This document shows positions 1 to 61,252 of a stretch of 61,252 nt of DNA, piece by piece. A program made the translations under genes and the position numbers. A model generated the notes under the pieces. The model searched no databases. It saw only the letters and a program-made list of their open reading frames with translations, and had not been told where the DNA came from. The stretch is from Bigelowiella natans CCMP2755 (taxonomy: Eukaryota; Protista; Cercozoa), in contig ADNK01000747.1 in assembly GCA_000320545.1 (NCBI GenBank), forward strand, positions 1-61,252. Reading direction: 5' to 3'. Every line of letters starts with the position of its first letter. Position 1 is the first letter of the stretch.

Positions 1-14
1 GGGCACAGGACGAC

Positions 15-158
15 TCATATTACACCGCATCATCATCATCATCATCTTCATCATTCGCACCCCCCCCCCCCCCGCCCTCGAATGGGTTGTCCCCCTCTGC
101 CCCATCTGTGGTGAGAAAACGATGGGCATAAGAACAAGGTGGAGGACAGCACACCCCC

Positions 159-220
<62 letters not shown>

Positions 221-393
221 ATATATGTGTATGTGTGTGTGTGTGTCTGGTGGCTGTGCTGTCCTCCACCTTGTTCTTATGCCCATCGTTTTCCAACCAC
301 AGATGGGGCAGAGGCGGACAACCCATTCGAGGCCGGGGGAGGTGGAGGTGCGAATGATGATGATGATGATGATGATGATGCGGTGTAATATGA
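15..393. repeat. Long inverted repeat (foldback hairpin) with a (CA)n(TA)n(TG)n centre
   Basis: 15-27 tcatattacaccg is the reverse complement of 381-393 cggtgtaatatga. Complementarity continues inward through (CAT)n/(ATG)n, the C/G-rich tracts and about 80 nt of unique sequence with a few mismatches. Confidence 0.95.
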
Positions 394-583
394 ACAGAAA
401 ATTCTCCTATATGCATGCACATTATTTGCGGGTTTCCGACGATGCTTAAGAGTCCTGATGATATTCGTGTGCGAGAGCCGTCGGCGGTATAAAATATCCT
501 ATTAGAGGCCGCAAATGGTGCACAAATATACTCCTCCACCCCTCGATGTGAATCGTTCTAATGACACTGCACGAACGTAACAG

Positions 584-791
584 GGGACTCTGCAAAACCT
601 CCAACATCAAACGGCGGCGGCAGCAGCAAGAACACAGGTACACGTCGTCGTTTGCACTCTTTTCCTTGAGCTCAGATCAGCACTCGCTATAGCATTCTAT
701 GTATGTGAGAGAACCTTTCGTGCAATACACAGGTGATGCTGGGGACGCATTCGATGCGGGATTTGACGATGCAGATTTTGCCTTCCCTTAA
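584..791 (+). CDS. Probable last exons of a + strand gene that starts outside the window (C-terminus ...GDAGDAFDAGFDDADFAFP*)
   Basis: AG/GT-bounded segments 584-637 and 733-791 join in frame to a TAA. They are followed by the 3'-end compositional block seen after all other genes. The reading frame is not certain. Confidence 0.4.
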
Positions 792-919
792 AGATGAGAG
801 GTGTGTGTCGTGGGGATGAGGTTCAACGTGCACATCGTTGCAACTGTGCATCTTTAGGGTTAGTTGCTGTATCGATCGATTACGTACGTTTTTAGTACAA
901 AATATATCCCGACATGAAG

Positions 920-1600
920 TTTGTATATGCATATCTAGCCATGTATGTCTTAGATTATATCAATATAAGATTATGTATACACATACACATGATCCGCGAG
1001 CATGATAATATGACATATTAGCTTGCGCCAACCATACGTAGCACTCATAGCACATGAATTTTAAGCTTGTGACTAGAGCTAGAGAGCTGTTCATTTCGCG
1101 AGCACATGCACACAGCTAGACAATGTCCATACATACACATCTAGCAATCTAGCAATTAATAGATGTCTAGCTAGAGATGTCTAGATGTGGCGCATATTGC
1201 ATGTCTAGCATAGGCTAGATAGGCCACATAATCCATCGCAGTCTATCATGCAAGACAAGATAAATGAATATCTGGTTCGAATGTGCGCGCATCGTCTTTA
1301 TCACTAGATGAATACTCGCTGTTTGTGTGGTGTGAATGTCATGCTAATAACCAGCCATAATGACCGTAAATCTAGAAGCGCATGGGATGAAAGGTAGAAA
1401 GTTATTTGCCAAGTAGCCCGCTTATACGCGTGATGATGCGAACTAGCGAATGGAACATGCGTCACAGATAAGCTTTGCTCTTACTGATATTAGCAGAAAC
1501 TTAGACACTTCTCTCTTTATTGTAGAATCTTTATATGTAATTGAACATGTCGCGGTTCAGCCTTGCTAGCTTGCTGGGTGTGCTTACACATCATCCAACG
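920..1600. other. CTAG/CATG/TGCA-rich 3'-intergenic block (convergent junction)
   Basis: 10 CTAG in 1073-1218, many CATG/TGCA, and few GG/CC or GAA/TTC runs. Confidence 0.7.
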
Positions 1601-1621
1601 TTTGATATTTTTTGTGGATTG

Positions 1622-3571
1622 TTACTGGATTGAAATCGCCTTTTCTGCGGGGTACTTTATTTCGTATCGGTAAGGGATCTGCTTCTCCTCCCCAGGCCCC
1701 ACGGTAACAAGCCACACAACGTTGTTGGTGTGAGGATTAAATCGTATGCGCGTGTTTCGCCAGCTAGCTTCACCCTCTCCGGCCGCTGCGCCCTCCTCCG
1801 GGAGAGCGGAGTGCTTCTCCATACTCTCCCACGATGGCTGAATCAAGTCCACTTTGATCTGGTCAATGGTAGACTTGGGGAGCTGGAGGGCAACGCTGAT
1901 TCTGATGGGAACGTTTTTGTTGTTTTTGATGGTCGTCAGAGATTTGTGCAGGGAGACGGACTTCTTGCTGGAGAGCAATCCGCCCTCCTTGCGCTCCTGG
2001 TTCCTCTCCAGTTTGTAAATGATCTTGATGGCATCGTCTGTGCCGACGAACGTGGAGAAGTATTCGCCAGGGCTGATCACTTCCTTGATCTCGGTGTTGC
2101 AGACGTAGTTCCCGTCAAAGAAGCAACGAACATTCGCACTCGGAAGGAAGGGAAATGCGCTTGTGTTCTTGGCCCTGACTTGGAAGTAGGCCTTGGGCGA
2201 GAGAGATGGGACGCCGTAAAACATAGATTTCATTGCAAGAGGGGCGATTCCGATGCATGATTTGTGTGGTTTCCTCCCGGAAAGAATGGTGGCCTTCCTT
2301 TTGATGAGGAACTGCGTGGCAAAGCCCTGCTTCACTGCCGCCGTCGCCACCTGAGCGGCCTCCGCATTGTAATTCCGTTTTTCCTCCATTCCATCCAGTC
2401 TCCCATCGTCCTGGATCATAAAGTTTTGTTGTATGTTGACTCGTGCGAAGTAGTTCTCGGCCCTCTTCGCTCGGCCACGCGCGACGCTGCTAATGCTGTT
2501 CGTTGCTGGTCTAACTGGTGGTCCTGGATGTGAATGGTATAACCTCCTTGGCTGCTGCCATGACACCCATTGCGTCGGTATGGAGGGCGGTTTGCCGCCG
2601 ATAGCGGGGGTCGCGGTGGAGAGGCGGAGCTGGACGTTCTCCCAGTCTTCACCCGTTGTTTGAGTCACCATCCCGTAGTACACAAACGTCATACTCTCCG
2701 ATTTACCCTCGACGCGACAATCATAGCTCGACTCCCAAGTGGCCCCACCGACAGTGTAGATTAGGAAAAGTTTCGCCTTCTTCTGCTCTCCACTAGCTTC
2801 TGTTTTTGCTTCATCACTATTGGCCTCCGCTGTGTTGGGTTTTGAGGCTTGCACGATTACATGCACGTCGTGGCGGTAAAATCCCCCTGCTTTCGGATTC
2901 GCTATCCTATTAATTTCGTCCCTGCATTGTTTAATCTCGATGGCGAGCTTTCCGAGCTTCTCAGTGATCTCCTGGGACTTGCTATCGAAGACCTTGGTCT
3001 GTTTTTGATAGAATTCGAGTGTGCTCATAACCGTCTTTAGATCAGCGAAAGGCGCGGCTGCCGCTCCTCCGCTCTTTTGTGAAGAGGCAGAGAAAGATGT
3101 TACGGTGGAAGTATAGGAGTCGACCATCGTTCTCTCCTTGACTATTCTCTCTTGCGCCATGCGAAGCCTGGTTTGCTCTTTCGTGAGAGTCTCAAGCTCC
3201 GCATTCTTTCCTTGTTTATCCCCTTTAGGAGGGACGATCCATTTCTTGTCGTACTGAACTTCATGGATGGTGAACTGCCCCTCCCCATTGACTCTGATGC
3301 TGTCGGTCATGACGCTGTTTGGAAGACCCATAACTATTAGCTCGTGCGATGATCCAGGCTCCATCTCATGCTCGATCTCACGGATTACTTCGGCCCTGTC
3401 CTTAAACACCGTAACAGCACGGATGGGGGCGTTCTTCACATCTATCTCAGTTTTCACAAGGGGTACGTCGGCGTTCTCCACCAGCTCAAAAGTCTCCGCA
3501 CCACTACTCCTCCCACCGGCAGAGGACGTTCCCGGGCTAAGCAGCTTGTAGTCTTTCTGTTCTCCTTCCAT
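1622..3571 (-). CDS. DUF4140/DUF4139 (mucoidy inhibitor MuiA-like) protein, intronless
   Basis: Long ORF with motifs IRAVTVFKDRAEV, a coiled coil, ATWESSYDCR, VTQTTGEDWENVQLRLST and a C-terminal GEEKQIPYRYEIKYP. Likely ATG at 3571 (MEGEQK). Confidence 0.85.
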   Translation of the reverse strand: MEGEQKDYKLLSPGTSSAGGRSSGAETFELVENADVPLVKTEIDVKNAPIRAVTVFKDRAEVIREIEHEMEPGSSHELIVMGLPNSVMTDSIRVNGEGQFTIHEVQYDKKWIVPPKGDKQGKNAELETLTKEQTRLRMAQERIVKERTMVDSYTSTVTSFSASSQKSGGAAAAPFADLKTVMSTLEFYQKQTKVFDSKSQEITEKLGKLAIEIKQCRDEINRIANPKAGGFYRHDVHVIVQASKPNTAEANSDEAKTEASGEQKKAKLFLIYTVGGATWESSYDCRVEGKSESMTFVYYGMVTQTTGEDWENVQLRLSTATPAIGGKPPSIPTQWVSWQQPRRLYHSHPGPPVRPATNSISSVARGRAKRAENYFARVNIQQNFMIQDDGRLDGMEEKRNYNAEAAQVATAAVKQGFATQFLIKRKATILSGRKPHKSCIGIAPLAMKSMFYGVPSLSPKAYFQVRAKNTSAFPFLPSANVRCFFDGNYVCNTEIKEVISPGEYFSTFVGTDDAIKIIYKLERNQERKEGGLLSSKKSVSLHKSLTTIKNNKNVPIRISVALQLPKSTIDQIKVDLIQPSWESMEKHSALPEEGAAAGEGEASWRNTRIRFNPHTNNVVWLVTVGPGEEKQIPYRYEIKYPAEKAISIQ

Positions 3572-4153
3572 CGATTTGGTTTTTGATCGTTGTTCGATGA
3601 CGTTGGTCGGAGGGTTCTGAGAAAGAAGATTTGGTCGGGTTCTGAAGAATCCAAGAAGATATTTGCTGCTGCATCTCCCCTTCGTACATACTCTACGACT
3701 TACCACCGTCCTAGTCGTAGGAAAAATACCGCTTCGAAATATTGTTCTGAACTCGTAGTGCGATCGTAAGAAAACTAAAAACGCATTTCATTTCGGTTAA
3801 AAGACAACATATATTTCTGCTCTCTGTAAATTCCGTATTTTTCTTTTTTCTTCCTACAGTTTCGAGTCGAAAAAACTGAGATCCTTCGTTTGAACACCGA
3901 TGTCGTCTGGCATGTCCGTGCTCTCCGAAAAGAGAAGAAAACAGGATGAACTGTTCCCATGCGACATCCACCTAAGGCCAGTTGCCGCAAATGAGGATTT
4001 AAAGGAAAAAACGCAGCGGGATATCTATCTACGACATTCCTTCGGCCACTATATTCCGGTACTTCCCCCGTTTTTTTCTGGGTTGCTTAGAGCAAATACG
4101 TCTTAACTTTCGAAAGCGGACGAGGAGAAAGGACTTGGAGGCAGTCAACAGAG

Positions 4154-6584
4154 ATGCAGCAACATGACCTCCAGGCTATCTCATTTGGACTTTCTGCGAA
4201 AGAGGATCTCCTGCTCCATGGGAGTCTCGAAAGGGTGAAAAAGGGCACCTATCTTCACGTGAAGATGGAGGTTAACGAGCCACTCAAGAAAGCCTTTCAG
4301 GTAGGAATTCCTTTTTTAATTTTTGTACTCTGTACGACCGATTTATCAGGGCATTTGTTTTCTTTTCAACAGTACTTTTGTAACAAGCACAAGCTCGACA
4401 TCAATGGTATGGTTTTTAAACTCGGGAACAGAGAGATTAAAGTTACGGAGTCGGCCGAGAACGTAGGTGCACTCACAGAATCAAAATTACATCAGAGCTA
4501 AAATACATATATTTCCAGATATTTATGAAGCAACAAGACATCATATACATCTACAATCGGCGAAAGCTACCGGAAAGCAACTTCTGCGAGCAAATGTGGT
4601 CAATGTACAAGAACGGCGAATTCACAGACGTCTGTCTCGTAGTTGAAGGAAAGAAATTCAATGTACATAAAGCGTTTCTCTCAGCCCGCAGCGAAAAATT
4701 TAGGTCAGGAAAAGGCCACCTTACATGAGTATTGTTTTAGTGAAATATTTGGAAAGAAAGTATGAACAGTTTCAACCTTTTGCACTTACCCAGCTCGTAC
4801 ACACCGTATTTGGGTATCATCGTTTTTCTCACCTACTTCACTTACAGGGCATTATTTCGAACGAAATTGAAGGAATCGGAGCAGAAAACAATTTCTCTTA
4901 TTCAAGATCGTCCTGGAAGTGCCGAGGCTTTCGCCTTGCTCCTTGAATACTTGTACACAGACACTGTTAGGGTGAGATACATCGTGCAAATACTTTCATC
5001 AGCTCTGTTTTCGCCTCTACCATACATCGTTTCATAAGAAAAAGACACCTCATCGCTTCGACTTGTCATGACGCATTTTAGGAGCTTGCATCAGATTAAA
5101 TTGTTCACTTGAAGCCTTCTACCAGAGTCATATCTGAATATTCACTATCCCCCTCCATCCTCGATCCTACGTTATATACAATGAGACGCGACGACATGGG
5201 AACTTAGCTTTCGATCCCCCTCCCCTTACCTGTTTACAGTCATTCACAGAAATTCGCTATCCACCACAAGAGATCGAAGAGTCCTCGTTGTCTTCGATCC
5301 ATATTAGAGGGAAGGCGGAAATGAGCTCCAAGAGCGAAATCGTCCAAGACAGCAAAAGGTCGTGGTAGGTAGACACAAAGATTAGCCTTACATTTGGAAG
5401 GAAAAAAGGAAGAAGAGGGATGAAACCATGGGGAAGGGGAGATAATGTGTGCGCCCGCGGGGGGGGGGTAGGGACACAGAAATAGAGCCGCTGCTAACAT
5501 ATAATAGAATCTAAATTGGCTGAATTGCTTGAATTTCTCCATCAACAGCATTGGTGACGGTGAAAAGCCGGATGAAGTCCCCCTAATCCCCTCTGATGAG
5601 GAGGCGACGGGAGTAATGACGACAGGAGAGCATCATCAGCTTCCATCATCATCATCATCATCATTATCATTATCATCATCATCATCATCATCAAAACCAC
5701 CACCATCAAGTGCACAACTACCTTCGGAAGTGACCGTTGTGAACCTTTATTCCATGGCGGAGGAGTACCTAGTAGACCGGCTGAAAGCAATGTGCGAAGT
5801 CCAGCTAAGGAAGATGCTGACGCCAAGGAACGCTCCGATCGTAAGTTGATGATGTTAACATACTACCAGTAGTAGTAAAAGAATATACATATCATGAATC
5901 AACCAAAGCCGACTTCTTCGCCAACGGCCGAGTTCGTTGTATCTTGCAAGTAGTAAATACATTTTGATTTTCTAACAGTTTTTAATAAGTAAGTCATGCA
6001 CGATTCCTTCGATCCGATGATAATACTGCTAGTACTACTACTACCGCTGCTGCTGCTAAGCTACTCTGCATGCGAAGAAGCCTACCTATCGCCCCTAAGA
6101 TGTAGATACGTTTTGGTTGTTATCACATCGCTCTAGATCCTTTACCATACGGACCTTCTAAATGCGGAGGCTTTAAAGGATCACTGCTTTGGCATTATCA
6201 TAGAGAATTATGGAGAGAGTAAGTTCATCCCAGTAGCAACATTATAGAAATAGTAAGTTTCAATATAAAATATAAAATATTCGTTTTTCGCCAATCTCTT
6301 CACAAGTTTGCTCAGCCGACGTGGTAATTTTTCAACTACACGAATATTGCTTTATTGCTTTGGATTTATGTGCTACGACAGCGCTCTATGGGGAACAGGT
6401 CAAGTCGCTTCCCAAGCCTCTCATACTCGAGTTATTACAGAGATTTGCGGAGTCGAGGAATCCAAACTTGAAGAAGCGCCGCTCTAGGGATGGAGATGAT
6501 AGTAGCGGCAGCACCAGGGGCAGTACAAAAAGACGGGCACCCTACCGGAAAGTGCGTTTTGATGTAGCTGCTGATCCGATTTGA
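4154..6584 (+). CDS. SUMO-like (Rad60-SLD type) domain + BTB/POZ-BACK-like protein, about 8 exons
   Basis: Spliced exons give YLHVKMEVNEPLKKAFQYFCNKHKLDINGMVFKLGNREIKVTESAENIFMKQQDII (SUMO fold), then FTDVCLVVEGKKFNVHKAFLSARSEKFRALF...FALLLEYLYTD and LYSMAEEYLVDRLKAMCE (BTB). Confidence 0.85.
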
Positions 6585-7143
6585 ATTAGTACATTGTTTA
6601 CACTATGTAATGCGTGCTTGTGCACATGTGTACATGCTGTGCCCCCACGCGCTAAGACTGTTACAAGCTGATCGATCTGTGTCTACACTGGTAAAAATGC
6701 AAATGTTTTGTCATGCATTTTCCACTTGTGCTCATGTGTTTCTGCGACATCGCATGTACACATACACGTATGCTATCAAGCTAGCAAGGCGTCAACAGCT
6801 TGGCATGTTTACTACTTGTTGGACATTGTTGCTGTTTGGATACATTTTTCATCTACTCTGCGAAACAATGAGTCCGTCCACGCACAATCTAGCTAGCTAG
6901 CAATCTGGACAATGTGCGCAAACTCCAATCGTCTAGCAGATCTATAATAGAGGTGTGTCACATCCGTGGCAATAATTCAGCAGTGTTATTAGATGGATTA
7001 GGTTGCCCATACTAGTGCAATGTTTAGCTGCAAGAGTGATCTGTTAACTGATGTTGCGCGACCAGTGACGTACGCTAGTACGTAGTGTACACTGGTACAC
7101 ACACATATACTTGTCTAGATGTGCATTGTGATGGCATGACAAA

Positions 7144-7298
7144 GATGATGATGATGATGAGCTCATTGTCTTACCAGCTTACCTCTTTTGCATAGCAGAT
7201 GTACGTGTGGGGATGACTTCATGAGCTGGCGGACAAGAAGCTGCGTCTCCGCACGTCTTTGAATGCTACAAGCAAGCAAGCAGTGCTACTACTCAGTT
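7144..7298 (-). repeat. Diverged duplicate of the exon and flanking intron sequence at ~8498-8630
   Basis: Near-identical gagctcattgtcttacc...ttcatgagctggcggacaagaagctg.gtctccgcacgtctttgaatgctacaagcaag.aagcagtgctactactcagtt in both places. Confidence 0.9.
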
Positions 7299-7939
7299 GC
7301 AATCCCAAGATCATGTTGCGACGCGTAGCTGAGGTAGCCTTGCGACAACACACTGATCATCACAAGCGCCTGACTAGCTGAGGGCGAGATCGGAGATTTG
7401 CACAAATGGCACAGCGCATGTGTTGTCAGATGGCGCTAGCCGAATGCTACAAGGTAGTAGCGTCATGGACATCACGCGCATGCAATGTGTCTCATTTGCA
7501 TGATGAATTACGGTTCATTGTACGATTTACTTGCCACTATGCGACGCCGCTTTTTGCAGCAGATACTACTCTTCATAAAGTCCTCTCCAGAATTTCTGAA
7601 CTCTCATTTATGCTGCTTCTCGAATTTGCGTTTCAGCTTCAGATTTATTCAACATATTCTGTGATTTAGCTCCGGTTCCGATTGTGCTAGAGGGGGTATA
7701 AAACGAGTACATTCAGAATGGATTTGGAGGAGTGAAAGGACAGACGTGATGTGTGTGTTCTAGAGTGCAGCGATGATGCAAACCTGATTGACATGCTGTG
7801 ATTCGCATTTGATGGCTTGGCACTTGACCGGACCCCATTTATTTCTACAAAGATTTACGGGAGAGTCGTGTCTCAGAGGAGGTAGTTCCATTGGTTGGAA
7901 GGTTTCTTCCCCACCACAAGAAACTCTTACGATGTTAGA

Positions 7940-8040
7940 AACGTTGACAACTGTCGACGACACGGCACGGCAATGGCGGCCATTAACGTTGACAGCTGTC
8001 GACGACACGGCACGGCAATGGCGGTCCCAATGGCCGCCAT
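7940..8040. repeat. 45-bp-period tandem duplication overlapping a 12-bp perfect inverted repeat
   Basis: aacgttgaca(a/g)ctgtcgacgacacggcacggcaatggcgg occurs at 7940 and 7985. atggcggccatt (7973-7984) pairs with aatggccgccat (8029-8040). Confidence 0.85.
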
Positions 8041-8084
8041 CGGCGTATTCTTTTGAACTTTATTATTTTTTGTTATGGTAGGAA

Positions 8085-13060
<4,976 letters not shown>

Positions 13061-13931
13061 CCTAAAACCAATGGAGAAGCACGTCAGTATCACAACGTTG
13101 GAGGAGGGGAGAAGGAGAAGGAGAAAAAGAAGAGCAAAGATAGCTTTCCACCTGGGCACTTGTGTTTCTCGTTAATATTTTCTTCGTTGTCTCCCTTTCC
13201 TGTGTTCTCCTTGATAGCTTTGTTGTGTGTGGTGTGCGGGGAAGGGGCAGCGAAGTAAAACCCAACAAGAGAACACGTGCGAGGCTGTAGTTTCGCCCCG
13301 ATTCCCATCAGAGAAAAGCAGGGCAATTTTCGACTAAAAAGCGCCTAATCGTCCTGTTAAAGTAAAAAATGGCCAACTGCCGAATGACACGGGCCCTTCC
13401 GCCCTTATTGCAGCCGGCGACAATGAGAATAATCCGGAACCCCGGCTGCAGGGTGCTCGGTCTTGCGCGACAAGGAAATATAACATGTCGCAAATTTATT
13501 ACGCTGAGAGTATGGATTAGGGAATGAGACTAAAAGAGAAGTGTTCCTCGGTGGTTTGAACATCGCGCGGTTTTTGAAGAAGCAGGTTTTCCAAATTCGA
13601 AAGATTCCAGGATTCCATGCCAATTTACCATGTCGTAAAGTCAAAATCTCCTAATTCCGAGAAGAATTTCCTCATATGCGGACGTTACATCCTCGGAACG
13701 ATTGTATCCGCGGAACGAGAAATGCGCTTGAATCCGGTCATTTTAGGAAACTGACTGCCTTCTCTTGGAGAGGAAAGAGGGGACCCGAAATCTCAAGCGC
13801 TTGGCCTGACCCCCTGCCCCCCCCAAGAATAGTTTCCGCAATTCAACGGACAACTTACGCAAGTTGAAGGTGCAGGAGCCTTTCCATATATCAGTGTTCT
13901 TGCCCTAAACGTATCTCCTTGCAGAAGAGTT

Positions 13932-14962
13932 ATGGGAGCCTGCACTTCAGAGCAGAAAAATCGCCAATTAGTGCGCGTCGGATATCGTTCCACTATGAAT
14001 GTAAGATCTTACTCCATACGAAACTGTCTTAAAACTAAAACTATATTTCCAGGCGGACAGCGATATAGACGCAATCATCGAGAAAGCAGAGAAGAAAAAT
14101 AAGACTCTCAAAGGTAATGTCCTCAAATATCAATCTTCCACATACTGAATAAGTAAGTGCAGGGTAGGCTATAAAACACGCTTTCATTGAGTAATAAATT
14201 TAAATTCCATGTGCGCACTTAGTTGGTGGAGCGCTGTGGTTCGACCCCGAGACGAATAAAGTCCATCAGATACTAGAGGGAGAGGTAGTAGATTGTTTTT
14301 TTTTTTACTCACGAGTTTCTTTTTTCTCTCCCACCCCTCACCCAATATTTTTAGCTTACTTTGAGAAGTTTACTTTGATGTCGGCCAGATAGTGTGACAA
14401 AAATTTATTTTAACCTTCTGATCAACACAAACAGGAGTTCCAAGTTACTGCTCTCTTGGACGTTATCATAGCTGATAAGCGCCATCGGTGGGTAACGATA
14501 CGCTCCGACACCCAGAACTAGAACAGCACAGACCCTTAGAAAGGGGGGAGAGGCAGAGAGGAGAGACGACAAATCCCCTTCATTGCTTGTTTGCTTGGCA
14601 ATACTTATTTTTAAATTAACGTTGTCGTAATTATACACTCTCTCTTACATTGGTTTCTTTGCATTGTACTATAGTGCCATTATTATGGAAGATATGGAGG
14701 TCGTCGAGGCGCGCAAATTCCAGGAATGGGGAGGAATGAAACTCTCGGAATCCCCTCTCCTCAAGGACCTGAAGGACTGTGGTCACAATCACAACGAGCA
14801 GGTGCAACAATGAACAAGAGATGAAAATATATCAACAGCGAATTGGCGCACATAACAATAATCGATGATAATTTTGTCCTGCAATATATATCTCACATGC
14901 GAGGAATGGATTCTTGTTTTCAGGGATTTCAGCGAGAAAATGAGCAAAAGGCGGATGCGTAA
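13932..14962 (+). CDS. Stand-alone BLUF-domain (blue-light, flavin) photoreceptor, ~136 aa, with N-terminal MGACTS acylation motif
   Basis: Exons 13932-14000, 14053-14113, 14223-14284, 14435-14487, 14675-14801, 14924-14962 splice GT-AG in frame. Product contains LVRVGYRS, AEKKN..LKVGGALWF, HQILEG, IADKRH and RKFQEWGGM, i.e. the BLUF Tyr/Asn/Gln/Trp/Met signature. Confidence 0.88.
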
Positions 14963-15873
14963 ATTCATAGATTGACTATATTAGCGATGCCGCCAGTCAT
15001 GCCAAAGATATCTAGTGTGGAAATTGAGCTGGCGGACACAAAGGAGGCTCATTCAACTTCGTTGAGAGTCTCCCCCTATTTCGATAGAATTCTTGAGTTT
15101 GCAAAGCATAGGCCGTCGTTATTTATCTTGTGTGCGCATCATATATATACGAAGCATAGTCAAAATCTTTGAGAAAGGGCCAGTATATTTAGTCGATTGA
15201 TGCTCCAATAAGTCCTATACTATGCCATGTAGCATATGTTTTAATCTCTGGTAATCGTATAATATACCCACTCTAGATAGCATGAGATATAACTTAATAC
15301 ATCGTAACGTTAATTGCAGCTGAGGAACACCTGTACATGCTTAATGCGCGTAACGCGCGATGGGCTCGCACGCACGCGCCGCGGTATGCAACCGCGTCAG
15401 ATACCCAGAGCTAATCTTCAGTCTCTGGGGTGTTGCGACTAAAAACGATACAGGCCATCATTGCACAGTGAAAATTCAAAATTGTATTATATTTGGGGAA
15501 ATGCATGCGCACAAATTTTTATACTCAATTTAGAAGAACTATATATACGCACATATGTGCTTTCAAAGTGCACAAGTGCTCATTGGTACATGTGTCGTTT
15601 TTGGTCGCAACGCACCCTAGAGCCTACTGCATTGCACAGCATGAATGATTAAGCATGATTTGCATAACGTTTTACTTAAAGGTGTATATGTCAATGTACA
15701 TGTGCATGTACATGTACAACATACACATACTAGACACATACACATAAGCTTTACTACATTGTCACACCGTACCATGCAATAATAAGGCACATAATATGGC
15801 TTCGTTCGGATCGATCGAAAAGGTGCTTGCTAAGAACCCATTTATTCGGCATTTGTCGGAAGGGATCAGTTTG

Positions 15874-17095
15874 CTATTGCCCTTTCTCAACATTACTACC
15901 GTTGTAGCGTGCGGTGGTAGCAACCGCTGGCTCTGCTGATGACCTAAACCGCATGAAAGTCAATCCCACGATGGCCGCTGCGAGTGAGAACCACGTTCCA
16001 GCGTATACAGAGTGCATTTGAGGGGTCGTGTGATAGTTGACGTAGTCCTTTGCGGACTTCCTTACCGGCCAGAGGCGCCCGGGCTGATCGCTGCTCTGCG
16101 GCGAGAGTACATCCAGGAGGAGTGTCTCGACCTCATTCTCCTCTGCGTCCCTACGTTCGAATCCCTTAGCCACAGCGGTCTCCATCATGGCATTCGGGTC
16201 AATGTAGAGCCAATTCCTCCCGGTCGCCTCCCCCTTTTGCGGGAGGAAGGACGAGGGGGTTTCAGCATCTCTGAGGACACCGCTGAGAGTAACGACTCTC
16301 CCTTCCCCTTTCGCGCTCTTCATTAATTTTTCCTCGTGGATGATATCTTTCTGATCCGATCGAACCCACCCCCGGTTCACCAATATAGTCGGACCACCGT
16401 TTGTGAGCCTCATCGGCGTAATGATGAAGAATCCTCCTCGCATACCCGCGAGCTTGCTATCCAAGTGGGTAGGGGCGGAGCGAGGACCGACAATCATTTC
16501 TTGAGAGTAGTCTAGTACGCCTTCCACTGTCACCTGCTCCATCGCAAAGGATGAAGAGAAAATATTTTTAAAAAATGGTTGCCGAGATAAAATGTTGATG
16601 CTTATATATCGAATTAACCTGTCTAAACTCTAACGCATCGTCTGCAGCTCCATCAAAAGTGTCGCCTTCCTGCATAGATCGTAAAACCTCCTCCAACGGT
16701 ATAGGATCCATCTGAAGCTTCTTGGTCCGCGAATCAATGAGATCTACCTTCCACTTCCGTCGTTTTAACTTCGCAGAACGGAAGGAAGAAAGACGAGAAT
16801 CAATAATCACATCGCACATCACCGTTTTATCTCGCATATTTCATATTAAACTAAATGTTTTGAACCTGCCAATAGCCCAGCATGCCAGTGAATGCAGCTA
16901 GAGACAGAAAAACAGCCGGCCCGATAATCCCCCCCGCAGACGAGGACGTCTTTTTCTTTCCTTTCGCCGGCGACGAACCCATGGAAGGTGATGAGGGGGG
17001 TGATGTAGACATCACTCGCCGCAATAGCAGCCGCCTTTGCCTCAGAATAAACCTCCTCGGAGATCTACCTGCGAAGCGAACTGCAACCCAGGATC
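15874..17095 (-). CDS. SURF1: SURF1/Shy1 cytochrome c oxidase assembly factor
   Basis: GMLGYWQ|LKRRKWK, LEFRQ|VTVEG, ILVNRGWV and HSVYAGTWFSLA. Mitochondrial-targeting-like Arg-rich N-terminus. First exon not resolved. Confidence 0.9.
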
Positions 17096-17772
17096 TGAAT
17101 GCAACACAGAAACCAAATTATCGTTCTCTGAGAGCCTAATATTCATGCATGTCGTTCACAAAGTACTACAGCGCAATCTCCCCTCTCTTGTCTGCAGCTA
17201 TCCTATGGACATGGAAGCAGATTTCAAGAGATCTCTCTCGTATCCGCTGGAATGAGGTAGTGGGTTCGACCTTGGGGTCGGCATGTGGTGTGTGGCGAAG
17301 GACAGCCGAGCTCCAGACAATATTTTACCGGCGAATTATGCACATAATCTGATACATTCAATTCTCAATAAAAATGCTGTGGATTTTTGTCTGCGTCAAC
17401 CATTACTTGGAGAAGCATTGATTGATTCTTCATTCTCAGAGCACTGTTCATAAGAGATTTTTTTTTAAATTAATAATTCGGCGGCTTTGTACAGATTGCA
17501 GTTTTCGATTTTAGTCTACAGTTCGTGGCTCCGTTTCCTACCTATTCTCAGCATTCAAGTATGACGCATGTACAATTGGGCCAGAATTTTACACTGATTT
17601 CGCCTGCCGTGGGAAAAAGAAGTTCGAAGATCAGGGAGAGCATCGATCGCACCGAACTAAATGGAATTCCCTAGGTGCTGATTCGTGCCTCCAGCGGCCC
17701 TGCTACTAGAGCACAGAATATGAGTCGTGCGAGTACTGCAGTCAGTGATTTTGAGAACACCAGAATGAATCT

Positions 17773-18276
17773 GTGCTGCCTCTTCGCTTGAAAAGAAAAA
17801 CTTCGATGCTGCAAAGGAAACGGCCCGGCGGCATAGTTCATTCCTTGTTTGTGCTAATCTCTTTCCCGCTGTTCTTGGGCGTTAGGCCTTCGATGCCCAT
17901 GACGTCCAGAATATCCACCACAACTTCCATGCCTAAGATAGGTATGATGGAGAGAAACAGCAGTCTGGACGATCCCAGACCTTCGGATAAGCCTTACAGT
18001 GCTGGAGCGCTGTTCGCGTGGACTGTATATTTCTTCATGAACAATTCGAGCTATTATTTTTCGCTCTCCAACCACAAGCAGCAAGAAGCAACCATATTGG
18101 ATTACAACATGCAATTTTCATCGTGTGTGGAACGTTGGGCCAATATTGGAAGCAACATTATCCAGGATAACTCCCCTCCACGTAATGCAAGTTGTAGCCA
18201 TAATAAGAGCCCGAGCGGTACGAAGAATTCTGCTCACCTCGAAGTGGAACTACCACAGCAATCATATTTCATATAA
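17773..18276 (+). CDS. Hypothetical protein
   Basis: 167-aa ORF with hydrophobic stretches, placed between a 5'-type spacer and a 3'-type block. No recognisable family. Confidence 0.3.
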   Translation: MLPLRLKRKTSMLQRKRPGGIVHSLFVLISFPLFLGVRPSMPMTSRISTTTSMPKIGMMERNSSLDDPRPSDKPYSAGALFAWTVYFFMNNSSYYFSLSNHKQQEATILDYNMQFSSCVERWANIGSNIIQDNSPPRNASCSHNKSPSGTKNSAHLEVELPQQSYFI

Positions 18277-19312
18277 TTCATCTTTAGAATTAGATGGATC
18301 ATTGCATAATATGTGTGTAAACAGTTGTTCAACGATTGATAGAGTTTCCTGCACGGCTTGAAACTCGAGCACCAATTATGATTCAATGTAATGAAATCAG
18401 CTTATCGATCTAGCCTAGTGTACAAGGGTACAGTTATCGATTACTGTGTAAATTTACTGATATATTGAAAACTGATAATTTATTTATGTACGTACATCAT
18501 CTCACATTATTCTGCCTTTGTACTCAGCATTGTACATTTGTCCCATTGTGCGCATGCATGTGCATGCATGCTTGAGCATGCACACATAGGCGGCACACAT
18601 GTATGTACATCTTCTGTAATCTACCCGTTTCAATTTTTTGGGGTGCGGGGTCTGCACGCGATTATCCGACACCGCCATGTGCAAAACCGATTATTCTAGT
18701 ATGCAACGAACAAGGCATGTGTTACATGCATGTGTTTCTACATGTACCAACATCTGCACAGGGCGCTAGCTAGACAGCGTGCGTGGCCAGCACGCATGCA
18801 TGCGCTGGTGGTACTGGTTCGAGTTGTGCCAGCTATCATCAGCACACGCATCTGCAATCATTGATTACTCTTGCTGCGCTATATACGCTCACACATGAAG
18901 ACACGCATGACACATACGTACAAATTATATAACATTGCACCATACACATGGCCGCCATGCTGCTTTAGACGCAACTAAGCTAGCGGTCTAGCTGTGCGTG
19001 ATGCATACTGAGCGTCCATTAGAACAGGTAAATTATTAAACTAACATTGTTGTTGCGCTGCTGTTGCATACGTACAATAAAGCATTATGCAATCTCTGTA
19101 GGAAAACCCCGTTCATTGTTTATCTATATAAGCAAAGTGGCTGAGCAACTTCATGCGTAACGACGGCATTACATCTATGTCACATGCGAAGTACAAATTT
19201 CAATCCATTTAGGGTACTATTCGAGTGCACTCATTATCTGTGTCGGTAGAATATGAGGCCCGTAGATGCCGCAACTTTTTCCATTTTATCAACAAAATCA
19301 CCTTGAGTGGGA

Positions 19313-20033
19313 TTATGATACAACCTTCCATGGCCTATAATACTCGTCGGTTGCATTGTAGGTATACACACAGAATTCCTTTACGGGATATGATAGAGAC
19401 CTCATACCTATGAAGAGGAGTTGGAATGGATACATGATCCCCTTCATCGTCCAGTAGCAGCTTGTCTCAAGGATCGAGATGACCTGTTTGATATACTGCC
19501 GTAACACATAGACAGCAACGAAGGTCACCAGTCCAATAAAAATAATCAACGCCCAATCTCCAAGGGACACCCCAAATGGGCCGCTCGATTCACCAACCTT
19601 TACAACGGTCTCTCCCGGGTCACCATCGCCATGAGAGGAGGTTTGGGAAGAAGATGAAAGCAACTGTTCGATTGTATTCGCATCGGATTCAGTTGTCTCA
19701 TGAACAACAGTGTCTTTGGGTTTTTGCAGTTTTTGCGGTTCTTGCTCCTGTTGTACTATAGGTGAAAACACACGGGTCTCTTCGAACCGCGAGGAGGAGA
19801 TTTTTGGATAGCGCTGATGGTTTTCTTGTACTAGTGCAGTAGTATTTCTTAGATCGTGAGCTGCCTATAGAAGAAAGGGGGAAATGGGAAACTTTGGCAT
19901 TATAAGAGACGTTTAATGGTCTTAATTTTGCTGTCTCTACCTTTCCTTGCAGAATGGCTCTTTCATGCTCCGGTTGCCATCGGGCCTCCGAGGGAATTAT
20001 GATAGAAAGTAGAGTAAGAAGTACAGGGATCAT
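19313..20033 (-). CDS. Hypothetical secretory-pathway single-pass membrane protein (2 exons)
   Basis: Signal-peptide-like MIPVLLTLLSIIIPSEA. A GT-AG intron (~19865-19940) joins it in frame to ORF 19313-19771, which carries the TM segment WALIIFIGLVTFVAVYVL. Confidence 0.55.
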
Positions 20034-20757
20034 TGCCAAATTCCACTTCCAGAAAAGCTCTTCTTGTGCCTGCATTAAACATAGCCCAAGTGAATATCTA
20101 CTTTCCTTCGTTACTGTCATCCTCCCCCCCCTTGGCTCTTGTAATTAGTACCAGCTACAATAGAAGTGATCGTCTAAAATAGTATGACCCGCGACGCGGA
20201 TGATGTGCGAAATCCAAGCTAGAGTACGGTGGGGGGGAGCACGCGACGATTTAGAGCTATCAAAGACTTGTGTTTGCAATTAGTCAGTAACTCGTTATTT
20301 TAGTAGAACAAGGCTAACATCCTTGTCGTCGTCAAATAATGTCCACCAAATATCTCAATAATATCATCAACCAGATAATCGCGTTGGTAGTTATGCTGCC
20401 AGCGAGGAAAGCAGGAAAGCTGTCGCTGGATAATTTTCCCGCGAGACAACCCCTAAGAGTGTACGTAAAAAGGAATTGAAGAGCATTTCTACGTAAATTA
20501 AAAAAAGGGAAATCGTAGGAAGTTTTAGGACAACGACTTCAATCCGCTTTTGTCGCAGATAAGGATCGTGATTGAGCTTCAAAGTCCTTCCATCGACAAG
20601 CACTGCGGGTGCCCCCTTCCGCCATCATTACCTCACCAAACACATCGAAGTGCAAATATCCCAGCGCGCTCATCAATGATTTTGGAATTCATCATTATGT
20701 GTTTTTCTCCGGATAATCAATGATTATATTCAGGATCGTTCACGGTGTTTGAGAACG

Positions 20758-21247
20758 ATGGTGAAAATCATTAACGGAGGTAGCTTACGATTCTTCTTCA
20801 GGCGGATATCACATTGTATTCACGCTCAATAAATACTAGAAATTGTTCCGGACAATGATCCACGAGCTAAAGCGTATGCTAGACAAAGTCAAAGCAGTTC
20901 ATCGAAGAATCGAATAGGAAGCATAAGAGGTCTTTCGCAGTCTGGTGGCAATGGGCCACCCCAGGGTTCATATGGACAAGGAGCGAATCAAAGCGGTCAA
21001 ATGTTCGCTACTCAGCCTGGACGGTAATGAAGATGCGATACTAGCTATATTTACGTAAAAGTTATAGAGTTTGACACAGTATGTACGTGTGCGATGGCAA
21101 CATGACTTCAGTAAATTTTTTTTAAGATCATCATCTCAAGGAAAAGGCCTACTTGGGCTCCCAATGATACATCTCTTCGGGGTCGATATCATACCTGAGG
21201 TGTATCTAGGTATTGTGTTTACACCATGCCTTACATAAATTCACAAA

Positions 21248-21289
<42 letters not shown>

Positions 21290-21628
21290 GCCCAACTTAC
21301 AAACTTATGGGTCCCTGGTCACACAATCAGGTTTAGCTTTGGTGGCATTTCTGGCAGGTATAGACAAGGTCAGTCAATATTTTCGATTGTTTATCATCTC
21401 GTTTCCGAAATATCTTGTATTTCTACCGCCCCTTGCAGGCCTTGATGTTAGCGGCTGTGTTCTTCTGCTTCAAGTGGTATCAAGACAAAACTCGAGGTTA
21501 CTAGAAACTAGCTAGCACAGTACAATATACGGTATCGATGAATTTCTGCAACTAGATACCTATGCTACACTGTTCTTCTCAGGTGAAAATGCGGTCCCTT
21601 TTATGGCATCCACCAGTTCTAGACCTTT

Positions 21629-21660
<32 letters not shown>

Positions 21661-21740
21661 AGAAGAATACCTCCGGGGTCCGTCTTGGTGGCGAATCAAA
21701 AAAGAGAAAGGGCGGCATTAGGACGCTTCATGACACCTGA
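20758..21740 (+). CDS. FAM241/DUF4605-like small membrane protein
   Basis: Spliced N-terminus MVKIINGEIVPDNDPRA resembles FAM241B MVRILANGEIVQDDDPRV. Followed by a G/Q-rich linker, hydrophobic exons and the end RKGGIRTLHDT*. Confidence 0.65.
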
Positions 21741-22497
21741 AAAGCATGTACAAAACATATCGTATATTGATCCCAGTGGGTAAGCATTCCAAAACAAGCA
21801 TTTTGCTTTTGTATTTTGATCAATATTAACAATGAGAAGTGGCGTGATTTCAATACCACTGCGTATGAGATGCCGCTGTGGAACGAATAAAATAATTGTG
21901 TGCAAACGCTACTAATGTGTACAAGCACAACTAGTGCTAGCAGCTATGGAGCGCAGGGTTGTCATTGCGTAGTACGTGTATAGTGCAGTAGATCGAAAAT
22001 GTAAAAACGGACATTTTAGCTGCGGAGTGTGCAGCTTTAATCTTGCTACACAATCAAATGTAGCGTCTCTAAAGATCATACATAGCCGCATATATGATAC
22101 TAAACATGTACGACTAGCATACTAACAAGTTATTTACAACGTGTCTAATGGACGCATCTGTGCACATGAGCACACATTAAATGCATATTCTATCTATGCA
22201 CGCTTGCAAACAGCTATGCTATGCATTAGCCAAGAACTAGGTGCTTGCTAGCATACTCGCCACATGCATGCCTAGTTGCTAGCAGGTTGCGATGAGTATC
22301 TAGAGAACATGCCAGATGTATTCGTGGTACAAGGTACATTGCATATAAACATAACAAAAGCATGTGGAGATAATTACATTATTCATTCATTTATTTAGAA
22401 CTGACATTCTTGCTAAATACGATCTGTATCGAAATTTGTTTAACTATTCAGCTGACCCATCTAACCACTTTTCAGAGGATGTTTATCGCAGAAGAGA

Positions 22498-23784
22498 TTA
22501 AGCGTTCTGACATATTCCTGGGCTAAATAATCCGTTCGGAAAATGATTCAGCGCCCCACTGTTGTTTTTAGCATAATAACCTCCAGACATTTTCAACAGC
22601 TCAACTCCACAAAATCTGCACCAGTGAACCTTGGCTCCTCGGACACCACAATTGTGGGACATGTGATTACATCCTCCATCATGATCGAAGCGCACATGAC
22701 ACCCAGGACATCGCGTGGCCTTCCTTACTCTTTTCGTCGTTGCCTCATCCTCACCCTTTCTCTCCAGTAAGTATTCCCTGCATGTCTTTCCTGCATGTGA
22801 GGGGCCCTGGCAATTGAGACAAATCCTCTGCTGGCAGCTTGGGCAACGGATATTTTGTCTATTCTTGTTTTCATCCTCATTTTTATCCATAGAAATTTCT
22901 TTGTGACACAGAGGACACTCGATCAGGTTGCATGCGTTCATAATGCTTTTCCGTTGGTAGAGTTTCACGAAACGGTCGGGAATGATCCTCAGCGCTTGAG
23001 CTACCTGGAAGGCTTGTTCTGGGATATGCTCCCTACAATTCCAACCCTGCCCAGGCTGACCGCATGTAATAGCTGTAAAATCCTGTTCCAGTCTATTTCC
23101 CATGACTCCTTTCGTGTGGTCAAGGCAGAAAGTGTGGGCGCACTTGCAGTTCGTGAGGGAGTAGAGTCCCAGCTCTTTGCAATGAGGAAAAGTACAGAAC
23201 TTAGAAGCCGATGAAGCCTCAAATTTAAACCTAGTATTTATCCTCCGTTCTTTCGACTCTTTTTTTTCCCCAACTGCCATCTTGGAAAATTGTCTCTGGT
23301 ACTCCATCAGAATAGCCTTAGTAGCAAACCCCAGTCCCTTCCCTTCGCTTATGATTTGAGACAGAGGGGTGGAGCTACTGACATTCTTTGCAATCCATTT
23401 TTTCAACTGATCTTTATTAGCATTGGGCTTGCTCGGTGTAATTTTCAGTCTCGCTGTCTCCGAGGTGCGCCAGATAAACAAAGAGCGGAACGAAGAGCGT
23501 AGCCTGGTGATGCCCCATCCAAAAAATGCTCTCATGAAGAGATCGGCGGTTTCAGCAAGGATTACGGAGAGAAATACGAGGTCCCTGAGATAAAATGTAT
23601 TTTCCCCATGGATCCATGTCCACCGGTTGCTAAGTATGAGTCCTATGAGGCAAAGAGATGCATAGCTCCCAAAGCGGAGGGATGTGAACAGCAACTCTAA
23701 CATGATAAGTATTGGGGCTGAAAGAAACAGATAGCCCAGACTGTGGACCAGCAACGCCAGCGATATGTACATCATTCCAGTCAT
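22498..23784 (-). CDS. RBR (RING-IBR-RING) E3 ubiquitin ligase with N-terminal transmembrane region, intronless
   Basis: C-x-H-x-FC RING1, IBR CPLC...CPSCQQRICLNC...H...C, and RING2 CPGC...GGCNHM with the catalytic Cys. Hydrophobic first ~90 aa. Confidence 0.85.
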   Translation of the reverse strand: MTGMMYISLALLVHSLGYLFLSAPILIMLELLFTSLRFGSYASLCLIGLILSNRWTWIHGENTFYLRDLVFLSVILAETADLFMRAFFGWGITRLRSSFRSLFIWRTSETARLKITPSKPNANKDQLKKWIAKNVSSSTPLSQIISEGKGLGFATKAILMEYQRQFSKMAVGEKKESKERRINTRFKFEASSASKFCTFPHCKELGLYSLTNCKCAHTFCLDHTKGVMGNRLEQDFTAITCGQPGQGWNCREHIPEQAFQVAQALRIIPDRFVKLYQRKSIMNACNLIECPLCHKEISMDKNEDENKNRQNIRCPSCQQRICLNCQGPSHAGKTCREYLLERKGEDEATTKRVRKATRCPGCHVRFDHDGGCNHMSHNCGVRGAKVHWCRFCGVELLKMSGGYYAKNNSGALNHFPNGLFSPGICQNA

Positions 23785-24325
23785 TATTTTGTTTCAAAGC
23801 TTTTATTGTCTTATTCTTTTCAATTGTGTGGAACTAATCTTCTCTTGACACTCACCTGACACCCGACACCTGCACATCGCCAGCACGTCGATCAAACAGT
23901 GTAAATTCCCACTCCTTTGGAACATACGACAAGAAAAATTACTGCAAATATCGCCCTCGTCCTGTGTTCTTCTTGGCTTCTCTCTCTGCCGAGCCGCAGG
24001 TCACAGTCAAAGCCAAAGCTGTAATTTATTTTCCTGCGACATGCCTTTTGTTCTGGCGCAGAATGAAAATTCGCAAGGGAATTTAAACAAGCTCGCATCA
24101 CCTGTCGCATGCAAAAATGTGAAAAGAATCTCGAGGAATCAGGGCGATTTGCCAAGGAATCGAATTTCCGGAGCTTGACTTCTTGACTTCGGAGACTCGG
24201 AGTAGTTTTACACATTTCCTGCCCAATTCCTTGACGCAGCAAAAAAATCACCTTGGCTTTCCGTACCATCAGAAAATCTGTTGTGGAAGTAAGAATCGAG
24301 GTGCTCTCCCCCACCTTCATCCGAC

Positions 24326-25382
24326 ATGGACGACCGTATGCTTCTCCCGGCTCTCGCCACAGGTGATTTAGTCGAAACTGGGGTTACTAGAGACCACAGA
24401 TGCTACCATTGTCGACAACATTTCTTTCACGCCTATCTGAACCGGAAGCGCTCGCCATTGCAGTGCACGGAAGAAATAAGTCACGTGTTTGCGAGAGGTC
24501 CGCAAGGGGTCCCAGAGATCTTATGACGAATCACTCAATCACACTTGCGGAAATATCTAGTCAATAAACGACCCGAAGAAGGCATAACATGCTTCCTCTT
24601 TATAACAACGACAGCTGGAGCGTTGGCAATAGGCACACTGTGGTATATGAACCAGTATCTCGAGAGCTCCGAATCGAAGGAGCGCGAAGAGGTGACACAA
24701 CTCTTAAATCGGTCCGAGGAGCTAGCCAAGAAACTTGGAAAGTTATCTAAGGATGTACAGGGCCTTGTCGCTAAGGTGGTGTACTATATCCAACTAGATG
24801 CTTCTCCTATATGACGATTCTGTTTGTTTTCCGGATGTTCAGGAGCGCAAAGCCAGCGAAACCGACGAACAACTAAAGGAGGTGGTGTAGCTAATGATGT
24901 TCTTCCACTATCATAAGAAATATGAGAGCTTATTCTTTCTGTACCTTCAGTTTTCGTCGAACCTTGCGGCCTTGGCTTCCAAGGATGAAACCAAGTTGAA
25001 ACTTGTTCGTATTGGAACGCGCGACAGTGAGGTGGGATTGTTGTTATATATGCATATTATATCACCCTTCGATCTAGTGTGTTTTGGGAAAATATATCCA
25101 TGCTTTGCATCCACATTCGTGCTAGTGTGTGTCAGGTGAATCATGAGCATACACTCGTACAAACAAAATAGCCAAACACAGCTAACGGTATATATTTCCC
25201 ATTTTTCTCCTCGATAATTCGCATAGCTTGCAATGTGGCAAGCGAAACACGTGGAAAGTATCCTGGGAAAAGCTTACAAGTACATGGCATTCACCACCTT
25301 CCCCCATATATTAAGAGGCAGGGAGGGAGGGGCACACACAAACACACACACACAACATGCACAACTTCATTCTACTACATAC

Positions 25383-25418
<36 letters not shown>

Positions 25419-26543
25419 TATATATATTTCTTTGCCATGAGTACGTTTGATCCTCGTTGACAGCCACGTGAGCACAAAAATCGTCGGGATGAAGACCCTG
25501 GGCGACAAGGTAGCTAAGAAAGGGGGGGGGGGGGAGGGGCGTTCGCAGTCTACTTCTTACGATCCACCAAAACTTCCACTTTATTAGTCGATATGCTCAA
25601 CGTTATATAAGAAATGCAACAATTATGATTTTCGAGACTACGGCATCATCAGTTACATTTTACTTGTCTTCAGGATCTAAAATCGGCCCTCTCCACATTC
25701 TCCAATAAAGGTGACGGGAAGAGCGGGGGGGGCGCGCGTGGGATCCACAAACAATGGGAAAATCCGTCTTATCCTCTTTCTCTTTCATTTTCTCTGCTCC
25801 GCTCTGTGTGAAAACAACCAACAGGTGTGTTCACGAAAGAGCTTGATGCAGCGCTCTTGCTAGGCGAGGTGGACATTGCAGTACATTCCATGAAGGTAAA
25901 GACTGATTCTCGCAATATCGCGGAGCCATCTTCAGTTAGAAACTTGTGGAATATTTTTCGCTTCTCAGCCATCGCCGATGTGTTGTATATATTCTGAAAT
26001 TAAGCGGGAAACATCGATAAGCCATTGTCCCACCAAGCAACACAGAATAGAGAATCGCCGATGTTCGTGTATCAGGCATCCACATCGTGTCATCATCGTT
26101 TTTAATCTAAAATGTGCAACAAAAACCGTAGGATTTACCGACAACATTGGAGAGCGGCCTCAGTCTAGGATGCGTCCTCGAACGGTGACGTTTTCTCTCC
26201 CGCCTCATTCTAATATGATATGCCAATGGCTGCTTTCGAAAGACGATCGCATTATAGATTATGCATTTTGTGCGCCAACTCGAGGGAGTCGTGAAGTGCA
26301 TTCTCTCGGCTGTTTCGCTATTGGTGGCAGCTTGGGTCTAAATCTATCTCAATCTTTTTGTTCGGTTGGCTTCTCTTCTCTTCTTCTCGTGTATCTATTG
26401 CCGGGTTGACCAGAGGGACTATTGAAGATGCCGTTGTCCTAAGCGCAAAGCACAAAGTGAGAATGAATCTATGCTGCTGTCGAGAAGGATCTATTCTGAT
26501 ATTCAATTTCATACTTCATAAACACATAGAATTGGATGTGTGT

Positions 26544-26583
<40 letters not shown>

Positions 26584-26619
26584 ATTACACTAAATATGTA
26601 TGCATATCTCCCTCTCCCT

Positions 26620-26666
<47 letters not shown>

Positions 26667-27345
26667 CCTTCTTTCCATGTGCACGGTGCGCATGTAGAGT
26701 TGCGTCTTTATTGGAATCTTTTGTCGTGTTGCCTTGCTAGAATTCGAGCATGATAAAGTCCCTCGCGACACTTCCCGCTGGATCCGTACTAGGTTTTGCG
26801 AACAACACACAACCACATAAAAATGCCAGCGCACGATGCAGCAAGGAATTGCAATAAGGATAGGGTTTCAATGTTTGAATTTTATTTGTGTTGCGCAGGC
26901 ACATCTGCCCTCCGCCGCCGGGCTGTTTTGCTGCGAAATTTCCCGGATCTCGTTGTGAAAGGTGCTAATCGCTAACATGACGTCCTGCGCTCTACCTTGA
27001 TGTGTTGGAAGGCTGCATCATGCCCCCCCCCCCCCCCTTACAGTTTATAGCATCCTAGATTAATTATCCCCTTACACAACCCGTCACAATTCGATTGGAA
27101 TAGTATTGTTTTTGGTTTTGATTCGCTTCTTCTTAATCCATGTCCTAACGCTCTGGATCCTCTCCTCATGGTATATAAAGATGTGCGAGGAAATCTTCAG
27201 ACTCGGCTGAGGAAGCTCGATGACGACGATGATGGCAATAAAGACAAAATCAAGTAGTATTTGCACCGTCTCTTCGTCAATCACGCAAACACGCATCCAT
27301 AGGCATAACAGAATGGTAGCTGGGAGGTGTGCGATGTTAATATAA

Positions 27346-27389
<44 letters not shown>

Positions 27390-28063
27390 ATGGCACTCAC
27401 TCATCATCCATTCATTCGTCTGAAAAGATACGACGCATTAATTCTGGCGAGAACAGGCCTGCAGAGATGCAAGCTTGAGCACAGAATCTCAGAGGTAATC
27501 ATAGGCGGAGGGAGGCGGAAGGAGGAGGAGGAGGAGGAGACGATTGAATAAAAAGAAAGCATAGATACAGAATGACAGTGGAAGTACAGCGAATCAACAC
27601 CGGCGAGAGTGCCACAAAAGCAGCGAGATACATCGTGAATACTCCTCAAAATCCTTGTCTGATGCATAGGTGCTAGATTGTGATAAGTACGGCCACGCAG
27701 TGTCTCAAGGCGCTCTCGCAGTTGTGTGCAGGTACGCAACAACGTGATGACAGCCGCTAATGATGACAGCAGTCGTAGTAAATAGTAATAAAAATGACAT
27801 ACATAGTCGAAAATAGCATGCCGAGGATGATTATGATCACGATAGAAGACTTGTCGTAGTTTGTAGACAGCAGCCTTTTCTCAGAGAAAGTGTGGCAAAA
27901 TCGATTTCAGATCCAGCGATGGCTTAGCGATGCAGCTGCTTCGTGGACTGAATCACATCCCAACTCGCCTGCGAGTCACAGCCGAGCGCGCACTGCTGAG
28001 GACATTAGAGGTATGGATGCTACGGCGTGTAGACTTCCCATTGTCAATATTGCGGAGGGAGAG

Positions 28064-28114
<51 letters not shown>

Positions 28115-29276
28115 GGATGCTCCCCCCCCCCCCCCCCCCCCGGGTGGGGTCGTTTGACGCTGCTGTCTCGTGTCGATAATACTACAGGGAGGGGTGTAAG
28201 GTCCCAATAGCCGTCACGAGTGCCTACAATGAGAGCAAATCGCAGGTTGGCCACGCACGCATACACACACACACACACGAACACACACAAATTCGCCTCA
28301 CGTCCTTTATTTTCCTGCAAACCGAACACAAGTGCGACACCACATCAAGAGCCCCCTCTGATGCTCACAGCTAACACGCAAAATTGATGAAAGCAGCCAG
28401 CTGATGAAGATCCTGCAGCCCTGTCGTTGTCATCATCATTGTCTTCGTCATCACCGTCATCATCACCGTCTCTGTTGTTTTCCAAAATAGTTGCGGCTGA
28501 AAGGATGGGTCGTGTCACTCGATGGTAATAGTAGCAGCAGCAGCAGCAGTATTTGTGGTGGTGGTTGCGTCGTCATCGTCGTTGTTGTTGTGGAATGATA
28601 CGCTCGAATCGAGGCGCGATCCCGCACACTAACATTAACTTGGCAACACCTAATTCATGCATATACACCGTTCAGGAAAGAGAATGGTTGAAGCCGAGGA
28701 AACGCACGATGGCGTGCCTCCTTCACTTGAACTCGTATTACATTTTGCAGCACGCAAACATAATGCAACAGATAGAATATTATTGTGACGTCAGATTGCT
28801 ACGGTCGCGACTCTTTCCATTTCATTTTACTGTGATTACAACTAGATGATGTTGTTTGTCGTTGCAATGATCAGGGCCTTCAAATGGCGGACAAAGTAGG
28901 GGTTTCCGTTGGAGAAGCTCTTAAAAAGGTGGTTTGGGTGAAAAGTAGATTATGAAGCACATCAAAACCTCACGCACAGAAGGGAGGAGAGGGGGGTGTT
29001 GAAGAGAGGCCGAGAGGACTGCAGCGATGCCTGTCGCATAATCTCTAGTGGAAAATTAACAACTTTCCGACGTCGACTTGCGTGTGATGTGAGAAGAGGT
29101 TCCACACATGCGACCTTTTGGTTTTCGTTCTGCTTTTTGTTTTATATTACAAACTCATGAAGTCTTGTGGAATTGATTGTCTTTTTTTATAATTCGATCA
29201 ACAGAAAGGAGCTGAGGCTATATTAATTGAGTGTCGGGGCACAACACTAAACTTCGAAGCCCCAACGAAAAAGTAG
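24326..29276 (+). CDS. hemC: Porphobilinogen deaminase (hydroxymethylbilane synthase) with N-terminal TM + coiled-coil extension, multi-exon
   Basis: RIGTRDSE|LAMWQA, KTLGDK, GVFTKELDAALLLGEVDIAVHSMK|DLPT, GTSALRR, DVRGNLQTRLRKL, YDALILARTGLQR, VGQGALAVVC; ends KGAEAILIECRGTTLNFEAPTKK*. Confidence 0.92.
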
Positions 29277-29309
29277 GCGGAAGGATCTTGTTGCTGGCGT
29301 GAAGCGGCA

Positions 29310-29720
29310 CATCAGCATGCACCTGGCTGTTCATTTGTCTTCATAGATTTGTGAACGTTGATCGCAGTTTGTATGGATGTCTAACAATGCGCGCGTACCA
29401 CATGCATCGCATGCGCACGCAGACGAAGCTGTGCCGCGTCTACGCGCTAGCGCACTCATTCTGCTGTCGTGCGCAAAACTAGCAACAACGCGCGCGCGCA
29501 CGATGGAATCCGCTAATCAGCACGCGCATGTGCACATCGTAGCTCATGTGTACGCCACATGCACAACAGCATTTCAGCATGTCAGCTGTGCTACCAGCGA
29601 TCGAATGCACATGGTGTGGCTTCGATCAGCACCTCACAAATTGAGTGTGTGATGTTTCATTTGGCAGGGTCGATGAGACCACTAGACGTACTTGTCGTCA
29701 ATTGCTTGTCGTGTGCCTAG
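29310..29720. other. CTAG/CATG/TGCA-rich 3' block at a tandem (+/+) junction
   Basis: Same composition as the convergent-junction blocks but roughly half as long. Confidence 0.6.
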
Positions 29721-30049
29721 TCTAGAGAATTCTGAAACATAAGGACCTCAACCCAAGCCGAGCGGTCTAACTTCCACTTCCTCCAAGGTGGCATCATGCC
29801 AGCGCATTTGAATGAATGAATGAATGCAAATGAATTGACTTGCAGAAATTTTCCCTTGGTGAAACCGTGGTGCTCGTTTGGAGGTCTTTTCATTTGAGTC
29901 GAACGACAGGCCTTTTTTGTCCTGCGACAAGGTGGAAAAGACCATATTTGCTTGCAAACACGTCGTCTGTCAACGGGTTTTGAGGCCTGGCTTCCGGAGG
30001 GCACAGAATCCTTCTTTGGAGACAGCACTCACCGCACAAAATCCATCCA

Positions 30050-31907
30050 ATGGCGGCGGCGACGGAGAGCGAAGTCACTACGTGCCGGATAATGTCGCCC
30101 GATGATGCAAATCCTGGTCCGTAGCGGATGTGCGGCATGTGTACTTAGTGTGTGTGTGTGTGTGCGTGCGTGTGTGCTTGGTGTGTGTTCTTTTGTGATA
30201 ATGTAGTTGTATGCGTACTAACGTCCGCTTCTGCTTGTCTGCATCATCGTCCAGCTGGCAACGTCCATGGCGGGACCATAATGAGGATGATTGAATCGGC
30301 TGGCTAGTATGTGGATCGCACGCCTTTCCCTCTTTCCTTTTTTGTGCAACAGCCGTAACAATGACAGTGCGAAAATCCTGTGTTTAACAGCGTCGCGGCA
30401 ATGCGCCACCTCCATTCTCAAAAGGATAGCAGCGGCTCGAAGCCATCTTGCAGAGCTGCGGTATTTCATTCCTGTTTTGTCGTGATCTCTGCCACCGCCA
30501 TTCTCATCGTCGGTCTTGTGCCGGTGGCGATTAGGTTACCCACCGACTTGAGCACATGGATTTCTTGAAGCCCCTTGAAACCCATATATATCGGCAATTT
30601 GGCTAAGCTACAGGCAAGAGTGGTAACTTCATATACAGCTCGAATAGTGAACGAATGCGTTGACTCGCTTGCTTCGTTTGCACCATTTCCGATGTTGTAT
30701 TTGTGCGGGTTCCAGCTCCAATGTTGCGATGCGACCCACAGCTGCTACTTGCTGGTCTGCTGGCAGTGTGCGGTGCTGAGGTGAGTCTGACTTCCTTGTG
30801 CTACAACGTGCATAGATTTTTGTCAAGAATGCCTCGCTTCTAGTCGAGGTGATTGTGAAGGCTGAGGACCTAACGAAGGTAGCGTTGGAGTGTCGTTACG
30901 TGCTGCTATACTAGCTGCTAGCTGCGGGTCATCACCACGTGGGCAATACGTTGTCATCATTATCTTTCATCAATAATGTGTGAGAAACATTGTACATCCT
31001 ACTCCTTCCGACCCCTCCCCTGCTGCCCGGAAATATTCTTTTTACCTGGCGGAAGGTGTCGGAGAGCCTGTGCAACAAGGCTTATGTGTGGTATCTTTCA
31101 ATGGAGGTAGTTGCTCATTCACGCTGCCCCTTAACATCGATGAACCCTGTTATCATGTCGATTGATCAGTCTTACCGAATTAGAAGGGGGGGAAGGACGT
31201 GTGTGTGTTTTGGCTACTGTATCTTGCATATCTGCTAAGTCATTTTCTTCACGCAAAATATGGTCCACGAGCGCATCGATGACATGATATGTCTAGATTC
31301 ATGTGATAATGACATAAATCCTTAGTTGAGACATTATCACTTATTTGACGATGCTACTTTTAATTTATACTCGACAACTTTTAAATGCCAGAAAGCCGAA
31401 GAAGGCGAAGATGAAGAGAAGACGGTCCTCCTGTTCCCGTGAAACTGCCAAACATTCATTATTCTATCCTCCTCCTCCCCCCTGTTCTTCCTCCCTCGCT
31501 TGCATAACTGTCGACTTATGGTGTTGGTGTCCATTATTGTACCGTGCCTGCTGCTGAGTAGAAGCTGCGATTGTTTCCGAAGGGAGAGGTAATTGAGCTG
31601 TGCTTTGCTGCTGCTGCTGGGTTGAGTAAAAAATGATGATGATATTGATAATGATGATGATGACGATTCAGCTGCTGAAAATATCCTGCATGTGCTGTTT
31701 TCGGACAACATTCGTCAATCTTAGAACCAACAGCATACTGCTCGGGTGGTGGTGATGGGAGATGATCGGCTTCCCTCCCTTTCTTGCTGATGTCACCGCC
31801 CCCCCCCCCTTTTTGTGTGGGCAGAAATGGAGGAAGAGCACAGCGACCCCGGCCCTCGGGAAGCCTTCCACCCACAACGACAAAGTGCGAATAATTTTAA
31901 AACATCA

Positions 31908-31978
<71 letters not shown>

Positions 31979-32332
31979 ACATTATAAAGTAAGAAATACG
32001 TATTATGTATTATATTTGTGACATAATAACTCATGTATTTGAATTCTGCTCGTGTGCGTGCTCATTCTTTTGGGGGTTTGATGTTAGTTCTTGGAAATGT
32101 ACGCTACGATGTACGCGGAGAGGGAGAAGCTGAGGCAGCAAGTTGGCCATGGCCTCGATGACCTTAAAAAAGCCAATGGTCAAGATGAAATGAGTCAGCG
32201 TGGTGGAGGGGGTGCTGGTGGTGAATGAGGCTGCATGTCAATGTGTGGCGGGCACGTTATCACAATCCGAACTTGTGCTTTATTGCAGTGTATCTCTCTG
32301 CTCAATCGTGACTGCTAGTAGTAGATGTAGTG

Positions 32333-32363
<31 letters not shown>

Positions 32364-32695
32364 CGGTGGTGGTGGTGGTGCTACCGGTGCAGAGGAACTT
32401 TAGTAGTGTGAAATTGAGCTTCAACGAATAAGAACGGCACGTGGTTTCGGTTTGGTGAGATAATGGGGGGGGGGGGGGGGCACGATCGCAGAACAGGAGT
32501 ATGCCTGCGTAGCTTCCTCTTACGTTCAGTGTTGGTATTACGAGGTGATTTGATCAATTAAAAGGCCCTGGGCAGTGTGGTGTGCGTGAATGCAAAAGCT
32601 ACCTTCGCGAGCTCAAGGTCTCTTGAAGTGGTGGTCACCGTTACGGTAGTAGTATTCCAAGATATTGATAGCTGGTGAATATAGTGATGATGATA

Positions 32696-32741
<46 letters not shown>

Positions 32742-32749
32742 AATATGTA

Positions 32750-32783
<34 letters not shown>

Positions 32784-33097
32784 CGTGATTGCGAGCATGG
32801 TGTTGCGTGGAAGCTGTGAGTAATTATCATCATATCATTGTGTGATTGTTTGCATCGAAAACTAGGCTGAAACATTTGGTCAAGACACGCCAAAGGTTTT
32901 GGAACAGGGCCTTTTCAAATCACGCAAACTCTAACATCCGGAATTCTGAATAAATTAAGTTTTTTTAAATCATACCTCTTTTTCTGCTTCTTCTCCGTAT
33001 GTTCACCGTCGCACTGCAGATTTGCGTGCAAGGGGTATATACGTTCGTGTCGCTTGGAAAAGACGGCCGAGTGCAGGTCATCATTTTTCGAAAATAG

Positions 33098-33128
<31 letters not shown>

Positions 33129-33456
33129 TAAGCATCGATGAGTATATAGTAATGAATCACAACGAAGAACATCAATCGATCGACAAAACGTAGATGAGTC
33201 GCAAAACACACACAAACACACACAAACACACACACACACATAATAGAATTCCACATATATTGTCGGGAGTATTCTGTCATCTATTGGTGACAAGCCCGCA
33301 TATTCCCCCACTTTCTTCTGATTTGTATTGACCAATCAGGCATTGCCAGCAATATCTCCTGAAACGACTCAAGAGAAGAAAGCGTATCAAGAAGGCCAAA
33401 AACGCTACCTAAAGCGCCGAGAACTTCGCATTAAGCAGAGAAAACGAAAGTCCTGA
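30050..33456 (+). CDS. Double hot-dog acyl-CoA thioesterase (ACOT7-like); apparent frameshift at 30564-30583
   Basis: TCRIMSPDDANP|AGNVHGGTIMRMIESAG, RLEHMDFLKP, IGNLAKLQARV, SLLVEVIVKAEDL, SSRSLEVVVTV, QGVYTFVSL and PETTQEKKAYQEGQKRYL. Confidence 0.85.
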
Positions 33457-33893
33457 TGCTGCTGCGAACACACACTATCAGCTATTGAAAAACACGGGAT
33501 CTGCTCATATATGAACCCTCAGCAGATATGTGATCGTTCGGCATGGGGACGTATAATATACCCGCCTATTACCATTCATCGCAGTCGTCGTGGCTCGATC
33601 TAGGTAATCGTGCAATGTATTGCTTCAGTCTTTCAGACAGTTGTATAGCTACTTCAAATCTTGTTTGAGCGCGCCGTAGAAATAAAGCATTTCTACCTTG
33701 TCGTCATGTCATTGACATTCGGTTCCGCGCAATCGCTCTGCCTTCAATGTTATCCCACATGCTGAATTACACTGCGAGCGCACATCTAGATATCCACTGC
33801 AGCGCATGTAGATTGTAGACACAGTAATATGATGTATATATAGACATGCAATATGTTATATGTATAATATATTTATTTCATATTGTGATATAT

Positions 33894-33931
<38 letters not shown>

Positions 33932-34397
33932 CGTTGTCTATTATATAGCACAATTACTAGGCCGATGAAATTGCCTAACTAGCGACGCTGGCTTGGCACG
34001 CTGGCATGCATACAACGCAATGTATGTGATGATGTCACCGGTCTCAGCACCTAGTTGGCTAGCGATGCCATGTTAGTTCATTAGATTGTGAAACATCTAG
34101 TATGGTAGTTGTGTGTTGTTGTTTTTTGTATGTCATTCTAGCATTGCTAGATTGCATGCAGCATATCTACATATCTACATATACGTAATGCACACATCGC
34201 AATGCATGCTTATATTGCACTGACGTACACACAATCAGTGTGATTCACACAAATAGCGGCACTTTCCGTATCATCAGTGGCTACCACGAGTGTATTACTC
34301 AGAGAAAGAGCATAACACACATATGCAATGACCTACTGCGTACCTAGCTGCGATATCTAGGCTAAGATACCGATTTCAAATTAAGGGCTATTGTAGC

Positions 34398-34593
34398 TTA
34401 TTGTGTATCGAAAAAGCTTCCAAATTCATTTATTTGCTTGCTCTTCCTTTTGTAATCGCGCCATTGCCCGTGCCTTTCGAACGTCCGCAGCGCACCTCTT
34501 CTGTCGCTCGATTCTGTATTTGAAACAAGCGTGAGGCATCATAGCACAGCACACTTGGATCCTGGGGAAAATAAAAATCTTGGACCATCAAAA

Positions 34594-34632
<39 letters not shown>

Positions 34633-37230
34633 CAGAGAAGAAAGACTCTACTTTGCCAGCTTTGCTTTCCTCTTTCGATGTCCCCGCGACTTAAGATGCT
34701 CTTGAAACCTTTTTATTATTAAATGGAAGGATAATCATGGGTGAGCAATGATCAACGGCGAGCCATAGAACCTGGCCCTCATCCAGACCCCGAAACGCTC
34801 ACAGCATCATATACACATACAAAGCCGCCCGGATACACATGAAAGGGCTATATTCGCCACTAATGCGGCGCTACTTCTACTTAACAACAAAAAATTGAAG
34901 AGAATGCTTTCAACGCACTCATGGCTGCCGTGCAAGGTGCGGCCGCAGTCTTTGCATTCGAAGCTCTTCCACTCCTTGAGAGACTTGACGATCCCATGGG
35001 CATATCCAGCATCCTTGCCTTTATCATTGCCATGTACCTCCCCAGCGGCGTTGTGTTGTAGCTCTCGTAGCATAAAGGCGCGGACGATTGCAAGGGATGG
35101 TCTCAGCACGTCCTCCCCCCTTTGAGTTTTCGTTGTGTAAGGGTTATGGCGAAATAAGGGAGGGAAGGGACATGTGAGCAGGATGGATGGATCATACTGG
35201 AACATATACTACAACAGATTTCTGTCGGGGATTATACACACATATTATTTATAAATATATATATATTGTGTGTGTGTGCGTGTGTGTGTAATGATGATGC
35301 AGAGGGACAAGAGAATATGCAGAGAGAGGACGCAAGTGATAGACGAGGGTTTCTTCTGTTGGATGACCAAAGATCCGCTCGCGACGTATCGAAATGGTGA
35401 AGGTCAAAGAGCCCTTGCCCATGCTGAGAAGGCAGCAGTGATGATGACAATGAGGATGTAGATGATGAGGAAAGCGTAAGAAGTCTCTCCCTCCCTGCTG
35501 CATTTGTAGGCCGAGAAGTAGAAGGCGTGTAACGTATGTTTCGAGACGGCTGAATGATTGAGACGCCCTGCTGTTCTTCTCTCTTGTCCTCCTTAGCACT
35601 AGAATCCCCTTGCCTGTTAACCCCACCACCACTGCGAATAGTACATTTCTCTTCCTGATCGTCCCTCATCATCATCACCATCACTTCCTCTTCTTCTTCT
35701 TCTTCTTCTTCTTCTTCTTCTTTCTCCCTTCGTCCTCGCATATGCCCCCCCCCTGATGCTGTTCTGTCCGCTGTTCCAACTACCCCCTCTTCATTCCCTT
35801 GCCGCGTTGCTCTTTTCCGTGGAGCAGGAGTGGGGGTGGGGGGAGGAGGGGGCAGGGGCTTTGTCCTGCTACATGGCAGAAGGCGGTTACGAACCCATTT
35901 CACCTGCTTCTGAGCGTATCTGAGTAGCAATGAATGATAGCAATGTGTGTGATTTCTTTGCATGAGAAGAACGTAGTGCTGTTACGTAAAAAAAAAAGGG
36001 GGGGGGGGGGGGGAGGAGGAACAAGAGGCCGCACCTCCTAGTCGCAGTCTTGAGTCTCGAAACAGCTGTTTGTAAGAGGTCTTTAAGACGACTGTTGCGG
36101 GTATGCTCTCCTTCTCTTTCTTCTTCTTGTTCGTGATTTCCCTCCCCCCTCCCCTTGGCCTTCTCTCCCCCTTTCACATCTTGCGCAGATGCTTCTGCTG
36201 CCTTTCCTGCTTTCTCAATCCGCACCCCCCCCCCTCCCCTCTTCGCCTCCAAGTAAGGAAAGAACTGTCGGAAACCGATCGATTGGCCGACGCCTGAGCA
36301 GAGTTGTCAGGGGGGGTTAGCCAGCCTTTTTGACTGATTGGCATGATCGAGCATACACATGCGAATACTCTCTTTGATTCGTATTCGAAATGAATGCTTT
36401 CTATCGTGAAGAGATGGTGTGAGAAGTTGAAGACATGATGGTACCAAAGGGCTCCGATGTGAATGCTTTTATATTGCCCGCAGCCTTTTCCACTAATAGC
36501 TAATGCCGTTCAAGAGTACACACACAACACTCACACTAATCAGCGTTATCGATATGCGATTTCCATATTTAGATCAGAGTTTCACAAGGGGGGGGTAGGG
36601 TAGAGCTTCTACTTGAAAGAGGCCGTCGCACTCATCTACGAGCCCATTGGCCATCATTTTATCGATGCGCTTATCCAACCGCGTGTTCAATACCTATCAA
36701 CAGGGGAGGGAGGTGTGCGCCCGCGTTTGTGTATGTGTGTTAGTGAGCGTGTTTGTGTATCGAGATTTCTTTTAAATCTAAGAACATTGTTATTATCATA
36801 TTCATCTGAAATACTACGATTAACGACCTCCTTGCTGCACGTAAGCCAGATCACGCAAGCATCGTAAGTTGCCGTGCGAAAGGCCGATCTACGCTTCTCC
36901 GAGAGAAGCTCGCTCAGTTGATGACCCCCCGTATCACGGTAATATCTCACTGCCCTTCTCACCTGACTCAGCATCGGATTTTGCATGTTAGCACGCATAT
37001 GTGAAATGTATGGTTATAATGCTTACAGATGTAAAGTCGATGTTGCATGCACATTTTCATCATCGGTACCTTTCGAACGTCGTTTGGGTGCAGCCTATTG
37101 GCCATCACAGGATCAAGCTGCTGAAGCGCCAGATGCAATTCTTTGCAAAATAAATAGATATATGGCGGGTGATGTTGAAACATACGCACAGCAAGATGCA
37201 CAGCCAGATGCTGCAGTTAGATTCTGATTG

Positions 37231-37266
<36 letters not shown>

Positions 37267-38454
37267 ATATATATTCTGCATTTTATATTAGCGGGATTGA
37301 TCAGGATTCCTTCCCTTCTTCCTCCAATACCATACGTTCTGTATCATAGAAAAAAAATTGCCTTTTGCTCCAGCAGAGGCCATGTCTTTCGGAATAATTG
37401 CAGCTACGTCGTCATGTATTGCTTTTTGAGGATCTTCTCGTTGTGAAGTGCTCTTGCTCTCTCTGGTACAGATTTCGTCGACTTTGTGGTCGTTTCCCCC
37501 AGCCTCAAGTAGATCGGCAAATATCAGCGATTCGATCCACATCATCGTACCGCCCGCCACCTGTTTTTGATTTTGGAATGGAGCGGTATGAAGGGAGGAG
37601 GGGGGAAGGGAGAGGGGGGAGGGGGGAGGGGGAAGTAAATAGAAAGCGACGAATATCCTAAACAAACTCGCTGGTGAGAGATTATACATAGATCTCCGGG
37701 TCAAAAATAGAGCGAGGACATCTGAATTGTTTACTCCTAATATCAGAACTACGACTAGCTAGAAACAATCTCAATACAACGTCCAAACATCTCAAGGGGG
37801 GGGGGGAATACATTACGATGGGAAGAAATCCTCGACGATGTATGTCTTGTATCTTCTGTGTAGCCTCCTTCTTAAACTCTTGGATAAGATATTGGCGGGA
37901 AGGTTCCACAAAGCTCAAGAGATGATGCGGAACGCCCTGCGAATTGTTGTTTTCTACGATTTAAAAATGCTGAGCACGATTGAATCTTCCAAAGCATGAT
38001 GCGGATATCCACGCTAAAGTATCTCCACATATAGCTTGCTTGTCGTTATTAAAGCAAAACATGCCGTGCTTACATCCATCTCCTCAGAGGTCACAGTTGC
38101 GCTGCTGACATCGTTCCCTCGATAGATCTACGAATGGAGACAAGAAAAAGAGGAAAGGTATAGAAGGAGCTACACAACCTAGACGTGTGAAAGCACGGTC
38201 AGAAGATAGTGAACAGTCACACGATAGTGAAACACATTGAAATTCGGAAATATCCATGCACTTCAGGTAAGGTGAACGTACAGCACCTGCATTGAGTCCG
38301 CGGAAACCACCTCGGCACCATAGCCCACCCCCCTCCCTTGTCGAGCAAGAGCCTTCGCGAGGTCGACTGCAAGTTTTGATTTCCCAACACCAGTACTGCC
38401 AATGATGAACAGTACCTTCAGCCGTTCCCCACCCCCCCCCTTCCGCTTCGTCAT
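34398..38454 (-). CDS. TRIT1: tRNA dimethylallyltransferase (MiaA/MOD5/TRIT1 family) with C-terminal zinc finger
   Basis: IIGSTGVGKSKLAVDLA, EVVSADSMQ, GVPHHLLSFV, VAGGT, ANRLHPNDVRK, YAQKQVKWVRNR and CKDCGRTLHGSHE...EHLKSRGH. The stop may be at 34648 rather than 34398. Confidence 0.9.
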
Positions 38455-39647
38455 GTGGTGCTCGGCACTGGCGTCCTTCTGCTTTCTGGCAGTTGGTTTA
38501 AAACGCGTCGGGAGAACATCGTAAGATCGACCATTCCCTTCAGAATCGTTGTCGCTTGTGCAAATTCCGAAGAAAAGAGCATTCCATTCCATTCTGGTGC
38601 TTGCGGTAATTTCTCCTGCTTGGATCAATGGTCAATGGAAGACGAAGAATAGGGTTGTCGTAGGCAACAAATTGCCCTGATTTGCTGTGATGACTGCGAT
38701 GCCGAATTGTCAAGCGGGCAGGTTGCCCAATGCCGATGGGGACGAGCATGATTCCCCATCGTGCATGCCTCTAGAGGCTCACTGTTTCGCTGCTGCTACT
38801 ACTGTCATCTTCATCGCTCTGCACGTCACACACTCGAACAGCTCCGAATTGCCGAAACAACGAAATGGGATCATGTATCTTCCAAGGCCAACAAGGAGGG
38901 CGAGGCCGAGAGCAAAAAGCTCTCAAAAGTTCTGAGCACCGTCTCCACCTTCACAGCACCTGCCACCTCCTCCCCCCCCATTTTCTTCCCTCAAACATCG
39001 CCAAGAGCCTTGAAAGGCGTTGCATCCTCCTCCTCTGCGATCCGTTGTCCCAATCATCCCACCACGTCTCCGGACCCGCTGAAGCCACGGAACGATCGTC
39101 GAACGCACGTCTGTCGTGGTGCGCTGCACCTCGGTCCATGAAATGGGCCAGACAACAGTCGACGGGAGCTCTAGCATTGCAGATTAGCCCGCACTTCGCG
39201 CACGGGCACGCATGAATTCCACGCTTGCGGCAACAAACTAGACAAATGACAATGATCTCATGCAATCTGCAAGTGTTGGCTTCGATCGTCACGCGTGCGA
39301 CAACGTTTTCGCCACATGCACATCGCTTGCTTGCGCTAGTTTCGCGCGCGCATGCATGCACAACATGAAAGTGAGTGATTGAATCACATTGCCCGTGTTT
39401 CCAGATAATCACAACTGTTTAAATTTCGTGCACGTCTCGGCATGCTAGCATGCACCATGTCTCATCAATTACGAACTTGACTTTCAAAGTGCCCATTTTT
39501 AATTTTGGCTTGCACCTGATGGGCCATGCTGACGAACGTCATGCAATTTTCACATGGACACCATGTGGCTCCTTCTAGATGGCTAGATGGGGCCCCGATC
39601 CCGACATTGTTACCCATCCGACGCCATGCAACGTCATGTTAATTTTA

Positions 39648-40689
39648 TCACTTCTCAACATCCATGCCTTCATCTGTTTCTCCTGCCTCTTTTTGCTGTT
39701 TTGGATCCGTCTCGATCGGCACGGTGCTGGTGGTGCACTCCTTCTCACGTGATGGAGCAGCAGCAGCCTCCTCATTAGACGCATGGTCCTCCAGCTTCTT
39801 TCCCGTCGTTTCTTCCTTCTTCGCCCCCTCTTCCTCATCCACAGTGCCAGCGGTGTTGGAAACAGGGGGAGCTGCGTTGCCACTATCAGCTGCTGCTCCC
39901 TCTGTCGCCAATATATCAGCATTTTCAGCATCACCATTTTCCTCCTCCTCCTCCACCGCTCCTTTCTTTTCTTCATGGGTAACTACTGCGGCAGCTGCTG
40001 CTGATTTAGTTTCTGAGGGCTCTGATGCACTTTCGCTGCTCGATATTCCTTTGCTCTCTTTAGCATCAGCCTCCGCAACCGAAGCAGTGCTAGAAGTCTG
40101 TTCAGGGACCGCCACCTCTTCCTTTTTGACACCTCCGGCGTTCTCCGCTTCTTTCGCATTGTTGTCATCTTCGTTTTTGTGCTTACTTTCCCCCGCGTGC
40201 TCTTCTACCTCCATTTTCTCGCCATCCGGAGCAGCAGCAGCAGCAGCGGCAATACTCTGTTCTTTGTCGACATCAGAAACGACGCCCAGTTCGCTAGCTA
40301 GTAGCTTCCTCCCCGCGCCAACCCTCTTTTCACCGTTATTGTTTGCTAGACCAAGAGGGGAGATGGAGGTGGACTTTGGCGTGACCACAGGGGTAGAGAC
40401 AGGCGTCACGTTGCCTACACTCTCGTCGTCATCGGTGACTTTTGGAAAACAAAGGCGGATAAAGGTTGCTCAGTAGGTGTTTTGCATCTTAGAAATATCT
40501 CTTCCCCCGCTTCGCATACGCATAAAATCGTCCCCCTGTATCCCCCCCCCCCCCCCTGTTCCTCTCCTCCACGGACCAACCTTTCTCCAAAGGGGGTGGC
40601 AGTTTCGGTGGGTTGTGAAACAATTCAAAGCAGGGCTGGCACAAAATCGTGTTCCGGTACTAATTATGAAAACCAACATCGTCGTCGTT

Positions 40690-40724
<35 letters not shown>

Positions 40725-41026
40725 AAAGCAGAGGAAGAGGGGTAGTAGAAAGAATGAACGACTTTAGAGGCCTGGAAGTGGAAGGAGCAATTGCGTGGCA
40801 TGTGCGTGTGTGCGCGTAGGCGCATAAGAAGTCACCTTAGCAGGAACTTTCCCATCATTTTTGGCGACACGTGTAGCATGTGTGTAGACGTATTGATCCT
40901 GACATATTATTTATGATGATAATGGTGAAGCGGATGATGGCGACGAAAATTATATGACAATGGAAATCCCTACTCCTGATGTTCCTGGCCCCCATATCTC
41001 CAAGAAACCAAAATCCCAACCACCGT

Positions 41027-41068
<42 letters not shown>

Positions 41069-41742
41069 CTCTCCTCATTTGCTAAGAAAGAATGCTCAGT
41101 AGCACGCCACTAGATACGCACATTGGCAGCGTCGAAGACCCTCTCGAATTCGTCGAAGCATTTCGCACAACTAAAGGTAAGAACGAGGAAGATGAGATCA
41201 AAAGGTGGTGGCGCTCAAAACTAACATTTTACTTGATAAGATAGTTATTTGTACCACGACATATCTTACATGATTTTCCTGCGCATATCCCCCCCCCCCC
41301 CCCCCCCCCCCCCCACTAATTCACTGGTACAGGTACCTTTTCTGGTTGGGATCTGCTGCGACTTGAAGTGGCTGAGGTTTTTCAAACAAAAATGTCTCGT
41401 GATATGATGTTAAGGAGAAATTGATTAAAAAAATGAATTAAAAAAAATAAGATTAGATGTTGTGCGTGCGTGTATGTGCATCACTATAGTCCATCAATGA
41501 CCACCACCATAATCACCACCTTCTTGGGAGCGTTCTCTTCCTCGCCATCCTTTTCATCATCCTTCTTCTTGATCAACGTGGTGTCGTCTACCAGCGCCCA
41601 TTCGTCCGTGTCGAGGTAGTACTCGCGGGACACTACCCGACTAATGGCGTTTTATGATTCGGTGTACAGGGAAAAACAAAGAAGTAAGTTAGTGAGCGAT
41701 ATTAGTTACGACGCCGGTGTGTTTCAAGAAAGAGGAGCAAAT

Positions 41743-41784
<42 letters not shown>

Positions 41785-41812
41785 GCGGGCGCGCGCACAT
41801 AACACAATGGAA

Positions 41813-41849
<37 letters not shown>

Positions 41850-42189
41850 ACATATAAATATTATGTTTAAGGTGATCTGAAAGATAAAGCTGCATATTGT
41901 ATTGCCACTGAAGATAAAGAGGCAGCAGCAGCAATACTGATAAAACGATAGTGGTTGTGAGTTGGAGGAAGGGGGAGGCGGGGATATCATAATCTTCATG
42001 ATCAACTTTTGCCGATTCTCATCCTGCTTGTTTTGACGAAAGTGGCGATCGAGGCATTCGTCAAGCTTCCCCTGGGAGTCGTAGTAGCGCCCACACGTCT
42101 TACACTGACTCCCCTTGTGCATGTTGATGATCACAGGCTTGTTCTCGGTCTTCAACCACTCCTGCGACAGATGATATACAAAAGAGAGA

Positions 42190-42232
<43 letters not shown>

Positions 42233-42862
42233 GGGAGAAACGACGTCTTTTATTCCGTTGCAAATCGTAAGAATTTGGCTACACAGCGTCTGCTACTGCT
42301 ACTTACTACAACTACTACTAATACTACTACTTCTACTACCCTCTTCCACATGTCCTCCAGCTTGATCCGAACAGGCAGGGAGCTGCTTCGACGAGGAATT
42401 CTCCGAGGAGGCGGCGCGATAAATGCTCTTCCTGCACCGGGAGGCGGTATTGACATCCTGCTTGCCGTCCGCGTCCTTTGCATCTCCTAGGAATATTATA
42501 CAGGGACGAGAAAGAGACAGGGGGGGGGGGGGGTAAATCATGCCATTCCGCCCAGATCAATACTTTGGTGATGTCTCTTCTTCTCACCCTCGCTTTTACC
42601 GTTCTTGTGATCGGTTTTTCATAGCAATCATTATAAAATAATTTGTTAATGCCCACGATCACCGCCACCACCACCACCAGCCGGCATTTTATATGGTATC
42701 ACCAACCACCAGAATGAACATTATCATAGTCGCCATCACCACCACCCCTAAGAATGCTCTCCACCAAGCACATACAAAACAGCAGTAGCAGCAGCAGGAC
42801 CTTCATCATCTTGCTAATCAGCACGTCGTAGGGTTTATTCTGCATAGCCTACCGAAGAGACG

Positions 42863-42931
<69 letters not shown>

Positions 42932-43731
42932 TGGAGGAGAAAACCATGACGACGACGACGATACTGTTCTTAGATGCTGCAGACTTCACGTGGAGGTCGA
43001 GAGTTGGGAATGATGCACGTACGCTGTCTTTGATTTGAAGGAAGAGCGGCTTCAGATCTGGACGCTGCTGGTCTACCTTCTTCTCAAGCACAGCCAGCCT
43101 TTCGAATTCCAAATGCTTGGCGTTTTTACCTCTGACAAAACATGAAAGGAGGTTGGTGATCACGAAAAATGGCGAGGAGGACGATGAGGATGATAATAGT
43201 GATCACAGAGGTGCTGCTCAGCCCATTCTTTCCTACACTACTACTACTACTACTTCTACTACTACATATATTCCCTGACCGTAGGTTTGAAGAAGAGGAG
43301 GAGCCGCTACTGTTGCCAGGCCCACTGCGCGATGATGGAAACCAAACAATAAGATAAGAGAGTAATCCATGTGCGAGTTCTCGCTCCAACTTTTGAGAGT
43401 ATTATCACCTTATTCTAGGTCTTTTCCTTACATGTTCCTCGACTACCGGGTTGCCTATCTTTTCGCGTATGCGAGGATAAGCGCTCTTGAAAATTTTCGA
43501 CTGAAATAATGATAAAATTGACAATAGTAAGGAGAAGAATGCAAAGATGAATTCAGTGAGTATATCAGTCGGAGGATAAGCTGAAATTTGTCTACCTTTT
43601 CCCAGGTTTGGAGCATTCTGTGTAGTTTGTTTCTGCAGTCATATTTAACGCAAGCGTTGTAAGGATGCGGCATAGGACGGATGGAAAACGTTCTGAAGGA
43701 GGGGAGGGGGGTGGGAGGGGGGAGAGAGAGG

Positions 43732-43767
<36 letters not shown>

Positions 43768-44074
43768 GCAGCTTTGAAAGCGAAAATTTACTGACTTAGT
43801 TCGTGGATCCAAAGTCGGCGACTCATATGTTGTCACGAACAGCTCGTACATCTGTGGACAGAAGAAACAGGAGCTTCATTTACATTTTCTGTTCAAAGTT
43901 CCATACATGGCACGGGGGCATCACAGGCATGAGCGGTGTACCGCGGGCTCGAATTTAGCTTCATACGGAAACGGTGGCCGCATTCCTTTGACTGTTAATA
44001 GTAATGAAGTATGTGTCCTAAGCTCTGATGAACAGGGTGGGACGAGAGAAGTGTTCTAGGATCCAGAGCAGTAC

Positions 44075-44106
<32 letters not shown>

Positions 44107-44433
44107 GTTGTCATCATCACATCATACCAATAGAATCGATAAGACAGATGTATGGATATCGTCTCCTACCCTCAGTTTGCTGAGAAACAATGAGTGAAAA
44201 TCAGATGCCAGTTAGGGGTGCAAGGTACACCGCGATGGGCGCAAATAAACCACCTTCAGTATGGCCTTTATCAAGCTCTCCACAACCTCATCCGCGAACA
44301 TACAGACATACTCATCCGCAATCTTGGTGAGAAACTTAATTTTTTCCCCGTCCGCCCGAGTGAGCTCCATAAGTTTGCTGTTCAGTCGACCTCGAAACGC
44401 ATTACGCGCCCGATGATCGCTGGCTCTCCTCAT
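39648..44433 (-). CDS. PCF11: PCF11-like pre-mRNA cleavage/polyadenylation factor (CID + zinc fingers + acidic tail)
   Basis: CID exons LMELTRADGEKIKFLTKIADEY, YICLIDSI and KLHRMLQTW; QCKTCGRYY...LDRHFRQN; SREYYLDTDEW; CAKCFDEFERVFD. The start could be further upstream in ORF 44212-44571. Confidence 0.8.
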
Positions 44434-44925
44434 GACTGCTTGTTTCTGCTGGTCGTTGTGCGAGGCGGTTGGGCCCGCTTTGATTTCAGCACTAGTCGAA
44501 AGGATTCGCTTGTCGCAACCTGCAGAACGAGGGGCGTTCCTAAACTTTTTGCGCTTATTTTCTTGTCGCATCTCTTAAATGTCAATCCCGTGTCAAACGG
44601 CTGCGAGTGCGAGCGAGAAAGACTCCAGGCGGCTCCTCGGGCTGAGGCGCACGTGGTCAAGTCGGGATCCCTTTCATCGGGGAAACATCTGAAGAAATTG
44701 GACCCAGTAATTAGTACCAAATTTTTTAGGATCTAGAAAAATTATTATACGGGAATCATCCTATGATACAACCTGCGACAGTATATTGATCAACGCTGCG
44801 ACTGCAAACAGCATTCGGAACGGAAGATACCCGAACGGATCGGCCGGGGCGGGTCGGGTCGGGTAGTTCGCACAAGCAGAGTGGGAACCAACAGAGAGGG
44901 CATTCCGATAGGCTCTCCATTATAA

Positions 44926-46052
44926 ATGGCGTGCGAAACCTTGGTGAAGCTGATTTGCGAGGATGGCTTCGTTCTGGCAGGAACGTTGTTTCGTCCGAGC
45001 TCTTCTCCTCGATCACCAATCACTAGGCCGGCGATTGTCATCTCGTGTGCTACTGGGGTACATAATGCAAATCTCGGAGACATAGTTGAGCACAAAACTC
45101 CTTCCAAATTTAGGTTACGCAGGCCTTCTATCATCCATTTGCCCGGTACTTGTGCTCCTGTGGCTGTGCAGTCCTCACCTATGACTTCCGAGGGATAGGG
45201 TTGTCGTTCCCCGGTTGGGTTCCATCGCAGAAGGACAAAGATGGTTGACACTAACAGAAAACATTTGCCTCTGAAATCGTAGATTTGATGCTTAAGAATG
45301 GACATCATTATTTTCTAGGAACCCCTCTCTTTTTAGATGAGGCGAAGAAGATCGCCGCCCTTAAGTATGAGCTCTGTAACACGACGATTTCGACTCACTG
45401 GGGCAAGCTAGATCAATCCGCGGCCTTGAAATTCATGATCGATTTGTTTCCTAATTGTGAGCTCGCAGTGGTCGGCCACTCTCTCGGTGGACACATAAGT
45501 GGGATGTCTAAATGGAGGGACCACATCAAGCGATTCGTCTTTATCTCTGTCAACAACGCCCATTACACCTGCGCTAGGAAGCCCTTGAGTCGATTGCTCG
45601 AGATGTTCGCCATCCCCGCTGCGGCAGTGGCATGTGGATACTTGCCCACGAAAAGATTGGGCTTGTTTGAGAACCTCCCGAGGGACGCGGCGAGAGAATG
45701 GGCATTCTTTTCGAGGCAGCGAGATTACATTTTTTCGCTGCCCGGATACAAAGAGCGCTATCGAGATTTCAAAACTGACATTCTTGCGGTTAGCTTCACT
45801 GACGACGAGTATAGCGTAGAGCCCGCATTCAGCAGCCTCCTCAACGTTTTCCCTCGCTGTAAAATTGAACATGTTCATCTTGCGCCTGATCGTGTTGGGC
45901 TGAAAAGAGTGGGGCACATGGGGTTTTTCCGTGCAAAGAACAAAGAGAAATTGTGGAACTTGGTTGGAAACTTCTTGCTTGGAACGACAAAAGACAAAGG
46001 AAACAAAAATATCGCTGACAGTCTTGGGACATCTTTAGCTTCAAAATTATAA
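44926..46052 (+). CDS. Alpha/beta hydrolase (COG4757-type) with C-terminal peroxisomal PTS1 (SKL)
   Basis: DGFVLAGTLF, ATGVTQAFYHPFARYL, VLTYDFRGIG, GHSLGG nucleophile elbow, SFTDD, VGHMGFFR; ends -ASKL*. Two introns. Confidence 0.85.
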
Positions 46053-46901
46053 CAAAGTATATAAAAGCCGATTGCGCGCCCTCATCAGTAATCATAAACA
46101 ATGGTTTACAGCTGCACCCCAATAATCACATGTTGGCAGCATACATATGGCAGCAAATAGCGCGGTGTGTATCGCGATCGTGCGTGCTATACATGGAAGT
46201 ACAAGTGGTGAGCTGTAATATGACTTCAATAAATTTTAGCTATGTAGCGCAACCTTGCGTTTAGCTAGTAGCTAGCTAGTAGGGCATATGTTATATGTCT
46301 TCTAGTCTTCAGGAAGATGATATGTACATGTAGCGGTGCTGCACTTATATTTGCTGCATGCTGTTCTAGTGTTGTGGTTGTCACTATATACATATATAGC
46401 TATACAAATTTACATCCGTCTCACATATATAGCTATACAAATTTGCACTCATAAATTTTGCCTGGTTACTTACTTAAAGATCACGTATCTGGCACATGCT
46501 CGATCGTCGCGAACATCCAGACGAACGCCTTGACGTATCGTAGTCTCGCGCGCAACGTGGCTACTTATTTGGCTAGGCTATGCGTTGCTATAGCAATATG
46601 CAATTACGTGTTTGTCTGACATGCGTACGGATGGATCGATCTCAATAACCAGCATTGAGCATCCCGTACGCGCCTTGTTGCACTGACTACACGTTAGAAG
46701 TGTTTATGTCGAGGCTAGCGTACAATGCTATATATCGGTATACATTGTTTCTATGTACAAATGGGCATGATGCTGCAACAAATTGAAACATCAGTGTTTC
46801 AGTACAGCCTAGATATACATGTAAATCCTATAAATCCTGCGTCCCTTTCACCTTTGCATTTGATGACAAGATCCCGCGGGACACGCATATGCATGTGATC
46901 G

Positions 46902-48645
46902 TTACTTTTTGAGTTGAGGAAACCACAACACGAAAGAAGACCTAAGTTCTTTTGTGGCACTATTGATCTCATCATTGAGAAGCACCTGATATTTTGTCAG
47001 AATCAATCATTATTCATTCATCAAAATTCAAATTTATGAAGTCGTCCACCTTATCGAAAAACTCCGGCTTCTCTTTCAAAAATTGTAATTCCCGCTGTGA
47101 TGTCTTTAAACGTTTGAGAATTTTGTCCTCCGACTCTGTGCCCCGACCCCGTAACCTCTTCTCAAGCTCTATTATTCCCCCAGAAGTCGTAATAAACAGA
47201 AACTTCGCTTCAACACCAGACTCCTTAATAGTTTGAGCGCCTTGGACGTCTATTTCCAATATGCAAACGCCTCCCTTCTCGCATACCTTATTCACTGCAG
47301 CTTTGCTGGTACCATAATACTTTCCATGGACGTCAGCTAACTCAAGAAATTCTTTATTGTCACGCATCGCCTCAAACGTCTGCTTGTCAACGAAGTGGTA
47401 ATGTGTGCCGTCTTTCTCTCCGCTCCTCGGCCCACGGGTGGTGTGCGAGATCGCAACGCCGAACATCCCAGGATATTGTTTTTTCAGTATGCCAAGGATG
47501 GTTCCCTTGCCTACTGCGGAGGGGCCACAAATTACGACAAGATTTGCCTTTGACCCGAGCTTCTGTTCCACATTCTTTGGGCGGGGTGTTTCGTTCTTGT
47601 TGAGAGCACCAGACTCGATAATCTTCTCGCTCTCAGCCGCGGAGGCCAACGGTAAAGCACCAATGCTTAATAGTTTAAGAGGGTTTTTTTCCGTGCCATT
47701 GTTATCGCCATCATCGTTAAAGCCCAACATGGACCGACCGGTTTTTGCACGAAGCTTCTCCAGTGCGACCTTACGAACAGCTGTCAGGTACTCACAAAGT
47801 GACACCTTCTTATCGGAATCTAAATCAATGGAGGTAAACGCCCTTACGAGCTTGTGTTTCCCTTGGCTGGCCTCCTTCATCGTTACTTGATCCTCTTGAA
47901 TACCGAGAAATCCCGCTACTTCCCGATTACCGGCACGCACTTGCTTGATCAGCTCCGTCATGGTCACGTAACCGTCAGAGTTCCGGTCGATTTGGTTGAA
48001 CTGTTTCTCGGCTCTCTTTAATAGCTCAGCAATCTTCATGGCAGACATTACAGTGGGATCAGCTGTCTTCAGCACACTCTCTGGCCAGTCGCAATCTGCC
48101 GATCGGGTGGGGACGGCGTCGAAAGAGAAGAAAGTAAAACAAGAGAAAGAGAGGGGGGGGGGATGATTAGGGGAGGGGGGGGAGGGGGGACAGCAAAGGT
48201 GGATAAAATGACAGCACAATGTTATTGAACTGTCCTGATTGAAAGCAGTATATATCGCCAATACCCTGAATATAGTCAATGAGAAACTGCAGAGGATCCT
48301 CTGGTGTTTTCATGGCCAACACATTGATCAGGTCCTAATGATAGGTATGTCAACCTCAGTTATTGCTATTGCCAGGAACAACTTCTACGTGCACCTCCAT
48401 CAGAAGCTCCACGGTCTGATCGTCGTAGTGGCGATTCCTCTGCTGCAAGAGCGTAGAATAAAGCAACGAAATTTACATGGTCAGCATCGACCTTATCATC
48501 GAATTGAAACAAATGTTTTTGTTAAATATGAGGCCTCTCGTGTTGCATAGAAAGAGTCTGTACTTCTACGCGCCAGTGAAGCAAAGGCAGCGATATACGG
48601 GGCGTCTAGGAATAGATCACGTACCCCTCTTTCCACGACCTCCAT
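46902..48645 (-). CDS. Guanylate kinase with N-terminal Dpy-30/RIIa-type docking motif and EF-hand pair
   Basis: ICGPSAVGKGT, SHTTRGPRSGEKDGTHYHFV, HGKYYGTS and LEIDVQGA. EF loops DRNSDGYVTMTE and DLDSDKKVSLCE. Upstream exons LLME|DLINVLAMKTPEDPLQFLIDYI. Last exon ends WFPQLKK*. Start uncertain. Confidence 0.85.
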
Positions 48646-49139
48646 CCTTGCTGTTTCTCGAGTGTGTGCTCGTATGAACGAACTAACTGCGACTCAGAAA
48701 AAGAACACGGCGTAGATATCTCTCAAAAGATATCTGCGACAAGGATAAATCTGTGTCGCAGAGTCGTTTCACCCTCAGCTCAAGTAGATTGTGAAAAAAA
48801 ACCGTGTGTGTGTCATCAGGGTGCTCGTGAAGCAGTTTCCCCTCGGAAAGGCGACCCGCGCTCGCTAGCTCCCCATCTCGTCTTCTCTGTCCTCTTTTCT
48901 GGTCTGTGCTTTGAGGCCCTTTCAGAGCATTCGAGGAATCCTTGTACGGACCAAACAAAAACCTCCCCGTCTGCCGTCTGTCGGTATTCAAGTGAAAACT
49001 GACTGCAGCTGAATTATCATTGAGAGGGGAGATTTGGTGTCGATCATGCCCAATCTCAGGAAGTATCTCACAGTTTGAACTGTTTCGTAATAGGTTTGCC
49101 ACTCAGTTCTGAAGAGCTTCCGTACTTTGCACGCAGATT

Positions 49140-50185
49140 ATGAAGGGCAGGTTTTCATTATCAGGCTCCAGGCCGAGATCTAAGTTGAGCTCAAAGCGTG
49201 GCTCTGCGAAGTCGAAGAGGTTTACGCCTAGCCGATCGATGTCACTCACCGCTACAACATCATCGTCCCCACAATTGACACCGCTTAGCCCCCCAAGAAT
49301 ATCCGCTCCTACATCACCAGATCTGAGGAGAGCTGTATCTATGTTTCCCCCGATAACTTCACCTCGCTCTCCAACAACCCCTCGCTCTCCCTCATTGAAG
49401 TCCCCGAAATCCTCGAAGTCAACACCAACTTATATGCTGCCAACCCGAAGGAAAAGCACGCTGGGAAGACCAGTTAAGGACAGAATTCTTCCAAAAGTGG
49501 GCCCGAACCTAAAGCAAATGGTGAAGAATACAGAATCGCGGCGGGTTTTTTTGGGTCGAAAAGGTATTCTTCAGCTCCATGCGTGATCCCCTCCTCTCCC
49601 TGTCTCCCAATATGTATTTGTGCCTAGATACATTTCCCTCTTATGCCTTTGATTATTCTATAAAATATATTAGATAAGATCATCAAGTTAGTAGCGGAGG
49701 ATGGAGCCGAATTCAAGATCAGCCGCAGATGGGCTTGCATATCATCGTATATAAAAAAAGCGTGTGAAGACGACAAAGTCTCAACAGTAACAATCACAAA
49801 AGTAGACGAAGAAAGTCTAGAAAGAATTTGTGAGTATATGGAAAACCGAAAAGGGGATGACTTCATCAAAGTTTCTAAGACATTGAAGGTGACCATGTTG
49901 GATAATGTCGGCAAGGATTTTGCCTGGTGTGCAAAGTGGATCGATCTCAGAGCTAGACACCGACCGAAGTTTTACAAATTAATTGCTGCTGCAAATCACA
50001 TGGGCATCAGCGGCCTTGTCAGCCTTGGAGTTACGAAAATCGCGACATTGCTGAAGTACTGTAGAACTGAGGACATTGATCGTGTTTTGGACCCACATAT
50101 CACCGATGGACAACTTCGCCAATTGCGGAAATTCGTTGTTGTCAATGGCAAGAGTAAAGAAAAGAGTTACAATTCCGGCACATAG
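49140..50185 (+). CDS. Skp1-family protein with Ser/Pro-rich N-terminal extension (intron ~49564-49673)
   Basis: IIKLVAEDGAEFKISRRWACISSYIK, VDEESLERICEYM and LIAAANHMGISGLVSLGVTKIATLLK. Confidence 0.8.
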
Positions 50186-50887
50186 ACTGGCCCTGCACAA
50201 TCTCATCTTTTTCGGACAATAGCTGAGATCAAGATTACTAGATTAGTAATAAGCCATGTATCTCAACTTGATACTGCCTTTCCAGGAGTTGAATATTTGA
50301 ACACAAACGAAGGTTGCATTTCTTCCATTGGAAAATGAAAGATTCTATCAAATTTCTGCAGGAAATAGTATTTTGATAATTCTAGGAATTGTCTGATGAG
50401 ATTGAGACACATCTCGTCTGGATATATCTAAAGATGTATTTTTGAAGCTCACTATACTGTATACTCCCGCTCTGTATCTTCAGAGCAATAACGATGCCAC
50501 AATTAGCATATGAAATAACAAAGCTTTTCATACACATTTAATAGCATGCTAGCATGTTCTAATGCGACAATGCGACATCGCGCGCTGAGCAGCTGATATA
50601 GTTACGTAAGATACACAATAGTACGTCTCGAAGTAACGATTTCCTAATGTGTGCGTGCAGTTGTTTGTAGTTTTTAAATCCTCGTAGATCGTGCAGGACA
50701 AATATGATGATAATCAGGCACCTGCCCTGTACGATACACACATACTTAATAAATTCATATGCGCAATAGCACGAGCAAGTACATACAAGTGGCCATCATG
50801 TAAAGAAGCAACTTTCTTGGATATCGGTATATATCCTAGTATATATTTCCTGCATAAATGCTTTGACATTTGTCGAATCAAATTTTG

Positions 50888-53250
50888 TCATCTCCTTGAG
50901 AACACAACTCCATAGACAAGAAAGCGTTTCCGGCCTTGGTTCCACTGCCACGGCTCCAGAAGTTTGATACTTTTGGGTTCGACCAGGTCATGAAGTCTGA
51001 GATAGCAGTTGCAGCGAGAAATTCGCGGGAATTTTGCAAGTACAAGGCGGAAGCTGAGACTACGTTAGTTTCAATGTATGTCGAGTATTGAGTGAGCATC
51101 TAGCATGCGAATATTTTTACATTTTAAATCAACTTTTGCTCTGTCTCTTGTCATTGTACCTTCCTGTTTTGAGTGCCGCGACTACGGATTCCCTTCGTGT
51201 TCCATGGAAAAAGTTGTTTTCCTCCTCCGCTAAATCGGCCAGTCCTTCCCAGTCACCCTCTGCTTTTAATTTTGCATACTTCGAGCCTTTCATCGACAGA
51301 AAAGATACCATGTCGATGACTACAATCCCTACACCTGCAACAACAAGGACGGATAACTAAGATGCTTGGATAGATAGTATTAGCGATCGAAAGACGTCGT
51401 ATCACTATAAGCGAAATCAAACCGCCAGGCTTTAAGACGCTGGCCAGGGCCTTATGAAGTAAGAGGTTGAAACAGCTATAGTAAGAAGTAAAAATGCACG
51501 ACGAGGGAAATGGAATTCATCGTCGACTAATCCCTACACAGTTGCAAAGATTATGATGATGCTGCGATTCACCTACCTCTAAATATCGATATCGAAGCTG
51601 GATCAGGAGAGGTAACTGCATAGTAAACGTTATTATCGTTGGTGGTGATATTGAATGGTTTTGGTGCTGCCTCTTTTCTCGGGAGATATCGAAAGGTCGT
51701 ATTTGCATCACGATAAGAGAGAAGATATCTGTATATATGATAGCCGCTAAATAGCTTGTAAATATGATAATACAAATGTCTGTGGGTGTAGCTGATTGCT
51801 CAGGTGGCTAACCAAGGCGTCTACCTGCCAAGAATGAGAAAGTGTTAGTCAAGTAACTCGATACTCTGTGTTAGCGCAATACAATGGTTAGAAAAGGGGA
51901 GAGATGGCATGGCGACATACGATTTGAGAAAGCACGCATATGGAGATGCTGACGTCAAAACCTAAGTGAAGCATGGTTATATTTATGGCCCAAACTTAAT
52001 GATAACCCTCGTTGATTTTAATCCCCACTTTTAGCTTCAATGACCTTTGCTCTCCACAACTATTGGTATGCTGAGATTTCCCATCAGATGAGCATCAATA
52101 GAGCCCTGGACCAGAGGGTCGTCATCCTGAGAAATGATTTAGATTGAAATATTAAAAGCGGAAGTATGACAAATGGGACCACTACGGAAGACGCAGTTTC
52201 AAAAAGAGTTGCGCTTTTGCAGCAAATCACTGCTGCGAGAGCCAGCACTTCGTTGTCCCCTCCCGATGTATATGTTGTATTAATAATTTGTTCTTAATCA
52301 AAATTACGTTACCAGAAGCATCCTGCGCAGTAACTCGACTGTTTGCTGTGGCAGTGCTCCTATTTCCAAACAGAAAAAACGTGAAGGGTATGACATTCGT
52401 ACATGCGTTGCCAACTGTTGAAATGATATTCCGAGATCAACAGTTATTGCTGTATTTCTCCACAAATTATCGGTGATAGTAAGATTTTGGTTTAACTCCT
52501 AGATTTTGCGACTTGTTCTCGATAAAGACAATTGGTTTACCTTGGTGATCTTGCTGCGCGTTAGCATACGAAGCAAGAGTCGGGAAGAATTTGCTACCGG
52601 CAAGGTCGAGGTTTCCTACAATGCCGATATGCTGCTGCAGTAACGGCTTGACCCTATCTGAAATTAGAAGAATCCCCAATAAATTGAGTGATATGATTTT
52701 ATGAAAATCCAATTGAATTTCACTGTTATGAATTGATCCCCCAAAAGCCACAAGACTACCCCGCATGTGCTATTTGACTAAAATTTCATCACATTCTCCC
52801 CACCTCTGGCGAACGTAAGAGCGTCTTCATCCACATCCACTAGATGAATATAGGCATACCTTTCTGCAAGTAGATCCAAATCTACATCATTACAGTTTCC
52901 AGCTCCAATATCTATCAACGTCTGGGTTATTTGTAGCGAAAAAATCATTTTTGTCACGTAGAACGCGATTGAGCTGTACAACCATGTTTCCCCGGTCTAG
53001 TCTTCTTTCAACTTCATTGAGGATGCTCATAACCTACCATTTTAAATAATCACGCCGTTTGTATTTTCATGCAATCTACAAGTGGCAATGCAGTGTCTAC
53101 ATGATTGCGATGATCCGTATACTCCTCCCACCCGGATCGTGACTGGGACGAAGTAAAATTTAGTTTTTCAGAAGATCGAAGCGATGTGGTAGTTACACCA
53201 GAATGTTATTCTTGTGTTCATTCATCCAGATACGAGATAGAGGACTAGAA
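50888..53250 (-). CDS. Putative class I SAM-dependent methyltransferase of bacterial type, multi-exon
   Basis: WEEYTDHRNH, LIDIGAGNCNDVDLDLLAERYAYIHLVDVDEDAL (motifs I and II), NFFHGT and PWQWNQGRKRFLVYGVVF*. The 5' end is unresolved and may extend toward 54400. Confidence 0.65.
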
Positions 53251-54928
53251 GGTCCCTCCTACTCCCCACACATTCACAAACTTCAATAACGTTAATAAGA
53301 CTACTTTGAACGTGCATCCACTTTCTTTTCAGCCTCGTGAAACCACCCTATGAACAATATCATGGCCCCGAGTCCCTAACCAGTTGAAAGAATTTATAAA
53401 TGTAATGTAGTCATTTCTGAAGAATCCGACCAGGCCAAAAAATGTAACAAATCGTTGCCACGGATGGGTGCTCTTTTCCCCAAATGAATTCACCATCGAT
53501 GGATGATTGGCTCTTTCTGGACGCCCTTTCCGCCTTCCATTTTTTCTTTGCCTTTACGAAAACCACACGTTAGTCGAGGGACACCAAAGCGAGGTACGGG
53601 TCGAAGCCCTTCTAACCTGGTCATGCTGCTATTCGCGGAAGCGAGGTCTTCAATTTCATTGCTTACGACAAGGAGAACGAGTACTTCTCAATAGAAAACC
53701 CCCTTCGATAGCTAGCAGTCCCCATCTCCGCCTCAAAACCCAATATCGGAAACTGGCCGATTTTCAGAGATTCTATTCACGGAGACTCCTCCGAGACGCT
53801 CGAATACCGTCATTGACAGTTCGCGGGAAGCCATTGCTACGTACGAGCTCTGTCCAGGATCCAACCTTCTCAACCACTAAGCTCGAAAGCGAGTTATGCG
53901 CCTCGTTGGCAATGGTTAATTGGGAATGCAGCAGGTTTGTGAGCAACTATGTTTAGAAACATCACCTTGGAAAAACACACGTCTCTATTCAGGTGCCAGT
54001 TTGTTGGTAACTCGGAAACGTCAGCCATTTGCGAGTAAGTTCGCGCCTTTGAGCTCTGATTTTCTTCGGCTAATGACCTTTGGTTCCTGGTCAGATTGTG
54101 TGACGAGCCAAGACCAGACATGAAAAGAGATATTCAAAAGAAACCTGCATCGAAACTGGAAACAAGTTCGGTGGATGCGGGCATTGATGAGGTATGGTTG
54201 GCAGTGGCTGCACGCGCTTCTTCACTGATTTCACTCTATTTTTCATGATAGATAATAAAGTTGGGAATAACCTCCGATCGCTCCGTTTGCCGCGTAGCTT
54301 TACGGGAAGCCGATGTAGCCCTCTTTTCAACAGATGAAATACGTATTGAGGTGTCTTGTTCTCTCTACAGGGGGATTTGGAGACTGCGATCAACTTTATA
54401 TGTGACCAAAAATCAGAGGTGAGAAACCAAACAATTTGTGATATGGATATGAATCTAATGTACCCTATTGCTTAGAGTTCAAAGAAAAGCAAGAAGAAAA
54501 GAATTCCCCGAATTCCACGAGTACAGAAAATATATCAACCAATGATTCCTAATCGTGAAGTTTTCAAAAAAAAATTTAAAAAAGTATCGTATAATCGATG
54601 AATCAGCTTTGCAACATAGGATACGGACCCAAAATTTTCGTCGTCTCTTCGTAATGAACTTAAATTTTCACTATTCAGAAAACGGATCGCCGTGATAGCC
54701 TGGAGACTGCTGGCTCCAAATCAGATCACAGCTTCAGGTACTATTGCCATCTTCACACTTTCGGTCAATGCAAATGAGTACATATTTTTTCGAATCTGGC
54801 ACCCAATGGCAACAATACCATGCATAAATGACATGCATGATTGTGGTGATGATGATAATTATACGTATTCACATGCATATTCGTGATATTCGTAAATATC
54901 TAGTGTGATATCCCCGTCTCCGAGGAAA

Positions 54929-57730
54929 ATGCCCCCAATTAAGGACTCCATCCAGCACATTACCGATCTAACAGGCTGTAATACTACTAAGCTCTAATCA
55001 TTAAAATGACCTAGCAAGCACTTTTGTTTGGCATGAGGAAGACGAATCATGTTATGTCGTACGCTATCAGGCAAGAGAACCGATCTAATACACCGGTTAC
55101 TGCTAATGCACCGGCACAATAGAAACGCCGTCGCCGATCAACTGTTCTCTCACAGTGAGGAGGAATTGTGGAGGATGATCAAGAAGAAGGACCGCAGCAA
55201 GCGAGAGAAGTCCCTTCGGTCGCTCGTGAAGAGCGAAGAGAACAAGTCTTCAATGGCAGCCTCACAGAGAGCAATGCGCTCCGTTGACATGGCAGCAAAA
55301 AGAAACAGGAGACAGCATAGTAGTGAAAATTCTTCATCTTCGAAGAGGCAACGCCAGTCTCAGGATGATGATGATGATGATGATGTTGGTAGCACTCGAC
55401 GGAAAGGACGCCTACGCGCTTGGAATAGTAAACCCAAGAAAAAAAGAAGAAACACAGTTATTGAGAGCGATGAGGAGGACGAGGAAGACGACGATATGGC
55501 TCGCTTTGTCGTTGACGACGACGAAGTCGAAGAAGAGGTAACCCTCATTGAGGAGCAAGAAGAGCTTGCGCCAATCGAAAGCAGCGACGAAGAGGAGAGT
55601 GAGGAGTATGAAGATGAGGATGAATTCGACTCGGAAAAAGTGATTCAAGAGGTTGTCGACACCTGCCAACTCCATGGAAAAGAGATTAAAGAAGGAATCG
55701 TAAGCAAAGAGCCGCAAGTAAATGGGGAGGACATCAGTAAGCTAGGCCCTATCACCCTGAAGGAATTCCAGATTTACGGCGTGAGATGGCTCTATCGCCT
55801 CTTCGAACTGAACCTCAATGGTGTCCTCGCGGACGAAATGGGGCTTGGGAAAACTATCCAGACGATAGGACTACTGCGGCTGATACACAAACACCATCCA
55901 GAAGGTCGGAGTCATGGCCTAGCTGATATGCAGTTTTGGCGATTAGACACCATGAATCATGCATGCGCCATCTTCTTCTCCTGACCAACAATATTATCGC
56001 CCTCCACCCCCCTCCCCGCCCCCCCCTCTCTCTCTTGGTGTCTATCTGTATGCGTTTTAGGAGGGCCCAGCCTTATTGTAGCTCCAACAAGCGTCCTGGA
56101 TAACTGGATGCGGGAGTTCGGTAAGATTTGCCCTTCACTCAGGGTGGCAAAGTATCATGGCAGCCAAAAGGACCGCCTACATCTTCAGGCCGAACTCATC
56201 GACGGGAAGAGAACGCCGCTCTTCGACGTGCTGGTCACTTCCTACTCCATATTCGAAAAGGAGACCTCCAAATTCGACCGCGCTTGGGTGAGGAAAAGGC
56301 GATTTCGGTTCATGGTGCTGGACGAGGGCCACAACATAAAGAACCAGAAAGGCAGCCGATTTCTCTTTCTCTCCGGGGTCGGTGCGAAGCACAGGCTGAT
56401 ACTCTCAGGCACCCCCATCCAGAACAACATTCAGGAGCTACTAGCTCTGCTCGTGTTTCTGATGCCGGACATCTTCACACACGGGCAGTCGCAGGAGGTC
56501 CTTGGGGACATTGCGGATAAAGAGAGAAGCACCGACGTGTTCCGCAGGTTGCTAGAGCCATTCTGCCTAAGACGGGTGAAAACGCACGTTCTCAAGGAAA
56601 TGAGCCCGAAGAAGGACCTCATCTTCAAGCTCTGCCTTGCAGAAAAGCAGCGTGCTGCGTACGACACCGTGGTCTCAGACTACAAGAACTCCTATAAGCG
56701 AAGGCAGACTCACATCTTCACCGAGCTTCGTAAGGCGGCAAACCACCCCCTACTGCTCCGCCAGCACTACAACGACTCGATGCTCTCGGAGATCGCCGGG
56801 CTGCTCATCCACAGTCCGAACATGTCAATCCAGTGCAGAGACCCGCACGCGAAGGCGCTGGATATGCTTCGGAAGATGTCCGACTTCAGAATCCACATGA
56901 CGTGCGTGGAAGAGGGAGAGCACGTGCCGAAGCTGAACTCGTTCCTCCTCACGACGGAGCGCTTCAACAACGTAAACCTGCTCAAATCTGCCAAGTTTGA
57001 CTTTCTCAAGGAGAAGCTCCCGCAGCTGGTGGCCGAGGAGCACCGCGTGTTGATATTTAGCCAGTGGACGTCTCTCCTCGATATTCTTGAGCTTCTGATG
57101 GAGGATTTAGCCCTCCAGTACCTGAGACTTGACGGTTCAACCCCAGCAAGCGAGCGCCAGGAACTTATCGACACTTTCAATGGTGACAGTAACTTCAAGG
57201 TATTCCTCCTCTCGACGAAAAGCGGAGGAGTCGGCCTCAATCTAACCAGCGCGGACACGGTCATTCTCCACGACTTGGACTTCAACCCGCAGAATGACCT
57301 GCAGGCGGAGAATCGGTGCCATCGAATCGGGCAGAAAAAGCTGGTCACGGTGATGCGCCTAGTGAGCAAGGACACCGTCGACGAGCATATCTTCGCCATT
57401 GCAAACAAGAAAAGGAAGTTGAATGAGGCCGTGCTGGCACCGCCCGCGCAATCGAACAAGCAAGTGATGTCCTCGCTAATCAAGGAGCTTATGACTAGTG
57501 CGAAAAATAAAAGGAATGACGATAGGAAGAAGAATAAGCAGGGAGGGGCAGGAGGTGGAGCAACCCCGAAAACGAAAACAGGGTCAAAGCTGGGGGATAA
57601 GAAGATGTCCCAAGATTTTAAGGGTAAGAGCGCTCGTGCTAAAGCAGAGCAGGAGAATTCGCCACCGCGCAAGCAAAAAGCAGCGTCGTCCATGGAAGCA
57701 GAAGTCATATCGCTATTATCGTCCCAATAA
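54929..57730 (+). CDS. SMARCAD1/Fun30/ETL1-like SNF2 chromatin remodeller with N-terminal UBA/CUE-like motif
   Basis: [53 protein letters not shown] and [11 protein letters not shown]. Spliced N-terminus [20 protein letters not shown]...NAVADQLF. Introns ~54978-55070 and ~55904-56060. Confidence 0.9.
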
Positions 57731-58315
57731 AAGATGCCGTGATGCTGTAAATAGCACAGCCATTATTACGAGATGTTACTATAGCGATCGTTTAGATTGT
57801 GACTGAGTGATGACAATGTCGCATAATTGTTTGCCCTACGCAACGCTGATGAGACACAGGGTATAAAACGTTCATATTTTAGTATATTTCAATTGTGTCC
57901 GTGCTGAGGAGCGATTTCATTCCTCCTGCAATGTTCGGCATAACGCACGATCGAACCACTTGTCCAGAGGCATACATGCATGAGCTATGGTGAGAGGTAT
58001 TGTGCCATACTAGCATATTTTGCGTGATATAAAGCAACTGATGAACGTGCCTAGCTAGCTAGTCATAGTCTAGGTACACACATGCGCTTATGCAAATAAA
58101 GCATCATTCTGCATTGTGCATGCAATCTGATCGTGAACACCATGGCTATGTGCAGCAGCTGCTCGAACAGTGATAAGAGTTCATGTACGAATTAATGCAG
58201 ATTACGCATGATCAGTTATACATCATTATCACTTGCTGACTTGGGCTACTGGGAAAAGTGGTACACGTGCTGTGCGCTACATTGCAATGTGATTATTTCT
58301 CAACATGTTCCATCA

Positions 58316-61252
<2,937 letters not shown>

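Follow-up and report, generated by a model that had tools for sequence, protein, structure and literature searches.

In the window analysed here, the whole 61,252-nt stretch of Bigelowiella natans DNA, the sequence repeatedly changes its character past the stop codons of genes. This raises the question of whether the blocks so formed constitute a genuine sequence class and, if so, which process has written them. An earlier note had described eleven such blocks as a dialect rich in CTAG, CATG and TGCA, and had proposed that they were either the mutational scar of a base modification or a selected, degenerate terminator or insulator.

A sequence class beyond gene ends

Past its gene ends, B. natans DNA forms a sequence class of its own. 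A two-state HMM with purine-pyrimidine (RY) alternation as its only input, microsatellites being masked, recovers 11 of the 11 blocks with borders nearly identical to those drawn before. It also calls three segments without CTAG (10761-11355, 12175-12384 and 61074-61251), the first of which adjoins (CA)n runs and is probably intronic and outside the spacer class. With microsatellites masked and at equal GC content (0.43), RY alternation reaches 0.635 in the blocks versus 0.497 in other non-coding DNA, and the contrast holds against RNA-defined introns (0.468, with GC equal to that of the blocks) and one divergent spacer (0.466). Under the same masking there are 10.6 CTAG per kb in blocks versus 2.3 in other non-coding DNA. 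At the coordinates given in the earlier note, CTAG is enriched 5.7-fold, GCTAGC 15.7-fold, CATG 3.9-fold and TGCA 2.9-fold, with GTAC, GCGC and CGCG each about threefold up, and the eight alternating palindromic tetramers all rise together. The ten CTAG attributed to positions 1073-1218 are exactly ten on counting, and the reported poverty in GG/CC and GAA/TTC is borne out (0.4-0.5-fold and 0.44-0.50-fold, respectively). CCGG falls to 0.1-fold while CG persists at 0.98-fold, the CpG observed/expected ratio being 1.01 in blocks, 1.25 in RNA-defined gaps, 0.94 in other non-coding DNA, 0.86 in coding-like DNA and 0.69 in a further class outside the blocks.

The blocks measure 317 to 961 bp, and about 88 kb of further B. 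natans contigs carry the same block class. As had been claimed, they are not homologous to one another: an all-against-all BLAST of 24 spacers revealed no homology, and blocks 1 and 7 are single-copy in the 91-Mb genome, a (TA)n run aside. Microsatellites make up 85 bp in 6.6 kb of block DNA (1.3%) versus 3.9% of other non-coding DNA. A microsatellite or interspersed repeat family was accordingly rejected, the blocks holding so little microsatellite and showing no homology between spacers or, for blocks 1 and 7, elsewhere in the genome. Our literature search found no paper describing RY-alternating post-gene DNA with thousands of identical 8-letter CTAG insertions.

Block borders are sharply drawn and match stop codons and transcript ends, the distance from the end of a transcript contig to a block border being about 0-180 nt. 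Blocks 9 and 10 are, according to transcript contigs, untranscribed gaps between convergent genes. Block 9 (46057-46822) lies between a plus-strand hydrolase gene and a minus-strand EF-hand/guanylate-kinase gene, the transcripts of which (contigs 100% identical, run X15) end at 46116 (+) and 46641 (-) and leave 46117-46640 untranscribed. In block 10 (50480-50860), the gap spans 50534-50847, between a plus-strand transcript (48812-50533, with a GT..AG intron) and a minus-strand one running from 50848. The strands at both blocks are confirmed by intron orientation, since the minus-strand contigs carry CT..AC introns. RNA contigs of other strains stop short of these gaps, which combined show an RY alternation of 0.638.

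The remaining nine blocks look convergent too, and on eight block flanks the inward-pointing genes are backed by Pfam matches or clear motifs. Block 1 (801-1600; HMM range 801-1367; RY alternation 0.631; 15 CTAG in 920-1600) has on its right the 3' end of a minus-strand DUF4139/DUF4140 gene (stop 1622). Block 2 (6589-7560) occupies the spacer past a plus-strand open reading frame (stop 6584) and holds a 174-bp copy, at 83% identity, of 8481-8634. Block 3 (15200-15800) precedes the 3' end of a minus-strand SURF1 gene (stop 15874). Block 4 (18418-19200), of presumed orientation, is flanked by a plus-strand frame ending at 18276/18361 and a minus-strand one ending at 19313, and block 5 (21839-22400) precedes the 3' end of a minus-strand IBR-domain gene (stop 22498). 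At blocks 6 and 8 orientation is read from open reading frames and strand statistics only. For block 6 (29289-29720; plus-strand left flank, minus-strand right flank) these are a strand k-mer score and AT skew. Block 7 (33456-34360) is the second longest. Block 8 (39103-39570) follows a minus-strand gene for an acidic protein (stop 39648) and has on its left a GC-rich plus-strand frame (end 39141), beyond which lies the 5' exon of a tRNA-isopentenyltransferase-like gene on the minus strand; its junction is likelier convergent than tandem. Block 11 (57734-58322), past a plus-strand SNF2 helicase (stop 57730), is convergent, given the DEAD-box helicase gene on the minus strand (exon 58731-58922) to its right.

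The placement past stop codons, at gene 3' ends, therefore holds, and the dialect is absent from the three divergent spacers inspected. By contrast, the notion that blocks are shorter at tandem junctions was drawn from junctions that seem convergent themselves, and block 10, which had been taken for tandem, is shown by RNA to be convergent. A probable head-to-tail junction at 54553-55033, between an inferred plus-strand gene ending near 54552 and the start of the plus-strand SNF2 gene near 55034-55049, contains merely a 131-bp dialect patch (54780-54910; RY alternation 0.677 versus 0.451 on both sides).

Base steps and CTAG scars: two layers

The dialect resolves into two separable layers, a step composition and a stereotyped insertion. 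The first is a bias in which R-Y and Y-R steps are each raised about 1.3-fold and R-R and Y-Y steps each lowered to about 0.75-fold, with in-block to out-of-block odds ratios of 1.13-1.38 for the six alternating step classes and 0.71-0.79 for the four others. This bias alone accounts for the excess of CATG, TGCA, GTAC, GCGC, CGCG and TATA. Over a second-order Markov model CATG stands at 1.18 and TGCA at 1.13, and no motif in the blocks exceeds base-step composition except CTAG (1.89). The commonest 6-mer in the blocks is CATGCA, the word of the plant RY/Sph motif, and no 6- or 8-mer stands out beyond lower-order composition; with the values just given for CATG and TGCA, an array of sites for a sequence-specific binding protein was rejected. 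The blocks display no 10-bp periodicity, no RY phase memory past 4 nt once microsatellites are masked and no excess folding energy (mean z -0.24 versus -0.12 in controls). Alternating runs of at least 12, the measure for Z-DNA tracts, number 76 versus 40 expected, and those of at least 16 number 30 versus 5.7; 18% of block bases lie in runs of at least 8 (13% expected), leaving 82% in runs shorter than 8. Perfect palindromes of at least 12 bp are also in excess (40 versus 17.6 +/- 4), only some of them containing CTAG.

The second layer is an 8-bp insertion, hereafter a scar, composed of CTAG and a duplicate of its 4-bp target. Of the 185 CTAG in the window, 20 stand between identical 4-nt flanks, as do 62 of the 456 in 149 kb, where about 2.4 would be expected, and no such duplication signal was found for other tetramers, for flanks of 3, 5 or 6 bp or for other centre lengths. 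What precedes the left copy is not CTAG, and the scars are thus not tandem duplications of an 8-mer. Their targets follow a dyad-symmetric M-W-W-K consensus (28 of 62 scars versus a 10% background, p = 2e-12). Genome-wide, CAAGCTAGCAAG has 1,815 matches, compared with 147 when its last base is altered and 13 for the reversed control; the centre variants CATG and CTNNAG yield 68 and 39, and the total of scars is roughly 30,000. When CTAG plays no part in delimiting the blocks, they contain 2.22 scars per kb versus 0.146 per kb outside, an enrichment of at least 15-fold, and only three scars of the window fall outside the blocks of the earlier note despite some 37 kb of other non-coding DNA. Scars occupy 472 of 19,264 block bp (2.5%) and explain about one third of block CTAGs; with them removed, CTAG observed/expected is still 1.75. 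They give rise to GCTAGC, TCTAGA, CATGCTAGCATG and (CTAG)n, and since CTAG and CATG themselves fit the M-W-W-K target, scars seed further scars.

Individual scars illustrate the pattern. Block 1 contains AGAG-CTAG-AGAG (1075-1086), CAAT-CTAG-CAAT (1145-1156), ATGT-CTAG-ATGT (1177-1188), CGAA-CTAG-CGAA (1439-1450) and CTTG-CTAG-CTTG (1562-1573). Block 2 contains CAAG-CTAG-CAAG (6777-6788), the 12-mer found 1,815 times in the genome, TACG-CTAG-TACG (7071-7082), CTGA-CTAG-CTGA (7370-7381) and a scar in a CTAG target, (CTAG)3 (6889-6900), of which another instance lies at 58051-58062, near CATA-CTAG-CATA (58006-58017). A double scar at 34134-34154 (CATT-CTAG-CATTG-CTAG-ATTG) records two insertions with overlapping targets offset by one base; this 21-mer recurs in an unrelated spacer (contig C3600). 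CATG-CTAG-CATG, a 12-bp palindrome, occurs at 39441-39452 and again in the block 10 gap (50545-50556), and the block 9 gap holds TCTT-CTAG-TCTT (46298-46309) and TGTT-CTAG-TGTT (46362-46373). GTAT-CTAG-GTAT (21202-21213) belongs to no block, ATGG-CTAG-ATGG (39579-39590) sits just outside the edge of block 8, and ATTA-CTAG-ATTA (50234-50245) lies in a transcribed 3' UTR and is common to a contig from a diverged strain (X16).

Origin of the blocks

At a probability of roughly 55%, we favour the reading that the blocks separate the transcript ends of adjacent genes, mostly genes running toward each other, and that insertional change is targeted locally to these zones, the dialect having the two layers just described. 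The scars would stem from a dimeric transposase-like enzyme making a 4-nt staggered cut in the target, and repair would leave two nucleotides, 5'-CT, on either side, much as the departure of a DNA transposon with 5'-CT...AG-3' ends would. A fixed-length direct duplication, strictly 4 bp, on both sides of a residue is what an excision footprint displays, and a transposase-like 4-nt staggered cut seems the likeliest mechanism. The footprint nonetheless varies far less than excision scars usually do (1,815 cases of the 4-nt form versus 39 of the 6-nt form). When 149 kb were scanned for N4-CT...AG-N4 with at least 12 of 14 inverted-repeat matches, only chance-like cases came up, and hence no element combining a 4-bp duplication with CT...AG ends. 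Among candidate enzymes, the genome contains about 15 matches to DDE_Tnp_4, the PIF/Harbinger-type transposase, several with intact or long open frames, and two to DDE_1; a genome profile search gave no match to DDE_3. PF13843 (DDE_Tnp_1_7) had zero matches, but also zero in control genomes, so that its absence is not shown. Against these candidates, Harbinger elements normally make 3-bp duplications, and pogo normally duplicates TA.

The first layer may in turn derive, on weaker grounds, from small insertions with an RY-alternating spectrum in the same zones, rather than from selection motif by motif. In de novo insertions of a mutation-accumulation experiment, 39 of 46 steps alternate (our reading of Table S2, bioRxiv 10.64898/2026.01.13.699255), which we count as support for such a spectrum; 0 of the 21 de novo indels in these lines is a CTAG scar, with about 0.4-0.8 expected (bioRxiv 10.64898/2026.01.13.699255). 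Equal-GC introns undergo the same mutation spectrum without showing the alternation, and the first layer therefore needs either regional targeting or selection.

Selection is at the heart of the strongest competing explanation, tentative as it is, in which alternating RY sequence is kept as a termination or topology buffer because it serves both strands where genes meet head-on, as a topoisomerase II substrate, a Z-DNA-prone absorber of torsion or a nucleosome-favouring roadblock, and the scars are by-products of a nuclease working there. The sharp borders matching stop codons and transcript ends, the lack of the dialect in equal-GC introns and divergent spacers, the small patch in the probable tandem junction and the surplus of alternating runs of at least 12 would all suit such a buffer. 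Topoisomerase II cuts with a staggered pair of 5' phosphates, and a title by Spitzner, Chung and Muller (1990) reports its preference for cleaving alternating purine-pyrimidine repeats. On the other hand, only CTAG exceeds composition, phase memory is gone after 4 nt, neither 10-bp periodicity nor extra folding energy is seen, and block length ranges from 317 to 961 bp among blocks without mutual homology. Trapped topoisomerase II yields plain 4-bp duplications, and these are only weakly in excess (120 versus 92 +/- 9), the surplus falling largely within (CTAG)n and (CATG)n arrays and the duplicated units lacking the M-W-W-K pattern. As for Z-DNA, the supercoiling that accumulates between convergent genes is positive, not negative, and therefore does not favour it. 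The blocks are thus a candidate terminator or insulator, with evidence on both sides.

It is rather improbable that the agent is a resident, possibly domesticated dimeric nuclease that makes a 4-nt stagger at M-W-W-K and acts where converging transcription ends. Were this so, the spacers past gene ends would be where it works, one conceivable task being the resolution of torsional or head-on conflicts. The alternating composition would be kept as its substrate, and the roughly 30,000 CTAG+4 scars, invariant as they are, would be rare mis-repairs instead of the travels of a selfish element.

We regard as still less probable a descent from old (CA)n, (TA)n and (TG)n microsatellites scrambled by transitions, with the RY pattern surviving. 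The strong transition bias of B. natans (Ts/Tv = 7), the abundance of such repeats in the introns of the window, the joint rise of all eight alternating palindromic tetramers and the heavy tail of runs of at least 16 are congruent with it. Substitutions alone, however, would retain phase coherence, which does not extend past lag 4. Alternating runs of at least 8 take in only 18% of block bases versus 13% expected, blocks are poorer in pure microsatellites than other non-coding DNA is, and the absence of a diffuse bias from introns that do hold microsatellites is left unexplained.

The base-modification reading, in which deamination of methylated C or of another modified base turned CCGG and CGCG into CTAG, CATG and TGCA, is very unlikely. 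The tenfold drop of CCGG alongside the rise of these three words agrees with it, but CpG is undepleted, its ratio in blocks and gaps exceeding that elsewhere, and CGCG rises threefold, so that a 5mC-deamination decay domain was rejected. Moreover, the CCGG shortage follows from a general loss of CC and GG steps, CATG and TGCA are as step composition predicts, and point mutation cannot yield 4-bp target duplications, the insertion signature that CTAG carries on both sides. By our own reasoning, CCGG to CTAG is not a CpG-deamination path in any case, because the first event destroys the CpG on both strands. Equally hard to credit is a graveyard of decayed mobile-element copies that accumulate in DNA tolerant of insertions: a repeat of about 240 bp, high in copy number, adjoins one spacer on another contig, and block 2 has its duplicate of nearby DNA, but blocks 1 and 7 lack further genomic copies, the 24 spacers lack homology and the bias sits in base steps, not in shared sequence.

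Comparison with known systems

The canonical excision footprint of Tc1/mariner elements such as Sleeping Beauty consists of two target-duplication copies around residual end nucleotides. The B. natans scar resembles it in its symmetric residue (CT + AG here, CAG/CTG in Tc1/mariner), and the same geometry explains the constant palindromic filler. It differs in duplicating 4 bp at a loose M-W-W-K target instead of TA, in being near-invariant (1,815 versus 39) with no matching element and in that the insertions are confined to spacers past gene ends. Given arbitrary 4-mer flanks, no DDE_3 match and two DDE_1 matches, Tc1/mariner/pogo elements themselves were rejected.

Bacterial IS5 duplicates 4 bp at YTAR, as in CTAG, and eukaryotic Harbinger elements duplicate TWA. 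The IS5/PIF-Harbinger superfamily is represented in B. natans by its DDE_Tnp_4 matches and likes CTAG-like, dyad-symmetric, A/T-centred targets. Yet eukaryotic members make 3-bp duplications, and the B. natans target is M-W-W-K rather than YTAR or TWA, with CTAG serving as filler and not as target only. Its 4-bp duplications led us to reject PIF/Harbinger with its 3-bp TWA duplication. PiggyBac, which targets TTAA and excises seamlessly, was likewise rejected, since B. natans targets are not TTAA and a residue remains.

Trapped topoisomerase II produces de novo duplications of 2-4 bp in yeast and tumours, and here too the filling-in of a 4-nt 5' stagger would leave a direct duplication of 4 bp. 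The space between convergent genes is where this enzyme would be expected to act, and alternating purine-pyrimidine DNA is its reported preference. The enzyme's duplications, however, come without filler, whereas those of B. natans always come with a CTAG insert. Finally, base J, the analogy drawn in the earlier note, is a chemical modification found at convergent strand-switch regions of kinetoplastids. The blocks are like it in being a genome-wide mark where converging transcription ends, but the mark in B. natans is a sequence class, and its retained CpG and target duplications point to insertions.

Spacer blocks at gene 3' ends

The analysis covered the window, a complete 61,252-bp contig (C2990) from an assembly that totals 91.4 Mb over 3,736 contigs, and an independent sample of about 88 kb from other contigs (149 kb together). 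The reference allele (30 nt) of a deletion reported from mutation accumulation in B. natans is matched exactly by this assembly, in agreement with that species as its source. The composition that an earlier note had ascribed to eleven spacers beyond gene 3' ends (blocks 1-11) is borne out by counting: within the blocks CTAG is enriched 5.7x, GCTAGC 15.7x, CATG 3.9x and TGCA 2.9x, GG/CC and GAA/TTC are both halved, CCGG stands at 0.1x with CG unchanged, and the count of ten CTAG in 1073-1218 is exact. A two-state HMM, the only input of which was purine/pyrimidine switching between successive bases, with microsatellites masked, recovered 11 of the 11 blocks with borders close to those drawn by eye, together with three further segments that are free of CTAG and adjoin dinucleotide repeats. 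Purine-pyrimidine (RY) alternation is 0.635 in the blocks versus 0.497 in other non-coding DNA of equal GC (0.43), and values below that of the blocks were also obtained for RNA-defined introns (0.468) and for three divergent spacers (0.41-0.47). The blocks had moreover been described as unrelated to one another. No shared homology was detected among 24 spacers compared, and a genome search with blocks 1 and 7 returned no second copy except a (TA)n run; hence, the blocks do not constitute a repeat family. Blocks of the same type were found on other contigs of the 88-kb sample, and the feature is real and genome-wide.

Several neighboring sequences were recorded alongside the blocks. An imperfect foldback (15-393) is rich in alternation at 31-390 by a simple window scan and is missed by the HMM. 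Probable introns (9460-9640, 10680-10720, 11130-11165, 12060-12320, 25330-25430, 37230-37270 and 41745-41850) harbor long microsatellites of compound dinucleotides, (CT)n(GT)n(AT)n, (CA)n and (TA)n, and runs of poly-G/C; such tracts are about three times commoner there than in spacer blocks. Part of block 2 (7129-7302) is present in a second copy 1.3 kb away (8481-8634) at 83% identity, and the two differ by an 8-bp insertion (CTTACCAG beside CTTACC) and a 10-bp indel, neither of which is a CTAG scar as defined below.

Same-strain transcript contigs aligned to 45500-51400 (5,901 letters) place two blocks precisely. A plus-strand hydrolase transcript ends at 46116 and a minus-strand EF-hand/guanylate-kinase transcript, the stop codon of which was located by joining two RNA-supported exons, ends at 46641; around block 10 the ends fall at 50533 (plus) and 50848 (minus), and all strands were confirmed by intron ends (GT..AG or CT..AC). 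Blocks 9 and 10 therefore comprise untranscribed gaps (46117-46640, 524 bp, and 50534-50847, 314 bp) between convergent genes, plus the adjoining parts of the 3' UTRs, and alternation is 0.638 in these gaps and 0.537 in the adjoining UTRs. Genes pointing into blocks 1, 3, 5, 9 and 11 were recognized by Pfam matches or clear motifs, and since a DEAD-box helicase gene on the minus strand borders block 11 on the right, this junction is convergent as well. For blocks 4, 6, 7 and 8 the putative orientation comes from ORFs, GC and a k-mer score for strand, which proved correct in 9/9 leave-one-out tests, yet wrong at the DEAD-box gene of block 11, where the motif put it right. Codon and k-mer gene maps were too noisy for full gene models, a Pfam search of ten flanking ORFs gave no matches and an exact-protein look-up for annotation matched no record. 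No block was found at a certain tandem junction, and a 131-bp patch within a probable one (54553-55033) reaches an alternation of 0.677 against 0.451 in its flanks, so that the block composition seems to be a general property of DNA past 3' ends that extends into large blocks where junctions are convergent.

Two further genes were noted on the minus strand. Exons of a Pcf11-like gene (41487-43400), with a zinc-finger stretch KTCGRYYDSQGKLDECLDRHF and a CID-like exon, have their stop near 41487, beyond which only about 50 bp of alternating sequence follow; a small plus-strand gene may end there, which would make this a convergent junction with almost no spacer. A gene resembling tRNA isopentenyltransferases has its first exon at 38263-38628 (GSTGVGKSKLAVDLA ... 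SADSMQV).

Base-step bias and the CTAG scar

Two layers can be distinguished in the blocks. The first is a diffuse bias of base steps: relative to the rest of the sample, each of the six alternating step classes is enriched 1.13-1.38-fold, and each of the four same-class steps falls to 0.71-0.79. Measured against a second-order Markov model built on the blocks, neither CATG (1.18) nor TGCA (1.13) stands out and CTAG (1.89) is the sole outlier, with no 6- or 8-mer above expectation. The bias is short-range, with no phase correlation past lag 4 other than at lags 4 and 8; the blocks show no long-range alternation phase and no nucleosome-like 10-bp periodicity, and alternating runs of at least 8 hold only 18% of their bases. 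Hairpin or cruciform potential was not detected, folding energy being like that of dinucleotide shuffles (mean z -0.24 vs -0.12 in controls). Perfect palindromes of at least 12 bp number 40 against 17.6 +/- 4, with CTAG in many, not all, of them.

The second layer is an 8-bp insertion, here termed the CTAG scar, that consists of CTAG plus a 4-bp target duplication (N4-CTAG-N4). Identical 4-nt flanks surround 20/185 CTAG in the window and 62/456 in the 149 kb (about 2.4 expected), and no comparable effect was seen for other tetramers, flank lengths, centre lengths or periods. CTAG does not precede the left copy, and tandem duplication of an 8-mer is thereby excluded. A dyad-symmetric consensus, M-W-W-K, describes the duplicated target: in scars with a duplicated 4-mer other than CTAG, the first base is C or A in 43/53 and the last is G or T in 46/53, and the full consensus fits 28 of the 62 scars versus a 10% background (p = 2e-12). 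As CTAG and CATG themselves match M-W-W-K, the recurrent strings (CTAG)n, CATGCTAGCATG, GCTAGC and TCTAGA are accounted for, and double scars with overlapping targets one base apart were seen again in unrelated spacers. Genome-wide, CAAGCTAGCAAG occurs 1,815 times, against 147 for any other last base, 68 with a CATG centre, 39 with a 6-nt CTNNAG centre and 13 for the reversed form; the process is thus CTAG-specific and almost invariant. Mariner footprints of the TACATGTA type number only 5, and the signal from simple 4-bp duplications, which topoisomerase II might leave, is weak.

When blocks are called without CTAG, they hold 2.22 scars per kb, as against 0.146 per kb elsewhere, and 17 of the 20 scars of the window lie inside blocks, only 3 falling outside, where other non-coding DNA amounts to about 37 kb. 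Tolerance alone does not explain this placement. Scaling gives an estimate of roughly 28,000-38,000 intact scars genome-wide. Of the 19,264 bp in blocks, scars take up 472, and they contain roughly a quarter to a third of the CTAGs there; their deletion leaves CTAG at 1.75 over expectation and has no effect on CATG, TGCA or alternation. In one spacer of another contig the scars are concentrated where alternation is weak, so that the two layers are partly independent. On contig C3600 (1-10000) a spacer at about 8050-8700 carries 12 CTAG scars and alternates only weakly; the stretch also holds about 45 CCCTAA/TTAGGG units, the first at base 4, and the contig may begin at a telomere. In a diverged strain (RNA run X16), a 12-nt insertion ATGCTGAGATCA at 50233, a near-tandem duplication in a 3' UTR, directly precedes a CTAG scar common to both strains.

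Age and candidate sources of the two layers

The share of one-mismatch flanks (about 20 excess one-mismatch scars vs 60 intact in the sample; 147 vs 1,815 at one position in the genome) would correspond to a divergence of about 0.04-0.075 per site. With the published B. natans mutation rate of 3.46e-10 per site per generation, scars would be about 1-2e8 generations old, and each genome would gain about 1.4-2.5e-4 of them per generation. Over the 3,132 generations of a mutation accumulation (MA) experiment (bioRxiv 10.64898/2026.01.13.699255) 0.4-0.8 scars are expected, and for this reason the finding of zero CTAG scars among 21 MA indels says little.

The 14 de novo insertions of that experiment (its Table S2) are short strings such as ACA, ACACA, CATA, TGTG, CATTACA and TACGCGCAACA. 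By our reading of the table, not the authors', 39 of their 46 internal steps alternate, and 9/14 end in ACA (GACA, CAACA, ACA, ACACA, CATTACA, two 11-mers, AC with an adjacent G>A), a feature on which the authors do not comment; one multinucleotide change in the same table is TGGC>AACA. The ACA endings suggest a specific insertion process, and part of the insertions are plain microsatellite slippage. ACA-ending tandem duplications showed no enrichment in standing sequence (29/1,898). Were such alternating insertions preferentially taken up in spacers, as the CTAG unit is, they would generate the base-step bias.

A search for enzymes returned about 15 matches of PIF/Harbinger type (DDE_Tnp_4) in the genome, of which several lie in open frames 350-527 codons long, and two of pogo type (DDE_1); DDE_3 gave no match in the genome, and neither did piggyBac, a profile that was silent on control genomes too. 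The 149 kb contain no CT...AG element flanked by a 4-bp duplication, and a 4.2-kb CT...AG candidate on contig C1000 was put down to chance similarity of two spacers rich in CTAG. A sharply bordered interspersed repeat of about 240 bp (C3500:12954-13195) adjoins a spacer block and recurs across the genome, where a first look gave at least 612 candidates and scoring gave 53 matches (72-91% identity); it was rejected as a parent element, being devoid of inverted ends, and its C/D-box snoRNA-like matches are weak and sub-threshold.

Interpretation and significance

The best-supported reading for the CTAG layer would be a transposase-like staggered cut that leaves a fixed two-nucleotide residue per end. 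We regard the layer as a mark of enzymatic insertion or excision with a probability of roughly 0.85, and give even odds to a mobile DNA transposon as its source. For the alternation layer, targeted insertional input is preferred only slightly over selection, in what is about an even choice. Selection of the blocks as a terminator or insulator, as the earlier note had proposed, is possible: transcripts stop at or near their borders and the class is missing from introns and promoters, but this role finds no sequence-specific or structural support. The other origin proposed there, deamination of methylated CpG, is contradicted by CpG observed/expected ratios of 1.01 in blocks and 1.25 in the gaps, above those elsewhere, and by the enrichment of CGCG, and the step from CCGG to CTAG is not a CpG pathway. 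UV dipyrimidine damage is dismissed as a cause of alternation by reasoning, for UV transitions keep pyrimidine-pyrimidine steps.

No description of either layer was found in the literature searched, and a chromatin paper on B. natans (PMC8887012) does not discuss nuclear gene ends. If this reading holds, a free-living alga would mark the DNA past its gene ends with a class recognizable from base steps alone, and an almost error-free micro-insertion would be aimed there, each genome acquiring about 1e-4 of them per generation. The blocks would then aid annotation by predicting convergent gene ends despite the weak splice signals of this genome, and the scars would show, as a natural archive, the places in chromatin at which an enzyme makes staggered cuts. 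They would also offer a test case for targeted mutation versus selection for termination in shaping composition beyond poly(A) sites, a question that is directly testable because ATAC-seq, KAS-seq, Hi-C and MA data exist for B. natans.
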